A stretch of 64,000 bases of DNA from Actinomycetota bacterium (GTDB lineage Bacteria > Actinomycetota > UBA4738 > HRBIN12). The notes below the pieces were generated by a model. That model saw nothing but the letters and a program-made list of their open reading frames with translations. It had not been told where the DNA came from and ran no database searches. How positions within the stretch are numbered: the first letter of the stretch is position 1; each line of letters begins with the position of its first letter. The position numbers and the translations under genes were made by a program. Positions 1-64,000 of this stretch are shown here, one piece after another. The stretch is from NCBI GenBank assembly GCA_026003015.1, contig BPGL01000001.1:1006717-1070716 (forward strand), in the 5' to 3' direction.

Positions 1-896
1 AGGCCTGGGCCTTCCTCCGCCCGTTCCTCGACGGTGCACGGGCGTTCGTCTTCACGCGGGCCGCCTACGTCTGGGAGGGCATCGAGCGGGATCGCGTCGT
101 CATCCTGCCGCCGTGCATCGACGCCTTCTCCTTGAAGAACGTCGAGCTCGACGACGCCGCGCGAGACGCGATCCTCGCCGCCGCCGGCGTCCTTCCCGCG
201 CGTGTCCCGGGCGACCCCGTCTTCCGACGCGGCGACGGACGGGAGGGCCGGGTGACGCACGCGGCCGACGTCCGGCACGTGGAGCCGATCCCCGCCGAGG
301 CACGGCTCGTGGTACAGGTCTCCCGATGGGACCGCCTGAAGGACCCGGTGGGGGTCCTGCAGGGGTTCGCCCGGCACGTCGAGCGTCGCGACGTCCACCT
401 GGTCCTGGCCGGACCGGCCCCCGCGGCCGTCGCCGACGACCCCGAGGCCATGGAGGTGCTCGACGAGGTCGAGGGCGCGTGGGAGGAGCTCCCCCCCGAC
501 GCACGCCGCCGGGCTCACCTCGTGAACGTCCCGACGGTCGACGTCGAGGAGAACGCGGTCATCGTGAACGCGCTCCAGCGACGGGCCGACGTCGTCGTCC
601 AGAAGAGCCTGGCCGAGGGGTTCGGGCTCACCGTCACCGAGGCGATGTGGAAGCGGCGCCCGGTCGTCGCGAGCCGGGTCGGCGGGATCCAGGACCAGAT
701 CGTCGACGGCGAGCACGGTCGACTCGTCGATCCCCGCGACCTCGCGGCGTTCGGCGCCGCCGTGGAGGCGGTGCTGGCCGACCCCGACGCTGCCTCGACG
801 CTCGCAGACGCGGCGCACGATCGGGTCCGTCGCTCGTTCCTCGCGCCGCACTACCTCGCCCGCGGCCTCGAGCTCCTCGAGCGGCTCGACGGGTGA
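1..896 (+). CDS. Glycosyltransferase family 4, C-terminal part. The gene begins upstream of the window.
   Basis: The frame is open from nt 3. It carries the EX7E-type motif EGFGLTVTEAMWKRRPVVASRVGGI typical of GT4 retaining transferases. Confidence 0.7.
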   Translation, partial: AWAFLRPFLDGARAFVFTRAAYVWEGIERDRVVILPPCIDAFSLKNVELDDAARDAILAAAGVLPARVPGDPVFRRGDGREGRVTHAADVRHVEPIPAEARLVVQVSRWDRLKDPVGVLQGFARHVERRDVHLVLAGPAPAAVADDPEAMEVLDEVEGAWEELPPDARRRAHLVNVPTVDVEENAVIVNALQRRADVVVQKSLAEGFGLTVTEAMWKRRPVVASRVGGIQDQIVDGEHGRLVDPRDLAAFGAAVEAVLADPDAASTLADAAHDRVRRSFLAPHYLARGLELLERLDG

Positions 897-899
897 GCC

Positions 900-1517
900 T
901 CAGCCCTCCTGGCGAACCGTTCCCGCCTCGGTCACCCGCAGATCGGTGAGGCCCGAGTGCACGCGCTCGCCCCGGACGAGCACGGCGTCGTCCTCGATGT
1001 AGCCGAGCTCCCGGAGCTTCGCGAGGACCTTGCGCAGCGACTCCTCGGGCGTCTCGACGAGCGTGTCGAGCACGAGCTCGGGGTTCTCCGGGACCTCGTA
1101 GGGGTCGTCGACCCCCGTGAAGCCGGTGATCTCACCGGCGAGCGCTTTGCGGTACAGACCCTTGGGATCGCGGTTCGCGGCGATCTCCTCGACCGTCGCG
1201 TAGACGTAGACCTCGACGAAGTCGCCGATCAGCGCCCGGGCCTCGTCGCGGGTCTGGCGGTACGGGGAGATCGGGCAGCAGATCGTGGCGACGCCGTTGC
1301 GGGTGAGCAGGTGCGCCACGAACGCGATCCGCCGGATGTTCGTGTCGCGGTCCTCCTTGGAGAACCCGAGACCCTTGGACAGGTTCTGGCGCACCACGTC
1401 GCCGTCGAGGATCTCGGTCTTCAAGCCTCGGGCCTTCAGCTCGTGGTACAGGAGCTCGGCGATCGTCGACTTCCCCGAGCCCGACAGCCCGGTGAACCAG
1501 ACGGTGAAACCCGTCAC
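900..1517 (-). CDS. cysC: Adenylylsulfate (APS) kinase
   Basis: It has a Walker A motif GLSGSGKST and is APS-kinase-like throughout. The GTG start overlaps the stop of the upstream gene (GTGA). Confidence 0.85.
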
Positions 1518-2920
1518 AGGAAGCTCCTCCCGACGGCCGCCGGCAGGGCAGGCTCCGGCTCGATCCCGTAGATCGACAGGATCGACGGCCCGACGTCGAC
1601 GAGCTGGAGAGGGTCGAGTCGGCCGGTCGGCTGACCCGGCAGGCCGCTCATCACGAACACGCCGTCGCGATCGTGGTTCGCGCCGTCGGGCCCGGTGTCG
1701 TTCTCGTAGGTGAACAGGCTCGGGTTGCCGACCGAGCCGACCGAACGCCAGGCGAGGTCGCCGAAGTACACGATCAGGTCGGGCGCGACCCCGCGGACCT
1801 CCGGGTAGACCTCCTGGGGCTTGAGCACCCGCGTGCCGAGCGGCCGCCCGTCCGGGCCGAGCTGCGCCTCGAGCTTCGCGATGAGCTCGTCACGGACCTC
1901 CTCGTAGCGCGAGGGCTCGACGATCCCCTGAGGCTCACGCCCCTTGACGTTGAGGAACAGCCGGCCGTAGTAGCCGCCGTCGCCCCAGGCGATCGTGCGG
2001 CTCCAGTCGACCGTCACGTCCTTGAACGGCGTCGGACCCGCCACCGGCTCGGCGAGCCGAAGGTAGCCCTCCTGGATCAGCCAGTCGTTGAAGCACAGAC
2101 CGCCCATCATCGCGCGAGCGCCGTGGTCGGACATCACGATCACGACGGCGTCGTCGGGGACCTGCTCCAGGAGCGAGGCGACCTGGCGATCCAGGAACCG
2201 GTAGTAGTCGTGGAACACCCCTTCGAACCGGTTGCCCGGCTCGTAGCGCGGGTGCTGGGGGTCGTAGTACTCCCAGAACACGTGGTGCAGCCGGTCGGGC
2301 GCGATGTCGCACAGCACGAACAGGTCCCACGGCTTCGTGCGCATCAGCCGGCGCCCTACCTGGAAGCGCCGTTCGGTCATCGCGAACAGCTGCTCGAGGG
2401 CGACATCGAAGCCGACCTCGCGGAAGTTCGGGATGTCGAAGATGTAGGCGCCCCTGTCCCCGAGCTCCTCCTCGATCTCGACCTCGAGCTCGGCGGGGTA
2501 GGCCCAGCGCTCCGCGGACGGCGGGGTGAGGAAGCAGCCCACCCGCCACCCCGGGAACTCCTTCGGCGGTGGGAAGCCGGGCGGCACCCCGATCAGCACC
2601 GAGCGCATCCCGCGGGCGCCGAGCACGTCCCAGACCGCCGGCGCCTTGACCGAGCCGCTGTGCGCGATCGCGAGGCCGTCGTAGGTCGTGTCCTTGCGGT
2701 TGCGGAAGCCGTAGATGCCGAGCTGGCCCGGAACGGTGCCGGTCATCGCGCAGGCCCAGGCCGGAACGGTGATCGGCGGCGTGATGCTCGCGAGGTCCGC
2801 GTACATCCCCTCCGCCATGAGCTTCGAGATCGTCGGGACCTCGGCCGCGAGGTCGTCGAAGAGCAGGCGCGGCGGGACGCAGTCGAGGCCGATCACCACG
2901 ACGCGGGGGCCTTGCTGCAT
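1514..2920 (-). CDS. Alkaline-phosphatase-superfamily type I phosphodiesterase / nucleotide pyrophosphatase (NPP-like)
   Basis: It has a threonine-nucleophile region [17 protein letters not shown] and an SDHG metal-site motif (VIVMSDHGA). The ATG at 2920 follows a GGAGGTG SD. Confidence 0.7.
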
Positions 2921-3041
2921 GCGTTCACCTCCACGGCTATCGGACACGTGACGCCGGGCACGACCGACCACCCGGGTGCGAACGGCGGTGCCGCGTATCC
3001 TACCAGCTCACCCGGACCGGCCGGCCGGTGGAGGCGGTGCT

Positions 3042-3446
3042 GCGATGACGTTCCTGCGACGGGTCCTGCGGGCCCAGGCGATCCTGTGGGCCCTTGCCGG
3101 CGCCGTGCTGGCCTCGGTCCCGGCCCGCCTGCACCGAGACCTGCTCGACCAGCCGCCGCTGCCCGAGTACGCGTGGGTGCGGATCGCGGGGGTCATGGCC
3201 GTCGTGCTCGCGATGCTCATGGTCCTCGTGAGCGAGCATCTGGCGGAGCTGTGGTGGTGGACGTGGTCCTTCGCCCTGCTCGCGGCCGGCACCGCCACCG
3301 TCGCGGCGCTGAACGCCGCCATCGGGGTCGCACCGGGGGCGCCCGCCTGGCCCTGGTGGGTCCTGGCGACCGTGAACGCGGTGGTCGGAGCGCTCGACCT
3401 GATCGGGCTCTCGCGGGCGAGCCGCGAGCGGCCGATCGTGCCCTAG
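3042..3446 (+). CDS. Small hydrophobic (about 4 TM) hypothetical membrane protein
   Basis: The ORF encodes predicted TM helices. The ATG at 3042 follows GGAGG. The longer form from 2976 lacks an SD. Confidence 0.4.
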   Translation, partial: AMTFLRRVLRAQAILWALAGAVLASVPARLHRDLLDQPPLPEYAWVRIAGVMAVVLAMLMVLVSEHLAELWWWTWSFALLAAGTATVAALNAAIGVAPGAPAWPWWVLATVNAVVGALDLIGLSRASRERPIVP

Positions 3447-3447
3447 C

Positions 3448-4503
3448 CTAGCGGGCCGCGGCGATCCGCTCGAGGGCGAGACGCTCTGCGGCCTCGGCGG
3501 TCGTGATCCGCTCGCGGTCGGCGATCGCGAAGACCTCGGCGAGCGTCCGCTCGATCCCGGCGAGCCTCGCGTGGACCTCGGCCTCGTCCCAGCCGAGCAC
3601 CTCGCGGCCGGCGAGGTGGATCACGCCGCCGGCGTTGGCGACGAAGTCGGGCGCGTACACGATCCCCGCCTCCTGGAGCCGTCGCGCGTCCTCGGGGGTG
3701 GCGAGCTGGTTGTTGGCCGCGCCCGCCACGACGCGGCACGCGAGACGGCCGATCGTGTCCTCGGCGAGGACGCCCCCGGTCGCGCAGGGCGCGAACACGT
3801 CGCAGGGGGTGCCGACCACCTCCTCGGCCGCGACGGGCTTCGCGAGCGCCCCGACGGCGGCCGTCCGATCCGGATCGACGTCGGCGACCAGGACCTCGGC
3901 CCCGGCCTCGTGGAGGAGCTCGACGAGGCGCCGGCCCACCGACCCCACCCCCTGGACGAGCGCGCGTCGCCCTGCGACGTCGGCAGCGCCGAACGCGCGC
4001 TCGCACGCGGCACGGATCGCATGGAAGACGCCGACGGCGGTCGCCGGGCCCGGATCGCCCGCGCCGCCGCGCCCCGGCGAGCGCCCGAGGACGTGGTCCG
4101 TGCGCTCGGCGACCACGTCGAGCTCCGCGCTGCCGGTGTTCATATCGGCCGCGGTCACGTACGTCCCTCCCAGCGCCTCGACGAGGTCGCCGTAGCGCCG
4201 GAAGAGACCCCGCCAGGAGGACGAACCGCGCTCCGGCAGCTCGGGGACCGCGAGCACGGCCTTGCCCCCGCCGAAGGGGAGGCGGGCGACGGCCTGCTTG
4301 AGCGACATCGCGCGCGCGAGGAGCAGGGCGTCGGCGATCGCGTCCTCGAGGCGAGGGTAGGGCTTCATCCTCGTGCCCCCCATCGCCGGCCCGAGCGCCG
4401 TGGAGTGCACGGCGACCAGCATGAAGGCACCGCTGGGCGGATCGAAGCGGACGACGAGCTCCTCGCCGTCCCAGTCCCGCAGCAACGCGTCCAGACCCGC
4501 CAC
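3448..4503 (-). CDS. Glu/Leu/Phe/Val dehydrogenase family (leucine/phenylalanine dehydrogenase-like)
   Basis: The N-terminal domain motif FDPPSGAFMLVAVHSTALGPAMGGTRMKPY is present, with a Rossmann GVGSVG. The start is uncertain. The annotated ORF start at 4605 lies inside a terminator-like hairpin. Confidence 0.7.
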   Translation of the reverse strand: MAGLDALLRDWDGEELVVRFDPPSGAFMLVAVHSTALGPAMGGTRMKPYPRLEDAIADALLLARAMSLKQAVARLPFGGGKAVLAVPELPERGSSSWRGLFRRYGDLVEALGGTYVTAADMNTGSAELDVVAERTDHVLGRSPGRGGAGDPGPATAVGVFHAIRAACERAFGAADVAGRRALVQGVGSVGRRLVELLHEAGAEVLVADVDPDRTAAVGALAKPVAAEEVVGTPCDVFAPCATGGVLAEDTIGRLACRVVAGAANNQLATPEDARRLQEAGIVYAPDFVANAGGVIHLAGREVLGWDEAEVHARLAGIERTLAEVFAIADRERITTAEAAERLALERIAAAR

Positions 4504-4567
4504 GGGCCCCGAGTCTAGGAGGGGCGCCGCGCCGGCGCCCGCGGGGCTGCTCGGCTCAGACGCGCGA

Positions 4568-4595
4568 GGGGGCGGCTCGAACACGAGCCGCCCCC
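4568..4595 (-). terminator. GC-rich hairpin (12-bp stem, 4-nt loop) 18 nt downstream of the groEL stop
   Basis: The sequence is gggggcggctcg-aaca-cgagccgccccc. It has no clear U-tract, as is common in high-GC actinobacteria. Confidence 0.4.
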
Positions 4596-4612
4596 GTAGG
4601 TGCATCGGCGCG

Positions 4613-6598
<1,986 letters not shown>

Positions 6599-6628
6599 CG
6601 GTCAACCTCCTTCGTCCGCCCCGGTGGG

Positions 6629-6655
6629 TTAGCACTCGGATACCGGGAGTGCTAA
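6629..6655. promoter_or_regulatory. CIRCE (HrcA operator) inverted repeat
   Basis: TTAGCACTC-N9-GAGTGCTAA is a perfect consensus. It lies 31 nt upstream of the groES start. Confidence 0.9.
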
Positions 6656-6656
6656 C

Positions 6657-6686
6657 AGCATAGCGAGGAGAGTGCCAGGGGGTCAA
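6657..6686 (-). promoter_or_regulatory. Putative groES promoter: -35 TTGACC, 18-nt spacer, -10 TATGCT directly upstream of CIRCE
   Basis: The spacing and the position relative to CIRCE are typical of HrcA-controlled promoters. Confidence 0.4.
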
Positions 6687-6790
6687 ACGGGCATCGGGCT
6701 TGGGAACCGTGCCCGGCACCGAGCGTCTGATCAGCAGCGATGGCCACCTCGAGGGTCAAACGGGCATCGGGCTTGGGAACCGTGCCCGGC
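6679..6790. repeat. Two copies of a ~38-bp direct repeat (GGGTCAAACGGGCATCGGGCTTGGGAACCGTGCCCGGC) spaced about 72 bp apart
   Basis: Copy 1 spans 6679-6717 and copy 2 spans 6752-6790. Copy 1 supplies the -35 (TTGACC on the minus strand) of the putative groES promoter. Confidence 0.8.
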
Positions 6791-6849
6791 GTGCCGAGAC
6801 CTGGGAGGATAGGGAACCGCGGAACGCACGGACCGGTTGGGGGTGACGG

Positions 6850-8592
6850 ATGGCCACATCGACCGCGGAGGTCCTGGATCTCCGTGACTACGTGCAGGTG
6901 CTCCGGCTGCGGAAGTGGTCGGTCGTCGTCACCACCTTCCTCGTCGCCGGCCTGGCCCTGGCGCAGGCGCTGACCCAGGCCGAGACCTACCAGTCGATCG
7001 CGAAGGTCCTCGTCTTGCCGGTGACGATCCCGGGAACCGAGATCGCGCCGAACCAGCAGATCCTGATGCCCAACGAGCTCGAGGTCGCCACCTCAGCGAG
7101 CGTCGCGGAGATCGCGGCGCGCAACGCCGACGCCCTCGGAGCCCCGCTGGGGACGGTGCGCGTGACGGCGCCCACCGACACCCAGACCCTGGTGTTCGAG
7201 GGCTACGCCCGCGACCCGAGGAGCGCCCAGGTCACCGCGCAGACCTACGCCGACGCCTACCTCGAGTTCCGGCGGGGGAACTTGCTGTCGAGCATCAACG
7301 CGCGGCTCGTGTCGGTCGGCGAGCTGATCGACGACCTCGAGAACCGCCGCGATCAGCTGCTCGCGGACCTCGCGGAGGCGAGCCCCCAAGAGGCGCAGGC
7401 CATCCAGTTCCAGCTGAACTCGATCAACAGCGAACTGCAGCTTCGCCAGCAGGAGCACAACGAGCTCTCGTTGGCGGCCGAGATCCCGGTCGGCAGGATC
7501 CTGCAGGAGGCCACCGCGCCCCAGGGTCCGTACAGCCCCCGGCCGCTGCGCAACCTCGCGATCGGCCTCGTGCTCGGCCTCGTGCTGGGCGTGGGGCTCG
7601 CCCTGCTGCGGGACCGGCTCGACCAGCGGCTCCGCGGCAGCGAGGACGTCGAGGCGGTGGCAGGCGCGCCGGTCCTCGGGCGGGTGCCCCGCGCGCCGTC
7701 GCTGCACCGTCTGATCGCCGTCGGACGCGGCGGGGACGCGCACGCCGCGGAGGCGTTCCGAGCGCTTCGGACCCGGGTGCTGTTCGGAAGCTCCAAGGAG
7801 GGCTTCCGGACCGTGATGATCACGAGCTCGGCCCAGGGGGAAGGCAAGACGACCGTCGCGGCGAACCTCGCCGCGGCCCTCGCCCAGGCCGACACCCGGA
7901 TCGTCCTCGTGTCGGCGGACCTGCACCACCCCGGCCTGTGGCGCTACCTCCCGGAACGCGGCAAGGGGCTGGCGGACGTGCTGGCCGGCACGGCGAGCCT
8001 GGACGAGACGCTCGTTCCGACGACCTACGACCACCTCTCGTTCCTGCCGAGCGGGACGATCGAGGACGTGCCGGAAGCGGCCCTCGGGTCGGCCGACATG
8101 TTCCGCGTGCTCGAGCAGCTCGCCGAGCGGGCCGACCTCGTCGTGATCGACGCCCCGCCGGTGCCCGGCGTCTCCGACACCCTCGATCTCGCCTCGCTCG
8201 TCGATCGGGTCGTGCTCGTGGTCGACGCGAGCCAGGCGAACAAGGATCGGGTGCGCGAGGCCGTGTCCGAGCTGCGATCCGTCGGAGCCACGATCCTCGG
8301 AGCGGTCCTCACCAGGGTCGACCCCGGGCGGTTCGGCTACGCCTACACGTACCGCTACGGCGCCCGGCGAGAAACCCAGGATCAGCACGAGCCGACCGAG
8401 ACCCTGCCGGCGCCGGCGCCCGTCCCGGCCCCCCAGGGGTCGCGGTCCGTCCCGACCCGGGGTTCCGCGTCGGCCTCGGCTCGCCCGGAGCTCGCCCCCG
8501 TCTCGACGCCCCCGCCGCCCGCGCGGGGCGCGCGTCAGACCCCTCCCGCCGAGATCCCGCCGCGTCGGGACGCCGGGGCGGGCGACGGCTAG
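6850..8592 (+). CDS. Polysaccharide co-polymerase / BY-tyrosine autokinase (Wzc-like, chain-length determinant)
   Basis: The N-terminus has TM and Wzz-like parts. The C-terminus has Walker A SSAQGEGKTT and a tyrosine cluster YAYTYRYG. Confidence 0.85.
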   Translation: MATSTAEVLDLRDYVQVLRLRKWSVVVTTFLVAGLALAQALTQAETYQSIAKVLVLPVTIPGTEIAPNQQILMPNELEVATSASVAEIAARNADALGAPLGTVRVTAPTDTQTLVFEGYARDPRSAQVTAQTYADAYLEFRRGNLLSSINARLVSVGELIDDLENRRDQLLADLAEASPQEAQAIQFQLNSINSELQLRQQEHNELSLAAEIPVGRILQEATAPQGPYSPRPLRNLAIGLVLGLVLGVGLALLRDRLDQRLRGSEDVEAVAGAPVLGRVPRAPSLHRLIAVGRGGDAHAAEAFRALRTRVLFGSSKEGFRTVMITSSAQGEGKTTVAANLAAALAQADTRIVLVSADLHHPGLWRYLPERGKGLADVLAGTASLDETLVPTTYDHLSFLPSGTIEDVPEAALGSADMFRVLEQLAERADLVVIDAPPVPGVSDTLDLASLVDRVVLVVDASQANKDRVREAVSELRSVGATILGAVLTRVDPGRFGYAYTYRYGARRETQDQHEPTETLPAPAPVPAPQGSRSVPTRGSASASARPELAPVSTPPPPARGARQTPPAEIPPRRDAGAGDG

Positions 8593-9878
8593 AGGTCGGT
8601 GAAGCGAGCGAGGAAGTAGCGGTCCACGCAGGGCGCGGGGCTCTGCGTGCCGTCGCAGACCTGGGTGAACTGACCTCCGACCCAAACCCGATCCCCGGCG
8701 TCGGTCACGAGGATGTCCCACGGACCGTAGAACTTGCCCTCGAAGTTCGGTCGCCAGGTGAGATCGCAGTTGCCGTTGAGGTCGGTGACCCCGAACCGGG
8801 CCGTCTTCGGCTTGGACTGCGAGCAGGTCCCCGCCGGGTACGTGACGCCTCCGCCGAAGTGCCCGCCGAAGTACACGCGGTCGTCCCCCGTCGCGGAGGT
8901 TCCCTGGTCGTTCACGGCCACCGTCTGCACGTTCCCGGAGGTCTGGCGGATCCACAGCGCCTCACCGTCGTCGTCGGCGACGTCGAAGGCGTACAGGAAG
9001 TTCTGGCCGCCGATCCCGACGAACAGGCGCTGGGTCGCGCAGCTCAGAGCGAGATCGTAGGCGACCGATCCGTTGCCGATCTCCGCGTCGCGGGTGGCCC
9101 AGGCCTCGAGCGCACCGGTGGCGGCGTCGAAGCGCGCGACGCTGTCGCGGGTGACGAGCGACCCCCCCTGCCCGGCGGCCTGCTCGAAGAGCCCCCCGGC
9201 GTAGACCGAGTCCCCAGCGCAGTCGAACAGCAGGCTCCGCACCGACCCGGCCGTGCGCGGATGCCAGGGAAGCAGCGCCCCCGACGTGTCGAACGCCGCG
9301 AGGAAGCTTCGGCCCACACCGTCCACGTTCGTGAAGTAGCCGCCGACGTACACGGTGGTCGGCGAGGCGATCATCGCGCGGATCGGCTTCGCGAGGCTCC
9401 CCCCGACGTTGGCATCCACGCCGGGGTCGAGGACACCGCCGGCCTCCGACACAGCGGCGAAGTTCATCCGCGGCACCCCGTCGACGAGGTCGAACTTCCC
9501 ACCGAAGAAGACCTTGCCGCCGGCCACGGCGATCGCGTAGACGGTGGCTCGCTTGCCGTCGGTGCGCGTGACCTCCACCTTCCAGGTCCGGTCGACCTCG
9601 CCCGTCGCGGCGTTCAAGCGGGCGATCCCGATCGAGCGAACGGTCGAGCCGGGCTGCCCGGGAGGGGTGGAGCGAACCCTCGTGAACTGGCCGCCGATGT
9701 AGACGTGGTCGCCGGCGCGCACGACCGCGTAGACCGTGCCGTTCGTCATCCACGTGGGGTCGGGCACCTCGTCGAAGGCGCGGGCGGGCGGCGCCAGTGC
9801 CGCCACCAGGACCAGGGCGGGCAGGGCCGCGCGCACGCGCCGCCGGACCCGTCGGGCGATCGTCATCCCAAGCACCAC
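8589..9878 (-). CDS. Secreted repeat (beta-propeller-like) protein
   Basis: It has a signal peptide and a recurring GGxFtxVxG...ARLnAaTGevD motif. Confidence 0.55.
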   Translation of the reverse strand: MVLGMTIARRVRRRVRAALPALVLVAALAPPARAFDEVPDPTWMTNGTVYAVVRAGDHVYIGGQFTRVRSTPPGQPGSTVRSIGIARLNAATGEVDRTWKVEVTRTDGKRATVYAIAVAGGKVFFGGKFDLVDGVPRMNFAAVSEAGGVLDPGVDANVGGSLAKPIRAMIASPTTVYVGGYFTNVDGVGRSFLAAFDTSGALLPWHPRTAGSVRSLLFDCAGDSVYAGGLFEQAAGQGGSLVTRDSVARFDAATGALEAWATRDAEIGNGSVAYDLALSCATQRLFVGIGGQNFLYAFDVADDDGEALWIRQTSGNVQTVAVNDQGTSATGDDRVYFGGHFGGGVTYPAGTCSQSKPKTARFGVTDLNGNCDLTWRPNFEGKFYGPWDILVTDAGDRVWVGGQFTQVCDGTQSPAPCVDRYFLARFTDL

Positions 9879-10125
9879 CTCGAGCTCTGCGCCAGCTCCG
9901 GGGGGATCTGGCGATACCGGGACGTTCGGCCTGGGGGCGCCCGGATGGGCGGGTCCCCCGTCGCGGGGACCTTACCATCCCCCGCGGGCGTCCACGATGC
10001 GGAGAACCCCGGACCGTTCGTACGCACCTCTGCGTAGGAGGACCGTCCGCCCTCGGACGCCGGACCGACCGCCTCTGACCTCGGGGGTTGTCTCGAACCG
10101 CCCACCGCACTAGCCTCTTCGGGAC

Positions 10126-11388
10126 ATGCGGACCTGGGCGCGCCCGACGACCGTCGGCACCCTCGCGGCGCTCGCCGTTACCCTGCTCGCGCCGGCCGTC
10201 CGGGCGGCGCCGCCGTCGAGCAGCACCGCGGACAACGGCGTCTTCATGGTCGACGGGCCGGTGGTCAACGACGTCGTCGTCGTTGGCGGCAACGCGTGGA
10301 TCGGCGGCGCGTTCTCTGAGGTCCAGGACCAGAGCGGCAGCCGCGTGGCCGGAGCCCGCGGCCTCACGGTCTTCGGTCCGACGGGGCAGCTCGTCGGCTC
10401 GATCCATGCGAGCCTGCCCGAGCTCGGAGGCACCTCCCCGACCGTGTTCGACCTGTCGCTCGGCCCCAACGGAACGCTGTACGCGGCCGGCAAGTTCACC
10501 TACACGGTCGGTGGGAAGACCTACAAGAACCTCGTCGGGATCGACCCGGCCACGGGCGGCGTCGTCGCCACCTACATCGCCAACCCCTTGAAGTCGGTCC
10601 TCGCCACCTCGGACTACGTCTACGGCGGCGGTCGGAAGCTCTGGCGGTTCAAGCTCGGCGGTGGGCCGGCCAGCGATGGGTGGCACACGATGACGGCCTA
10701 CGTCGACGGGAGCCTCCGCGGCCACACGATCCAGCCCGCGTTCCGCGAGATCGAGCTCGCGTCGGCGACGCGGCTGATCGTCGTGGGCCAGTTCGACTGG
10801 ATCGATGGGACCGGGACCGCGAACCAGAAGAAGGTCGCGGTGATGGTGAACGTCGCAACCGGTCAGCCCGACCTCGGCACCGGCAGTTGGACCCTCGGGT
10901 GCTCCTGCGCCCGACAGGAGAGCGCGGCCTTCGGCCACGCGGTCGACGTCGATGCCACCGCCGGGATCGCCTACGTGGGCGCGGGGGGGAACGACTGGTT
11001 GGCGGCGGTCCGGCTGTCCGATGGATCGGTCGTGTGGCAAACGGACACGAACGGCTCGGTCCAGGACCTCGCGGTCTACGACGCCGAGACGCTGATCGTC
11101 GGCGGCCACTGGACGTATATCGAGCTCGTGGGCCCCAACGACCAGAGCGGGTCGGAGTGCCCGTCGAGGACGTCGAGCGACCCGGGCACCTGCTGGGCGC
11201 AGCCACGGCTCGCCGCGCTGAGCCGGGCCAACGGCCTGCCGCACACGTCCTGGACGCCCGCGCCGTGCTGCAAGTACCGCGGGATCTGGGCGACGACCGT
11301 CGAGGGCGCCCGGGTGCACGTCGGGGGTGAGTTCACGAAGCTCGACACCGAGAGCGGCCCCGAGCGCTTCTACGGTCGCTTCAGCTGA
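10126..11388 (+). CDS. Secreted repeat (beta-propeller-like) protein. Distant paralog of the 8589-9878 gene.
   Basis: It has a signal peptide (LAALAVTLLAPAVRA) and the same kind of GGxF...G repeat units. Confidence 0.55.
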   Translation: MRTWARPTTVGTLAALAVTLLAPAVRAAPPSSSTADNGVFMVDGPVVNDVVVVGGNAWIGGAFSEVQDQSGSRVAGARGLTVFGPTGQLVGSIHASLPELGGTSPTVFDLSLGPNGTLYAAGKFTYTVGGKTYKNLVGIDPATGGVVATYIANPLKSVLATSDYVYGGGRKLWRFKLGGGPASDGWHTMTAYVDGSLRGHTIQPAFREIELASATRLIVVGQFDWIDGTGTANQKKVAVMVNVATGQPDLGTGSWTLGCSCARQESAAFGHAVDVDATAGIAYVGAGGNDWLAAVRLSDGSVVWQTDTNGSVQDLAVYDAETLIVGGHWTYIELVGPNDQSGSECPSRTSSDPGTCWAQPRLAALSRANGLPHTSWTPAPCCKYRGIWATTVEGARVHVGGEFTKLDTESGPERFYGRFS

Positions 11389-11452
11389 GCCGGGAGGAGG
11401 TGAGCGCCTACCGACGAGCACCGACCGCAAGGCGAGACAGGAAGGAGATCCT

Positions 11453-11626
11453 ATGCGTGAGCACAGCATCTTCCGACTCCTGGTCGCGATCGTTCCCCGG
11501 CGTCGGCCCCGCGCCGACGTTCCCCCCGTGACCCCTCAGATCCGGTGCCGGCCCCCTCGGCGGATCCTCCCGCCACCCCGGCTCCTCCCCCGACCCCTCC
11601 CGCTGAACCTCCCGCAGACGACGTAG
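11453..11626 (+). CDS. Candidate 57-aa small ORF, Pro/Arg-rich
   Basis: The ATG is 5 nt from a strong GGAAGGAG SD. The composition is what GC-rich DNA produces, so this is weak. Confidence 0.2.
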   Translation: MREHSIFRLLVAIVPRRRPRADVPPVTPQIRCRPPRRILPPPRLLPRPLPLNLPQTT

Positions 11627-11754
11627 GCCTGCGCTCGCTCCTGGCCCGTCGTGCGGGGTGATCCGCACGCCCTCAATCCGGGCCAGCCCGATGCCGATGC
11701 CTACCTCGCGCCCGTCCGACGACGCCCGGACGGGCCCGGGAAGGGGGGATCCGC

Positions 11755-12663
11755 ATGGATCGACGCACGTTCCTGAAGCGGTCGGCCCTGGTCGGCGCCA
11801 CCCTCGCCGCGGCGCCGAACCTCGGCCTGGACAGCCTGGCGGCCACCCGGCGCAACGTCCGGTGGGGAGCGCTGTGCCTGCCGCGCTCGGGCCAGCGGGA
11901 CCAGATCGAGGCCGTGCAGGACCTCGAGGCCAAGGTCGGCCGCCGCTTCGACACGACGCACTACCGCCTGCGCTGGGAGCTCCCGCTCGTCAACGACTTC
12001 ACCCGCTGGAGCGTTCGGACCGGGCATACGCCGATCATCTCCTGGTTCACGCGCAAGCGGGGCGGCGGGATGGTGAGCTGGGAAGCGATCGCCCGCGGCG
12101 AGCACGACGAGTGGATCACGAAGCAAGCGCGGAGCCTGAAGGACGCCGGGTGGCGGGGCTACTTCTGCTTCCACAAGGAGCCGGAGAACGAAGGCAACGC
12201 CCAGGACTGGAAGGCGGCGCACGACCGCGTCTACCAGATCTTCCACAACGTCGGGGTCAGGTTCCGCTTCGTCGCTACCCTCACCGCCTACACGTTCGCC
12301 GGGGGCAACGGCGGCGCCGGCGCGTGGCTCCCGCCCCGCTACGACGTGATCGGGGTCGACGGCTACAACCGCTACCGGTGCACGAGGAAGGACTGGCGGA
12401 ACTTCTCGGAGATCTTCAGCCCGGCGCGCGAGGTGGCGCGACGGCGCGGGAAGAACCTGTACATCGTCGAGTACGGATCGACCGAGGGCGGCTCGGGCCA
12501 GAAGGCCGACTGGATCCACAACGCCCGACGCGCGATCAAGGATTGGCCGGAGGTCGTGGGATGCTCGTACAACCACGAGCACACCGACTGCCTCTACTAC
12601 GTGGACTCCTCGTCCTCGGCGCTCAAGGCCTTCCGCGAGATGGGCGCCGACCCGACGTTCTAG
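11755..12663 (+). CDS. Tat-secreted glycoside-hydrolase-like protein (GH26/GH5-clan-like)
   Basis: It has a twin-arginine signal RRTFLKRSALVGATLAAAP and a HKEPENEGN motif resembling the clan GH-A acid/base region. Confidence 0.5.
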   Translation: MDRRTFLKRSALVGATLAAAPNLGLDSLAATRRNVRWGALCLPRSGQRDQIEAVQDLEAKVGRRFDTTHYRLRWELPLVNDFTRWSVRTGHTPIISWFTRKRGGGMVSWEAIARGEHDEWITKQARSLKDAGWRGYFCFHKEPENEGNAQDWKAAHDRVYQIFHNVGVRFRFVATLTAYTFAGGNGGAGAWLPPRYDVIGVDGYNRYRCTRKDWRNFSEIFSPAREVARRRGKNLYIVEYGSTEGGSGQKADWIHNARRAIKDWPEVVGCSYNHEHTDCLYYVDSSSSALKAFREMGADPTF

Positions 12664-13460
12664 GCGTAGCCGTAGCGGGCCAGCTGCTCGCCGGCGACGT
12701 CCTCGAGGAGCGCGAGGAGCTCCGCATCGAGGGTCGAGCGCCACTGCCCGATCGTCCCGCGGCGAAACGTTGGGCTGTCGGCCGAGAACAGCCGCTCGCA
12801 GACCCGTCGCACGAGGTCGTCGTCGGGCTCGAGCCCGAGGTGGCGGTAGAGCCCGGCGACGGCCTCGCGCTGGCGCCGTGGGTCGCCCCCGCCGCGCGCG
12901 CCGACGAGGTCCTCGAAGCGGACGACCAGGACCCCAGGGGCCTCGAGCCAGCCGGCGTAGTCGGCGAGCCGTCGACCGATCGAGCGCAAGCCGCCGCGCT
13001 CGTCCCCGGCGATCGCGAGCCGCAGCCGCTCTCGCTCGTCGGCTCGGGCCGCGAACAGGCCGTGTGCCCAGTGGTCGGTTCGGCCCATCGCGTAGCGGGC
13101 CTGGGAGATCACGACGTCGCGGGGGTCGCGGACCAAGAAGACGCCCCGCACCGCCCGGCGCCGCAGGTCCCCCGGGTAGGCGGGGTCGAACCGCAGGTGG
13201 GCCAGCACGACCTCGCCGGGTCCGAGCCGGGCAAGCAGCCCGTCGAGCCCACCCCGCCCGAGCTTGGCGCCCGTGATCGTGGGCAGGATCTTGCGGTACA
13301 AGCGCGGGTGCAGGCACAGCGCCCGCTCCACCAGGTGGGTGCCCGCCTTCGGGATGCTCACGCCGAGGACCTTCGGAGCGCTTCGGTCCAGGGCGCGGGC
13401 GCGCAGCTTCGCCGGGGTCAGGCCGAACCGCTCGAGCGTCCAGCGGTTCGCCGGGATCAC
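12660..13460 (-). CDS. Sulfotransferase family protein (PAPS-dependent), paralog 1
   Basis: The 5'-PSB-like motif is SIPKAGTHLV and the 3'-PB-like motif is RDPRDVVIS. Confidence 0.75.
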   Translation of the reverse strand: MIPANRWTLERFGLTPAKLRARALDRSAPKVLGVSIPKAGTHLVERALCLHPRLYRKILPTITGAKLGRGGLDGLLARLGPGEVVLAHLRFDPAYPGDLRRRAVRGVFLVRDPRDVVISQARYAMGRTDHWAHGLFAARADERERLRLAIAGDERGGLRSIGRRLADYAGWLEAPGVLVVRFEDLVGARGGGDPRRQREAVAGLYRHLGLEPDDDLVRRVCERLFSADSPTFRRGTIGQWRSTLDAELLALLEDVAGEQLARYGYA

Positions 13461-14482
13461 ACCTGCGCCTCGCGCGGCGCGCGATCCTCCTCGAGCAGCT
13501 GCCCCTCCCCCGTGCGCTCGAACGCGAGGACCGCGCGAAGGACCATGTCGACCGAGCCCACCGGATCGACGCCCACGGCGGTCTCCGCCGCGAGCACGAG
13601 GCCGTGGACGCCGTCCAGGAGGGTGTTCGCGATGTCGTTGGCCTCCGCGATCGTCGGCTGCCGACTCGTGACCATCGACTCCAGCAGGTTCGTGGCGACG
13701 TAGACGGGGCGGTTCCAGCGGTTCGCCCGACGCACGATCGCCTTCTGGTAGTAGGGGACGTGTTCCAGCGGGACCTCGCGGGACAGGTCTCCCCGGTCGA
13801 TGATGATCGAGTCGGCGGCGCTGATGATCGCGTCCATGTCGCGCACCCCCTGTCGACTCTCGATCTTGGCCATGACGTGGGCGCCTGAAGGCGCCAGCTC
13901 TCGCAGGCGGGCGACGTCGCGCGCAGATCCCGCGAACGACAGCGCGTAGTGCGCGATGCCGTGGCGGGCACCGAGCTCGATCGCCCAGCGGTCCTTGGCC
14001 GAGAGCGCCGGCAGGGTCGGCGCGGGCGTGACCGTCGCGGCCTTGTTCGATCGGACCCGTCCACCGGCGACGACGGTGGCCAGGGCGCGGTCCGGCTCGA
14101 CGCCGTCGATCCGGAGCCTAGCGCCGTCGAAATCGAGCGTGACCTCGGCGCCCTCCACGAGGCCCTCGAAGACCGTGGCCGGCCACAGGGGGATCCGGTC
14201 GCAAGCCCCCACGATCTCCTCGGGCGTGAGCTCGACCGACGCCCCTTCGACGAGCACGACGTCGGCGGCCATGCGACCGCAGCGGACCTGCGGTCCTTCG
14301 GTGTCCAGGCAGATCGGGACGTCGGCCGCCGAGCGCACGAGCTCGATCATCGGCTCGATCTCGGTGAGGGCGGTGTGGGACAGGTTGATCCGGAACAGAT
14401 CCACCCCGCGGTCCCCGAGCGCCGCGATCACGGCGGGATCGAGCGATGCGGGGCCGAGGGTGCACAGGATCTTGATCCTCAT
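13457..14482 (-). CDS. Pyruvate-kinase-family protein, barrel domain only (about 340 aa, no C-terminal allosteric domain)
   Basis: It carries the PK signature motifs KILCTLGPAS, MAKIE and DRGDL. Confidence 0.75.
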   Translation of the reverse strand: MRIKILCTLGPASLDPAVIAALGDRGVDLFRINLSHTALTEIEPMIELVRSAADVPICLDTEGPQVRCGRMAADVVLVEGASVELTPEEIVGACDRIPLWPATVFEGLVEGAEVTLDFDGARLRIDGVEPDRALATVVAGGRVRSNKAATVTPAPTLPALSAKDRWAIELGARHGIAHYALSFAGSARDVARLRELAPSGAHVMAKIESRQGVRDMDAIISAADSIIIDRGDLSREVPLEHVPYYQKAIVRRANRWNRPVYVATNLLESMVTSRQPTIAEANDIANTLLDGVHGLVLAAETAVGVDPVGSVDMVLRAVLAFERTGEGQLLEEDRAPREAQV

Positions 14483-14554
14483 GAGGGCCCGAGTATAGGG
14501 AGGGCGCTGCGGCCGATACCTCGGGCGTTCGGCCGCAGGACGGGGCCGAAGGTC

Positions 14555-15352
14555 TCAGCGCGGTTCGAAGCTGATCCGGCCGGTCTTCTTCGCGAGGAGC
14601 CACGACGGGTTCCGCGCGTTCAGCCGCAGGCTGAGGGCCCGGCCGAGCAGGTAGGGCACGAGGCCCTCTCCCCCGTGGGCTACGCGGACCCGGCGGCTCT
14701 CCTGGCGCATGCGCTCGGGGTCCAGCGAGATCTGGCCCGGGTGCAGCCGGAACCGGCCCAGGACGCGGGGGAGGACGAGCGGAGGGGCGAGCTTCAGCGC
14801 CCGCGCGTACCAGTCGTAGTCGCCGCAGTTGCGGTAGGTGTCGTCGTACGGACCCACGCGTTCCAGGAAGCTCCGCCGCACCCACACGGTCTGCTGGGGG
14901 ATCGGGGACCAGCCGATCCCGAGGTAGGCGCGCAGGGACGGAGCGACGGGCCGCATGCGTCCGAGGACCCGGCCCGCCTCGTCGATGTACTCGACCGTCC
15001 CGATCACCCACTCGGCCTCCGGATGCGCGGCGAGGCCCTCGACCACCGCCTGCAGCGCCCCGGGCGCGATCTCGTCGTCGGCGTTGATGTAGCCGACGAC
15101 GTCGCCCTCGACGGCCGCGAGCCCCCGGTTGATGGCGTCGTACATCCCCCGGTCGTCGGTCGCGACGACCACCCGAGACGGGAAGGCGGCCGCGATCTCG
15201 AGCGTGCGGTCCTTCGACCCGCCGTCGACGATCACGTGGTCGATCCGTACGCCCTGCTGCCCCCAGATGGAGCGCAGGGTCGCCTCGAAGAACGCCTCGG
15301 CGTCGAGCGTGGGGGTGACGACGCCCACCGTCGTCGCTTCGTGGTCGGTCAT
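14555..15352 (-). CDS. Glycosyltransferase family 2
   Basis: GT2-like motifs are present (VVTPTLDAE ... DGGSKD ... DDE). Start chosen at MTDHEATT. Confidence 0.7.
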   Translation of the reverse strand: MTDHEATTVGVVTPTLDAEAFFEATLRSIWGQQGVRIDHVIVDGGSKDRTLEIAAAFPSRVVVATDDRGMYDAINRGLAAVEGDVVGYINADDEIAPGALQAVVEGLAAHPEAEWVIGTVEYIDEAGRVLGRMRPVAPSLRAYLGIGWSPIPQQTVWVRRSFLERVGPYDDTYRNCGDYDWYARALKLAPPLVLPRVLGRFRLHPGQISLDPERMRQESRRVRVAHGGEGLVPYLLGRALSLRLNARNPSWLLAKKTGRISFEPR

Positions 15353-15377
15353 CGGTCGTCCTGTAACGTAGGGGGCC

Positions 15378-16304
15378 GTGTCTGCCCCCCAACCGATCCT
15401 GGTAACGGGGTCCCACCGATCGGGCACCGGGTGGGTGGGACGCATCATAGCCGCCGCGCCGGAGCCGGCGATCGCCTACCTGTGGGAACCGTTCAGTCCG
15501 CTCGCTCGACCGGGGATCCGGGCGGCCCCCTTCGATCGATGGTTCACCTACGTGTGCCCGGATAACCAGGACCGCTACGAGAAGCCCCTGCGGGACATGC
15601 TGGCGTTCCGCTACCGATGGGACGCGGAGCTCCGGGCGGTCCGCACGCCGAAGGACGCGGCCCGCATGGTCCGCGACGCGGCTCGGTTCCGTCGGTTCCG
15701 CGCGGGCTCGGCGGTCCCGCTGCTCAAGGACCCGATCGCCGTCTTCTCCGCCGAGTGGATCGCCGACCGGCTCGGAGCTCGGGTCGTCGTCCTGATCCGC
15801 CACCCGGCGGCCTTCGCACACAGCGTCCGGCGCCGTGAACTGCACCACCCGTTCGCGGACTTCCTCGATCAGCCGCTGCTGCTGCGGGACCTGCTCGGCC
15901 CCTTCGAAGCGGAGATCCGCCGGTTCGCCGACGAGCCGCAAGGCCTCCTCGATCAAGGGATCCTGCTGTGGCGCCTGATCCACCACGCGATCGCGCTCTT
16001 CCGCGAGCGGCGACCCGACTGGCTCTTCCTCCGGCTCGAGGACGTGGCCGACGACCCGCTCGGCCGCTTCGAGGAGATCTACGCCGTCCTCGGGCTCCCC
16101 TTCGGGGACCGCGCCCGCGCCCTCGCGATCGAGACCAGCAGCCCCTCGAACCCCGTCGACGTGAACGACATGGCCTCCACGAGACGCGACAGCCGCGCGG
16201 CCGTACGGAGCTGGAAACGCGGGCTGTCCCCCGACGACGTGGCGCGGATCCGCGAACGGGTCGAGCCCCTCGCGAGCGAGTTCTACAGCGATGACGACTG
16301 GTGA
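15378..16304 (+). CDS. Sulfotransferase-family protein, paralog 2
   Basis: The P-loop-like motif is LVTGSHRSGTGWV and the RHP motif is VLIRHPAAFAHS. Confidence 0.6.
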   Translation: MSAPQPILVTGSHRSGTGWVGRIIAAAPEPAIAYLWEPFSPLARPGIRAAPFDRWFTYVCPDNQDRYEKPLRDMLAFRYRWDAELRAVRTPKDAARMVRDAARFRRFRAGSAVPLLKDPIAVFSAEWIADRLGARVVVLIRHPAAFAHSVRRRELHHPFADFLDQPLLLRDLLGPFEAEIRRFADEPQGLLDQGILLWRLIHHAIALFRERRPDWLFLRLEDVADDPLGRFEEIYAVLGLPFGDRARALAIETSSPSNPVDVNDMASTRRDSRAAVRSWKRGLSPDDVARIRERVEPLASEFYSDDDW

Positions 16305-17727
16305 GGGCGCCGTAGGCGACCCGCTCGAGGCCTCGATCGAGGAGGTCGAGTCCGAGGCCGCGTTCCACTCGCTCCGCCGTCGGATGCTCCGCGGCTCGGC
16401 GTGGGTGATGGCCGGCAAGGTCGCCACGATCCTGCTCGGGGTCGTGATCAACGGGCTGCTCGCCCGGCTCCTTCGGCCCGAGGAGCTCGGCGCGTACTTC
16501 ACGACCTACGCCCTCGTCGTGATCGGGAGCACGGTCGGTCAGCTCGGGTTCGACCGCGCGGTGGTGCGCTTCGTCTCGAGCTCGCTCGGAGCGGGGGACC
16601 CGGGACGGGCACGCTCTGCGATCCGTCAGAGCCTCATCTACGGGTCGCTCGGCGCGGCCTCGCTCGGGCTCCTCCTGGTCCTCGGCCTCGGCTCTTGGCT
16701 CGCCGAGCACGTGTATCGGTCCGAGCTCGTCGGCCGGATCATGCCGATCGCGGCCGGGTGGCTCGTCGCCGCGGCGCTCCAGTCGCTGTTCGTCGAGACC
16801 TTCCGCGGACTGCAGCGCTTCGACCTGGCGACCGTGCTCGACGCGCTGCTCGTCGACGTCTTGTCCGCGACCATCTTCGGAGCGCTGTTCCTGGCCGGCT
16901 CGGATACGGACCTGCGATCGATCGCGGCCCTGTCGGCCGGCGCCACGCTCGCGGTCACGATCGTGGCCGCCGGCTCGCTCGCCGGGCGCGTCCGGGGCCT
17001 GGGCGGCGACGGCAGGATCGAGCGCCGGGAGCTCGTGGCGTTCGCCTGGCCCATGTTGATCACGAACGTGGCCATCCTCCTGCTCGGTCGGGGGGTCGAC
17101 CTGTGGATCCTCGGCGCGTTCCGGGGCCAGGAGGACGTGGCGATCTACGGAGCCGCCTCACGTCTCATCGTCTTCGTGGCGACGCCGTTCTTGATCGTCC
17201 AGGGCGTCACGCCCCCGATCGTGGCCGAGCTGCACGCGCAGGGCCGGATCCGCGACATGGAGCGGGCGCTGCGGGGCGCGGCGACGATCGCGGGACTGCC
17301 CTCGTTCCTGGTCCTGCTCGTGTTCGTGGTGTTCGGGTCCACGGTGATGGGTCGGCTCTACGGACCCTTCTACGCGCAGGGAGCGACGGTGCTGGTGATC
17401 CTCGCGATCGGGCGGCTCGTGGCGGTGTGGACGGGCTCGTGCTCCGTGGCCTTGATGATGACGGGCCATCAGCGCGCGGCGATGACGGTGACGCTCGTCG
17501 CCGGCGTCGTGAGCGTGGCCGGCGGCCTCCTCGCCGCTCCGCTGTTCGGGCGGGTAGGGGTGGCGGTGACCACCTCGCTCGCGCAGATCGGGCAGAACCT
17601 CGTCCAGCTCCTGCTGGCCCGTCGGCGCGTGGGCGTCTGGACGCACATCGAGCTGTCCCCCCGACCGATCCTCGAGTTCCTCACCGGTCGGGGGCCGGTC
17701 GGGCGCGGCGTTCGGAGGGGCCGGTGA
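16291..17727 (+). CDS. Polysaccharide flippase (Wzx, MOP/PST family)
   Basis: It is about 12-TM, hydrophobic throughout, and its size and pattern fit PST transporters. Confidence 0.75.
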   Translation: MTTGEGAVGDPLEASIEEVESEAAFHSLRRRMLRGSAWVMAGKVATILLGVVINGLLARLLRPEELGAYFTTYALVVIGSTVGQLGFDRAVVRFVSSSLGAGDPGRARSAIRQSLIYGSLGAASLGLLLVLGLGSWLAEHVYRSELVGRIMPIAAGWLVAAALQSLFVETFRGLQRFDLATVLDALLVDVLSATIFGALFLAGSDTDLRSIAALSAGATLAVTIVAAGSLAGRVRGLGGDGRIERRELVAFAWPMLITNVAILLLGRGVDLWILGAFRGQEDVAIYGAASRLIVFVATPFLIVQGVTPPIVAELHAQGRIRDMERALRGAATIAGLPSFLVLLVFVVFGSTVMGRLYGPFYAQGATVLVILAIGRLVAVWTGSCSVALMMTGHQRAAMTVTLVAGVVSVAGGLLAAPLFGRVGVAVTTSLAQIGQNLVQLLLARRRVGVWTHIELSPRPILEFLTGRGPVGRGVRRGR

Positions 17728-18725
17728 GCATCCGGCCGATCTTCGTGCTGTCGCTCCCCAGGTCCGGATCGACGCTGGTCCAGCGGGTGCTCGCCGCCCA
17801 CGAGGGCGTCTCGACCGCGCCCGAGCCCTGGATCGTGCTCCCCCAGGTCTACGCCCTTCGCGGGCGGGGGGTGTACGCGGAGTACGGCCACGCGCTCGCC
17901 GCTCGCGCGCTTCGGGACTTCGCCGGTCGGCTGCCCGAGGGCGAGGCCACGTACTGGGCGGCGATCCGCGGTGCGATCGAACGGCTCTACGCGGCGGCCG
18001 CCGCGCCCGGCGACCGCTTCTTCGTCGACAAGACACCTCGCTACCACTTCGTGGTCGACGAGCTGTTCGCGCTGTTCCCCGAGGCCGCGTTCATCTTCCT
18101 GTGGCGCAACCCGTTGGCCGTGGTGGCCTCCACCGTGGAGACCTGGGGACGCGGCCGGTGGATGGTCGAGCGCTGGCGCGTGGACCTGTTCGACGGGCTC
18201 GACCGACTCGTCCGCGCCCGCGAGCGCTACGCGGATCGCGCCCACTCGGTGCGCTTCGAAGACCTCGTCGCGCGGCCCGAGGCCTCCTGGCCGCCGCTGT
18301 TCGCGGCGATGGGGATCGACTTCGACCCACGATCCCTCGAGCGGTTCGCTGAGGTCGACGTCGAGGCGCGGATGGGCGACCCCACCGGGCGTCGACGGTA
18401 CGCGACGCTTGCCACCGAACCGCTCGACCGGTGGAAGGCGACGATCCACTCACCGCTGCGTCGGCGATGGTGCCGCGAGTACCTGCGCTGGATCGGCGCC
18501 GAACGCCTCGCGACGATGGGCTACCGCCTCGAGGATCTGCTCCGAGAGCTCGAGGACGTGCCGGTGAGGATCCGGCCGCTCGGGTCCGACGTCGCCCGCA
18601 CCGCCTACGCGCGCGCGCTCCGCTGGGGGCGGAGCGCTGCCGGAGGGCTCCTGTGGAACGCGTCGAAGGGCGGGCAGGCCGGATCCCGCTACGAGCGGTC
18701 GAACGGCCAGACCTCGAGCCCGTGA
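17724..18725 (+). CDS. Sulfotransferase-family protein, paralog 3
   Basis: The GTG start overlaps the wzx stop (GTGA). The motifs are LSLPRSGSTLVQ and LWRNPLAVVAS. Confidence 0.7.
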   Translation: MSIRPIFVLSLPRSGSTLVQRVLAAHEGVSTAPEPWIVLPQVYALRGRGVYAEYGHALAARALRDFAGRLPEGEATYWAAIRGAIERLYAAAAAPGDRFFVDKTPRYHFVVDELFALFPEAAFIFLWRNPLAVVASTVETWGRGRWMVERWRVDLFDGLDRLVRARERYADRAHSVRFEDLVARPEASWPPLFAAMGIDFDPRSLERFAEVDVEARMGDPTGRRRYATLATEPLDRWKATIHSPLRRRWCREYLRWIGAERLATMGYRLEDLLRELEDVPVRIRPLGSDVARTAYARALRWGRSAAGGLLWNASKGGQAGSRYERSNGQTSSP

Positions 18726-19663
18726 ACGGCGTTGCGGACGTCCTTCGTGATCGTGACCGAGCGCAGCACCTGGGGCGGGTCGAGGGCGTAGGCGGTGACG
18801 GTCGCCGGCGAGGAGCCGCCGACCAGGACGCCGTCGCCCGCCAGGGTCAGGCCCCGCCCGAAGGCGGGCCGCGCGAGGTCGGCCGGGAGGTCGGCGTGCT
18901 CCAGCTCGTCGCGCTCCGGGCGCGGGATCGGCCAGGAGCGCAGCACCCGACCCCGCCGGTCGACCTGGACGATCCGGTCCGAGCGCGTGTGGTTCAGCAG
19001 CGCTCCGCGCTCGTAGGGCCGGGCGTTGTGCGAGCCGTAGGGGATCCGCGCCGTCGGCTCGATCCGTTCCCCTCGGATCGTCCACAGGGTCCCGAGGCCC
19101 GTGCCGGCGACGTGGATCCCATCCTCGTCCACCGTCACGCTGTTGATGTGACAGGTGTCTGCGGCGACCGGGCCGTCGGGGGCGTTCGGATCGAAGACCC
19201 GGAACGAGGGGCGCGGGCGCAGCTCCAGCCGGCGGCGGATCCGCCAGATCGGGGCGAACCGCAGGTGGTAGCCGCGGACGAACCGGCCCGCGTCGAGGTC
19301 GTACTCCAAGACCGCGTCGAACCCCGTCGAGGTCGCGTAGAGGCGTCCGTCGCGCACGAAGATCTCGTGACAATGGCGCAGGTAGGGATTGCGGAACGAC
19401 CCCACCCGTCGGAAGCTGGGATCGTAGACGAAGATCTCGTCGCTCGCCGCCAGGTACACGAGCCCCTCGTGGAACGCGATCCCCCGCAGCCCTCGGTCCC
19501 CGCCCCGGCCCTCCCAACTGATCGAGCGGTCGTTCCAGTCGAGCACCTGCTCGATCGCGCCCGTGGCGAGGTCGACGAGGTACACGCCCCCGTGGCTCTC
19601 GCCCTGGTAGGCCGAGCGGATCACGGAGCTGACGACGACGGTGGGAAGCGCCGGGGAGGACAT
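18689..19663 (-). CDS. Conserved hypothetical protein found in polysaccharide loci
   Basis: It is a 324-aa ORF with coherent composition. It overlaps the 3' end of the upstream sulfotransferase gene convergently. Confidence 0.45.
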   Translation of the reverse strand: MSSPALPTVVVSSVIRSAYQGESHGGVYLVDLATGAIEQVLDWNDRSISWEGRGGDRGLRGIAFHEGLVYLAASDEIFVYDPSFRRVGSFRNPYLRHCHEIFVRDGRLYATSTGFDAVLEYDLDAGRFVRGYHLRFAPIWRIRRRLELRPRPSFRVFDPNAPDGPVAADTCHINSVTVDEDGIHVAGTGLGTLWTIRGERIEPTARIPYGSHNARPYERGALLNHTRSDRIVQVDRRGRVLRSWPIPRPERDELEHADLPADLARPAFGRGLTLAGDGVLVGGSSPATVTAYALDPPQVLRSVTITKDVRNAVHGLEVWPFDRS

Positions 19664-19716
19664 CTCGCGCAGTATAGGGAGGACCGACTGGTATCCTCCG
19701 CTGTGGTCCGAAGGCG

Positions 19717-20982
19717 ATGGTGACCGACGCCCCCCCGCTCCACGCCGGCCGCACGCGTGCCCGCCCCAGCGACGGGTACCGCTACGCCCGCGCGCTCCTC
19801 GTGATCTTCCTCGTCACGGCCGTCGACGTCTTCAACCTCCTCGACCGCGCGAGCCGCGGCGGGCCGACCCGCTACGCGATCCTGCTCGTCCCCGCGGTCG
19901 CCGCCCTGGCGATCCGGACCCGGGGCTCCACGCTCGTGCGCCGACCCCGCACGCACGAACGCCTCCTGCTGATCCTGTTCGCCTTCGGGCTGCTCGGCAC
20001 GACCTACGGGATCGTGTTCCTGCACATCACGAGCACGGCCCGAGCGATCTTCCTTCCGATGTCGATCGCGATCCTCGCGCTGCTCGTCATCGAACCGATC
20101 CGCGAGGAGGAGGCGAGACGGCTCGTGCGCCTGATCGCCTGGATCGGGACGATCTACATCGTGCTGGGGGCGGTCACCTACTCAGGCCTCGCCGAGAGCC
20201 TCGCGGCGTACCGACAGTTCAAGAACGCCTCGTTCCCCTACACGATGCTCGGGATCAGCGCCGCCCTGCTGCTGGGGCACCGGGCGTGGGCGTTCGTGCT
20301 CGCCGGGCTGACCGCCGTGATCTTCTTCGGCTACCCGTCGGCCACCTCGGTCTTGATCATCTTGGTCACCGCGCTCACGTTCTTCGCGACGAGCACCCGG
20401 GCGTCGCGAACCCGCCCCTACCTGATCGCCGCCACGATCCTGGCGATCGGCGTGGCGGGCCTCGTGAACTTCAACTCGAGCGTCGAGATCGCCGACCGGT
20501 ACTTCGACGCCGTGGGCAAGCGGAACACCACCGCCGGCCGGCTGGAGTTCTGGACGAACGGCCTCGCGCAGTGGCGAGCATCACCGCTGATCGGCAGCGG
20601 GTTCGCCAGCGAGACCGTGATCGAGGCGAGCCGGAACCGCCGCTCCCCCTACCACAACGACTTCGTGCTGTTCCTCGCCGAAGGCGGGATCGTGGGGTGC
20701 GCGTTGTTCGTGAGCTGGCTCGTCCTGCTGCTGCGAGATCTCCTGCACCGGTACTTCGCGTTCGCGGACTCCGGCGCCGTCAGCCAGGCGCTCCTCGCTC
20801 GGCTCCTGCTCGTTGGCCTGGGGAGCTACGTCGTGTCGATGCTGTTCAACCCCGTGATCCAGGGGTTGTCACGCTCCGCCACGATCTTCGCCCTGGCCGC
20901 GATCTCCACCGCGCTCGGCCGGCCCGAGTCGGTGCCGGCCGAGACCGCGCTCGAGCGTCGATCGGCCCTCGTCCCTGCGTAG
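19717..20982 (+). CDS. O-antigen/EPS polymerase (Wzy / O-antigen-ligase-domain protein)
   Basis: It is multi-TM with an RLEFWTNGLAQWRASPLIGSGF periplasmic-loop motif. Confidence 0.7.
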   Translation: MVTDAPPLHAGRTRARPSDGYRYARALLVIFLVTAVDVFNLLDRASRGGPTRYAILLVPAVAALAIRTRGSTLVRRPRTHERLLLILFAFGLLGTTYGIVFLHITSTARAIFLPMSIAILALLVIEPIREEEARRLVRLIAWIGTIYIVLGAVTYSGLAESLAAYRQFKNASFPYTMLGISAALLLGHRAWAFVLAGLTAVIFFGYPSATSVLIILVTALTFFATSTRASRTRPYLIAATILAIGVAGLVNFNSSVEIADRYFDAVGKRNTTAGRLEFWTNGLAQWRASPLIGSGFASETVIEASRNRRSPYHNDFVLFLAEGGIVGCALFVSWLVLLLRDLLHRYFAFADSGAVSQALLARLLLVGLGSYVVSMLFNPVIQGLSRSATIFALAAISTALGRPESVPAETALERRSALVPA

Positions 20983-21870
20983 CCACGCGGGCAGGTCCTC
21001 GTACCCGTGGGCGCGCAGGATCGACGCGAGCCTCGCGTTGTGCGGTGCGAACAGCTCCTCCAGGTGACGCCGCGTCGCGGGATCCATCGTCTCGGGCGTA
21101 CGGCGCCGGTTCAGGGCGTAGTACGCCCGTCGGAGCGGAGCCTTGAGCCGTCGTCGTCCCCCCAGGAGCCGCTCACGGTTCAAGAACAGCGCCACCCGCT
21201 GCAGCAACCGACTGCGCACCAGCTCCGTCCGGTTCTCGATCGAGAAGGTGAACGAGCGAACGCACACCTCGTCGATCCCGAGCCAGCGCGCCAGATCGAC
21301 GACCACCGCCCTCGGGTCCTCGGCGAGGTGTTCGGCGAACACGACCCGCAGGTCGCCGCCGAACGACTCGAGCCAGGGCTCGATGTGGTCGGCGTAGACG
21401 CCACCCGCCAGGTGCCACCACGGTCGGGTCTCGGGCGTGAGCGGCGCTTGCTCCCGCCAGATGTGCTCGGATCGCTCCACGTAGGCCTCGAAGCTCAGGG
21501 TCTCGGGCACCGGCCCCAGGCGGCTCTTCGTGAAGCGGAACTGCGACCACAGTCGCTCTACGGGGTCTCGCAGGCTGATCACGACGCGGGGCCTACCGAG
21601 CAGGCGGCGCATCGCCTGGATCACGGGCGCCCCGCCGTGGAAGTACTGCGGGCTCGCCTCCATCGCGTACCGCTCGCCGCGGCAGTGCCGGAAGTGGCGC
21701 TCGTAGGTCTCGACGGGCGGCAGCTCCGTGCCGCCCTCGGTGAGCCCGGCGAAGTAGCGGATCTCCTTCTCGTCAGACGCGCAGATGTCGGGATGCTGGG
21801 ACAGGTACCAGAACAGCGAGGTCGTGCCGGCCTTGCCGACGCCGGCGATCACGAGGTTCGGGAGCGTCAC
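20869..21870 (-). CDS. Sulfotransferase family protein, paralog 4
   Basis: The motifs are IAGVGKAGTTSL and ISLRDPVERLWS. The 3' end overlaps wzy by about 110 nt. Confidence 0.75.
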   Translation of the reverse strand: MTLPNLVIAGVGKAGTTSLFWYLSQHPDICASDEKEIRYFAGLTEGGTELPPVETYERHFRHCRGERYAMEASPQYFHGGAPVIQAMRRLLGRPRVVISLRDPVERLWSQFRFTKSRLGPVPETLSFEAYVERSEHIWREQAPLTPETRPWWHLAGGVYADHIEPWLESFGGDLRVVFAEHLAEDPRAVVVDLARWLGIDEVCVRSFTFSIENRTELVRSRLLQRVALFLNRERLLGGRRRLKAPLRRAYYALNRRRTPETMDPATRRHLEELFAPHNARLASILRAHGYEDLPAWLRRDEGRSTLERGLGRHRLGPAERGGDRGQGEDRGGA

Positions 21871-22826
21871 GGCGACCCTCGGTAGCCGTAGCGGACCAAC
21901 AGCGGCCAGGTGAGCGCGGTCACCACGCGCCGGTGCGTCGGCGACAGCCGGTGACGCCAGGCGTCGTCCTCGCGCAGGGGCAGGCGACCGGCCTCCAACC
22001 GCATGCGACTGCCGGCGGCGAGGTGATCGGTCGGCAGCTCCACCCAGCCCTCACCGATGAACCCCAGGTCGTCGACCCGCCGCTCGATCCCAAGCTCGCT
22101 CAGCACGCGCAGCAGGGCCCCCTTGGGCGAACGAACGAGCTCCTCGTAGCGGAGACGCGACGTCGGGACGCCGAGCCCGGCCAGCGCGTCGAACGAGAGG
22201 TTCATCCAGATCCACTTCTCGCCGGACTTGGGAGGCGGGCGGCGCACCCGGAACTCGTCCGAGCGAGCTCCCTGGCGGTGGACCCACTTCGTCTTCGAGT
22301 ACGCCACACCGCGGCTGTCGCGCACGAGGTGCACAACGCGCAGGTCGACCTCGGGCATCCTGCTCACCATGTAGACGTGCGCGGGCTGCTTCATCGAGTC
22401 GACGATGACCCGCCCGCCGGACGCGCGATGGATCCCCACGTACAGCCGACCCATCAGCGCTTGGTAGCGACGCAGGTCGGCGCCGTAGCGCCGGGACAGC
22501 GACGGCCGGAGGATCAGGGGCAGAGCGAGGGCGTGGGGCGCCCGCCCCCGAAGCGTCAGGCCGTCGCGCAGGCGCGTGGCCTCGGCGGTGTCCACGCGGT
22601 CCCAGCCGCCGAAGGCCTCCTCGCCCACGGCCGTCCAGAACGGGCAGGCGCGGAACGGCTCCCCGCACCCGCAGGCCATGTCCTCCACGAGCCCCTTGTC
22701 CCACACACGACCGGTCTCACCCACGGCGACGAGGCCCGGCACCTGCCCGAGCATCCGAGCGAGCAGCGTGGACCCGCTCTGGCCGATCGCACCGATGCAC
22801 AGCACGGGGATGCGCTCCATCGACAT
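21867..22826 (-). CDS. Sulfotransferase family protein, paralog 5
   Basis: The motifs are IGAIGQSGSTLLARML and HLVRDSRGVAYS. Start taken at MSMERIPV. The track ORF extends further 5' across the neighbouring gene. Confidence 0.7.
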   Translation of the reverse strand: MSMERIPVLCIGAIGQSGSTLLARMLGQVPGLVAVGETGRVWDKGLVEDMACGCGEPFRACPFWTAVGEEAFGGWDRVDTAEATRLRDGLTLRGRAPHALALPLILRPSLSRRYGADLRRYQALMGRLYVGIHRASGGRVIVDSMKQPAHVYMVSRMPEVDLRVVHLVRDSRGVAYSKTKWVHRQGARSDEFRVRRPPPKSGEKWIWMNLSFDALAGLGVPTSRLRYEELVRSPKGALLRVLSELGIERRVDDLGFIGEGWVELPTDHLAAGSRMRLEAGRLPLREDDAWRHRLSPTHRRVVTALTWPLLVRYGYRGSP

Positions 22827-22977
22827 CGCGCCCTCAGGGGTCGGGGAAGGTGCAGAAGGGACGTCAGTATAGGGTCGCACGACCCGCGCTGCTAGACTGC
22901 CGGCCACCGCCCCCGAGCCGCCCCCGAGAAGGAGGTGAGCCTCCCTGGCGACCCCGCGCGCCGACGATCGCCCCACG

Positions 22978-23802
22978 GTGATCTTCCTGCACATCGGCAA
23001 GACCGCGGGCTCGTCGCTGCGTCGGATCCTGCGCAGACAGTTCCCGGCGCGGGAGGTCCTCGAGTTCCGAGCACCGCTGCCCGAACCGGGGCGCCTGCGC
23101 CGGGAAGGCGCGGTCGCCGCCTTCGCGACGATCCCCGAGGCCGACCGAGCCCGCGCCCGCCTGATCATGGGGCACACGACCTTCGGGCTGCACGAGCTCG
23201 TGCCCCGGCCGAGCACGTACATCACGATGCTCCGCGACCCGGTGGCGCTCGTCGTCTCCCTGTACGGGCACATCCTTCGCACCGAGCGCCACATCCTGCA
23301 CGACGAGGTCGTCAGCAGGGGACTCTCGCTGGGCGGGTTCGTTCGCAGCGGGATCTCCGTGGAGGCCGACAACAGCCAGACCCGCGCCCTCGCCGGCGAC
23401 ACGTCCACCCCGTTCGGGGGCTGCACGGAGGCGATGCTCGAGCGCGCCAAGACCAACGTGGAACGCCACGTCGCCGTAGCCGGACTGACGGAGCGTTTCG
23501 ACGAGTCGCTGCTGCTGCTCGGGCGGACCTTCGGCTGGACCCGCCTGTACTACGTGGCCATGAACACCGCGCCGAGGCGGATCGAGCCGACGGCGGAGGA
23601 GATCGAGGAGATCCGGGAGCGCAACCGCTTGGACCTCGACCTGTACGCGTGGGCCGCAGCCCGGTTCGAGGAGCAGCTCGCCGCCGACCCGAGCTTCGAC
23701 GATCGGCTCCGGCGGTTCCGCCGCGCGAACCGCCTGTACCGCCCCTGGGGTCAGCTCACGTGGGCGCTGCCCACCCGGGCGGCCGCCCGTCTGGCGCGCT
23801 AG
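22978..23802 (+). CDS. Sulfotransferase family protein, paralog 6
   Basis: The motifs are IFLHIGKTAGSSL and TMLRDPVALVVS. The GTG start is far from the only SD, so the start is uncertain. Confidence 0.65.
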   Translation: MIFLHIGKTAGSSLRRILRRQFPAREVLEFRAPLPEPGRLRREGAVAAFATIPEADRARARLIMGHTTFGLHELVPRPSTYITMLRDPVALVVSLYGHILRTERHILHDEVVSRGLSLGGFVRSGISVEADNSQTRALAGDTSTPFGGCTEAMLERAKTNVERHVAVAGLTERFDESLLLLGRTFGWTRLYYVAMNTAPRRIEPTAEEIEEIRERNRLDLDLYAWAAARFEEQLAADPSFDDRLRRFRRANRLYRPWGQLTWALPTRAAARLAR

Positions 23803-24959
23803 CCGCGCGCCTCGATCGCCGCGCCGTAGGCGTCCTCGAGGGCACGAAGGCCGGCCTGCGGCCCGTACCGGTCCCGCCACAGGGCCGCCGCCCGGTCGCC
23901 GAGGCGACGGACCTCGGCGTCCTCCAGGAGCCGCCGACAGGCCGCCGTCCACGCCCCGGGCTCGCCGGCCGGCACGAGCAGCCCGGTCTCGCCGTGGACC
24001 ACGCCCTCGGGGAGCGCGCCGACCGCGCTGGCGACGACGGGAACGCCCGCCGCGTAGGCCTCGAGGACCGCGCGCGGCACGGCCGGCTCGGGCCAGCGCG
24101 AGGGGACGAGGACCGCGCGCGCGGCCGCGATCAGGTCCGCCGCCCGGTCGGCCGGAACCGGACCGAGCACCTCGACCTCCGGCGGGACGTCACGGCGGAG
24201 CCGTTCGGACTCAGGTCCGTCTCCGGCCACGAGCAGGCGCCCGAGCTCCGGACGCCATGCGGCGAGCAGGACGTCGACCCCCTTCTCCGGCGCGAGGCGG
24301 CCGAGGAACAGGAAGTGCTGGCCCGGGCCGTCGCGCCGGCGGGCCGGCGGGACGAAGTTCGGCTTGACGAGGATCCGCTCGGCCTCGAACCCGGCGCCCA
24401 CGTGGCGGTCGCGCACGAACGCGCTCACGGCGAGGAAGCGGTGCACGGCGGCGAACGAGCCGACGGCTCGGTGCAGGGTCAAGGAGGCGGCGAGGGCCGC
24501 GCTGCCGGCCAACGAGCCGCGGTAGCAGCGGTAGCGGACACCGCGCCAGGGGACCCGACCGACGCAGACCTCGCACGGCCGGCCGTCGCGTTCGAGCGAG
24601 GCCGGGAGGCAGAGCAGCCGGTAGTTGTGGAGGGTCACGACGACGGCCGCCCCCGCGCCGCGCGCGGCGGTCAGGACCGCCGGCGATAGGGTCGGGAACA
24701 GGTTGTGGGCGTGAACAACGTCGATGTGCTCACGCCGAACGACCCGTCGCACCGCCGCCGCGACGTCGGGCGCCCAGAGGGCTCGGGCCGCGGTACGGAT
24801 GCGATCCCGGGCGCGGTCGACCTGCGGCTCGAGCTGACGGAGCACGACCCGGTGGCCGGCGTCGGCCAGCATCCGTGCCTCGTCGACCACCACCCGGTTC
24901 TCCCCGGAGACGTCGCCGGACCGGTAGCGGGAGTGAAGGATCAGGACGCGCACGACCAT
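23799..24959 (-). CDS. Glycosyltransferase family 4
   Basis: GT4 domain architecture is present, with a C-terminal E..E motif region (PSRWPEPAVPRAVLEAYAAGVPVVAS). Confidence 0.8.
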   Translation of the reverse strand: MVVRVLILHSRYRSGDVSGENRVVVDEARMLADAGHRVVLRQLEPQVDRARDRIRTAARALWAPDVAAAVRRVVRREHIDVVHAHNLFPTLSPAVLTAARGAGAAVVVTLHNYRLLCLPASLERDGRPCEVCVGRVPWRGVRYRCYRGSLAGSAALAASLTLHRAVGSFAAVHRFLAVSAFVRDRHVGAGFEAERILVKPNFVPPARRRDGPGQHFLFLGRLAPEKGVDVLLAAWRPELGRLLVAGDGPESERLRRDVPPEVEVLGPVPADRAADLIAAARAVLVPSRWPEPAVPRAVLEAYAAGVPVVASAVGALPEGVVHGETGLLVPAGEPGAWTAACRRLLEDAEVRRLGDRAAALWRDRYGPQAGLRALEDAYGAAIEARG

Positions 24960-25017
24960 CGCCTTACCACGGCGAGTGGGCCGGTGCCAGCCGAGCCCGT
25001 GCGCCGCCGAGCGGGGA

Positions 25018-26007
25018 TCAGACCGCTTCGCGCTGCGTCCGGACGCGGCCGGCCTTCACGAGCTCGGACTCGATCCAGCGGTACGTGGCCGCGATCCCGT
25101 CCTCGAGGGACGTGCTGGGTTCCCAGCCGAGCACCTCGCGCAGCTTCGTGTTGTCGCTGTTGCGACCCCGCACCCCCTGAGGCTTGGACACATCGTGGAC
25201 CTTCACGAGGGTCTTGCCCGCAGCCGCGCAGACGAGGTCGACCAGCCCGTCGACGGTGATCAGCCGATCCGTCCCGAGGTTCAGCGGCGAGCGGTAGTCC
25301 GAGCGCATGAGGCGATGGATCCCCTCGACGCAGTCGTCGACGTAGGTGAACGACCGGGTCTGCTGGCCGTCGCCCCAGATCTCGATCGCGTCGCCGTCGG
25401 ACGCCAGGGCCACCTTCCGGCAGATCGCAGCCGGGGCCTTCTCACGGCCGCCCTCGTAGGTCCCCAGCGGGCCGTAGATGTTGTGGAAGCGGGCGACGCG
25501 GGTGTCGAGCTTGCCCTCCTCGGTGAAGTACTGGCAGAGCTTCTCCGCGTACAGCTTCTCCCAGCCGTACCCCTCCTCGGGGTCGGCGGGGTACGCGTCC
25601 TCCTCCCTGAGCGGCGTGACGTCGGGCTCGTGCTGCTTGTACATGGGGTAGATGCAGGCCGACGAGGAGTAGAAGTAGCGCTCCACGCCGTTCTCGTGTG
25701 CGGCCTGGAGCATGTGCGCGTTGATGAGCACGTTGTTGCGCGCGACGTCAGCGTGGTTCGCGGTGATGTAGCCGATGCCTCCCATGTCGGCGGCCAGCTG
25801 GTACACCTCGTCGACGTCGGCGGTGGCCTTCCGACAGTTCTCGAACTCCCGCAGGTCGAGCAGGAGGAACTCGTCGGCGTCGGTCGGCTCGTACTCGGGT
25901 TCCTTGATGTCGACGCCGCGGACCCGGTAGCCCTCGGCCTTCAGGTACTTCACGAGGTGGTGCCCGATGAACCCCCCGGCCCCCGCCACGGTCGCACGCT
26001 TCGTCAT
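25018..26007 (-). CDS. NAD-dependent epimerase closely resembling GDP-mannose 3,5-epimerase
   Basis: GAGGFIGHH, YASSACIYP and RFHNIYGP..GGREKAPAA are collinear with GME. The ATG at 26007 follows a GGAGGA SD. Confidence 0.75.
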   Translation of the reverse strand: MTKRATVAGAGGFIGHHLVKYLKAEGYRVRGVDIKEPEYEPTDADEFLLLDLREFENCRKATADVDEVYQLAADMGGIGYITANHADVARNNVLINAHMLQAAHENGVERYFYSSSACIYPMYKQHEPDVTPLREEDAYPADPEEGYGWEKLYAEKLCQYFTEEGKLDTRVARFHNIYGPLGTYEGGREKAPAAICRKVALASDGDAIEIWGDGQQTRSFTYVDDCVEGIHRLMRSDYRSPLNLGTDRLITVDGLVDLVCAAAGKTLVKVHDVSKPQGVRGRNSDNTKLREVLGWEPSTSLEDGIAATYRWIESELVKAGRVRTQREAV

Positions 26008-26834
26008 CGCGATCCTCCGTTCGCCCATGACCCGCCGCGTCGCCACCCCAGCAGCTGGGCTGCGAACAGGGCGACGAAGCGGGGGTTCTGCTTCAGGTAG
26101 CGGCGCCACAGACGCCGCGGCTCGGTCGCCAGCCGGAAGGCCCACTCCAGCCCGGCCCGCTGGAGCAGGCGGGGCGCCTGGCGCTTGCGCCCGCTCAGGA
26201 AGTCGAACGCCGCTCCCACGCCGACCGTGACCGCCGGCACACGCCCCCGGTTGCGAGCCATCCACCGCTCCTGCTTCGGACACCCCAGGCCGACGAAGAC
26301 GATCCGCGCGCCCGAACGGGCGATCTCGGCCGCGCTGCGCCGCTCCTCCTCGGCGGCGAGCTCACGGAACGGCGGCGCTTCTGCGTAGACGATCCGAAGC
26401 GCCGGGAACGCGCGGGCGGCGAAGGCGCGCAGGTCGGCGAGGACCTCGGGGGTCCCGCCGTACAGGCCCACCGGCACACCCTCCGTCGCGGCGCGGGCCA
26501 GTAGCCGCGGCATCAGCTCCGGGCCGCATACGCGCGTCGCCGAGCGAACCCCCAGCCACCGCAGCCCCCACACGAGCGGCATGCCGTCGGGCGTGACGAG
26601 ATCCCCGTCGTTCATCACGTGGCGGTAGGTGGGATCGTCGTAGCTGTGCATCACGTTGTTGACGGTCGCGACGAACACCGTGCGGCTCTCCCCGTACTTC
26701 GCCCAACGGATCACCCGCTCGACCGCATCGTCGTAGGACGTCGCGTCGACCCGCATCCCCAAGATCCACCGGTATCGCAGCGGTGGCAGGAGGGCGTCGG
26801 CCGCCGACGCGGAGGGGACGTCGGTGCTCGCCAC
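26004..26834 (-). CDS. WecB/TagA/CpsF-family glycosyltransferase (GT26)
   Basis: It aligns to WecG/TagA (RYRWILGMRVDA...GLGCPKQERWM). The GTG start overlaps the upstream stop. Confidence 0.75.
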   Translation of the reverse strand: MASTDVPSASAADALLPPLRYRWILGMRVDATSYDDAVERVIRWAKYGESRTVFVATVNNVMHSYDDPTYRHVMNDGDLVTPDGMPLVWGLRWLGVRSATRVCGPELMPRLLARAATEGVPVGLYGGTPEVLADLRAFAARAFPALRIVYAEAPPFRELAAEEERRSAAEIARSGARIVFVGLGCPKQERWMARNRGRVPAVTVGVGAAFDFLSGRKRQAPRLLQRAGLEWAFRLATEPRRLWRRYLKQNPRFVALFAAQLLGWRRGGSWANGGSR

Positions 26835-26836
26835 GA

Positions 26837-28285
26837 TCAGTACGCCCCCATCCGCGCGATCGTCGCGATCACCGTCTTGGCGAGGATGTACAGGTCCAGG
26901 CCGATCGACCAGTTCTGGATGTAGTACAGGTCCATCCGCACGGCCTGCTCGGGGTCCACGTCGCTGCGGCCGTTGACCTGCCACCATCCGGTGAGACCCG
27001 CCCGCACCTCGTGCCGCGCCTCGAGCAGCTCGGGGTTCGCACGGACCTGCTCCTCCCACAGCGGCCGCGGACCGACCAAGCTCATGTCACCGCGGACGAC
27101 GTTCCACAGCTGCGGCAGCTCATCGAGGCTCGTTCGCCGAAGGAACGCCCCGATCGGGGTCAGCCTCGGGTCATCGCGGAGCTTGAAGAACGGCTTCGTG
27201 AGGTCGATCACGGCGTCCTCGAGGGCGGCGCGCTGGTCGGTGTGCATCGTGCGGAACTTCAAGCACGTGAAGATCCGGCCGTCCTTCGTGACGCGGGGCT
27301 GGCGGAACAGCACGGGGCCCGGCGAGGTGAGCCGGACGGCGATCGCGACGGCGAGCATCACCGGCGCGGCCAGGACCAGCCCGATCGACCCCAGCACGAG
27401 GTCGAACGCGCGCTTGGCGGCCGCCTGCGGCCCGGTGAGGCGCGCCGGGTGCACGCGCAGCGCCAGGAAGTCCCCGACGCTTTCGAAATCCAGGCGCTCG
27501 GTGTGCACGTCCGGGAGGTTCGCGGCGACGCGCAGCTCCAGGTCGTAGCGGCGGCTCAGGCGCCCGAGCCTGGTCATGTCGTTCGGACCGATCTCGGACG
27601 AGGCGACGAACAGGCACTCGATCCCCTCCTCCAGCACGATCCGCTCGAGATCGTCGAACCCTCCGAGGACCGACCCGGGGACCTCCTCGGGCGTGTCGGT
27701 CACGAACCCGACCGGCCGGTACCCGCGCGCCGGCGGCACGATCGCGGCGGCGATCCGGGCGGCCTCGCCGTCGCGACCCACGATCGCGGTTCGCAGGGCG
27801 AGCGTCCCGCGACGCCGGAGCGACCGCACCCCGGCGCGCCACAACCCGCGCGCCAGGAGCTCCGCGAGGAGCGCGGATCCCCACAGGAGGGCGACCCGAC
27901 CGCGAGCGATGCTGCCGTCCCACAGGGGGGTCGCCGCCTCGAGACCGAGCACCGCCACGCTCGTGGCGGCGACGATTCGGCGGAACTCCTCCAGCGGCGG
28001 CAGCAGCGCCCGCCGGTACAGCCCGAACGCCGCGAAGCACGCGGCCCAGGCGATCGGGGCGAGCCCGAGGGTCACGCCGTAGCCCACGACCGAGCTCGTC
28101 GATCCGCGGAACGCCGCCACCAGGGCGAGGGCGATCGCGACGTCGGTGAGGGCCCGGGCCAGCACGACGAGGCGGAAGCGCTGCAGCGAGGGCCGGACCT
28201 TCTCCAGGTCGAGGACCCGCACGCGCTCGGCCGTGCCGAGCGCCGCGACGGCCTCCTCGCGGCCGGTGAGGTCGAGCCGTTCCAT
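26837..28285 (-). CDS. Undecaprenyl-phosphate sugar phosphotransferase (priming PGT, WbaP/CpsE-like)
   Basis: The bacterial sugar-transferase C-domain is present (PRPLWEEQV...GLTGWWQVNGRSD) with N-terminal TM helices. Confidence 0.85.
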   Translation of the reverse strand: MERLDLTGREEAVAALGTAERVRVLDLEKVRPSLQRFRLVVLARALTDVAIALALVAAFRGSTSSVVGYGVTLGLAPIAWAACFAAFGLYRRALLPPLEEFRRIVAATSVAVLGLEAATPLWDGSIARGRVALLWGSALLAELLARGLWRAGVRSLRRRGTLALRTAIVGRDGEAARIAAAIVPPARGYRPVGFVTDTPEEVPGSVLGGFDDLERIVLEEGIECLFVASSEIGPNDMTRLGRLSRRYDLELRVAANLPDVHTERLDFESVGDFLALRVHPARLTGPQAAAKRAFDLVLGSIGLVLAAPVMLAVAIAVRLTSPGPVLFRQPRVTKDGRIFTCLKFRTMHTDQRAALEDAVIDLTKPFFKLRDDPRLTPIGAFLRRTSLDELPQLWNVVRGDMSLVGPRPLWEEQVRANPELLEARHEVRAGLTGWWQVNGRSDVDPEQAVRMDLYYIQNWSIGLDLYILAKTVIATIARMGAY

Positions 28286-28531
28286 CAGGCGACCACCCCG
28301 CCTCCGCTTCCATCCGGCGCGCCGAACGGCAACCCCCCGGACGGGGTCGCGACGCACGACCCCCGTTCGAGGGACCGTGGGTCCCTCCGGGGTCGGCCGA
28401 GAAGCGATGGGGAACGATGGCGGTGGGACCCGTTCATCACGCACCTGACGTAGGAAGGTGAACGCTAGCTTAACGGCGCAAACGGGCTACGCGATTCATC
28501 CGTTGGGGGTAAACCTCATGCGTCGTTCCGA
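28286..28531 (-). promoter_or_regulatory. Leader and promoter region of the priming-PGT operon. It is locally AT-richer and has two stable hairpins.
   Basis: GC drops around 28440-28530. The hairpins are at 28343-28363 and 28369-28387. Confidence 0.3.
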
Positions 28532-29197
28532 CTAGGACTTCCGCCGGTCCCAGGCTCGCCCCCCGGCCCGACGCGCCAGCGCCACCGCCTCCAGGCGCGA
28601 GTGGACGCCGAGGCGGCGCAGCACGTTCTGCACGTGGCGCTTGGCCGTCTGCGGGCTGATCACGAGCGCCGCGGCGATCTCGTCGTTGCGCGCACCCGCC
28701 AGGAGCATCTCCACCACCTCCCGCTCCCGGGCCGTGAGGCGGGCCAGTCGATCGGCCGCGTCCTCCTCCGCGAGGCGCCAGGCCACCAGCTCGTCCAGGA
28801 GCGCCGCCAGGTCCGCGGGGTCGAAGGCCGCGGCCGTCCGGCCGAGCGCGACCGCGGCGTCCGCAAGCGCCTCCGGGGTGGCGTTGGGGCCGAGCGCGCC
28901 CCGGGCGCCGCCGATCACCGCCTCGGCCAGCTGACGCCGGTCGTCCACGAGCGCGAGCACCCGCGCCGGACCCGACGCCGCCACGACGTCGGCCACCGTC
29001 GCCCGGGGGTCGACCTGCAGGCCCACGAGGTCGACGGCCACGACGTCGGCCGGCCACGGCCGCCTGGCGCCCTCCCGCACGCTCGCCTGACCCACGACGC
29101 GCAGGCGTCGGTCGCGAGCGAGCACGTGCGCGAGCGCCTCGCGCACGAGCACCGGCTCACACAGCACCGCGATCTGGATCCGCTCCGGGGAGCTCAC
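28532..29197 (-). CDS. LuxR/NarL-family response regulator (REC + HTH)
   Basis: The C-terminal LuxR HTH is REREVVEMLLAGARNDEIAAALVISPQTAKRHV. Confidence 0.75.
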   Translation of the reverse strand: MSSPERIQIAVLCEPVLVREALAHVLARDRRLRVVGQASVREGARRPWPADVVAVDLVGLQVDPRATVADVVAASGPARVLALVDDRRQLAEAVIGGARGALGPNATPEALADAAVALGRTAAAFDPADLAALLDELVAWRLAEEDAADRLARLTAREREVVEMLLAGARNDEIAAALVISPQTAKRHVQNVLRRLGVHSRLEAVALARRAGGRAWDRRKS

Positions 29198-29829
29198 GGC
29201 GCCGCGCGGTCCAGGCCCCGCCGCGAAGCGATCGCCACCGCCTCGAGACGGGAGCCGACCCCCAGCTTCGCGAGGATGCTCTGCACGTGGGAGCGCACCG
29301 TGTTGGCCGACAGGCCGAGGTCTTCGGCGATCGCCCGTCCGCTCTTGCCCTGCGCGAGCAGGCTCAGGATCTGCCGCTCCCGGGGGGACAGGCGTCGCAC
29401 CCCGTCCGCAGCGGGCCGGCGACGGGCGCCGCGGCCGCGACCGGAGGGCTCGATCGGAGGCAGGACGATCCGGCCGGCCGCCACCGCGCGGATCGTCGCG
29501 ATCGCCGGCGCGAGCCCCTGGTCGGTGCGCACGTGCCCGTGGAAGACGGCGCGGTCCCCGGCGGGTTGCCCGGACGAGGGCTCGACCAGGGCGATCAGCC
29601 GCGCGCCCGGGACGAGCCGCGCCAGCTCGCCCCCGACGTCCCAGCCCCAGCGTCCGCCGGCGGCTTCGTCCACGAGGATCACGTCGGGCCGCGCCTCGTG
29701 GGCGACCCGTCCGGCCTCCTGCGGATCGTCAAGGACGTCGAGGACCCGGAGCCCTGCGTCCGCGAGCGCCCGGCCGAGGGCCTGGCCCGCGAGCGGCCTG
29801 CCCGCGACGATCAGGACCCTGACGTCCAC
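29194..29829 (-). CDS. LuxR/NarL-family response regulator, second copy
   Basis: The C-terminal HTH is RERQILSLLAQGKSGRAIAEDLGLSANTVRSHV. Confidence 0.75.
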   Translation of the reverse strand: MDVRVLIVAGRPLAGQALGRALADAGLRVLDVLDDPQEAGRVAHEARPDVILVDEAAGGRWGWDVGGELARLVPGARLIALVEPSSGQPAGDRAVFHGHVRTDQGLAPAIATIRAVAAGRIVLPPIEPSGRGRGARRRPAADGVRRLSPRERQILSLLAQGKSGRAIAEDLGLSANTVRSHVQSILAKLGVGSRLEAVAIASRRGLDRAAP

Positions 29830-29830
29830 C

Positions 29831-30772
29831 CTAGACGCCCTTGAGGTAGGCCACGGTCTCGGCGAGCCCGTCCTCCAGGTGCGTCCAGGGTTTCCAGGCG
29901 ATCGCCGAGGCCGCCCGCCCGATGTCGAGCGCGATCCTCCGCGGGTCGCCGGGCCGCGGTGGGCCGTAGAGGGGTTCGCCCGGGAACCCGATGATGTCCG
30001 CGAGCGTGCGGAACACGTGGTTCACGCTCGTCTCGAGCCCCGTCCCGATGTTCACGAGCTTCGCCGATCCCTGATCGATCGCTCGAACGAACGCGTGCAC
30101 GGCGTCGTCGATGAAGACGAAATCGCGGGTCTGGTTCCCATCCCCGAAGATCGTCGGTGCCTCGCCGGCGAGCATGGACGCGGCGAAGACCGCGACCACC
30201 CCCCCGCAGGCCGGATCCTGCCGCGGCCCGTAGACGTTGGCCAGCGCGAGAGCCGTGTAGTCGAGCCCGCGGTAGCGGTGGTAGACGCCGAGGTAGTCGA
30301 GGACGACCTTCTTGGAGATGCCGTACGGCGTGAGCGGGAACGACCCCTGCGCGGCCGTCTCCTTGACGGGCAGACGTCGTGGTTCGCCGTACAGGGACCC
30401 TCCCGACGCGGCGTACACGATCTTCCGAGCCCCCACGCGCGTGGCGCACTCGAGCACGTTCAGCGTCCCCATCACGTTGACCGAGGCGCTCGTGATCGGG
30501 TCCGTGAGCGACTGGCCGGCACCGACGTGAGCCGCGAGGTGGAACACTACCTCGGGGCGATGGCGTTCGAACAGCGGCAACAGGCCTTCGGCCCGTACGT
30601 CCATGTTGAAGAACGTGAACTCCTTGCCGTACCCGCGGGCCTCCGCGAGGTTCGCGATCCGCCCGGACGACAGGTCGTCGACGCTGACGACGCGGTGCCC
30701 CTCGGCCAGGAGACGGTCGGCGAGGTGACTGCCGATGAACCCGGCGCCCCCGGTCACCAGGACGGTCGTCAC
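29831..30772 (-). CDS. NAD-dependent sugar epimerase/dehydratase (GalE-like)
   Basis: It has TGGAGFIGSHL and a YxxxK SDR fold. The GTG start overlaps the tsaD stop. Confidence 0.8.
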   Translation of the reverse strand: MTTVLVTGGAGFIGSHLADRLLAEGHRVVSVDDLSSGRIANLAEARGYGKEFTFFNMDVRAEGLLPLFERHRPEVVFHLAAHVGAGQSLTDPITSASVNVMGTLNVLECATRVGARKIVYAASGGSLYGEPRRLPVKETAAQGSFPLTPYGISKKVVLDYLGVYHRYRGLDYTALALANVYGPRQDPACGGVVAVFAASMLAGEAPTIFGDGNQTRDFVFIDDAVHAFVRAIDQGSAKLVNIGTGLETSVNHVFRTLADIIGFPGEPLYGPPRPGDPRRIALDIGRAASAIAWKPWTHLEDGLAETVAYLKGV

Positions 30773-31776
30773 GCGTCCAACCTTAGGTTCGGGTCCACGC
30801 CGATGTCCAACGGGGACCGTTCCCCGCGAAGCCATCTGGCGGCCCCGACGCAGGCGATCATGGCGGCGTTGTCGGTACACAGCGCGATCGGCGGGACGAG
30901 CACCTGCAGGCCCGCTCGGGCCCCCTCCTGGACCATCCGCTCCCGCAGGCGGGAGTTGGCGACCACGCCGCCGCCGAGCAGCACCGTCGGCGCCCCGACC
31001 GCCGACGCCGCGGCGAGCGTCTTTCGCACCTGGACGTCGACGATCGCCTCCTGGAAGCTCGCGGCCACGTCGGGCAGGTGGGGTTCGCGCCCGGCCGCGC
31101 GCTCCTGCCGCAGGTAGCGGAGCACCGCCGTCTTCAGGCCGCTCATCGAGAAGTCCAGGTCGCCGGAGGAAGCCATCGCCCTGGGGAAGTCGATCGCGTG
31201 AGGATCGCCCTCGGCGGCGAGCCGATCGATCGCCGGCCCTCCGGGGAACCCCAGTCCGAGCAGACGAGCGACCTTGTCGAAGGCCTCCCCCGCGGCGTCG
31301 TCGACCGTCTGGCCGAGCACCTCGTAGGTGCGCTCGTCGCGCATGTGCACGAGCATCGTGTGCCCGCCGGACACGACGAGCGCGACGTAGGGCGGGGACG
31401 GCGGGCCGTGATCGAGGAAGTTCGCCCAGATGTGACCCTCCAGATGGTTCACGCCGATCAGGTCGACCCCCCGCGCGAGGGCGAGCGACTTGGCGGCCGC
31501 CACGCCGACGAGCAGGGCCCCCACGAGTCCCGGCCCGACGGTGACGGCGACCGCGTCGACGTCGCCGAGGTCGATGCCCGCCTCCTCGAGCGCCCGCTCC
31601 AGCAGCGGATTGATGGCCTCCACGTGCGCGCGTGCCGCCACCTCCGGCACGACCCCGCCGAAGCGCTCGTGGAGGTGATCCTGGCGCGCGATCAGGTTGG
31701 CCCGCAGCGAGAACGCGTCCTCCACGACCGCCACGGCGGTCTCGTCGCACGACGTCTCGATCCCAAGGACGATCAC
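30769..31776 (-). CDS. tsaD: tRNA N6-adenosine threonylcarbamoyltransferase
   Basis: It has the Kae1/TsaD N-terminus VLGIETSCDETAVAV and HLEGH motifs. The GTGA overlaps rimI. Confidence 0.9.
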   Translation of the reverse strand: MIVLGIETSCDETAVAVVEDAFSLRANLIARQDHLHERFGGVVPEVAARAHVEAINPLLERALEEAGIDLGDVDAVAVTVGPGLVGALLVGVAAAKSLALARGVDLIGVNHLEGHIWANFLDHGPPSPPYVALVVSGGHTMLVHMRDERTYEVLGQTVDDAAGEAFDKVARLLGLGFPGGPAIDRLAAEGDPHAIDFPRAMASSGDLDFSMSGLKTAVLRYLRQERAAGREPHLPDVAASFQEAIVDVQVRKTLAAASAVGAPTVLLGGGVVANSRLRERMVQEGARAGLQVLVPPIALCTDNAAMIACVGAARWLRGERSPLDIGVDPNLRLDA

Positions 31777-32312
31777 GCCGGACGCACGCCCTCCGGGAGC
31801 TGGGCCGCGATCCGATCGAGCCGCCGAGCGTAGGCCTCGGAACGGATGTCGTCGGCCCACATGATCAGCGCGTCCTCGTGGAGCTCGGCGTAGTAGTTCC
31901 GACGGATACCGACCGGGCGGAACCCGAACCGCGCGTACAGGCGCTGGGCCCGCCAGTTCGTCACGCGCACCTCGAGCGAGACGGCCCGCGCCCCCATGCG
32001 CACCGCGGCTCGCATCTCCTCGACGAGCAGGCGCGTCGCGATCCGGTGGCCCTGAAGCATCGGCTCCACCGCGACGTTGGTGATGTGGGCCTCCTCGCCG
32101 TAGCAGATCATGCCCGCGTAGCCGACCACGTCGCGATCGATCTTGGCGACGAGGTAGGAGCGCGTCTCCGGCTCCGAGAGCTCGGCGGCGAACAGGTTCG
32201 GGCTCCACGGGCGCGCGTACGCCCGTCGCTCGATCGCCATGACGCCACGCAGGTGGCGACGGCGCATCCGGGTGATCTCAAGCTGCGGGGCCCCCGCGCT
32301 CGCTCGTCCCAC
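31773..32312 (-). CDS. rimI: Ribosomal-protein-alanine N-acetyltransferase (GNAT)
   Basis: The RimI-like N-terminus is IERRAYARPWS. The start is uncertain. The alternatives are GTG 32312 and ATG 32267. Confidence 0.8.
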   Translation of the reverse strand: MGRASAGAPQLEITRMRRRHLRGVMAIERRAYARPWSPNLFAAELSEPETRSYLVAKIDRDVVGYAGMICYGEEAHITNVAVEPMLQGHRIATRLLVEEMRAAVRMGARAVSLEVRVTNWRAQRLYARFGFRPVGIRRNYYAELHEDALIMWADDIRSEAYARRLDRIAAQLPEGVRPA

Positions 32313-32318
32313 GCGATC

Positions 32319-32987
32319 TCAGCATCCGACTTCCTCAGGTACAGGGGTACGACGTCGAACAGGTGATCGTGCTCCTCCCGCAGGATGCGAGGCACCGCCA
32401 GTTCGACGAGGTTCGCCGCCTCCGGATGCGCCGTGGACGGCGACGCGAACTCCGCCTGGGCGCCCAGCTCCTCGAGCACCTCCCGGTACAGCATCGCACC
32501 GTCGCCGACGAGGAGCACCTCCTCGGGCTCGGCCGCGAGCTCGGCGACGAGCGCCTCGGGGCGCGCGACGGCGTAGGGGGGTGTCCCGCATCACCCCGCC
32601 GGGGACCGGCCGGTAGCGCGCCCAGAAGACCTCGCCCCGCCGCCCGTCGATCACGGCCACGATCGCACGCTGGGTGAAGCGCACGGCGTAGGCGAGCACG
32701 TCGAGGCTGACGAGCCCGACGATCGGGACGCGCAGGACCTGGGCGAGCGTCCGTGCGGTCGCCACCCCGACGCGTAGCCCGGTGAACAGCCCCGGGCCGA
32801 CCCCGACGGCGATCCCCCCGACCTGCGACAGCGAGATCCCCGACCAGCCGAGGAGCCGCTCGAGCGCGGGCGTCACGACCTCCTGGCGGTGGCGACCCGC
32901 GATCTGGATCCGGCCGCGGATCTCCCGCTCGGTCCCCACGGCGACCGAGACCTGCGGGGTGGCCGTCTCGATCCCGAGGACGATCAC
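32319..32987 (-). pseudogene. tsaB: tRNA threonylcarbamoyladenosine biosynthesis protein TsaB, frame-disrupted
   Basis: The N-terminal two thirds sit in one frame (VIVLGIETAT...WARYRPVPGG). The C-terminal third (EVLLVGDGAMLYREV...PLYLRKSDAEIAWDE) is in the +1 frame (ORF 32108..32518). The switch is at a C6 homopolymer (G6 on the plus strand, 32576-32581). Confidence 0.7.
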
Positions 32988-33487
32988 GACCGCGACTCCC
33001 GCCATCGATCGAGCGCCGACGCCAGGGCATCCCAGCGGTCTCGCCACCCAGAGCCCTCCGGCGTCACCACGATCCGCCGCGCGTCGTCCGCGCCCGAGGG
33101 GTCCGCCGCGACGAGCTCGACCCGGAGACGGTCGGTCGCGAGGAGCTCGGCCACGGCGTCCCCCCACTCCACCACGAGGACCGCCTCGCCGTCGGCGATC
33201 TCCTCGAGCGCGAGGTCGACGACGTCCTGGATCCGGTCGAGCCGATAGACGTCGACGTGGGCGACCACCAGGCGCCCGGTGTACTCGCGCACGAGGGTGA
33301 AGGTCGGCGAGGTCACGACCTCAGGGGCCCCGAGCCCGCGCACGATCCCCTGGACGAGCGTCGTCTTGCCGGCCCCGAGCTCCCCGGTCAGCACGACCAC
33401 GTCGCGCGGCCGCAGCAGATCGGCCAAGGCCGCTCCGATCGCGCGGGTGTCCGCGGGCGTGCGGGCGAGGAGCACGAGCTCGCCCAC
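32984..33487 (-). CDS. tsaE: tRNA threonylcarbamoyladenosine biosynthesis ATPase TsaE
   Basis: It has the Walker A motif LTGELGAGKTTLVQGI. Confidence 0.85.
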   Translation of the reverse strand: MGELVLLARTPADTRAIGAALADLLRPRDVVVLTGELGAGKTTLVQGIVRGLGAPEVVTSPTFTLVREYTGRLVVAHVDVYRLDRIQDVVDLALEEIADGEAVLVVEWGDAVAELLATDRLRVELVAADPSGADDARRIVVTPEGSGWRDRWDALASALDRWRESRS

Positions 33488-33489
33488 CG

Positions 33490-34122
33490 TCAGAAGAGCT
33501 CCAGCTGGGTCGACGACGCGTCGGACGACGGGGTCGGCGCCGCCGCGGGCTCGGGCGGGGCCTCGAGCGTCCGGCGGATCAGGTCGAAGTCCTCCCGGAA
33601 CAGCTCGAACTGGCGCGTCCCCTCGCCGCCGCCGCGGAGCACCGCCGCCGGATGCAGGGTGGGGATCACGGTCCGGCCCTGCCAGCGGAACACCTGCCCC
33701 CTCAGGCGGGAGATCCCCCTGCTCGTGCGCAGGACGAACCGGGTCGCGAAGTTCCCCAGGGTCACGATGAGGCGTGGCTGCACGATCGAGATCTGCTCGA
33801 CGAGCCACGGCGTGCAGGCCTCGATCTCGTCCGGTAGCGGATCCCGGTTGCCCGGCGGGCGGCACTTGATCACGTTGCAGATGTAGACGTCCTCCCGGGC
33901 GAGCCCGATCCGGCCGAGCATGCGGGTGAGGAGCTGACCGGCGGCCCCGACGAAGGGCTCGCCCTGTTGGTCCTCGTGGTAGCCGGGGCCCTCCCCGATG
34001 AACATCAGGTCGGCGTCGGGGGCGCCGACGCCGTAGACGACCTGGGTGCGGCCGGCCGCCAACCGGCAGCGGGTGCAGCCCGCCGCCTCCGCCGCCGCTT
34101 CGGCCAGCGTCCTCGCCGTCAC
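33490..34122 (-). CDS. Uracil-DNA glycosylase, family 4
   Basis: It has the CTRCRL Fe-S ligands and the GEGPG motif. It is collinear with Thermus UDGA. Confidence 0.8.
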   Translation of the reverse strand: MTARTLAEAAAEAAGCTRCRLAAGRTQVVYGVGAPDADLMFIGEGPGYHEDQQGEPFVGAAGQLLTRMLGRIGLAREDVYICNVIKCRPPGNRDPLPDEIEACTPWLVEQISIVQPRLIVTLGNFATRFVLRTSRGISRLRGQVFRWQGRTVIPTLHPAAVLRGGGEGTRQFELFREDFDLIRRTLEAPPEPAAAPTPSSDASSTQLELF

Positions 34123-34264
34123 GCCCGCCACTCCGCCGAGCCGTTGGGTTCCGACCCCCGCACCTCGCCGCCCCGCGATGTTCGTCCGGCCCCCTCGATA
34201 CCGACCCCGCGCGCCCGGGCACCGGTCCGGTTCGGGCGGCGCGAGCCGAGGGTAGCGGCCCGGC

Positions 34265-35817
34265 TCACGGCGCGCCACCGCCGGGCGCCGGTTCCAGGCT
34301 CGCGTCCACGTGGACCCGGGCCACGGCCTCGGGCAACGCCTCGGCGACGTCGCCGGCTACGATCCCCTCCCCGCGCTCGCGCCCGGCGAGCTGCCCGGCG
34401 AGCCCGTGGACGTAGGCGCCTGCCCACGCGGCCTCGAACGGCGACCGCCCGCGCGCGAGGAGGGCTCCGATCACCCCCGTTAGCACGTCGCCGCTGCCGC
34501 CGGTCGCGAGCGCGGACGATCCGGTGGGCGTGATCCGCACCGAGCCCGAGGGCTCCGCGATCGCGGTCCGAGGCCCCTTCAGGAGGACGACCGAGCGCGT
34601 GTGGGCGGCAAGGACCCGCAGGTCGGCGAGTCGGTCGGTGCCCAGCGGACCGAGCCGACGGAACTCCCCCGCGTGCGGGGTGAGCACCGCGTCGGCCGCG
34701 CGCTGGGCCAGGGCCCCGGCGTCCCCGGCGAACGCGTTCAACGCGTCGGCGTCGAGGACGAGGGGCACCGACGCGGCGCGCACGATCTCGCGGACGGCCT
34801 CGGCCGTCGCCGGGTCCCTCGACAGCCCGGGCCCGATCGCGAGGGCATCCGCCTGTGCCGCCGCCTCGAGCACGGCCCCGACCGCGCGAGCGTCGAGGGT
34901 GCCCGTCGGGGTCTCGGGCAGCGGCAGGAAGGTCGGCTCCGGCGCACCGGCCTGGACGGCGACCAGGGCGCTGGCCGGCGTCGCGATGCGCACGAGCCCC
35001 GCCCCCGATCCGCGCGGCCCGCGCGCGCCACCAGACGCGGGGCGCCGGTCATCGCGCGGGAGCCGGCGACGACGAGCAGGACCCCTGTCGAGCGTTTGTG
35101 GGCGTCGACCGGACGCCTCGGCCAGACGGCCGCGACGTCGGCCGGCTCGGTGAGCCACGTTCCGGGGGCCACGGCCCCCTCGGGGAACCCGATGTCGACG
35201 ACCCGCACGACGCCCGCGCGCTCCGCGCCGGGCAGTAGGCAGAGCCCCAGTTTCGCGGCGCCGAAGGTCACCGTGAGCGCCGCCACGACCGCGGGACCCT
35301 CGACCGCCCCGGTCGCTCCGTCGACCCCGGAGGGGAGGTCCACCGCGACGACCGGAGCCGGCGCCTCGTTCAGCGCCGCGATCGCGGCCGCGACCGCCCC
35401 CTCGGGCGCGCCCCGGAACCCCGTGCCCACGATCGCGTCGACCGCGACGTCGGCGCGCTCGAGGTCGCGGGCGAGCGCCGCGGGCTCGGCGGAGCGCACC
35501 CGGACCTCGCTTGGCCGGAGCGCGCCGGCCATCGAACGAGCCGGCTCGCGCAGCTCCTCGGGCGGCGCGAGCGCGTGCACCGTGACCCGAACGCCGCGAC
35601 GAGCGAGGTGCCGAGCCGCGACGTAGCCATCTCCTCCGTTGTTCCCCTTGCCGCACACGACGACGGCGCGCCGACCGTAGGCCCCCCCGAGCAGATCGAG
35701 GGCGGCCCGGGCCACGGCTCGGCCCGCGCGCTCCATCAGCTCGCTGGGTGCGATCCCGGCCTCGGCCGCCGCGCGGTCGAGCGCCGCGGCCTGCTCGGGG
35801 CTCAGCACCGGCCTCAC
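34265..35817 (-). pseudogene. nnr: Bifunctional NAD(P)H-hydrate epimerase/dehydratase (Nnr: YjeF-N + YjeF-C), frame-disrupted
   Basis: The YjeF-N domain (VVVCGKGNNGGDGYVAARHL) is in ORF 34738..35817. The YjeF-C carbohydrate-kinase-like domain is in ORF 34265..35656, a different frame. The junction lies near a C5/G5 run around 35000-35025. Confidence 0.7.
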
Positions 35818-36188
35818 CGGCGCACCGCCACCGCGAACGCCACCGCGTTCGTCCGCTCGTGGGTGAACGTCACGAGCACCTCCGTCACCCCGAGGGCCTG
35901 TGCCCGACGCCTGGCGTTGCCGTCGAGCCGGATCGCCGGCGCGCCGCTCGGAGCCCGGGTGACGCTCACGTCCTGCCAGCGCCGGCCGGGGTAGCCGCCC
36001 AACGCCTTGATCGTCGCCTCGCGCGCAGCGAACCGCCCCGCGTAGGACTCCGCCGGGCGCGCACGGGCGTCGCAGTAGGCGATCTCCTCCGGCGTGAACA
36101 CGCGCTCGCGCATCGTCGGATGACGGGCGAGCGCCCGTTCGATCCGCTCGATCTCGCAGATATCAACCCCGAGGCCGACGATCTCCAC
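35814..36188 (-). CDS. acpS: Holo-[acyl-carrier-protein] synthase
   Basis: The AcpS fold motifs VEIVGLGVDICEIERIER are present. Start at GTG 36188. Confidence 0.85.
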   Translation of the reverse strand: MEIVGLGVDICEIERIERALARHPTMRERVFTPEEIAYCDARARPAESYAGRFAAREATIKALGGYPGRRWQDVSVTRAPSGAPAIRLDGNARRRAQALGVTEVLVTFTHERTNAVAFAVAVRR

Positions 36189-36261
36189 GCGTGTGTAGGC
36201 TACGGTACGAGCCCGGCGGTGGGCGCGCGGACCGGGAGCTCGAGCGCCAGGAGGAAACGAG

Positions 36262-36690
36262 ATGCCCACTGCCCCCGGCCGCGTCCCCCGCGTCGCGTTC
36301 CTGTGCACGCACAACGCCGGCCGCTCCCAGATGGCCGCCGGGTGGGCCCGGCACCTGGCCGCGGGCGGCCTCGAGGTCCTCTCCGCGGGCTCGGAGCCGG
36401 CCGAGGAGCTCAACCCGGTCGCGGTCCGGGCGATGGCGGAGGTCGGGATCGACATCGCCGGGCAGCGCCCGAAGGCCTGGTCGGAGGAAACCCTCCGTGA
36501 CGTGGACGTCATCGTCACCATGGGCTGCGGCGATCGGTGCCCGGTCGTGCCCGGCGCGCGCACGCTCGATTGGGACCTCGAGGATCCCGCCGGGCGGCCC
36601 ATCGAGGACGTCCGCGCGATCCGCGACGAGATCGAGCGGCGGGTGCGCTCCCTCCTCGCGGAGCTCGGCGTGTCGCCTACTCGACCGTGA
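36262..36690 (+). CDS. arsC: Arsenate reductase of the LMW-PTP family. A Wzb-type LMW phosphotyrosine phosphatase is the alternative.
   Basis: It has a CX5R P-loop (CTHNAGRS), a second Cys pair (CGDRCP) and DWDLEDPAG. A strong AGGAGG SD is present. Confidence 0.65.
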   Translation: MPTAPGRVPRVAFLCTHNAGRSQMAAGWARHLAAGGLEVLSAGSEPAEELNPVAVRAMAEVGIDIAGQRPKAWSEETLRDVDVIVTMGCGDRCPVVPGARTLDWDLEDPAGRPIEDVRAIRDEIERRVRSLLAELGVSPTRP

Positions 36691-38506
36691 CGCTCTTGGC
36701 GAGGTTGCGGGGCCGGTCGACGTCTAGCCCCCGGAGCCGCGCGATGTGGTAGGCGAGGAGCTGCAACGGCACCGTGACGACGACGGGGGCGAGGAGCTCG
36801 GGGGTTTCCGGGACCTCCAGGACGTGATCGGCCAGGGCCGCGGCCTCGACATCCCCCTCGGTGACGACCGCGATCACCTCCGCGCCGCGCGCCTTCACCT
36901 CCTGGATGTTCGACAGCATCTTCGGGTAGACGTGGCAGCGCGTGGCGACCGCCACGACCGGCACGCCGTCCTCGACGAGGGCGATCGGCCCGTGCTTGAG
37001 CTCCCCCGCCGGATAGCCCTCGGCGTGCAGGTAGCTGAGCTCCTTCAGCTTCAGGGCTCCCTCCAGGGCGGCCGGGTACCCGGTGTGGCGACCGATGAAC
37101 AGGACGTCGCGCGCGTCGCGGTAGCGCTCGGCGATCGCCCGGACCCGATCGTCGAGCCCGATCGCCCGTTGCACCTTCGCCGGCAGCGCGGCGAGCTCCG
37201 CGAGCACGTCGGCGATCTCCTCGGGGAACTTCGTCCCCCGCGCCTGGGCCAGGTAGAGAGCGACGAGGTGCTGGGAGACCATCTGGGTCGCGAAGGTCTT
37301 CGTCGCGGCGACCCCGATCTCGGGGCCCGCGTGCGTGTACAAGACGGCGTCGGCCTCGCGCGCGAGCGAGGAACCGACCGTGTTCGTCACCGCGACCAGG
37401 TGGGAGCCTTGCCGACGGGCGTGCCGAGCGGCCTCGAGCGTGTCGATCGTCTCCCCCGACTGGGAGACGGCCAGGGTGAGCGTGTCGGGGCCGAGCACGG
37501 GGTCGCGGTAGCGGAACTCGCTCGCGATCTCGATCTCCACCGGCAGCCGGGTCCAGTGCTCGATCGCGTACTTGGCGACGAGCCCGGAGTGGAAGGCGGT
37601 CCCGCAGGCGACGACGAAGACCTTCGTGACCTCGCGGAGCGCGTCGTCGCTCACCCGCAGCTCGTCCAGAACGATCCGTCCGTCGACGACCCGGCCGACG
37701 AGGGTGTCGCGGATCGCCGCCGGCTGCTCGTCGATCTCCTTGCGCATGAACGAGTCGTAGCCGCCCTTCTGAGCCCGGGCCACGTCCCAGTCGATCCGGA
37801 TCGGGCGAGGCCGCGCACGGCGTCCCTCCAGGTCGGTGACCGACGCGCCCGCGGCGGTCGCAACCACGACCTGCCCCTCGGCGAGCGGGATCGCGCGCTC
37901 GGTGCGACCGAGCACCGCCGGCACGTCGCTCGCCAGGATCGTTTCGCCGTCCCCGAGCCCGACGACGAGCGGCGAGGCGACCTTGACGCCGACCAGCAGG
38001 TCCGGCTCGTCGGCCGAACACACGACGAGCGCGTAGGCTCCCTCGAGGTCCCGCACCGTGCGCCGAACCGCGTCGGCGAGCCCGAGCCCGTCTGCGCGCA
38101 GACGCTCCTCGATCAGATGGGCGACGACCTCGGTGTCGGTCTCGCTCGCGAGCTCGTGCCCCTCCTTGGCGAGCCGAGCCCGAAGCCCCTGGAAGTTCTC
38201 GATGATCCCGTTGTGGATCACGGCCAGCCGGCCGGTGCAGTCCACGTGGGGATGGGCGTTTCGGTCGGTCGGAGCTCCGTGGGTCGCCCACCGCGTGTGG
38301 CCGACACCGAGGCGACCACCGAGGGCGCTCGGCTCGAGCACCGCTTCGAGGTCCGCGAGACGCCCGGCCCGCTTCGCGACCGTGAGCCCACCGTCCACGA
38401 TCGCAACGCCGGCCGAGTCGTAGCCGCGGTACTCGAGGCGCCGGAGCCCCTCGAGGACGATCGGGAGGGCCTGATCGCGGCCCACGTAGCCGACGATGCC
38501 GCACAC
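36677..38506 (-). CDS. glmS: Glutamine--fructose-6-phosphate aminotransferase
   Basis: It has an N-terminal MCGIVGY Ntn-amidotransferase domain plus two SIS domains, 609 aa. Confidence 0.95.
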   Translation of the reverse strand: MCGIVGYVGRDQALPIVLEGLRRLEYRGYDSAGVAIVDGGLTVAKRAGRLADLEAVLEPSALGGRLGVGHTRWATHGAPTDRNAHPHVDCTGRLAVIHNGIIENFQGLRARLAKEGHELASETDTEVVAHLIEERLRADGLGLADAVRRTVRDLEGAYALVVCSADEPDLLVGVKVASPLVVGLGDGETILASDVPAVLGRTERAIPLAEGQVVVATAAGASVTDLEGRRARPRPIRIDWDVARAQKGGYDSFMRKEIDEQPAAIRDTLVGRVVDGRIVLDELRVSDDALREVTKVFVVACGTAFHSGLVAKYAIEHWTRLPVEIEIASEFRYRDPVLGPDTLTLAVSQSGETIDTLEAARHARRQGSHLVAVTNTVGSSLAREADAVLYTHAGPEIGVAATKTFATQMVSQHLVALYLAQARGTKFPEEIADVLAELAALPAKVQRAIGLDDRVRAIAERYRDARDVLFIGRHTGYPAALEGALKLKELSYLHAEGYPAGELKHGPIALVEDGVPVVAVATRCHVYPKMLSNIQEVKARGAEVIAVVTEGDVEAAALADHVLEVPETPELLAPVVVTVPLQLLAYHIARLRGLDVDRPRNLAKSVTVE

Positions 38507-38546
38507 GGGTCCCGTTGAGCCTACAGCAGCGGTCCCCTCGGCCGAG

Positions 38547-39872
38547 CTACGTCGCCGCTTCGGCGAGGACCGCCGCGATCGCCTCGGCGTGGCGCCGGGC
38601 CTCGGTCTGCGTCTCGGCCTCGACCATCACGCGGACGAGGGGCTCGGTCCCGCTCGCACGAACGAGCACCCGTCCCCGACCGCCGAGCGCGGCCTCGGCC
38701 TCGGCGACGGCCGCCCTGACCGGCTCGGCCACGATCGCCGCCGCCCGGTCCGCCACGGGAACGTTGAGGAGCACCTGGGGGAACCGCTGCATCGCCGCGG
38801 CCAGCTCGGCGACGGCCACGCCCCGCACCGTGGCCAGGGAGAGGAACCGGACCGCCGTGAGCAGCCCGTCGCCGGTCGTGGCGTAGGGCCGGAAGATCAC
38901 GTGTCCGCTCTGCTCTCCCCCCAGGGCGGCTCCCCGCCGCTCCATCTCCTCCAGGACGTAGCGGTCCCCGACCTTCGTGCGAACGAGCTCGATCCCGGCG
39001 TCGGCCATCGCGCGGACCAGCCCGAGGTTCGACATGACGGTGGCGACCACGACGTCCCCCGACAGCTCCCCGGCCTCGCGCATCGCGATCGCGCACGCCG
39101 CCAGCACCTGATCCCCGTCGATCACGCGCCCCTCGGCATCGGCGAACAGCGCTCGGTCGGCGTCGCCGTCGAGGCTCACGCCGGCGTCGGCACCGAGCCG
39201 CACGACGGCGTCGGCGACGACCTCCGGATGCAGCGCGCCGCACCCGACGTTGATGTTGGTGCCGTCGGGCGTGGCGTGGATCGGGTGGACCTCGGCGCCG
39301 AGGCGTCGCAGCACCGCCGGAGCGACGTCCGACGCCGCTCCGTTCGCGCAGTCCACGACGATCCTCAGGCCGTCGAGGCGAGCGAGGGCGGCGTCGACGA
39401 GGTGGTCGATGTAGCGCTCCCGGGCCTCGGGCGCCTCGCGGGCCTTGCCCGGGACGACCGTCGGACCGGGCTCGGTCCCGAGGGCCGCCTCGATCTCGTC
39501 CTCGAGCGCGTCGGGAAGCTTCCGGCCGTCGCCCGCGAAGAACTTGATCCCGTTGTCCTCGGGGGGATTGTGGGATGCGGAGATCACCACGCCGGCCGTG
39601 GCGCCGAGCTCCAGGGTGCAGAACGCGATCGCGGGGGTCGGCTCGACCCCGACGAGGAGCGCATCGCCGCCCGCCTCCACGATCCCGGACACGAGCGCGC
39701 GCTCCAGCCACACGCCGGAGGACCGGGGGTCGCGGCCGACGACGAACCGGGGCCGTGGATGCTCACGGCCCAGCACCCGGCAGGCGGCCCGCCCGAGAGC
39801 TGCGGCGAGCTCGCCCGTAAGCTCGGTGCCGGCGACGCCGCGCACCCCGTCGGTCCCGAACAGGCGTCCCAT
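38547..39872 (-). CDS. glmM: Phosphoglucosamine mutase
   Basis: It begins MGRLFGTDGVRGVAG and has the active-site region SASHNPPEDNGIKF. Confidence 0.9.
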   Translation of the reverse strand: MGRLFGTDGVRGVAGTELTGELAAALGRAACRVLGREHPRPRFVVGRDPRSSGVWLERALVSGIVEAGGDALLVGVEPTPAIAFCTLELGATAGVVISASHNPPEDNGIKFFAGDGRKLPDALEDEIEAALGTEPGPTVVPGKAREAPEARERYIDHLVDAALARLDGLRIVVDCANGAASDVAPAVLRRLGAEVHPIHATPDGTNINVGCGALHPEVVADAVVRLGADAGVSLDGDADRALFADAEGRVIDGDQVLAACAIAMREAGELSGDVVVATVMSNLGLVRAMADAGIELVRTKVGDRYVLEEMERRGAALGGEQSGHVIFRPYATTGDGLLTAVRFLSLATVRGVAVAELAAAMQRFPQVLLNVPVADRAAAIVAEPVRAAVAEAEAALGGRGRVLVRASGTEPLVRVMVEAETQTEARRHAEAIAAVLAEAAT

Positions 39873-39918
39873 CGGTCCGGCACGATACCGCCCTCCCTGC
39901 TCCGCCCGGCGTGGCACG

Positions 39919-40218
39919 ATGGTCCCGATGGGTGAACTCGTGCGGGTCTGGGCGACGGCGGACCCCGTCGAGGGCGAGCTCATGCGAGCTCGTCTGGAGG
40001 CCGAGGGCGTCCAGGTCCTGCTCAAGGGCGAGGGCGGTGGCCCCTACCGCACCGGCCCCGTGTACCTGTTCGTCCCCGCCGAGGAGGAGGTGCGTGCCCG
40101 GGCCGTCCTCGACGCGGTCGCCTCGGGGGCGTTCGCGCTCGACCTCGACGACGAGGATGGACGGCCGGGCGCCCCGGGCGCCGATCCGGAGGAGGACGCC
40201 TACCGCTTCGAGTACTGA
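39919..40218 (+). CDS. Small DUF2007-like protein (putative signal-transducing)
   Basis: It is a 99-aa ORF with an ATG start. [25 protein letters not shown] resembles the DUF2007 N-terminus. It convergently overlaps the rpsI end. Confidence 0.4.
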
Positions 40219-40595
40219 GGAGCCTTGCGGGCCTTCTTCAGGCCGTACTTGCGCCGCTCCTTCTCGCGGGGGTCCCGGGTGAGCAGCCCTTCGCTCTTGA
40301 GCATCGGCCGCAGCTCCGGGTCGACCTCGACGAGAGCGCGCGCGAGCCCGAGGCGTACCGCGCCGGCCTGGCCGGCCACGCCGCCGCCGCGGATCGACGC
40401 GATCACGTCGTAGTCGCGCTCGCGACCCACGACCCGCAGGGGCGCCGAGGCGACCATCCGGTGCACCCGGGTCGGGAAGTACTCCTCCAGAGAGCGACCG
40501 TTGACGATGAAGCTGCCGCCGCCGGGAACGATCCGGACGCGCGCGACGGCCTCCTTGCGGCGTCCCGTCGTGAGCTTGCTCGCCGGCGCGCTCAT
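40200..40595 (-). CDS. rpsI: 30S ribosomal protein S9
   Basis: It ends ...RKAPQYSKR. Start at [13 protein letters not shown]. Confidence 0.9.
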
Positions 40596-40599
40596 CCGA

Positions 40600-41088
40600 T
40601 CATGCCTCGGTCGTCGGGCGCACCGCACGGCCGGGGAGCCCCTCCCAGGTTGGCCGCTCGCCCGGACCGAGGGGCACCGGCCGCTGCGCCGTGTGCGGGT
40701 GATCAGGGCCGGCGACCACGTGGAGCTTGCGGAACATCGCGCGGCCCAGGCGGTTCTTCGGCAGCATCCCCCGGACGGCCTTCTCCACGGCCGCGACCGG
40801 GCGCTCGGCCAGCAGCCGGTCGTAGCGGACGGCCTTGAGGCCCCCGGGGTAGCCCGAGTGCCGGTAGGCCACCTTCTGCTGCGGCTTGCGCCCGGTGAGC
40901 TCGACCTTGTCGGCGTTGATGATCACGACGTGGTCGCCGGTGTCCATGTGGGGGGCGAAGATCGGCTTGTGCTTGCCCCGCAGCAGCATCGCGGCCTGCG
41001 ACGCGAGCCGTCCCAGCACCTGGCCGCTGGCGTCCAGCACGTACCAGCGACGCTCGATCTCAGCAGGCTTCGGCGAGTAGGTCTTCAT
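40600..41088 (-). CDS. rplM: 50S ribosomal protein L13
   Basis: It begins [20 protein letters not shown]. Confidence 0.9.
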
Positions 41089-41205
41089 CCGGAAGGGGTG
41101 CCGACCCGGTCGGGCGGGCCGGCGACCGATGCTACCTGCGGGAACGCCGCTCCGTCAAAGGCTCCGGCGGCGGCCGGTCGGTCGGTTCCGCGCAGGCGGG
41201 CCGGG

Positions 41206-41964
41206 TCAGGGCCCGTCGGGCTTGCGCGCGCGAACGATGGCGGCGTACATCCCGTCGGCGACCTCGTGCGTCGGCTCGATCGAGACCTCGACGAAGCCCG
41301 CCGCCTCGAGCCCGGCCCGGTACTCGCCGAAGCTCAGAGCGCCCGCGATGCACCCCACCCGGGAGCCGCGCCGCGCCCGCTCCCCCTCGTCGAGCGCGTC
41401 GTCGGCAACGACGTCGGAGACCCCGACGCGGCCGCCCGGGCGGAGCACCCGGGCCATCTCTCGGAAGACGGCGCCCTTGTCGGCCGACAGGTTGATCACG
41501 CAGTTCGAGATCACCACGTCGACCGCGGCGTCGGGCAGCGGGACGTCCTCGATGTAGCCGCGGAGGAACTCGACGTTCGTCGCTCCCGCCGTCTCGGCGT
41601 TGGCCCGAGCCAGCTCGAGCATCTCCTCGGTCATATCGAGGCCGTAGACCCGCCCCGACGGCGCCACCCGCCGGGCCGAGAGCAGCGCGTCGATCCCCCC
41701 GCCGGAGCCGAGGTCCAGCACCACCTCGCCCTCGCGCAGCTCGGCGACGGCCTCGGGGGTGCCGCAGCCGAGGCTCGCGAGGACGGCGGCGTCGGGCAAC
41801 GCGTCGAGCGACTCGGGCTCGTAGAGAGCCGAGCCGAACGCGCGGTCGTCGGCCTCGCCGCACAGGCACGACGACGGTCCGCAGCAGGCATCGGTTCCGC
41901 TCGCGGCGGCCCGGGCGGCCGCCGCGTAGCGCTCTCGGACCTCCTCACGAAGCTCCCGACCCAT
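41206..41964 (-). CDS. arsM: Arsenite S-adenosylmethionine methyltransferase
   Basis: The SAM motif is VLDLGSGGGID. The conserved Cys residues are in CCGPSSCLCGE, with another near the C-terminus. Confidence 0.8.
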   Translation of the reverse strand: MGRELREEVRERYAAAARAAASGTDACCGPSSCLCGEADDRAFGSALYEPESLDALPDAAVLASLGCGTPEAVAELREGEVVLDLGSGGGIDALLSARRVAPSGRVYGLDMTEEMLELARANAETAGATNVEFLRGYIEDVPLPDAAVDVVISNCVINLSADKGAVFREMARVLRPGGRVGVSDVVADDALDEGERARRGSRVGCIAGALSFGEYRAGLEAAGFVEVSIEPTHEVADGMYAAIVRARKPDGP

Positions 41965-42370
41965 CGGATCCTCCTTCCTCCAGGCGCAGCACGTCGGCCT
42001 CCAGGCGCAGCACGTCGGCGAGGCGGCCGACCACCGCCGGGTCCAGGGAGTAGTAGGCCCACCTGCCCCGCCGCTCCCGCCGCAGCAGGCCCGCGTCGAC
42101 GAGCTTCTTCATGTGGAAGCTCACGGTCGGCTGGGTGAGGCCGAGCGGCTCCACGAGGTCGCACACGCACACCGGCCGGCCGGAGGTGGCGAGCCGGTTG
42201 ACGATGCGCACCCGTGCGGGATCGGCCAGGGCCTTGAACAGCTCGGCCGTGGCCGCCGCCTCGCGCTCGGACAGTCCGTCGGTGGCCAGCGGCGCACAGC
42301 ACTGCGCCGGGGGCCCGTCGGGTCCCGGAGGTGCGGCGATCGGGGTCGGCGAACTCATATCGATATCCAT
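41945..42370 (-). CDS. arsR: ArsR/SmtB-family metalloregulator
   Basis: The HTH is ELFKALADPARVRIVNRL...CVCDLVEPLGLTQPTVSFHMKKL. An alternative start is ATG 42358. Confidence 0.75.
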   Translation of the reverse strand: MDIDMSSPTPIAAPPGPDGPPAQCCAPLATDGLSEREAAATAELFKALADPARVRIVNRLATSGRPVCVCDLVEPLGLTQPTVSFHMKKLVDAGLLRRERRGRWAYYSLDPAVVGRLADVLRLEADVLRLEEGGSDGSGAS

Positions 42371-42380
42371 CGATATGTTA
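42354..42380. promoter_or_regulatory. AT-rich inverted repeat CATATCGAT-N4-ATCGATATG spanning the arsR translation start
   Basis: It has perfect 9-bp arms in a 72% GC background. ArsR/SmtB repressors bind imperfect 12-2-12 palindromes at their own promoters. Confidence 0.45.
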
Positions 42381-42436
42381 TCACGCCTCGTCCCGCCTCG
42401 GTCGGTCAGGCGGCCGTCGGGGCGACCGTCGCGGCT

Positions 42437-43087
42437 CTACCGGCCACCTCGGCCGTAGACGACCCGCTCGAGGCAGAGCCCGTGCGGCGGTGCCACGGGT
42501 CCAGCCGCCGCCCGATCGCACGCTCCGAGGATCGCGTCGATCGCCTCGGGCTCCAGCCGCCCCTCGCCCACGGCGAGGAGCGTCCCGACGAGGGAGCGCA
42601 CCATCTGGTGGCAGAACGCGTTCGCGCGAGCTCCCACGACCACGAGCGACCCCTGGCGCACGACCGCGAGCCGGTCGAGGCGACGCACGCTCGAGCCCTG
42701 CGAGCGCCGACAGAACGAGGCGAAGTCCCGTTCCCCCACGAGCCGGGCCGCCGCGCGGCGCATCCGGCCAATGGAGGGACGTCCGGGGCGGTGCCAGACG
42801 TAGCGGGCCGTGAACGGGTCGGGGAGCTCGGCCGTGTCGATCCGGTAGCGGTACTCCCTGGCGGTGGCGGAGCGCCGGGCGTCGAAGCCCTCGGGAGCCC
42901 ATCGCGCCCGCGTGACCACGACCTCGGGCGCGAGGGCGCCGTTCAGCGCGGCCTGGAGCCGCGCGGGGTCCACCCGCGCGGCGGTCCGGAACGACACGAC
43001 CTGGCCGCGCGCGTGGACCCCGGCATCGGTCCTGCCGGCGACCGACAGGCGCGGCTCCTCCCGCAGGACCGGGGCCAGCCGGCGCAC
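42437..43087 (-). CDS. truA: tRNA pseudouridine(38-40) synthase TruA. The annotated ORF lacks the conserved N-terminus.
   Basis: It carries the AGRTDAGVHA catalytic motif. The conserved N-terminal segment RLDLAYDGTGFRGW is encoded in-frame upstream (43088-43199) but has no ATG/GTG/TTG. Confidence 0.75.
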   Translation of the reverse strand: MRRLAPVLREEPRLSVAGRTDAGVHARGQVVSFRTAARVDPARLQAALNGALAPEVVVTRARWAPEGFDARRSATAREYRYRIDTAELPDPFTARYVWHRPGRPSIGRMRRAAARLVGERDFASFCRRSQGSSVRRLDRLAVVRQGSLVVVGARANAFCHQMVRSLVGTLLAVGEGRLEPEAIDAILGACDRAAAGPVAPPHGLCLERVVYGRGGR

Positions 43088-43199
43088 CAGCTCCCCCTCG
43101 ACCGTCCGGACGGCCGGGTCGCGCTGCCGCGCCCAGCCTCGGAACCCCGTCCCGTCGTAGGCGAGGTCGAGGCGAACCGTCCGTCGGGCGCTCGCCGCC

Positions 43200-43565
43200 T
43201 CAGCCCTCCCGCTCGACGAGCTCGATCCTCGCCATCGGCGCGCCGTCGCCCTTGCGGGGACCGAGCTTCAGGATCCGCGTGTAGCCACCGGGCCGCTCGC
43301 CGAACCTCGGCGCGATCTCGTGGAACAACCGAGCCACGACGTCGCGGTCGGGCACGTCCTTCAGCACGTCGCGACGGGCCGCCAGGTCGCCGCGCTTGGC
43401 CTTCGTGATGAGGCGTTCCGCGTACGGGCGCAGGGCCTTCGCCTTCGCCTCGGTCGTCGTGATCGCCTCGTGGGTGAACAGCTGGGCCGCGAGCGTCGAG
43501 AGCATCAGCCGCTGGTGCGCCGGGCCGGACCCGAGCCGAGGCCCCTTCTTCGGCTTCGGCATCAC
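43200..43565 (-). CDS. rplQ: 50S ribosomal protein L17
   Basis: It begins [21 protein letters not shown]. Confidence 0.9.
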
Positions 43566-44491
43566 TCCTCCCGAAGGCCGAGGCCGAGCTCCTCGAGCTT
43601 GGCCTTCACCTCGTCGATCGACTTCTGACCGAAGTTGCGGATGTCCATCAGCTCGGACTCGGAGCGCTGGACCAGATCGCCGACCGTGTTGATGCCCTCG
43701 CGCTTGAGGCAGTTGTAGGAGCGCACCGACAGGTTGAGCTCCTCGATCGTGATCTGGTAGTCGCTCGGGAGCTCGTCCTCGGCCGCCGGACCGACCGAGA
43801 CGCTCGCCGCTTCGGCGAGCTCGGCGAACAGGTTGACCAGCTCCAGGAGCGTTCCGCCGGCGCTGGCGACCGCCTCGCGGGGCGAGACCGAGCCGTCGGT
43901 CTCGACGTCGAGGATCAGCCGGTCGCGGTCGGTCATCTGCTCCACCCGGGTGTTCTCCACGCTGTAGGAGACCTTGCGCACGGGCGAGAAGATCGAGTCG
44001 ACGGGGATCACGCCGATCGGATCGCGCGGCTTCTTGTTCCGCTCGGCCATGCGGTACCCGACGCCCCGCTCGACGGTCATCTCCATCTCGAGGGTCGCTC
44101 CCTTGCCGAGCGTGGCGATGTGGAGATCGGGGTTCAGGATCTCGATCCCCGCGGGAGGCGCGATGTCGCCCGCGGTCACCTCCGACGGGCCCTTGGCCTT
44201 CAGGTAGATCGTCGTCGGCTCCTCCAGCTCGGATCGAACGACGAGCTCCTTCAGGTTCAGGATGATGTCGGTGACGTCCTCACGGACCTTCGGGATCGTC
44301 GAGAACTCGTGCAGGACCCCGTCGATCCGCACCGACGAGATGGCCGCGCCGGGGATCGACGACAGGAGCGTTCGCCGCAGCGAGTTGCCGATCGTGTAGC
44401 CGAAACCCGGCTCCAGCGGCTCGATCACGAACCGCGATCGGGTCGGCGAGATCTGGTCCTCGGTGATCTGCGGTCTGGCGACGATGAACAC
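43562..44491 (-). CDS. rpoA: DNA-directed RNA polymerase alpha subunit
   Basis: The GTG at 44491 follows a GAGGAGGG SD and gives [12 protein letters not shown], which aligns to the MLISQRPTLSED start. Confidence 0.9.
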
Positions 44492-44608
44492 GTTCGTTCC
44501 CTCCTCGTGGCGGGGGATCATCCACTCCTACCCCGCCGCTCGGGCGTCCCGACGCCGATCCGGCGCCGGGGGGCCACGGGCGCCCGCCCGCGGCCGACGC
44601 CGACGCCC

Positions 44609-45001
44609 CTACACGCGCCGGCGCTTGCGCGGCCGACACCCGTTGTGGGGCACCGGCGTGACGTCCTGGATCGCGGCGATCTCGAGGCCGGCGGCCGCGA
44701 GGGAGCGGATCGCGGTCTCGCGGCCCGAGCCGGGACCCTTGACGTACACATCGACCTTCTGCAGCCCGTGCTCCTGGGCCTGACGCGCCGCCTTCTCCGC
44801 GGCGAGCTGCGCGGCGAAGGGGGTCGACTTCCGCGACCCCTTGAAGCCGACGTTGCCGGCGCTCGCCCACGAGATCGTGTTGCCCTGCAGGTCGGTGATC
44901 GTGACGATCGTGTTGTTGAAGGTCGACTTGATGTGCGCCTGACCGTGCAGGACGTTCTTCTTCTCGCGGCGCTTCGTCTTCTTCGCCTTCGGCTTGGCCA
45001 T
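44609..45001 (-). CDS. rpsK: 30S ribosomal protein S11
   Basis: Full-length S11. Confidence 0.95.
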
Positions 45002-45018
45002 GGCTCACGGGCTCCCGT

Positions 45019-45399
45019 TCACTTCTTGCGGGCCTTCTTCTTCCCGGCGATCGTCTTCTTCGGTCCCTTGCGGGTCCTCGCGTTCGTGTGGGTCCGTTGG
45101 CCGCGAACCGGCAACGACCGCCGGTGGCGGATGCCCTGGTAGCACCCGATCTCGATCTTGCGCTTGATGTCCTGGGCGACCTCCCGGCGCAGGTCCCCCT
45201 CGACCTTGTAGTTGCCGTCGATGAACGCGCGGATCTTCAGGACCTCGTCCTCGGAGAGGTCGCGGACCTTCGTCGCGCCGTCCACGCCCGTGGCCGCGAC
45301 GACCTCGAGCGCCCGGGTCGGGCCGATCCCGTAGATGTAGCGCAGCGCGATGTCCACGCGCTTGTCGCGCGGAAGATCGACGCCGGCGATCCGTGCCAT
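45019..45399 (-). CDS. rpsM: 30S ribosomal protein S13
   Basis: It begins [15 protein letters not shown]. Confidence 0.95.
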
Positions 45400-45415
45400 G
45401 AAGACGAGCCTCCCC

Positions 45416-45529
45416 TCAGCCCTGCCGCTGCTTGTGCCGCGGATTGGAGCAGATCACGAGGATCCGGCCGCGACGGCGGATCACGCGACAGCGGTCGCAG
45501 ATCTTCTTCACGCTCGGCCGAACCTTCAT
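45416..45529 (-). CDS. rpmJ: 50S ribosomal protein L36
   Basis: I translated it by hand as [37 protein letters not shown]. It is not in the ORF track because it is under 60 aa. Confidence 0.9.
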
Positions 45530-45539
45530 CGACGCTCCC

Positions 45540-45758
45540 TCACTTGTACCGATACACGACCCGTCCCCGGGTCAGGTCGTAGGGCGAGAGCTCCACCCGG
45601 ACGCGGTCCCCGGGCAGGATCCGGATGTAGTGCATCCGCATCTTGCCGGAGATGTGGGCGAGGACCCGATGGCCGTTGTCCAGCTCGACGCGGAACATCG
45701 CGTTCGGCAGGGGCTCGACCACCGTCCCCTCCACCTCGATCACGTCTTCCTTGGCCAC
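45540..45758 (-). CDS. infA: Translation initiation factor IF-1
   Basis: The GTG start gives (M)[23 protein letters not shown]... Confidence 0.95.
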
Positions 45759-45916
45759 GCTCCGGAATGACCTCACCTGACGACCGTCCGACGCCCGCCG
45801 CCCCGGGGCATGCGCCGACCCCCGGACGGATGGGCAACGCATCAGTATAGGCCCAGCTCAACGCGGTCGTCACCGTCGTCGATCGATCCGCCGTCGCCTC
45901 CGGTGCGAGGTGGCCG

Positions 45917-47194
45917 TCAGCTCCGGCTCGGGGACGACGGACTCCGGGGACGCCGGGGCGCGCGGCCCTGGCTGAGCCACCAGCTTTCGTATCGCATCTG
46001 CTTCGCCGTCCCCGAATCGTAGAGGCGACGCTCCATCCGCGAGGCCCAGCGCTCCATGTCCTCGGCCTGCTGCCGGAGGTCCTCGGCCCGCTCGGAGCCG
46101 GAGGCGAGCCGCCTGAGCTCCTCGGCGCTGGAGGACAGCAGACGTCGGGCCGCGTCGAGGTCGCCGGCCTCAGCCCGTTCCCGGGCCTCCTCCTGGGCCC
46201 GAGCCGCACGCAGGACGACCACCTCCTCGGTGACCTCGGCGTCGGCCTCGGCCCGGGCGGCCTCGTCGGCGCTCACCAGGTTCACCACGAGGGGCAGCGT
46301 GAGCTCGTGCTGCGCGATCCGCTCCCCCACCGCGACGTAGCGCACGACGACATCGGCCACCCTCGCCACGCCGAGCCGCGCTAGGCCGGGCACGTGGAGC
46401 GCGAACACCACCCGCCGGCGCTCCTCCCCGTGGGCGTCCCCCAGCTGGAGCTGGACCCCGCCCTCGACCGCCACCACCGGGAAGTCGTTCAGGACGCCCA
46501 GGAATCGCACCTGCTCGCGGGGCCGGATCTCCACAGAGACGTTCTGGGCCACGAGCTGGACGAGGTCCTCGGACTCCTGCGCGAAGATCCCCGGCGCGTC
46601 CTCCGGGGTCTCCGCGAAGTGGGCGTTCCCGCCCCCCGCCTGGGCCATCCGCGTGAGGAGGACCTCGTCGAAGTCCAGCCCGAACCCGATCGTCGTCGTC
46701 CCGATCCCGTCGTCCCCCGCCTGGCGGGCCAGGGCCACGAGGGCCTCGGGGTCGGTGATCCCCACGTTGGCCAGCCCGTCGGTGAGGAGCAGCACCTTCC
46801 GGGGACCCTTCCTCGCGGGGAGACCCCGCAGCACCTCCGCGCCCTTCAGCCACCCGCCGGAGAGGTTCGTCGACCTGCCCGGGGCGATCGCGGCGAGCGC
46901 CGCCTCCAAACGGATGGGGTCGACGGGGGCGAGCGGCACCCGGAGCTCCACGTCGTCGTCGTAGGTCACGAGGGCGAACCGGTCCACCGGGCGGAGGCGG
47001 CGGACCAGGTAGCGGGCGCAGGCCCGTGCCACCCGGAGCTTGTCCCCGGCCATCGACCCCGAGCGGTCGAGCACGAGGGCGAGGTGGAGCGACGGCCGCC
47101 GGGTGGTCCCGGGGGCCGGAGGCGCCTCCAGCTCCAGCATGCAGTGCAGGTCGTGCTCCCGCTCGACCGCCAGGAGCTCGTGCTCGAGCCGCAC
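45917..47194 (-). CDS. von Willebrand factor type A (VWA) domain protein with a C-terminal coiled-coil/charged tail
   Basis: The VWA MIDAS region is LVLDRSGSMAGDKL. The GTG start follows GGAAGG. It is inserted between map and infA. Confidence 0.7.
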   Translation of the reverse strand: MRLEHELLAVEREHDLHCMLELEAPPAPGTTRRPSLHLALVLDRSGSMAGDKLRVARACARYLVRRLRPVDRFALVTYDDDVELRVPLAPVDPIRLEAALAAIAPGRSTNLSGGWLKGAEVLRGLPARKGPRKVLLLTDGLANVGITDPEALVALARQAGDDGIGTTTIGFGLDFDEVLLTRMAQAGGGNAHFAETPEDAPGIFAQESEDLVQLVAQNVSVEIRPREQVRFLGVLNDFPVVAVEGGVQLQLGDAHGEERRRVVFALHVPGLARLGVARVADVVVRYVAVGERIAQHELTLPLVVNLVSADEAARAEADAEVTEEVVVLRAARAQEEARERAEAGDLDAARRLLSSSAEELRRLASGSERAEDLRQQAEDMERWASRMERRLYDSGTAKQMRYESWWLSQGRAPRRPRSPSSPSRS

Positions 47195-47215
47195 GTTCGC
47201 CGGATCTCCCGCCTT

Positions 47216-47270
47216 CCTCTCTGTGACGGTCGGTGACCTCTGTGACGGTCCGTGACCGGCGTCACGGTAC
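47216..47270. repeat. Tandem 19-bp direct repeat (CTCTGTGACGGTC[G/C]GTGAC x2) plus an inverted GTCACGG element upstream of the VWA gene
   Basis: Copy 1 is at 47219-47237 and copy 2 at 47238-47256. The inverted partial copy is at 47260-47268. The block is followed by a G7 run. Confidence 0.6.
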
Positions 47271-47300
47271 CAAGGGGGGGTGACACGGATGGCAGCGAGG

Positions 47301-48062
47301 CTACCGATCCCGGGCCGTCAGGACCTCGTGGCCGGTCTCGGTGACCGCCACGGTGTGCTCGAAGTGGGCCGATAGCGAGCCGTCGGCGGTCACGACGGTC
47401 CATCCGTCAGGCAACAGCCGCGTCGCGTCCCCACCGAGGTTCAGCATCGGCTCGAGGGCCAGGACCAGGCCGGGCTTGAGCTCGGGACCCCGGCCCGGAT
47501 CCCCCCAGTTCTGCACGAACGGGTCCTCGTGGAGGGCCCGGCCGATCCCGTGCCCCCCGTACTCCCGGACGAGCCCGAGCCCCTCCCGCTCGGCGACCTC
47601 CTCGATCGCGTGCCCGATGTCGGACAGGCGCCCGCCGGGGCGGACCCGTTCGATCGCCGCGTCCAGGGCGGCCTCGGTCGTCTTGAGGAGCCGCTCGGCC
47701 TCCGGGGAGGGCGCGATCCCGCCGACGACGACGGTGACCGCCGAGTCGGCGTGGAACCCCTCCCAGACCGCGCCGACGTCCAGGGACAGGAGCTGCCCCT
47801 CGGTCAGGCGGCGGGTCCGCGAGGGGATCCCGTGGACGATCTCGTGGTCGATCGAGGTGCAGATCGTCGCGGGGAACCCACGGTAGCCCTTGAACGAGGG
47901 ACGCGCGCCCACGGCCTCGATCGTCTGGGCGGCCAGACGGTCCAGATCGAACGTCGTCCGCCCGGGCGCGACGGCCTCCAGCAGTCGCGAGATCGTGTCG
48001 GCGACCACGCGCCCGGCCCGGCGCATCCGGTCGAGCTCCTCGGGGGACTTGCGGACGATCAC
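47301..48062 (-). CDS. map: Methionine aminopeptidase type I
   Basis: It begins (V)IVRKSPEELDRMRRAGRVV... The GTG start overlaps the adk stop (GTGA). Confidence 0.9.
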   Translation of the reverse strand: MIVRKSPEELDRMRRAGRVVADTISRLLEAVAPGRTTFDLDRLAAQTIEAVGARPSFKGYRGFPATICTSIDHEIVHGIPSRTRRLTEGQLLSLDVGAVWEGFHADSAVTVVVGGIAPSPEAERLLKTTEAALDAAIERVRPGGRLSDIGHAIEEVAEREGLGLVREYGGHGIGRALHEDPFVQNWGDPGRGPELKPGLVLALEPMLNLGGDATRLLPDGWTVVTADGSLSAHFEHTVAVTETGHEVLTARDR

Positions 48063-48721
48063 GCGCGCCGCTCCAAAAGCTCCTCCAGCGCGGCCTCCGC
48101 GCGCCCGGCGACCTCGTCCTTCGGGGCCTCGGCATCGATCTCGAGCAGGAGCCCGCGCTCCCGGTAGAACTGCTCGAGCGGCGCGGTCTGCTCCCGGTAG
48201 ACGGCCAACCGCCGCTTGGCGGTGAGATCGTCGTCGTCGCTGCGCCGGACCAGCTCCGTCCCGTCGAGGTCGCAGACGAGGTCGACCGCGGGCGGGCTGA
48301 ACTCGCGGTGGTAGGTCCGCTTGCACGTCGGACACGTGTAGCGGCCGGTCAGTCGAGCGATCGCCGTCACGTCCGCGACCGCGAAGCACAGGACCGCGTC
48401 GAGGGGACGCCCTCGGGCGGCGAGGGCCCGTTCGAGGGCCTCAGCCTGGGGAACCGTGCGTGGGAACCCGTCGAGGACGAAGCCCTTCTCGGCATCGGGC
48501 TCCTCCAGACGATCCATGACCATCTCCACCACGACCTCGTCGGGCACGTACTCCCCCCGGTCCATGAAAGCGCGCGCCCGGATCCCGAGCGGCGTCCCCT
48601 CCTGGACGTGCTCGCGCAAGATGTCGCCGGTGGAGATCTGCGGGATGCCGAAGCGCTCGCACAGCACCTGCGCCTGGGTTCCCTTCCCCGCCCCCGGCGG
48701 GCCCAGCAGCACGAGGCGCAT
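48059..48721 (-). CDS. adk: Adenylate kinase (long form with a Cys-containing lid)
   Basis: It begins MRLVLLGPPGAGKGTQAQ. Confidence 0.95.
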   Translation of the reverse strand: MRLVLLGPPGAGKGTQAQVLCERFGIPQISTGDILREHVQEGTPLGIRARAFMDRGEYVPDEVVVEMVMDRLEEPDAEKGFVLDGFPRTVPQAEALERALAARGRPLDAVLCFAVADVTAIARLTGRYTCPTCKRTYHREFSPPAVDLVCDLDGTELVRRSDDDDLTAKRRLAVYREQTAPLEQFYRERGLLLEIDAEAPKDEVAGRAEAALEELLERRA

Positions 48722-48742
48722 CGGGATCGCCCTCCCGGACCG

Positions 48743-50020
48743 CTAGCGGAGGAAGCCCTCGTAGTGCCGCATCATGAGCTGCGACTCGATCTGCTTCATC
48801 GTCTCGAGGGCGACCCCGACCGTGATCAGGATCGTGGTGCCGCCGAAGGGGAACGACGCGACGGGCAGCCAGTAGGCGATCACGACCGACGGGATCAGCG
48901 CGATCGCCGCCAGGAACAGCGAGCCGGGCAGCGTGATCCGCACGAGCACGCTGTTCAGGTGCTCGGCGGTCGGCGGCCCCGGCCGGATCCCCGGGATGAA
49001 CCCCCCCTGCTTGCGCAGGTTGTCGGCCTGGCGGTACGGGTCGAACTGGATCGCCGTGTAGAAGTAGGCGAAGAAGACGATCAGCAGCGCCAGGATCGCC
49101 ATATACACGATGCTCCGGTGGTTCTGGATGTAGCTGTTCACGAAGTTCCGGAACCACTCCGCCGAGATCACGCTGGCGAGCAGGACGGGGAAGTACAGCA
49201 CCGAGGTCGCGAAGATGATCGGGATGACGCCCGCCTGGTTCACCTTCAGCGGCAGGTAGGTGCTGCCCCCGGTCGTCATCTTGCGCCCCACAACCCGGCG
49301 CGCGTACTGGATCGGGATCCGCCGCTGCCCCTGATCGATGAACACCACGGCGACGATGATCGCGATCCCGAGCAGGAGCATCGCGACGAACTTCCCGGCT
49401 CCGCCGACGGACAGGATGGCCCCTCCCTCCGACGGCAGGGTCGAGATCACGCTCGTGAAGATCAGGATCGACATCCCGTTGCCGACCCCGCGCTGGGTGA
49501 TGAGCTCGCCGAGCCACATGATCAGGGCCGTTCCGGCGGTCATCGTCAGGACGATCAGCGCGACGTTGCCGGGCGTGAACGTTCCTGCGGGGAACACGTC
49601 GGGGAACTCCTGACCGGAGTGGAACAGGAACACGAGGCCGGTGGACTGCAACAGGGCCAGCACGACCGTCATGATCCGCGTCCACTGGTTGATCTTCTTG
49701 ACGCCCGGCTCACCCTGTTCCTGGTACTGCTGCAGCTTGGGGATCACGACCGTGAGCAGCTGCATGATGATCGAGCTCGTGATGTAGGGCATGATCCCGA
49801 GCGAGAACACCGCGAACCGGGTGAGCCCTCCCCCCGAGAAGATGTTGATGAAGCTCAGGAACCCCTGATCGCCCTCGAGCTGGCGCCGGATGAGCGTCGT
49901 GTCGACGACCGGGACGGGCACCCACGAGCCGAACCGGTACACGGCGATGATGAACAGCGTGAACAGGATCTTGGCCCGGAGGTCCGGGACCTTGAACGCG
50001 TTCAGGAAGGCCCTGAGCAC
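48743..50020 (-). CDS. secY: Protein translocase subunit SecY
   Basis: It is a 10-TM SecY. Confidence 0.95.
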   Translation of the reverse strand: MLRAFLNAFKVPDLRAKILFTLFIIAVYRFGSWVPVPVVDTTLIRRQLEGDQGFLSFINIFSGGGLTRFAVFSLGIMPYITSSIIMQLLTVVIPKLQQYQEQGEPGVKKINQWTRIMTVVLALLQSTGLVFLFHSGQEFPDVFPAGTFTPGNVALIVLTMTAGTALIMWLGELITQRGVGNGMSILIFTSVISTLPSEGGAILSVGGAGKFVAMLLLGIAIIVAVVFIDQGQRRIPIQYARRVVGRKMTTGGSTYLPLKVNQAGVIPIIFATSVLYFPVLLASVISAEWFRNFVNSYIQNHRSIVYMAILALLIVFFAYFYTAIQFDPYRQADNLRKQGGFIPGIRPGPPTAEHLNSVLVRITLPGSLFLAAIALIPSVVIAYWLPVASFPFGGTTILITVGVALETMKQIESQLMMRHYEGFLR

Positions 50021-50033
50021 CGTGCCCCCGAGC

Positions 50034-50477
50034 CTACCCGCTCGGCGCGATCAGCTCGACCGACCCACCGGCCGCCTCGATCTTCGCCCGGGCGCCGGCC
50101 GAGACCGCGTGGGCCTTCACCACGAGGGCCTTGTCGAGCTCGCCGCGCCCCAGGACCTTGACGGGGCGGCCCTTGCGCGCCAGCCCGTGTGCGTACAGGG
50201 CCTCGGGGGTGACCTCGCCGTCGAAGTACCGCGCCAGCAGCTCGACGTTGACCGGCGCGTAGGCGACCCGGCTCGGATTGCGGAAGCCCTTGGCCTTGGG
50301 CACCCGGCGCTGCAGGGGCATCTGTCCGCCCTCGAAGCCCGGGCGGATCTGCTTGCGGGCCCCGGTGCCCTTCGTGCCGCGCCCCGCCGTCTTGCCTCGG
50401 GCGCCGGCGCGCCCCCGCCCGACGCGGGTGCGCTCCTTCGTCGCGCCATCGGCCGGCCGCAGGTGGTGGAGCTTCAT
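50034..50477 (-). CDS. rplO: 50S ribosomal protein L15
   Basis: Full-length L15. Confidence 0.95.
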
Positions 50478-50668
50478 CGCGCCTCACCCTCCAACTCCTC
50501 GACCACAACGAGGTGACGCACCTTGGCGATCATCCCGCGGATCTCCGGCCGGTCCTCCTTCACGACCGTATCGTGCAGGTGGCGCAGGCCGAGGCGGCGG
50601 ACCGTGTCCTTCTGGTTGCGCGGGCGCCCGATGGCGCTTCGGACCTGGGTCACGCGCAGCCGGCTCAT
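50474..50668 (-). CDS. rpmD: 50S ribosomal protein L30
   Basis: It begins [23 protein letters not shown]. Confidence 0.9.
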
Positions 50669-51300
50669 CGTCTCCCCCGAGATCCGGTCGAGGCCGGCGC
50701 GACGTCCTGAACCCCGTACTGCTCGGCGAGCGCCTCGGCACGCGCAGCGGTGATGCGCTCCTCGGCGGCCCGAACGGCGTCGAGCATGGCGCGCGGCGCC
50801 ACCTCGTGGACGTCGCGGCCCCGCAGCTCGGCGATCTCCTGCGGGCGACGCAGGCTCTGCAGCCCTGCGACCGCCGCCTTCAGGATGTTGATCTGGTTGG
50901 AGGAGCCCATCGACTTCGACAAGATGTCCTTGATCCCGGCGCACTCGACGAGGGCTCGCACGGGGCCGCCCGCGATCACGCCGGTCCCCGGCGCGGCGGG
51001 CTTGAGCAGGACCACGCCGGCGCCGGCCTCCCCCACGACCTCGTGGGGGATCGTCGTTCCCATCATCGGGACCTCGAACATCTTCCTGCGGGCCTCCTCG
51101 ACGCCCTTGGCGATCGCGGCCGGAACCTCCTTGGCCTTGCCGTAGCCGACGCCGACGCGACCGGCTCCGTCACCGACGACGACGAGGGCGGCGAAGGAGA
51201 AGCGGCGGCCGCCCTTCACGACCTTGGCGACCCGGTTGATCGAGATCACCCGCTCCTCGTACGGGCTCTTCTCGTCGCTCCTCACGTCGTAGCGTCGCAT
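50665..51300 (-). CDS. rpsE: 30S ribosomal protein S5 (with an actinobacterial-type C-terminal extension)
   Basis: It contains [19 protein letters not shown]. Confidence 0.9.
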
Positions 51301-51656
51301 CAGATCTGCAGTCCTCCCTCGCGTGCGCCCTCGGCGAGGGCGGCGACCCGTCCGTGGTAGAGGCGCCCTCCGCGATCGAAGACCGCACGCTCGATGCCGG
51401 CACCGCGGGCCCGCTCGGCGATCAGGCGACCCACGGCGTGAGCGGCCTGGACCTTCGTGCCGGCCGGGCCGGCGAGCTCCAGGTCGCTCGCCTGGGCGAG
51501 CGTCACGGCCGCGCCGTCGTCGATCAGCTGCGCGTAGATGTGCCGGTTCGACCGGAACACGGCCAGGCGTGGCCGCTCCCGGGTCCCCGAGATCTTCTTG
51601 CGAACCCGGGCGTGACGGCGCAGCCGCGCCTGGCGCTTGGCGCGCGCGTCCATCAC
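51300..51656 (-). CDS. rplR: 50S ribosomal protein L18
   Basis: Full-length L18. Confidence 0.95.
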
Positions 51657-52210
51657 CCGGCCCCTCCCTTCGCCGCCTTTCCGGCCTTCTTGCGCACGTA
51701 CTCGTCCTCGTAGCGGATGCCCTTGCCCTTGTACGGCTCGGGCTTGCGGATCTTGCGGATGTTGGCGGCGACCTCGCCGACCAGCTCCTTGTCGTTGCCC
51801 CGCACCACGATCGAGGTCGGGCTCGGAACCTCGAACTCGACCCCCTCGGGCCGCGGCACGGCGACGGGATGGGAGTATCCCACCTGCAGCTCCAGGTCGT
51901 TGCCCTTCAGGCTGGCCCGGTACCCCACGCCGACGATCGCCAGACGCTTCTCGAAGCCCTGGGTGACGCCCTGGACCATGTTCGCGAGCAACGTGCGGGT
52001 GAGGCCGTGGAGGCTCCGATGGAAGCCCTCGTCGTCGGGGCGCTCGACCCGGATCACCCCTTCGTCCAGGACGATGCGCATGTCGGGGTGCAGCGACCGC
52101 GACAGCGTCCCGCGCGGGCCGGACACCGTCACCCGGTTGCCCTCGTCGATGCGGACCTCCACGCCCGCGGGCAGCTCGATCGGTCGGCGTCCGATCCGGC
52201 TCATCACCAC
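51653..52210 (-). CDS. rplF: 50S ribosomal protein L6
   Basis: It begins [17 protein letters not shown]. Confidence 0.95.
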
Positions 52211-52629
52211 ACCTCGGCCACGATCTCGCCCCCGACCCGTCGCCGTGCGGCCTCCCGGTCGGTCATGACCCCCTGCGAGGTCGAGACGATCGCGATCCCG
52301 AGCCCTCCGCGCACGCGGGGTAGCTCGTCGCGCCCCCGGTAGATCCGACGGCCGGGCTTGGAGATCCGCCGCAGCCCCGTGATCGTCCGCTGCTTGCGGG
52401 GTCCGTACTTCAGCCGGATCCGGAAGGCGGCCCCGACGCCCTCGCCCACGCGCTCGTAGCCGTCGATGAAGCCCTCGCGGTCCAAGATGTCGAGGATCGC
52501 CGCGGCGGCCTTCGAGACCGGAGCGTACGTCTCCTGCTTGTAGGCGAGGTTGGCGTTGCGGATCCGCGTGAGCAGGTCCGCGATCGGGTCGGAGACGCTC
52601 GAGAACCGGGGGGCGCTCGCGTTCACCAT
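52204..52629 (-). CDS. rpsH: 30S ribosomal protein S8
   Basis: The ATG at 52629 overlaps the rpsN stop (ATGGTGA). An alternative GTG at 52596 gives [15 protein letters not shown]. Confidence 0.9.
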
Positions 52630-52808
52630 GACGCCTTCGTCACCCCCGGCAGCTCGCCCAGGTGCGCAAGCTCGCGGAAGCAGATCCGACACAGCATGAA
52701 GCGACGGTACACGGCTCGGGCGCGGCCGCACCGGGCGCAACGCGTGTAGGCGCGGACCCGGAACTTCGGGATCCGCTGCTGTTTGTTCCTGAGCGCCTTC
52801 TTCGCCAT
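52623..52808 (-). CDS. rpsN: 30S ribosomal protein S14, type Z (zinc-binding, 61 aa)
   Basis: It has the CxxC...CxxC pattern (CARCGR...CRIC). Confidence 0.9.
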
Positions 52809-52822
52809 CCTGCTCGGCCCCC

Positions 52823-53398
52823 TCAACCCGCCCGAACGACCGGCTCGCCCTGGAAGGGGAACCCGAGGGCCACGAGCAACGCGCGCCCCTCGTCGTCGGT
52901 GCGGGCGGTCGTCACGATCGTGATGTCCATCCCGCGCACCTTGAGCACCTTGTCGTAGTCCACCTCGGGGAAGATCAGCTGCTCGGTGACCCCCAGCGTG
53001 AAGTTCCCGCGACCGTCGAAGCCCCGGGGATCCAGACCCCGGAAGTCCCGGATCCTCGGCAGGGCCAGCGAGATCAACCGATCGACGAACTCCCACATCC
53101 GGTCGCCCCGAAGCGTGACCTTCACCCCGATCCCCATCCCCTGGCGGAGCTTGAAGCCGGCGATCGAGCGGCGCGCCCGCGTCACGACGGGGCGCTGCCC
53201 CGTGATCACCGCCAGGTCCTCGACCGCCGCGTCGAGGAGGCGTCCGTCACGGATCGCGTCCCCGACGCCCATGTTGACGACGACCTTCTCCAGGCGCGGA
53301 ACCTGCATCACGTTCGCCAGGCCGAGCTGCTCACGCAGCCGGGGGACGACCTCCTCCCGGTACCGGACCTTCAGGCGCGGCGCGTAGCCCTCGGCCAT
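52823..53398 (-). CDS. rplE: 50S ribosomal protein L5
   Basis: The ATG overlaps the rplX stop. Confidence 0.95.
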
Positions 53399-53736
53399 CA
53401 CAGCTCCGCCTCGCACCGGCGACAGACCCGGACCTTGCGACCGTCGGGCTCGACGCGATGGCCGATGCGGGTCGGTCGTCCACAGCTCGAGCAGACGATC
53501 TGCACGTTCGACACGTCGATGAAGGTCTCGATGTCGATGATGCCTCCCTGCTGGAGCTGGGTACCGCTCGTGGTGCGCCGCCCCTTGGCCCGCTGGTGCT
53601 TCTTGGCCATCGCGACGCCCTCGACCATCACCCGACCCTCACGAGGAAGGACGCGAACCACGCGGCCCTCCTTGCCTCGGTCCTTGCCCGAGCGAACCCG
53701 GACGACGTCGTCCTTACGGATATCGAGACCCGGCAT
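53398..53736 (-). CDS. rplX: 50S ribosomal protein L24
   Basis: It begins [24 protein letters not shown]. Confidence 0.9.
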
Positions 53737-53738
53737 CG

Positions 53739-54110
53739 CTACAGCACCTCGGGGGCAAGGGAGACGATCTTCATGAACCGCTTCTCGCGGAGCTCTCTCG
53801 CGACCGGACCGAAGATCCGCGTCCCCCTGGGGTTCTTCGCGTCGGCCGTGAGGAGCACGACCGCGTTGTCGTCGAAGCGGATGTAGGAGCCGTCGGGTCG
53901 GCGACGCTCCTTCGCGGTACGAACGACCACCGCCTTGACCACATCGCCCTTCTTCACCCCGGCGTTCGGGAGGGCGTCCTTCACGGTCCCGACGATCACG
54001 TCGCCGATCCCGGCGTAGCGGCGACCCGAACCGCCCAGCACGCGGATGCACAGGACCTCACGGGCGCCCGTGTTGTCCGCGACCTTGCAGCGGGTTTCCT
54101 GCTGGATCAC
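53739..54110 (-). CDS. rplN: 50S ribosomal protein L14
   Basis: The GTG start gives (M)[18 protein letters not shown]...SLAPEVL. Confidence 0.9.
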
Positions 54111-54373
54111 TTCGCCCTCTCGACGATCTCCACGACCCGCCAACGCTTCGTCTTCGAAAGCGGCCGGGTCTCCATCACGCGCACACGGTCCCCCACGCGA
54201 GCCTCGTTCGACTCATCGTGGGCCGCGAGCTTCGAGGAGCGGCGCACGGTCTTGCCGTACAGCGGATGGCGGACCCGGCGGTCGATCCGCACGACGACCG
54301 TCTTGTCCATCGCGTCCGATACGACCACCCCGGTGCGGACCTTCCGCCGCCCGCGCTCGCTCGATGCGCTCAC
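54107..54373 (-). CDS. rpsQ: 30S ribosomal protein S17
   Basis: The GTG overlaps the rpmC stop (GTGA). It contains [19 protein letters not shown]. Confidence 0.85.
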
Positions 54374-54618
54374 CGCCCCTCCCCTTCGGTCGCCCGTTCG
54401 AGCGCTTCGAGCTCGCGCTCGAGCTCGCGCTCCCGCAGGATCGTGAGGATCCGGGCGACGTCGCGGCGCACCTGCGTCAACCGCGCGGTGTTGTCCAGCT
54501 GCCCGGTGGCGAGCTGGAAGCGGAGGTTGAACAGCTCCTCCTTGGCCGCCTCGGCACGCGCCACGAGCTCCGCGTCGTCCAGGCCTCGCAGCTCCGCCGC
54601 TCGCTCGGTCACGCTCAC
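54370..54618 (-). CDS. rpmC: 50S ribosomal protein L29
   Basis: Full-length L29. Confidence 0.9.
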
Positions 54619-55027
54619 TCACCCACCCGCCGGATGAACTTCGTCTTGATCGGCAGCTTGTGCTGCGCACGGCTCATCGCCGCCCGCGCGACGTCGTCGG
54701 GGACCCCCGCGAGCTCGAACAGCACGCGCCCGGGCTTGACGACCGCGACCCAGCCCTCCGGGTTGCCCTTGCCGGAGCCCATCCGGGTCTCCGCCGGCTT
54801 CTTCGTGTAGGGCTTGTCGGGGAAGATGGTGATCCAGACCTTGCCACCCCGGCGGATGTGGCGCGTGATCGCGACCCGCGCGGACTCGATCTGGCGGTTC
54901 GTGATCCACGCCGGCTCCAGCGCCACGATCCCGTAGTCCCCGTACTGGATCTCGGTGTGGCCCTTGGCCTTCCCGCGCATCCGTCCGCGGTGCACCTTGC
55001 GGTGCTTCACCTTCTTGGGCGCCAGCA

Positions 55028-55028
<1 letters not shown>
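54615..55028 (-). CDS. rplP: 50S ribosomal protein L16
   Basis: Full-length L16. Confidence 0.95.
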
Positions 55029-56014
<986 letters not shown>

Positions 56015-56362
56015 CTAGCCCACCTCTCCCATCGTCTGCACCACGACCGTCACGTGCGAGGTCCGCTTGCGGATCCGCGTCGCCCGCCCGTAGGCGCGCG
56101 GACGGTACCGCTTGAGCGTCGGCCCCTCGTCCACCCAGGCGCGGGCGACGACGAGGTTGTCCGCGACGACGCCCGGCTGCTGCTCCGCGTTCGCGATCGC
56201 CGAGTCCAACAGCTTCTCGACGTCGCGCGAGGCGCCGAGCCCCGAGAAGCGCAGGATCCTGCGCGCCTCCTCGACGTGCTGGCCGCGGATCAGGTCTACC
56301 ACCCGCCGCATCTTCCGCGGAGACGTCCGAACGTACTTGACCGTCGCTCTCGCCTCGGCCAT
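56015..56362 (-). CDS. rplV: 50S ribosomal protein L22
   Basis: Full-length L22. Confidence 0.95.
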   Translation of the reverse strand: MAEARATVKYVRTSPRKMRRVVDLIRGQHVEEARRILRFSGLGASRDVEKLLDSAIANAEQQPGVVADNLVVARAWVDEGPTLKRYRPRAYGRATRIRKRTSHVTVVVQTMGEVG

Positions 56363-56363
56363 C

Positions 56364-56645
56364 TCACCTCACCCCGGACCTTCGCTCGTCCTTGGAGTGC
56401 GATCGGAACGTCCGCGTCGGCGCGAACTCGCCGAGCTTGTGCCCGACCATGGCCTCGGAGATGAACACGGGGACGTGCTTGCGTCCGTCGTGCACCGCGA
56501 TCGTGTGCCCGACCATCTCGGGCACGATCGTGGACCGGCGCGACCAGGTCCGGATGACCCGCTTGTCGCCCTTGCGGTTCATCTCGTCGATCTTGCGCAG
56601 CAGGTGCTCATCGACGAACGGACCCTTCTTAACGGACCTCGGCAC
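56364..56645 (-). CDS. rpsS: 30S ribosomal protein S19
   Basis: The GTG overlaps the rplB stop. It begins (M)[15 protein letters not shown]. Confidence 0.9.
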
Positions 56646-57475
56646 TAGCCCCGCCCCTTCCCGCGGCGCCGCACGATGTAGCGGTTCGACGCCTTGTTCT
56701 TCTTGCGCGTCCTGCCTTCCTTCTTCCCCCAGGGCGAGGTCGGGTGTCGACCTCCGGAGGACTTCCCCTCGCCACCGCCCAGGGGGTGATCGACGGGGTT
56801 CATCGCAACCCCGCGCACCGAGGGGCGGCGCCGCTTCCAGCGAGCACGACCCGCCTTGCCGATCGCGATCAGCTCGTGCTCCGGGTTCCCGACGGCCCCA
56901 ACGGTGGCCCGGCACGCCGAGGGAACCATCCGCATCTCCCCCGACGGGAGCCGCAGGGTCGCCAGATCGCCTTCCTTGGCCATGAGCTGCACGCTGGCAC
57001 CGGCCGAACGGGCCATCCGCGCGCCGGCGCCCGGCTTGAGCTCGATCGCGTGGACGACGGTGCCGACGGGGATGTTACGCAGGGGCAGGGCGTTGCCGGG
57101 TCGGATCTCGGCGTCGGGGCCGCTCATCAGCCGGTCGCCCTGACGGACACCCTGCGGAGCGAGGATGTAGCGCTTCTCGCCGTCGGCGTAGTGCAGCAGG
57201 GCGATGCGGGCCGAGCGGTTCGGGTCGTACTCGATGTGGGCCACGGTCGCCGGCACGCCGTCCTTGTTGCGGCGGAAGTCGATCACCCGGTAGCGGCGCT
57301 TCGCGCCACCCCCCTGGTGGCGTGCCGTGATCCGCCCACGGTTGTTGCGCCCGGCCTTGTTCCGACCCTTGGCGAGCAGCGACTTCTCCGGGGTCGAGCG
57401 CGTGAGCTCCTCGAAGGTGGACACGCTCGCACCGCGGCGCCCCGGGGTCGTCGGTCGGTACTTGCGGATCCCCAT
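56645..57475 (-). CDS. rplB: 50S ribosomal protein L2
   Basis: Full-length L2. Confidence 0.95.
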
Positions 57476-57765
57476 CAGGCACCGCCCTCGAACAGCTCGA
57501 TGGAGTCACCCTCGGCCAGCGTCACGATCGCCCGCTTCTCATCGGCCCGCTTGCCCCTCGTGAACCCCCTCCGCTTGACCTTCCCGCGACGGCGCAGGGT
57601 GTTCACCGAGGTCACGCGGACCCCCCAGATCGACTGGACGGCCTCCTTGATCTCGGTCTTGCTCGAGCGGGGGTCGACGAGGAACGTGTAGGTGTTGCGC
57701 TCGATCCCCGCGTAGGACTTCTCCGAGACGATCGGCCGGATGATCACGTCGCGAGGCGACTTCAT
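57475..57765 (-). CDS. rplW: 50S ribosomal protein L23
   Basis: Full-length L23. Confidence 0.9.
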
Positions 57766-58394
57766 CGGCGCTCACCGCCTTCGAGGACGTCGAGGGCTCT
57801 CGGCGTCACGAGGACGTGGTCGGCGAGCAGCACGTCGTAGACGCCGAGGCCGCCGGCGTAGGTGATCCGAACCACGGGGAGGTTGCGGAACGACTTCTCC
57901 ACCGCGCCGGTCTCGCTCGGCTCGGGCAGCACGAGCAGCGTGCGCCCCCGCAGGCCGAGGGCCTCCAGCACCTCGACCGCCCGCTTCGTCCGCGGCTCGT
58001 CCCAGGTGAGCTCCTCGACGACGACCAGCTTGCCGCTCGACAGGGCGTCGGACAGGGCACCGCGGAGGGCGGCCCGGCGCATCTTGCGGTTCACCCGCTT
58101 CGCGTGGTCGCGCGGCACCGGGCCGTGGGCGACGCCGCCGCCGGTCCACTGCGGCGCGCGGATCGACCCCTGTCGGGCCCGGCCGGTCCCCTTCTGCCGC
58201 CAGGGCTTGCGCCCGCCGCCGCGGACCTCGCCTCGGGTCTTCGTCTTGTGGGTACCGGCGCGCAGCCCCGCCAGCCCCGCCACGACGACCTGGTGGATCA
58301 GGGGCACGTTCACCGGAGCCTCGAACACCTCGGGCGCGAGCTCCCGGGTGCCCGTGGGCTTGCCGGCGAGGTCGAGAACGTCGACGGCCGGCAT
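57762..58394 (-). CDS. rplD: 50S ribosomal protein L4
   Basis: The ATG at 58394 overlaps the rplC stop. It begins [15 protein letters not shown]. Confidence 0.9.
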
Positions 58395-59050
58395 CAGGCC
58401 GCCCCCTTGCGCGCCGGTGCCTTGACCGCGGAGCGAACCATCACGAGCCCGCCGGGCGGCCCGGGAACCGCGCCCCGCACGAGCAGCAGGTTCCGCTCGG
58501 GATCGACCTGCACGACCTCGAGGTTGAGCACGGTCACCCGCCGGTTGCCGTGCTGGCCGGCCATCCGCATGCCCTTGAAGACCCGGCTCGGGGTCGCGCA
58601 CGCTCCGATCGAGCCGGGCGAACGGTGCTTGCGCTCCACCCCGTGGCTCGCGCGCAGCCCGCCGAAACCGTGGCGCTTCATCACCCCGGAGAACCCCTTG
58701 CCCTTCGAAACGCCGACGACGTCGACGAGCTCCCCGGGGGAGAAGATGTCGGCGGCGATCCGTTGACCGACCTCGTAGGAACCGGCGTCGTCGGTGCGAA
58801 GCTCCACGAGGTGGCGCGCGGGCTCGACGCCGGCCTTGTCGAAGTGGCCCCGCACGGGCTTGGCCACCGAACGCGCCCGCACGGTGCCGTAGGCCAGTTG
58901 CACCGCCTCGTAGCCGTCGCGCTCGAGCGTGCGGATCTGCGTGACGACGTTCGGCCCGGCCTTGATCACCGTGACCGGGACCACGCGGGCGTCGACGAAG
59001 ATCTGGGTCATCCCCAGCTTCTCGCCCACGATGCCCTTCGTCGTCGTCAT
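58394..59050 (-). CDS. rplC: 50S ribosomal protein L3
   Basis: Full-length L3. Confidence 0.95.
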
Positions 59051-59054
59051 GGCC

Positions 59055-59363
59055 TCACAGCTTGATCTCGATGTCCACGCCGGCCGACAGGTTCAGCCGC
59101 TGGAGCTCCTGCACCGTCTTCGAAGTCGCGTCGACGATGTCGATCAGCCGCTTGTGCGTGAGCATCTGGAAGTGCTCGCGCGAGTCCTTGTACTTGTGCG
59201 GCGATCGGATCACCGTATAGATGTTGCGTTCGGTGGGCAGGGGCACCGGGCCGACCACCTTCGCCCCCGTCCGGGTGACGTGCTCGACGATGTCGCGCGC
59301 GGCGACGTCGAGCATCCGGTGGTCGTAGGCCCGGAGCTTGATGCGGATCTTCGGCCCTGCCAT
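59055..59363 (-). CDS. rpsJ: 30S ribosomal protein S10
   Basis: Full-length S10. Confidence 0.95.
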
Positions 59364-59375
59364 CCGATCCTCTCC

Positions 59376-60560
<1,185 letters not shown>

Positions 60561-60577
60561 CGTTCCCCTTCCTTCGG

Positions 60578-62737
60578 TCACTCGCCCGTCACGCGGGCGA
60601 CGATCTCCTGCGCGATCTGTGCCGGCACCTCGTGGTAGGCGTGCAGCTGCATCGGGCTGTGCGACGCCCGACCCTGCGTGCGGGAACGCAGGTCGGTGGC
60701 GTAGCCGAACAGCTCCGCGAGCGGCACCTGCACGCGGACGACCTTCATGCCGGAGCGATCGTCGATGTTCTCGATCCTGCCTCGGCGCGCCGTGACGTCG
60801 CCCATCACGTCGCCGAGGAACTCCTCCGGCGTGGTGATCTCGAACTCCATCACGGGCTCGAGGAGCACCGGACCGGCGCGTCTCGCCGCCTCCTTGAGCG
60901 CCATGGAGCCCGTGATCTTGAAGGCCATCTCCGAGGAGTCGACCTCGTGGTAGGACCCGTCGACGAGGGTCGCCCGCACGTCGACGAGGGGGTAGCCGGC
61001 CAGGACGCCGTTGTCGCAGGCTTCCTGGATCCCCTGGTCGACGGCCGGGATGTACTCACGCGGGATCTTGCCGCCGACGATCTTGTTCACGAACTCGTAG
61101 CCCCCGCCGGGACCGGTCGGCTCGAGGTCGATCACGACGTGTCCGTACTGACCCCGGCCGCCCGTCTGGCGAACGAACCGGGTCTCGACGCCGTGCACGG
61201 GGCGCGTGATCGTCTCGCGGTAGGCGACCTGCGGCTTCCCGACGTTCGCGTCGACGGAGAACTCGCGCCGGAGCCGGTCGACGATGATGTCCAGGTGCAG
61301 CTCTCCCATGCCTGAGATCACGGTCTGCCCGGTCTCCTCGTCGAAGCGCACGACGAAGGTGGGGTCCTCGTCGGCCAGGCGCTGCAGCCCGTTGCCGAGC
61401 TTGTCCTGGTCGGCCTTCGTCTTCGGCTCGACCGCGACGCTGATCACCGGGGTGGGGAAGCTGATCGACTCCAGCACGACGGGGTCGGAGGGGTCGCAGA
61501 TCGTGTCGCCGGTCGTCGCGTGCTTGAGGCCGACGACGGCCACGATGTCGCCCGTGTAGGCGGCCTCCTTGTCCTCGCGATGGTTCGCGTGCATCTGGAG
61601 GATCCGCCCGACGCGCTCCTTGCGGTCCTTCGTCGAGTTGAGCACGTGCGAGCCGCTCGTGAGGACGCCGCTGTAAACGCGGAGGTACGTGAGCCGTCCG
61701 ACGTAGGGATCCGACATGATCTTGAACGCAAGGGCGGCGAAGGGCGCTGCGTCGTCGGGCTCGCGGACCACGCGCTCGTCCTCGTTGCCCGGTCGGTGCC
61801 CCTCGACCGGCGGAACGTCCAAGGGGCTCGGCAGGTAGGCGACGATCGCATCGAGCAACGGCTGGACGCCCTTGTTCTTGAACGCGGAGCCGCACAGCAC
61901 GGGAACGCCCTGCCCTGCAAGCGTCATGGAGCGGATCGCCCGGTGGAGCTCTTCGACCGTCGGTTCCTGTTCCAAGACGAACTTCTCCATCAGGTGCTCG
62001 TCGTGCTCCGCGAGCTTCTCGAACAGCTCGTGGCGGGCGCGCGTGGCGGCCTCGCGGTACTCCTCGGGGATCTCGACGTCGCGCCAGTCCTCGCCCATCT
62101 CCCCCTCCCAGTAGTGGGCGTTGAACTGGACGAGGTCGATCACCCCGCGGTGATCGACCTCGGTCCCCCAGGGGAGCTGAAGGACGAGCGGGTTGGCCGA
62201 GAGGCGATCCACCATCATCTGGACGGTGCGCTCGAAGTTCGCGCCCGTGCGGTCCATCTTGTTCACGAACGCGATCCGAGGCACCCGGTAGCGGTCGGCC
62301 TGGCGCCATACCGTCTCGGACTGCGGCTCGACGCCGGCCACCGAGTCGAAGACCGCGACCGCGCCGTCGAGGACCCGGAGGCTCCGCTCGACCTCCACGG
62401 TGAAGTCGACGTGACCGGGGGTGTCGATGATGTTGATCCAGTGGCCCTTCCACTGGCAGGTCGTCGCCGCCGAGGTGATCGTGATGCCGCGCTCGCGTTC
62501 TTGGGCCATCCAGTCCATCGTCGCGGTGCCCTCGTGCACCTCGCCGATCTTGTAGGCCTTGCCGGTGTAGTAGAGGATCCGCTCGGTCGTCGTCGTCTTG
62601 CCGGCGTCGATGTGGGCCATGATCCCGATGTTGCGCGTGCGCGCGAGCGGGTACTCGCGGATCGCGAGTCCCTTCGAGCCCTTCCCGACGTCCTGCTGGG
62701 TCGACGCCACGTTCACCTTCTCCCGAGGGACGGCCAC
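60578..62737 (-). CDS. fusA: Elongation factor G
   Basis: It contains [21 protein letters not shown]. The N-terminus may be somewhat shorter than the longest ORF. Confidence 0.95.
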
Positions 62738-62801
62738 GGCTAGCGCGCCCCCTCCTCAGCGGAAGCCCGCCCCGAAGGGCGGGCCACGGTCTCCTCCTCG
62801 A

Positions 62802-63272
62802 TCACCACCGGTAGTGCGCGAACGCTCGGTTCGCCTCCGCCATCTTGTGCATGTCCTCGCGCCGCTTCACCGACGCGCCGGCCCCGTTCGCCGCGTCCAT
62901 GATCTCGGCGACGAGTCGCTCCGACATCGACGGCTCGCGCCGGGCCCGGGAGAAGTTCACGAGCCAGCGCAGCGCGAGCGTGGTTCCCCGCTGGGGCTTG
63001 ACCTCGACCGGCACCTGGTAGGACGCGCCGCCCACCCGTCGGGACTTGACCTCGAGCAGCGGGCGGACGTTCTCGACCGCCCGCTTCAGCGTGATCACGG
63101 GGTCGTTCGCCGTCTGCTGGCTGATCCGCTCGAGGGCGTCGTAGACGATCCGCTCGGCCACGGTCTTCTTCCCGTTCAGCAGGACCTTGTTGATCAACTG
63201 CGTCACCAGGGGGTTCTGGTAGACGGGATCGGGCGCGATCTCACGGCGGGGCGCGGGTCCCTTGCGCGGCAT
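62802..63272 (-). CDS. rpsG: 30S ribosomal protein S7
   Basis: It begins [19 protein letters not shown]. Confidence 0.95.
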
Positions 63273-63273
63273 C

Positions 63274-63648
63274 TCACTCCCCGCCCTTCTTCGCGCCGTA
63301 CCGGGACCGGGCCTGCTTGCGGCCACGGACGCCGGCGGTGTCCAGGGTTCCCCGGATCACCTTGTAGCGCACGCCCGGGACGTCTCGGACCCGGCCGCCG
63401 CGCACGAGCACGATCGAGTGCTCCTGGAGGTTGTGCCCCTCGCCGGGGATGTAGGCGGTGACCTCGACGCCCGAGGACAGCCGGACGCGGGCGACCTTGC
63501 GCAGGGCCGAGTTCGGCTTCTTCGGGGTCGTGGTGTAGACACGCGTGCAGACGCCGCGCCGCTGGGGGGAGCCCTTCAGCGCGGGGCTCTTCGTCTTCGT
63601 CTTCGGGGCCTGGCGCCCCTTGCGGACGAGCTGCTGGATCGTGGGCAT
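63274..63648 (-). CDS. rpsL: 30S ribosomal protein S12
   Basis: It begins [39 protein letters not shown]. Confidence 0.95.
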
Positions 63649-63826
63649 GGACGTCGGCACGCTTTCCGTTGTCAAACACCGGGGCCCGTGGGCGCGGTCC
63701 CATCGGGGCCGCCCACCGGACCCGCGAGCCTTCCGAGGAGGGACCGCAGGCGCGCACCGTCGCCGGTCGCGCTCGGGATGGTCCCCCTCGAGAGCGCGCA
63801 CCCGACAGGCTCGCCAGGCCGGGGCG

Positions 63827-63856
63827 CGAGGAACAACGCTACCGGCGAGGCACGCG
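63827..63856 (-). promoter_or_regulatory. Putative str-operon promoter: -35 TTGACA, 18-nt spacer, -10 TAGCGT
   Basis: I read it on the minus strand about 170 nt upstream of the rpsL ATG. The -10 fits the actinobacterial TANNNT pattern. Confidence 0.35.
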
Positions 63857-64000
63857 GCCTGTCAACCGCGGGGCACGGTCGGGTCGCCCCACGAGCGCCG
63901 GCGGACGTGATGTCCCCCATACGTCCTACTGCGCGGCTTCAGCTGCCGCCGCCGACGGTCGCTCTCCTCACCCGCGAACGCCGGAAACCGCCTTTCGGCG

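What the first reader, a model, noticed from the sequence alone, without database searches (positions are those of the whole stretch)
6850..28285. Candidate sulfated-exopolysaccharide locus: Wzx/Wzy/Wzc assembly genes interleaved with six paralogous PAPS-type sulfotransferases
Over about 21 kb a complete Wzx/Wzy-dependent pathway is packed with six separate sulfotransferase paralogs. The pathway has a priming PGT, GT2/GT4/GT26 transferases, a Wzx flippase, a Wzy polymerase and a Wzc BY-kinase. The sulfotransferases sit on both strands at 12660-13460, 15378-16304, 17724-18725, 20869-21870, 21867-22826 and 22978-23802. Each one shows a 5'-PSB-like P-loop (for example IAGVGKAGTTSL) and most show a 3'-PB-like RDP..S motif. 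A cysC APS kinase lies at 900-1517 nearby, and two LuxR response regulators sit at the other edge. Loci that decorate a bacterial polysaccharide with this many sulfotransferases are, as far as I know, rare and poorly characterised. The gene content predicts a heavily and heterogeneously sulfated heteropolysaccharide. That is the working hypothesis.
Basis: partly seen in the sequence, partly recalled or inferred. Interest (0 to 1): 0.85.

Follow-up and report, generated by a model that had tools for sequence, protein, structure and literature searches.

The report
Six-sulfotransferase polysaccharide locus, uncultured actinobacterium
An uncultured hot-spring actinobacterium carries a complete polysaccharide assembly locus with six different sulfate-adding enzymes, more than any studied bacterial locus I found, so it probably makes a very heavily sulfated sugar polymer, though nobody has measured this.

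Summary
All six ORFs sit at the stated coordinates. Each passes a Pfam sulfotransferase gathering cut-off, and each has both PAPS-binding motifs. The Wzx/Wzy pathway is complete: PGT, GT26, GT4, GT2, Wzx, Wzy and a Wzc BY-kinase. cysC and two LuxR-type regulators flank it.

- The six enzymes are not recent paralogues. They show no significant pairwise similarity, and each is conserved as its own orthologue in related loci.
- The locus type is not rare in nature. Ten or more related loci, each with two to six detected sulfotransferase genes, turned up in other uncultured Actinomycetota and in metagenome contigs.

The source is MAG KatS3mg013, class UBA4738 / MB-A2-108, 2.2 Mb, from Katase hot spring sediment.

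- A secreted GH26-like hydrolase, as in the Actinoplanes wps-1 cluster.
- A barrel-only pyruvate kinase translationally coupled to one sulfotransferase. It may regenerate ATP for PAPS synthesis.
- A conserved cytoplasmic beta-propeller family with no Pfam domain. It is linked to sulfotransferase genes across very different genomes, and is fused to one in at least one protein.

Verdict: a new, expanded variant of a known kind, namely sulfotransferase-bearing Wzx/Wzy loci. Sulfation itself is inferred, not shown.

The parts
900..1517 (-). CysC, adenylyl-sulfate (APS) kinase. Makes PAPS from APS. It lies 5.3 kb from the locus and overlaps the upstream phosphodiesterase gene by 4 bp.
   Evidence: Pfam APS_kinase 207.9 bits. 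NCBIfam PRK00889 251 bits (cut-off 244) and apsK 212.8 bits (cut-off 138.7).
1514..2971 (-). Type I phosphodiesterase / nucleotide pyrophosphatase family protein in an apparent operon with cysC. Role unknown and membership of the system uncertain.
   Evidence: Pfam Phosphodiest 142 bits. The same gene pair occurs on Logan contig L018.
6850..8592 (+). Wzc-type polysaccharide co-polymerase fused to a BY tyrosine autokinase.
   Evidence: Pfam Wzz, GNVR and ParA/AAA_31. NCBIfam eps_fam 137 bits (cut-off 108). Walker A GEGKT, Walker B VVIDAPP, C-terminal YAYTYRY and two TM segments.
8589..9866 (-). Secreted beta-propeller-like protein 1, with an N-terminal hydrophobic signal. Function unknown.
   Evidence: Weak DUF5122 hit. 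26% identical to its paralogue at 10126-11388. Conserved in L007, L008 and L011.
10126..11388 (+). Secreted beta-propeller-like protein 2, paralogue of the previous gene. Function unknown.
   Evidence: No Pfam or NCBIfam hit. Signal-like N-terminus. Orthologues in L007 and L011.
11755..12663 (+). Secreted GH26-like glycoside hydrolase with a twin-arginine signal. Probably trims or releases the polymer.
   Evidence: TAT signal TIGR01409. PDB match to the C. thermocellum endoglucanase H GH26 module 2cit, E 4.6e-9 over about 245 residues. Orthologues in 7 related loci.
12660..13460 (-). ST1, a SULT/Teg-like PAPS sulfotransferase. It overlaps the upstream pyruvate kinase gene by 4 bp.
   Evidence: Sulfotransfer_1 28.9 bits (cut-off 22). 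Motifs PKAGTH, RDPRDVVIS and RRGTIGQW. Weak PDB hits to Teg14 and Teg12.
13457..14482 (-). Short pyruvate kinase, 341 aa. It has the catalytic barrel only and lacks the C-terminal regulatory domain.
   Evidence: Pfam PK 207 bits. PDB 2e28 E 8e-52, with the motifs AKIE, DRGDL and ATNLLESM present. Orthologues in L007, L011, L028 and at the edge of L014.
14555..15352 (-). GT2 glycosyltransferase.
   Evidence: Glycos_transf_2 71 bits. Gene as called in L001.
15378..16304 (+). ST2, a Sulfotransfer_3-type sulfotransferase. It overlaps the downstream Wzx gene by 14 bp.
   Evidence: Sulfotransfer_3 41.5 bits. Motifs HRSGT and RHPAAFAHS conserved in 10 orthologues.
16291..17727 (+). Wzx flippase.
   Evidence: Polysacc_synt 74.1 bits, plus Polysacc_synt_3 and MatE. 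About 10 TM segments.
17724..18725 (+). ST3, a Sulfotransfer_3-type sulfotransferase. It overlaps Wzx by 4 bp and is convergent with the beta-propeller gene.
   Evidence: Sulfotransfer_3 119.2 bits. PDB matches to the olefin-synthase sulfotransferase domain 4gox (1e-13) and CurM ST 4gbm (4e-10). 11 orthologues keep the motifs.
18689..19663 (-). Cytoplasmic six-bladed beta-propeller of an unannotated, strongly conserved family. Associated with sulfotransferases. Function unknown.
19717..20982 (+). Wzy-type polymerase.
   Evidence: Wzy_C 45.5 bits (cut-off 31.7). About 9 TM segments.
20869..21870 (-). ST4, a heparan-sulfate-type sulfotransferase.
   Evidence: Sulfotransfer_1 36.8 bits. PDB 3rnl 5e-22, NDST1 6e-13 and 3-OST 9e-10.
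21867..22826 (-). ST5, a sulfotransferase-fold protein with an atypical P-loop (GQSGST) and a conserved three-cysteine insert.
   Evidence: Sulfotransfer_3 33.8 bits. Family alignment A1. AF2 pLDDT 91.7. Foldseek top hits are TPST2, CurM ST, Stf9 and Stf1.
22978..23802 (+). ST6, a Gal-3-O-sulfotransferase-family enzyme.
   Evidence: Gal-3-O_sulfotr 43.3 bits (cut-off 27). Weak PDB hit to heparan 6-OST. Motifs conserved in 9 orthologues.
23799..24959 (-). GT4 glycosyltransferase.
   Evidence: Glyco_trans_1_4 107.2 bits, Glycos_transf_1 and Glyco_transf_4.
25018..26007 (-). NDP-sugar epimerase/reductase of the SDR family. Specificity unresolved.
   Evidence: Epimerase 168 bits. Gene as called in L001. 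No NCBIfam model reaches its cut-off.
26004..26834 (-). GT26 (WecG/TagA/CpsF family) glycosyltransferase.
   Evidence: PF03808 on the called gene. TIGR00696 175.8 bits (cut-off 69).
26837..28285 (-). Priming polyprenyl-phosphate hexose-1-phosphate transferase of the WbaP/WcaJ type.
   Evidence: Bac_transf 228 bits. TIGR03025 EPS_sugtrans 385.5 bits (cut-off 295.6).
28532..29829 (-). Two adjacent GerE/LuxR-type DNA-binding regulators (28532-29197 and 29194-29829) with degenerate receiver domains.
   Evidence: GerE 62.3 and 66.8 bits. Response_reg hit only in the second, 23.4 bits (cut-off 30.2). A similar pair flanks L013.

Best explanation
This is a Wzx/Wzy-dependent biosynthetic locus for a heavily sulfated heteropolysaccharide. 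It sits in an uncultivated actinobacterium, MAG KatS3mg013, class UBA4738 / MB-A2-108.

Proposed mechanism. The enzyme families are shown; the steps and their order are inferred.
1. A WbaP/WcaJ-type transferase primes undecaprenyl phosphate with a hexose-1-phosphate.
2. GT26, GT4 and GT2 enzymes extend it to a repeat unit of about four sugars. An SDR epimerase supplies one precursor.
3. Six soluble, positively charged PAPS-dependent sulfotransferases from six unrelated subfamilies each sulfate a different position of the lipid-linked repeat. This must happen on the cytoplasmic face, because PAPS is cytoplasmic. The maximum would be about 1.5 sulfates per sugar.
4. PAPS comes from the nearby APS kinase. 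A barrel-only pyruvate kinase, translationally coupled to ST1, may recycle the ADP that APS kinase produces.
5. Wzx flips the unit, Wzy polymerises it, and the Wzc tyrosine autokinase controls chain length and export.
6. A TAT-exported GH26-like hydrolase and two secreted propeller proteins act on the polymer outside the cell.
7. A conserved cytoplasmic beta-propeller encoded convergently with ST3 is a further, uncharacterised enzyme of the sulfation module.
For: - All six sulfotransferases pass Pfam gathering cut-offs and carry both PAPS motifs. The motifs are conserved in orthologues at 48-72% identity.
- ST4 matches heparan N- and 3-O-sulfotransferases. ST3 matches the CurM and olefin-synthase sulfotransferase domains. 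The ST5 model matches TPST, CurM ST and Stf structures.
- None of the six has a convincing TM segment or a signal peptide, and all carry net positive charge.
- The assembly set is complete. Wzc has the kinase motifs and the tyrosine cluster.
- Genes are tightly packed, with 4-bp overlaps joining sulfotransferases to Wzx and to the pyruvate kinase.
- The whole locus is collinear in a relative at 72% identity (L007). It is recognisable, with four to six sulfotransferases, in L011, L012, L013, L015, L022 and L024. It is therefore under selection as a unit.
- CysC is a bona fide APS kinase.
- Precedents exist. The synechan xss cluster is a proven sulfated EPS with 2 sulfotransferases whose number matches the measured sulfate. 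Actinoplanes wps-1 combines GT2, GT26, GH26, Wzx, Wzy, a Wzc-like protein and 2 sulfotransferases. In Vibrio, PAPS genes plus sulfotransferases accompany a structurally proven sulfated capsule.
- Pyruvate kinase regenerates ATP for APS kinase and relieves ADP inhibition in vitro. A short pyruvate kinase also sits next to an ST2 orthologue outside any EPS locus.
Against: - There is no chemical evidence. The organism is uncultured.
- No ATP sulfurylase, sulfate transporter or PAP phosphatase lies in the window.
- cysC is separated from the locus by unrelated genes. Its other neighbour is a TreT-like glycosyltransferase, so it may serve other sulfation targets.
- ST5 lacks the usual Lys/Arg in the P-loop. 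A 55%-identical ST5 homologue sits alone in a phosphate-regulon neighbourhood.
- The ST3-like plus propeller pair also occurs next to TonB-dependent receptors with no polysaccharide genes nearby. At least that module is therefore not intrinsically polysaccharide-specific.
- Acceptor specificity, sugar identities and stoichiometry cannot be read from the sequence.
- The pyruvate kinase role is an inference from context only.
Confidence: 0.72

Rival explanations
1. The product is a sulfated glycan, but not a released exopolysaccharide. It could be a cell-wall-linked anionic glycopolymer or capsule that functionally replaces teichoic or teichuronic acids in this monoderm lineage.
For: - GT26 (TagA/WecG family) enzymes typically build wall-polymer linkage units.
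- NCBIfam gives weak teichuronic-acid TuaC and TuaG similarities for GT4 and GT2.
- An ST5 homologue lies beside ppk and pstSCAB-phoU in another genome. This hints at a link with phosphate economy.
- The genome is small, 2.2 Mb, yet devotes about 1% of its length to the locus.
Against: - Priming is by a WbaP/WcaJ-type PGT, not a TagO/WecA-type enzyme.
- No LCP ligase was found in the locus.
- A secreted GH26 hydrolase and a Wzc kinase are typical of EPS and capsule loci.
Confidence: 0.25
2. Some of the sulfotransferases, at least ST3 with its beta-propeller partner and perhaps ST5, do not act on the polysaccharide. They may act on another acceptor such as a peptide, protein, lipid or small molecule, and merely share the locus.
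For: - Homologues of the propeller at 41-47% identity lie convergently with TPR-Sulfotransfer_3 fusion genes next to TonB-dependent receptors, without glycan genes.
- Four propeller proteins are fused to Asp/Asn beta-hydroxylase domains.
- The closest structures to ST3 and ST5 are tyrosylprotein and polyketide sulfotransferases.
- An ST5 homologue stands alone in L009.
Against: - In every close relative, ST3, ST5 and the propeller are embedded between Wzx, Wzy and glycosyltransferase genes.
- Other propeller fusions are to GT2, GT41, a Wzx flippase and a sulfotransferase domain. That points to glycan chemistry.
- The ST3 start overlaps the Wzx stop by 4 bp.
Confidence: 0.2
3. Fewer than six enzymes are catalytically active. 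One or more, most plausibly ST5, are pseudo-enzymes or scaffolds, so the polymer is only moderately sulfated.
For: - The ST5 P-loop has Gln or Met where the PAPS 5'-phosphate-binding Lys/Arg sits.
- ST5 has no sequence-level PDB relative.
- Related loci manage with three to five detected sulfotransferase genes.
Against: - The ST5 family is large, with more than 2700 homologues, and strongly conserved, including the 3'-PB motif and a Cys-rich insert. That argues for a selected function.
- The sulfotransferase fold is confidently predicted.
- All other sulfotransferases keep canonical motifs.
Confidence: 0.15

Closest known systems
Synechan xss cluster of Synechocystis sp. PCC 6803 (Maeda et al. 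2021, PMC8205485)
   Same: A Wzx/Wzy-dependent EPS cluster with sulfotransferases from distinct subfamilies embedded among glycosyltransferase genes, plus a PCP and dedicated regulators. The number of sulfotransferases matched the measured sulfate per repeat.
   Different: - xss has 2 sulfotransferases for 8 glycosyltransferases. Here there are 6 for 4.
- xss is regulated by XssS/R/Q (a STAND activator). Here there are two LuxR/GerE proteins.
- xss belongs to a diderm with an OPX protein. Here the host is a presumed monoderm with none.
- xss has no pyruvate kinase, GH26 or beta-propeller gene reported.
- Orthology of the sulfotransferases was not tested.
wps-1 cluster of Actinoplanes missouriensis (Tezuka & Ohnishi 2026, PMC13390465)
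   Same: An actinomycete Wzx/Wzy cluster with the same domain set: GT2, GT26, GH26, Wzx, Wzy, a Wzz/Wzc-like protein, a heparan-sulfate-type sulfotransferase and a Gal/GalNAc-type sulfotransferase. It is predicted, not shown, to make a sulfated EPS.
   Different: - wps-1 has 2 sulfotransferases, not 6.
- It also has a methyltransferase, a protein-kinase-like protein and a DUF4262 protein that are absent here.
- It has no pyruvate kinase or beta-propeller reported.
- Sequence-level orthology could not be tested, because no Actinoplanes sequence was reachable with these tools.
Sulfated capsule locus of Vibrio sp. KMM 8419 (PMC11641403)
   Same: Sulfotransferases and PAPS-synthesis genes co-located with polysaccharide genes. 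The product structure is proven to be sulfated.
   Different: - It is ABC-transporter (Kps) dependent, not Wzx/Wzy dependent.
- Its 3 sulfotransferases are spread over an 80-gene region.
- A full cysNDC set lies in the locus. Here only cysC is nearby.
Animal heparan sulfate modification enzymes (NDST, 3-OST, 6-OST)
   Same: Several regiospecific PAPS-dependent sulfotransferases decorate one glycan. ST4 matches the NDST1 N-sulfotransferase domain and 3-OSTs, and ST6 weakly matches 6-OST. The possible charge density is in the same range, judged from my own knowledge of heparin.
   Different: In animals sulfation is Golgi-lumenal, on a finished polymer, by membrane-anchored enzymes. Here the enzymes are soluble and cytoplasmic, and presumably act on the lipid-linked repeat before export.
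Two-step sulfation with an arylsulfate-type sulfotransferase (Cpz4 in caprazamycin biosynthesis; E. coli ASST). The pathway logic is from my own knowledge.
   Different: - There is no sequence or profile similarity to ASST families.
- The Foldseek top 50 are generic WD40, designed and lipoprotein propellers.
- The protein is 324 aa, without the extra ASST domains.
- No phenolic carrier pathway is present in the locus.

Membership tests
PAPS-dependent sulfotransferase superfamily (six ORFs) | Significant match to a curated sulfotransferase profile | tested here: met
   All six exceed the Pfam gathering score for Sulfotransfer_1, Sulfotransfer_3 or Gal-3-O_sulfotr.
PAPS-dependent sulfotransferase superfamily (six ORFs) | 5'-phosphosulfate-binding P-loop (PKxGTT-like) and 3'-phosphate-binding motif (RxPxxxxxS) | tested here: met
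   Both motifs are present in all six and conserved in orthologues. The ST5 P-loop has Gln or Met in place of Lys/Arg across its family.
PAPS-dependent sulfotransferase superfamily (six ORFs) | Sulfotransferase alpha/beta fold | tested here: met
   Tested for ST5 only. AF2 pLDDT 91.7, and the Foldseek top 34 hits are all sulfotransferase-fold proteins. ST3 and ST4 have direct PDB sequence matches. ST1, ST2 and ST6 have only weak PDB hits.
PAPS-dependent sulfotransferase superfamily (six ORFs) | PAPS binding and sulfate transfer to a sugar acceptor | not testable with these tools
   Requires enzyme assays.
Wzx/Wzy-dependent polysaccharide assembly pathway | Priming PGT, Wzx flippase, Wzy polymerase and a PCP/BY-kinase encoded together with glycosyltransferases | tested here: met
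   PGT TIGR03025 385.5 bits (cut-off 295.6). Wzx Polysacc_synt and Wzy_C are above their cut-offs. Wzc eps_fam 137 bits (cut-off 108) with a tyrosine cluster. GT2, GT4 and GT26 are present.
Sulfated-polysaccharide biosynthetic locus (hallmark proposed in PMC11641403) | PAPS-synthesis genes together with sulfotransferases in the polysaccharide cluster | tested here: inconclusive
   cysC is present but lies 5.3 kb outside the locus. No ATP sulfurylase is in the window.
Synechan (xss) type cluster | XssS/XssR/XssQ regulatory set next to the cluster | tested here: not met
   Only two GerE/LuxR proteins were found. No STAND activator or histidine kinase was found.
Actinoplanes wps-1 type cluster | Domain set GT2 + GT26 + GH26 + Wzx + Wzy + Wzc-like + heparan-type ST + Gal/GalNAc-type ST | tested here: met
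   All these domains are present. Orthology to the Wps proteins was not tested, because no sequences were available.
Glycoside hydrolase family 26 (ORF 11755-12663) | Sequence similarity to a GH26 catalytic module | tested here: inconclusive
   PDB match to the C. thermocellum endoglucanase H module, E 4.6e-9 over about 245 residues. There is no Pfam Glyco_hydro_26 hit at E <= 0.01. Candidate catalytic Glu residues (HKEPE, VEYG) were read by eye only.
Pyruvate kinase (ORF 13457-14482) | PK barrel with the catalytic Lys/Glu/Asp/Thr motifs, plus the C-terminal regulatory domain | tested here: inconclusive
   The barrel and its motifs are present (Pfam 207 bits; alignment to 2e28). The C-terminal domain is absent, and all NCBIfam pyruvate kinase models score below their cut-offs.
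Arylsulfate sulfotransferase (ASST/Cpz4) for the beta-propeller ORF 18689-19663 | Detectable homology to ASST families and an ASST-like catalytic histidine constellation | tested here: not met

The most novel reading that the evidence does not exclude
Beyond being an unusually sulfotransferase-rich EPS locus, it may reveal two unrecognised accessory components of bacterial sulfation.

1. A barrel-only pyruvate kinase dedicated to regenerating ATP, and removing ADP, for PAPS synthesis.
2. A widespread, unannotated cytoplasmic beta-propeller enzyme family with 1116 representative clusters. It partners with Sulfotransfer_3-type enzymes across phyla, in actinobacterial EPS loci and next to TonB-dependent receptors in lower-GC contigs. 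It may act as a PAPS-independent sulfo-relay of the ASST/Cpz4 kind, or as another modifier of sulfated substrates.
Probability: 0.25. Interest if true: 0.8.

Novelty: new variant of a known kind. Interest (0 to 1): 0.62.

Why it matters
- **State of the field.** Outside cyanobacteria and a few marine Gram-negatives, sulfated polysaccharides are hardly documented in bacteria. For actinomycetes they have only been proposed, in 2026, from a two-sulfotransferase cluster.
- **What this locus adds.** A deep-branching, soil- and hot-spring-dwelling actinobacterial class keeps a conserved locus with up to six distinct sulfotransferases for about four sugars. That predicts a polyanion with a charge density approaching that of heparin.
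- **Enzyme discovery.** If confirmed, the locus offers a set of soluble, probably thermotolerant, regiospecific polysaccharide sulfotransferases. Such enzymes are sought for animal-free production of heparin-like materials.
- **Ecology.** It names a candidate producer of sulfated glycan polymers in sediments and soils.
- **Testable leads.** It gives two leads on how bacteria sustain PAPS-hungry pathways: the short pyruvate kinase and the sulfotransferase-associated beta-propeller.

Tried and rejected
- **afdb50 fold search.** The library was unavailable.
- **LMW phosphatase at 36262-36690 as the Wzb partner of Wzc.** NCBIfam places it closer to arsenate reductases, below cut-off, and an ArsR-type regulator is encoded nearby. 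Not claimed.
- **Extending the window leftwards from cysC to look for ATP sulfurylase.** Only contigs of 2.4-2.6 kb were returned.
- **Searching the source paper's supplements for cysC, cysN or sat.** Nothing found.
- **Rfam scan of the window.** No RNA family reached its gathering score.
- **Sugar identity from the epimerases and glycosyltransferases.** No NCBIfam equivalog reached its cut-off.
- **Literature search for the TonB receptor / TPR-sulfotransferase / hydroxylase context.** No paper found.
- **'Six paralogues from recent duplication'.** Rejected, because there is no significant pairwise similarity.
- **'Core cell-wall cluster without sulfation chemistry'.** Rejected on gene content.

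Full report
**1. What is in the sequence**

The window is 72% G+C, so I filtered ORFs by third-position GC. I then checked them against genes called independently on identical Logan contigs, where L001 coordinate + 7723 = window coordinate.

Each exceeds the Pfam gathering score of a sulfotransferase family:
- ST1: Sulfotransfer_1, 28.9 bits (cut-off 22).
- ST2: Sulfotransfer_3, 41.5 (cut-off 27).
- ST3: Sulfotransfer_3, 119.2.
- ST4: Sulfotransfer_1, 36.8.
- ST5: Sulfotransfer_3, 33.8.
- ST6: Gal-3-O_sulfotr, 43.3.

Each has a 5'-phosphosulfate-binding P-loop at its N-terminus and a 3'-phosphate-binding R-x-P...S motif.

Sequence searches of the PDB gave:
- ST4: a bacterial sulfotransferase (3rnl, 5e-22), the heparan N-sulfotransferase domain and the 3-O-sulfotransferases.
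- ST3: the olefin-synthase and CurM sulfotransferase domains, Stf1 and tyrosylprotein sulfotransferases.
- ST1, ST2 and ST6: only weak sulfotransferase hits.
- ST5: none.

ST5 also has Gln where the P-loop Lys/Arg normally sits, so I modelled it from 35 homologues. The model is confident (pLDDT 91.7). Its best 34 Foldseek matches are all sulfotransferase-fold proteins, mostly solved with PAP or PAPS: TPST2, CurM ST, Stf9, Stf1, SULTs and 3-OSTs.

**2. The assembly pathway**

All of these are present:
- A WbaP/WcaJ-type priming transferase, 26837-28285 (TIGR03025 385.5 bits, cut-off 295.6).
- GT26/WecG, 26004-26834.
- GT4, 23799-24959, and GT2, 14555-15352.
- An SDR epimerase, 25018-26007.
- Wzx, 16291-17727, and Wzy, 19717-20982.
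- A Wzc co-polymerase fused to a BY-kinase, 6850-8592. [quoted passage not shown]

cysC (900-1517) is a bona fide APS kinase. Two GerE/LuxR regulators close the locus at 28532-29829. Their receiver domains are degenerate.

Genes are packed tightly. Overlaps of 4 bp link Wzx to ST3, ST5 to ST4, and the pyruvate kinase to ST1. ST2 overlaps Wzx by 14 bp.

**3.

First, the six enzymes are not paralogues in any recent sense. The best pairwise BLASTP E-value among them is 0.015. They are six separate subfamilies, and each is kept as its own orthologue in related loci with the PAPS motifs intact. None has a signal peptide or a convincing TM segment, and all carry net positive charge. Cytoplasmic action on an anionic substrate is therefore the natural reading.

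Second, the locus type is not rare in nature. A scan of one genome per species found two relatives, both uncultured actinobacterial MAGs.
- L007, at 72% identity, is collinear over the whole locus with all six sulfotransferases.
- L008 is rearranged and shows four, counting a partial ST5 at the contig end.

Looking up homologues of ST5, of the beta-propeller and of the pyruvate kinase added further loci:
- L011: six sulfotransferases.
- L012, L015 and L022: five each.
- L013 and L024: four each.
- L014: three.
- L026 and L028 (shorter contigs): two each.

**4. Source organism**

NCBI names the window's proteins KatS3mg013_10xx. The supplement of Kato et al. 2022 gives, for MAG KatS3mg013:
- Source: Katase hot spring sediment. 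The main text gives 52 C.
- GTDB classification: c__UBA4738; f__HRBIN12; g__AC-51. SILVA: MB-A2-108.
- Size: 2.20 Mb in 4 contigs, 72.95% G+C.

The lineage has no cultured member that I could find. A 2026 preprint on UBA4738 genomes does not mention sulfotransferases or exopolysaccharides.

**5.

(a) ORF 11755-12663 has a twin-arginine signal. It matches the GH26 module of C. thermocellum endoglucanase H (E 4.6e-9). The Actinoplanes wps-1 cluster also contains a GH26 enzyme.

(b) ORF 13457-14482 is a 341-aa pyruvate kinase. It has the catalytic barrel and its motifs but no C-terminal regulatory domain.
- It co-occurs with ST1 in the window, L007 and L011.
- The listed 120 homologues are nearly all about 340 aa long (330-393) and at least 65% identical. 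JGI labels four of them 'sulfate adenylyltransferase', which I cannot explain.
- In a Gaiellaceae contig, the short kinase sits beside an ST2 orthologue outside any polysaccharide locus.
- In vitro, pyruvate kinase regenerates the ATP used by APS kinase and prevents ADP inhibition.
- I therefore propose, as inference, a dedicated ATP-recycling role for PAPS synthesis.

(c) ORF 18689-19663 has no Pfam domain and is encoded convergently with ST3. It folds as a six-bladed beta-propeller (pLDDT 90.0).
- The family has 1116 representatives at the 50% identity level.
- It is strikingly conserved. Members on contigs of 39-73% G+C share invariant motifs: GRGxDRGLRG, SDE, CHE, HxN, HN and DxRNxxHG.
- Homologues at 59% identity or more lie in window-type loci.
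- More distant homologues lie between a TonB-dependent receptor gene and a convergent TPR-Sulfotransfer_3 fusion gene.
- A convergent ST3-like gene follows the propeller in 21 of 53 loci with enough sequence. This is a lower bound.
- Fusion proteins join the propeller to a Sulfotransfer_1 domain plus GT41, to GT2, to a Wzx flippase, and to Asp/Asn beta-hydroxylase domains.
- The firm conclusion is narrower: this is an enzyme-like family functionally tied to sulfotransferases.

(d) Two secreted propeller-like paralogues (8589-9866 and 10126-11388) remain unexplained.

**6. Mechanism and its limits**

The best-supported model is a repeat unit of about four sugars built on undecaprenyl phosphate. 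Up to six regiospecific cytoplasmic enzymes sulfate it with PAPS. It is then flipped, polymerised and exported under Wzc control, and trimmed outside the cell by the GH26-like enzyme.

Shown here:
- Family membership of each protein.
- Motif conservation.
- Operon-like packing.
- Conservation of the locus as a unit.

Inferred:
- The acceptor, the positions sulfated and the order of steps.
- The stoichiometry.
- The roles of the pyruvate kinase and the propeller.

Against the model:
- There is no chemistry.
- No ATP sulfurylase lies in the window.
- cysC is separated from the locus and adjoins a TreT-like glycosyltransferase.
- An ST5 homologue occurs alone in a phosphate-regulon neighbourhood.
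- The ST3-plus-propeller pair occurs in non-glycan contexts.

**7. Comparison with known systems, and novelty**

Proven or proposed sulfotransferase-bearing polysaccharide loci have two or three sulfotransferases:
- Synechan xss: 2 for 8 glycosyltransferases, with sulfate matching the gene number.
- Vibrio KMM 8419: 3 across 80 genes, with cysNDC.
- Pontiella: 1 in its cluster.
- Actinoplanes wps-1: 2, prediction only.

The present locus shares the full wps-1 domain set but triples the sulfotransferase count. It also adds the kinase and the propeller. It lacks the xss regulators.

I rate it a new variant of a known kind. It is interesting for three reasons:
- The predicted charge density.
- The enzyme toolbox.
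- The two accessory families.

It remains unproven chemically.

Noticed in passing
window 18689-19663 (-); L042 6995-12363; L045 7560-13206; proteins P0362, P0363, P0367, P0383: The unannotated beta-propeller family recurs next to sulfotransferase genes far outside Actinomycetota. On contigs of 39-64% G+C it sits between a TonB-dependent receptor gene and a convergent TPR-Sulfotransfer_3 fusion gene. Some members are fused to Sulfotransfer_1 + GT41, GT2, Wzx or Asp/Asn beta-hydroxylase domains.
   Followed up: yes
window 13457-14482 (-); L019 8959-11026: A barrel-only pyruvate kinase (341 aa) is translationally coupled to ST1. A 70%-identical homologue in a Gaiellaceae contig sits beside an ST2 orthologue outside any EPS locus. 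JGI labels four close homologues 'sulfate adenylyltransferase', for reasons I could not establish.
   Followed up: partly
window 4613-5107 (-) and 5098-6231 (-): A Cpn60/GroEL gene is split into two overlapping ORFs of 164 and 377 aa. The syntenic gene in relative L014 is an intact 541 aa. This is a frameshift, either a real pseudogene or an indel error in a long-read assembly.
   Followed up: partly
window 1-896 (+) and 900-2971 (-); L016, L018: cysC forms a 4-bp-overlapping pair with a type I phosphodiesterase / nucleotide pyrophosphatase gene. Its other neighbour is a 468-aa TreT-like GT4 glycosyltransferase, cut by the window edge. This could point to a second, non-polymer sulfation target such as a sulfated disaccharide. 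That is pure speculation.
   Followed up: partly
L009 7764-16269: A 55%-identical homologue of ST5 stands alone between polyphosphate kinase and phoU-pstBAC-S genes in another uncultured genome. This hints that the subfamily may be linked to phosphate limitation.
   Followed up: no
window 21867-22826 (-), residues 52-61: The ST5 family carries an invariant CxC...C insert (CGCGxPFxxCPFW) just after the P-loop, and Gln or Met in place of the P-loop Lys/Arg. The insert may be a metal site. It is not described for sulfotransferases, to my knowledge.
   Followed up: partly
window 36262-36690 (+), 41945-42370 (-): A low-molecular-weight phosphatase-fold protein sits next to glmS/glmM, and an ArsR-type regulator lies a few kb on. 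It resembles arsenate reductases more than Wzb, but all hits are below cut-off. A role as the Wzc phosphatase is not excluded.
   Followed up: partly
window 34000-36000: G+C rises to 78.5% over this stretch, and my GC3 filter called no gene between 34278 and 36262. Several long overlapping ORFs are present. I did not analyse it.
   Followed up: no
window 20869-20982: The convergent Wzy and ST4 reading frames overlap by 114 bp. The last 36 or so residues of ST4 are not conserved in orthologues, so the annotated ST4 C-terminus may be a non-functional tail.
   Followed up: no

Follow-up and report, generated by a model that had tools for sequence, protein, structure and literature searches.

The gene at 25018..26007 on the minus strand encodes a GDP-mannose 3,5-epimerase family member (GM35E or GME); positions refer to the window, the whole 64 000 nt stretch of DNA analysed here. 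Membership of the family was confirmed by a match to PDB sequences (E 4e-107), by the catalytic residues, by the fold and by phylogenetic trees. The gene stands among glycosyltransferase genes in a Wzx/Wzy-type polysaccharide locus, and we consider it probable that its product is a self-sufficient, NAD-bound extended-SDR GDP-mannose 3,5-epimerase that supplies a glycosyltransferase of the locus and so puts an L-hexose into a lipid-linked repeat unit. The source assembly is a metagenome-assembled genome of 2.2 Mb in four contigs, 90.5 % complete, and the window has a G+C content of ~72 %.

The open reading frame is intact, with 329 codons and a stop (protein P0001), and runs from an ATG at 26007-26005 to a stop codon at 25020-25018. 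The mechanical ORF extends further upstream to a GTG at 26283, with another in-frame ATG at 26028. However, the homologues are 327-331 aa long and cover 96-100 % of the 329-aa form, and the ATG at 26007 is therefore the likely start. Inspection of the sequence also revealed a Shine-Dalgarno-like hexamer, GGAGGA, at 26013..26018 on the minus strand, 5 nt before this ATG and within the 3' end of the neighbouring GT26 gene.

The sequence-only reading had described the protein as collinear with GME, and this was borne out, well above chance level, by phmmer against the PDB sequences, which aligned query residues 4-318 with the plant enzymes 8sg0 (E 3.9e-107) and 2c59 (E 1.1e-105) almost continuously, the alignment being broken by two short gaps. 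Two of the motifs quoted in that reading, GAGGFIGHH (residues 8-16) and RFHNIYGPLGTYEGGREKAPAA (residues 173-194), are present as given, but the third, YASSACIYP, is the plant GME spelling, and the window protein reads YSSSACIYP. All of the top five PDB sequence matches are GMEs: 8sg0, followed by four Arabidopsis entries with E values of 1.1e-105 to 7.3e-105. The best match outside the family was E. coli GDP-fucose synthase (1bws, E 2.1e-29), with a bit score of 106 compared with 357-362 for the GMEs. By BLASTP the window protein shares 158 of 317 residues (50 %) with P0132, a plant GME that itself matches 8sg0 with an E value of 2e-248.

Domain libraries were less specific. Pfam returned the generic Epimerase family only (PF01370, 1.3e-49), and no GME model was among the NCBIfam matches, so that this library gave no name and the best match fell to the GDP-L-fucose synthase (Fcl) model NF047922 (1.7e-39). 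Taken at face value, these matches would suggest a mislabelled GDP-L-fucose synthase (GMER/Fcl) or UDP-hexose 4-epimerase (GalE). The scores oppose such a reading, since the Fcl model reached 136 bits where its cut-off is 500, and the GalE model TIGR01179 reached 69.5 bits where 262.3 is required.

The catalytic residues speak to the same question. The review by which we judged the family defines GM35E, in Arabidopsis numbering, by the triad S143/Y174/K178, the acid-base pair C145/K217, the residue R306 that acidifies the Cys, and R243 and N203; these residues separate GM35E from GMER, which has Cys/His/Lys at the discriminating positions, and from GalE (PMC8787198). In a 116-sequence alignment, S116, C118, Y147, K151, N176, K190, R218 and R282 of the window protein correspond to Arabidopsis S143, C145, Y174, K178, N203, K217, R243 and R306, and every catalytic and substrate-contact residue named in the review is thus kept. 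The Ser/Tyr/Lys triad for oxidation and reduction at C4 (S116, Y147, K151) is present, as is the acid-base pair C118 and K190, in which the base is Lys and not His. R282 is the Cys-acidifying Arg, R218 the diphosphate-binding Arg and N176 the 'orange-wall' Asn. E. coli Fcl shows Cys/His/Lys at the three discriminating columns, with His at the K190 column (Lys in 98 of the 110 family rows) and Lys at the R282 column, while GalE, RmlB and Gmd differ there, GalE having Thr at the column of C118. The glycine-rich NAD motif near the N-terminus, GAGGFIG, lies at residues 8-14, with G9, G12 and G15, in an extended-SDR Rossmann fold.

Set against GDP-fucose synthase and GalE in two trees, as the sequence-only reading had proposed, the window protein grouped with the plant GME and not with Fcl, GalE, RmlB or Gmd. 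Homologues were drawn from 1.84 billion cluster representatives, of which 1244 matched with E ≤1e-30. A quick IQ-TREE analysis of 116 rows included 103 of the best 150 of these 1244, the 47 outside 300-420 aa being left out and a plant representative being retained after trimming to 380 residues, together with the query, six close homologues, E. coli Fcl, Gmd, RfbB and GalE, and the two other extended SDRs of the genome. The query and the plant GME fell within one 110-row clade (SH-aLRT 90) with Fcl as the next branch out, and the support for splitting off GalE, RmlB, Gmd and the two genomic SDRs (SDR2 and SDR3) was 97. A more careful 39-row tree placed the query and the plant sequence in a 32-row GME clade (support 97/88) and set GME plus Fcl apart from the rest (100/99). 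The outgroup branches are long, which makes their exact placement unsure, and both trees were built without MfGM35E and BlmG, two GME homologues discussed below. That the outgroups fall outside the GME clade is in line with both bit scores and residues.

The predicted structure was also that of a GME. Given an alignment of 50 sequences, AlphaFold yielded a model with a mean pLDDT of 96.0 and a pTM of 0.93, which superposed on 8sg0/2c59 with a TM score of 0.94 and an rmsd of 1.0-1.2 Å. In a Foldseek search of the PDB the 14 best chains were all GMEs (TMq 0.86-0.95, rmsd 1.0-2.4 Å); Thermotoga GalE came next (E 5e-29), and E. coli Fcl reached a TMq of 0.81.

The closest characterized counterparts are the GMEs of Arabidopsis thaliana (2C54/2C59/2C5A/2C5E) and Myrciaria dubia (8SG0/8SKB), which are collinear with the window protein over its full length and identical to it in the catalytic and substrate-contact residues. 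At 329 aa compared with 377-379, the window protein is shorter than the plant enzymes, which have an additional ~27 residues at the N-terminus and a tail of ~35 residues at the C-terminus. Whereas plant GME feeds ascorbate and cell-wall synthesis, the window GME lies within an operon for a lipid-linked polysaccharide, and an ascorbate-type pathway was set aside on this gene context alone. E. coli Fcl/WcaG (GMER) is the sister family in both trees and shares the fold and a 3,5-epimerization chemistry with a Cys acid, but it has His and Lys in place of Lys190 and Arg282, consumes NADPH and needs the 4-keto-6-deoxy substrate made by Gmd, for which no gene scored above the cut-off in this 90.5 % complete genome. 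The model scores, the residues, the separation in both trees and, for Fcl, the lack of a Gmd above the cut-off refute an Fcl or GalE identity, which we regard as highly improbable.

Judging by homology to the Arabidopsis and Methylacidiphilum enzymes, catalysis would begin with oxidation of GDP-alpha-D-mannose at C4 through Tyr147, Lys151 and Ser116. Cys118, acidified by Arg282, and Lys190 would then take off and return protons at C5 and C3, and re-reduction at C4 would leave an equilibrium in which GDP-L-galactose predominates, accompanied by GDP-L-gulose and small amounts of GDP-D-altrose. A GME-family enzyme could instead act on another nucleotide sugar, such as GDP-mannuronic acid, a GDP-deoxyhexose or a UDP-sugar, or halt after a single epimerization. 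The family does show functional spread. Among 26 multi-domain GME representatives scanned, the partner domains were FkbM and class-I methyltransferases, UDP-Glc/GDP-Man dehydrogenase, NUDIX, GT2 and inteins, with a weak NodZ-like match (31.1 bits). The 110-row family is also deep in the quick tree. Given the fusions to UDP-Glc/GDP-Man dehydrogenase (P0152 and P0195), not every family member need use GDP-mannose itself. We nevertheless consider a different substrate improbable for the window protein, as it keeps the full set of catalytic and substrate-contact residues and shares 50 % full-length identity with plant GME, the GVRGRNSDN stretch included.

The genome may provide GDP-mannose as the substrate. 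Neither Gmd nor a UDP-Glc/GDP-Man dehydrogenase was found above the cut-off, which leaves plain GDP-mannose as the only evident GDP-sugar. For a ManC-like gene at C1:913633-914667 the best NCBIfam match was mannose-1-phosphate guanylyltransferase, at 294.8 bits and below the cut-off of 440, and a second PGM/PMM gene was found. The type-I PMI model PF01238, whose sensitivity is low (matches in 2 of the 14 control genomes), had no match in the 90.5 % complete genome. Three extended SDRs of the genome were detectable with the GME query, namely GME itself, a RmlB-like protein and a GalE-like protein, the last encoded by a separate gene at 29834-30772 of the window.

Which of its products the cell withdraws is a separate matter. 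With the same enzyme and the same chemistry, the C5 epimer GDP-L-gulose may be the product used, so that L-gulose and not L-galactose would enter the repeat unit; we regard this as possible, though rather unlikely. GM35Es release GDP-L-gulose beside GDP-L-galactose, according to the review's account of the reaction, which gives GDP-L-galactose as the main product of the characterized enzymes (PMC8787198) and in this respect argues against L-gulose. In an actinomycete, BlmG of the bleomycin pathway, 42 % identical to the Arabidopsis GME, is described in PMC6678494 as a proposed source of L-gulose. The sequence features do not tell the use of L-galactose from that of L-gulose. The locus also carries a galactose-3-O-sulfotransferase-family gene, which would favour L-galactose, though the family name says little about the substrate of a bacterial enzyme.

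GM35E is well studied in plants, and the descriptions in PMC6678494 and PMC8787198 present one characterized bacterial member, that of Methylacidiphilum fumariolicum. Compared by description, MfGM35E (UniProt I0K0X9) resembles the window protein in being bacterial and stand-alone, in adjoining glycosyltransferase genes and in its presumed role in a surface glycan (PMC6678494, PMC8787198). Its host is a thermoacidophilic verrucomicrobium, and the descriptions in these two sources mention no GT26 or sulfotransferase context (PMC6678494, PMC8787198). The actinobacterial homologues BlmG (Streptomyces verticillus, bleomycin; UniProt Q9FB21) and the A201A GM35E, likewise compared by description, are proposed to supply L-gulose or L-galactose for the glycosylation of secondary metabolites, whereas the window GME sits in a Wzx/Wzy polysaccharide locus (PMC6678494). 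Since GM35E has been studied in plants and characterized once in bacteria, the window GME is a further member of an already known family, found here with polysaccharide genes instead of those for an antibiotic.

Both neighbours that the sequence-only reading had mentioned, the GT26 and the priming transferase, were found. Immediately upstream of GME on the same strand lies a glycosyltransferase gene of the GT26 (WecG/TagA/CpsF) family at 26004..26834 (minus; PF03808 1.5e-58; best PDB match TagA 7mpk, 6.9e-31), the sole GT26 of the genome. Its likely start is the GTG at 26834, and its TGA stop at 26006-26004 overlaps the GME ATG as ATGA. Preceding it, with a gap of 2 nt between its stop at 26839-26837 and the GT26 start, is the gene for a large polyprenyl-phosphate hexose-1-phosphate (priming) transferase at 26837..28444 (minus; PF02397 6.3e-68; TIGR03025 385.5 bits, cut-off 295.55). 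A GT4 glycosyltransferase gene at 23799..24959 (minus; PF13692 1.1e-30, PF00534 1.1e-24) begins 58 bp downstream of the GME stop. The order priming transferase, GT26, GME, GT4, on one strand and closely packed, suggests that the four genes are transcribed together as an operon, in which GME may be translationally coupled. Two genes for LuxR/GerE-type regulators lie upstream of the operon at 28532..29829 (minus; PF00196 3.2e-17 and 1.3e-18).

The remainder of the locus is that of a Wzx/Wzy-type polysaccharide with five sulfotransferase-family genes, as identified by Pfam and NCBIfam scans. A Wzx-type flippase is encoded at 16291..17727 (plus; PF01943 1.6e-20) and a Wzy-type polymerase at 19717..20982 (plus; PF04932 8.5e-12), and a Wzz/tyrosine-kinase-like protein was found at 6847-8592. 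The galactose-3-O-sulfotransferase-family gene at 22978..23802 (plus; PF06990 3e-11) is convergent with the GT4 gene. Two further sulfotransferase ORFs on the minus strand, at 20869-21870 and 21867-23456, carry one Pfam match each (PF00685 3.6e-9 and PF13469 3.1e-7), the PF13469 domain lying at residues 220-458; the true start of the ORF at 21867-23456 is probably below 22978. Domain scans placed the other two sulfotransferase genes at 12660-13460 (minus) and 15378-16304 (plus), and between these a gene for a protein with a pyruvate-kinase barrel only at 13457-14482 (minus) and a GT2 gene at 14555-15448 (minus). The genome encodes a single APS kinase (CysC) domain, which lies in the window at 1065..1511 (minus; PF01583 7e-62; G000:C1:1007781-1008227). 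APS kinase forms PAPS, the sulfate donor for sulfotransferases. From the operon it is reasonable to infer that the repeat unit incorporates an L-hexose: one of the glycosyltransferases encoded here would withdraw one of the GME products and add the L-hexose early in the lipid-linked unit, which would then be flipped by Wzx, polymerized by Wzy and probably sulfated.

The family itself is widespread. A word-indexed search returned at least 8000 homologues of the window GME; among the matches listed, 119 besides the query are 76-88 % identical, and ~43 bear the JGI name GDP-D-mannose 3',5'-epimerase. In contigs representing one genome per species, at least 582 of at least 599 candidate stretches encode a GME relative. 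The best 80 of these at least 582 related loci, 64-84 % identical to the window GME, span Actinomycetota, Acidobacteriota, Chloroflexota/Thermomicrobiota, Verrucomicrobiota, Gemmatimonadota, Alphaproteobacteria and others. In the order to which the window belongs, the distribution is patchy, with orthologues (71-88 % identical) in 5 of 40 relatives (G001, G011, G020, G029 and G037), a count that, like the gene adjacency in these genomes, rests in part on two unpublished genomes (G029 and G037) for which depositors' permission is needed. The window gene alone adds little. Its close relatives in metagenomes number in the thousands, and many of them are already labelled GDP-D-mannose 3',5'-epimerase.

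The association of GME with its operon partners was investigated by searching the same best 80 of at least 582 loci with the cluster proteins of the window as tblastn queries (E ≤1e-8, at least 50 % query coverage). Within 10 kb of GME, homologues of the GT26 were found in 42 of the 80 loci, of the priming transferase in 40, of the GT4 in 18 and of the GT2 in 11. GT26 directly adjoins GME in 33 of the 80 (same strand and <300 bp apart, the matches being separated by 17-175 bp), a lower bound because several of the loci are on short contigs. It lies upstream of GME in 24 cases and downstream in nine. The 33 loci belong to Actinomycetota, Chloroflexota, Acidobacteriota, Verrucomicrobiota, Gemmatimonadota and Alphaproteobacteria.

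Among 41 genomes of the order, GT26 was present in all six that carry GME compared with 8 of the 35 without it, and the two genes are neighbours in five of the six; these genomes are kin, so that the co-occurrence counts are not independent. In a GT26 tree, the proteins encoded next to GME were clustered, with 8 label changes compared with a shuffled mean of 14.5, and did not form a single exclusive clade. The window GT26 falls in a starred clade of 17 rows that also holds the GT26s of the relatives G018 and G023, in which a UDP-Glc/GDP-Man dehydrogenase gene, and not GME, lies beside GT26. In G014 and G026 the neighbour of GT26 is another SDR, 35-36 % identical. A Rosetta-stone search for GT26 fusions found none among the 26 multi-domain GME representatives scanned.

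We also surveyed 15 loci hand-picked for taxonomic spread, scanning, of 126 candidate ORFs, the 70 that lie closest to GME. In seven of these loci a GT4-type gene was found within ~4 kb of GME (adjoining in five), and in four a GT26; nine had a priming transferase, seven of the Bac_transf and two of the WecA type. The dehydrogenase in G018 and G023, the other SDR in G014 and G026 and the GT4 genes in seven hand-picked loci speak against a simple one-to-one link between GME and GT26.

GT26 is most likely the consumer of the GME product in the window, as a gene that adjoins GT26 tends to make the donor sugar, and the GT4 is a live alternative. The usual GT26 donor is UDP-ManNAc(A), and since a search of the genome detected no UDP-GlcNAc 2-epimerase, this donor has no evident source. 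A comparison with the fucosyltransferases of E. coli did not identify the consumer: the window GT4 showed no similarity to WcaI (E 5.5), and the similarity of the window GT2 to WcaE was of a generic GT-A kind only (E 1e-9, 25 % over 169 aa). Within the literature searched, no paper joined GT26 with L-galactose, and the papers listed by a search on WecG with L-galactose or GDP-L-galactose did not mention WecG.

The sequence-only reading had tied the L-sugar to a sulfation theme in the locus, a link that is weakly supported. The arrangement of GME and sulfotransferase genes is kept in one genome of the same family (L020), in which the galactose-3-O-sulfotransferase-family gene is 68 % identical. 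In contrast, homologues of the five sulfotransferases lay within 10 kb of GME in only 0, 0, 2, 5 and 1 of the 80 loci, and no sulfotransferase family was detected at E ≤1e-12 among the 70 ORFs around GME in the 15 hand-picked loci. Given its conservation in L020 and its scarcity in both samples, the link between GME and sulfotransferases is local to the window's lineage and not general for bacterial GMEs. The L-sugar may be the sulfated residue of the polysaccharide.

A bolder reading, which we regard as less likely than not, is that GME and GT26 form a conserved, horizontally mobile module of two genes in which GT26 would be an L-galactosyl or L-gulosyl transferase whose acceptor is the lipid-PP-hexose left by the priming transferase, the L-sugar then being sulfated, in this lineage, by the galactose-3-O-sulfotransferase-like enzyme. 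To our knowledge, GT26 enzymes are known only for the transfer of ManNAc(A) and glucose, and use of a GDP-L-sugar would, if true, be a new donor specificity for the family. Among bacteria, L-hexoses are rare. The product would be an actinobacterial counterpart of the sulfated L-galactans of algae. Sulfated extracellular polysaccharides are described, in the account given by PMC8205485, as unique to cyanobacteria among bacteria, and GME helps to predict the sugars of an apparently sulfated Wzx/Wzy polysaccharide outside that group. From the recurrence of the GME-GT26 pair across phyla, GT26 emerges as a candidate that can be tested for L-galactosyl or L-gulosyl transfer in bacteria.

The Wzx/Wzy polysaccharide locus of the window (12660-23802) carries five sulfotransferase-family genes (PF00685, PF13469 and PF06990), and the only APS kinase gene of the genome lies nearby, at 1065-1511. 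We observed that this arrangement is syntenic with locus L020 of a same-family genome, and in a further relative (G020) a Gal-3-O-sulfotransferase-family gene adjoins GT26. The host of the sulfotransferase-rich locus is an actinobacterial metagenome-assembled genome; in the abstract of PMC8205485, cyanobacteria are described as unique amongst bacteria in making sulfated extracellular polysaccharides.

Several other genes were identified in or near the locus. A gene of the type I phosphodiesterase/nucleotide pyrophosphatase family (1517-3007, minus strand; PF01663, 5.1e-41) directly adjoins the APS kinase gene. Flanked by genes for a sulfotransferase and a GT2 glycosyltransferase within the polysaccharide locus is a gene of pyruvate kinase type (13457-14482, minus strand), encoding a 341 aa protein that consists of the barrel domain only (PF00224, 5.3e-61) and scores 251 bits against TIGR01064, short of the cut-off of 306. 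Four ORFs with coding-like GC3, at 8592-9878 (minus), 10126-11385 (plus), 11755-12660 (plus) and 18692-19663 (minus), lie in or beside the locus, and none of the four gave a significant match in the Pfam scan. The last of these has a counterpart in L020, with 67% identity.

The gene for GME (GDP-mannose 3,5-epimerase) is not shared by all members of the family. Two same-family genomes, G018 (locus L108) and G023 (locus L109), are without GME, and instead have, downstream of their paired priming transferase and GT26 genes, a UDP-Glc/GDP-Man dehydrogenase gene. This gene overlaps part of the called GT26 frame, at a site that corresponds roughly to that of GME in the window, and the difference between these loci and the window looks like a swap of the donor-sugar gene by cassette exchange.

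In four uncultured Actinomycetes genomes (L021, L029, L052 and L086), a GME of 76-78% identity adjoins the GalE-like short-chain dehydrogenase/reductase (SDR) of the tsaD backbone. Pfam scanning of L021 and L029 placed a beta-lactamase-family gene between GME and the SDR, and revealed no glycosyltransferase within about 4 kb of GME. These surroundings indicate that the GME gene is also found outside obvious polysaccharide operons.

Bleomycin contains a disaccharide in which L-gulose adjoins a carbamoylated sugar. In two Chloroflexota genomes, genes for a carbamoyltransferase, GT4, GME and a small priming transferase follow one another in that order (L040, 6988-11693; L046, 6587-11672). The setting of this carbamoyltransferase and GME combination, which matches the bleomycin disaccharide pattern, is of polysaccharide type.

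Six GME-family representatives of 645-760 aa (P0187, P0205, P0219, P0220, P0221 and P0235) are interrupted by LAGLIDADG, Hint or intein-splicing domains, showing that the GME genes of some organisms bear inteins. Seven others (P0124, P0142, P0151, P0152, P0153, P0195 and P0255) are natural fusions containing a GME domain. The fusion partners are an FkbM or class-I methyltransferase, UDP-Glc/GDP-Man dehydrogenase, NUDIX, GT2 and a domain with a weak NodZ-like (fucosyltransferase-type) match, and such fusions offer hints at the fate of the L-sugar nucleotide in other lineages.
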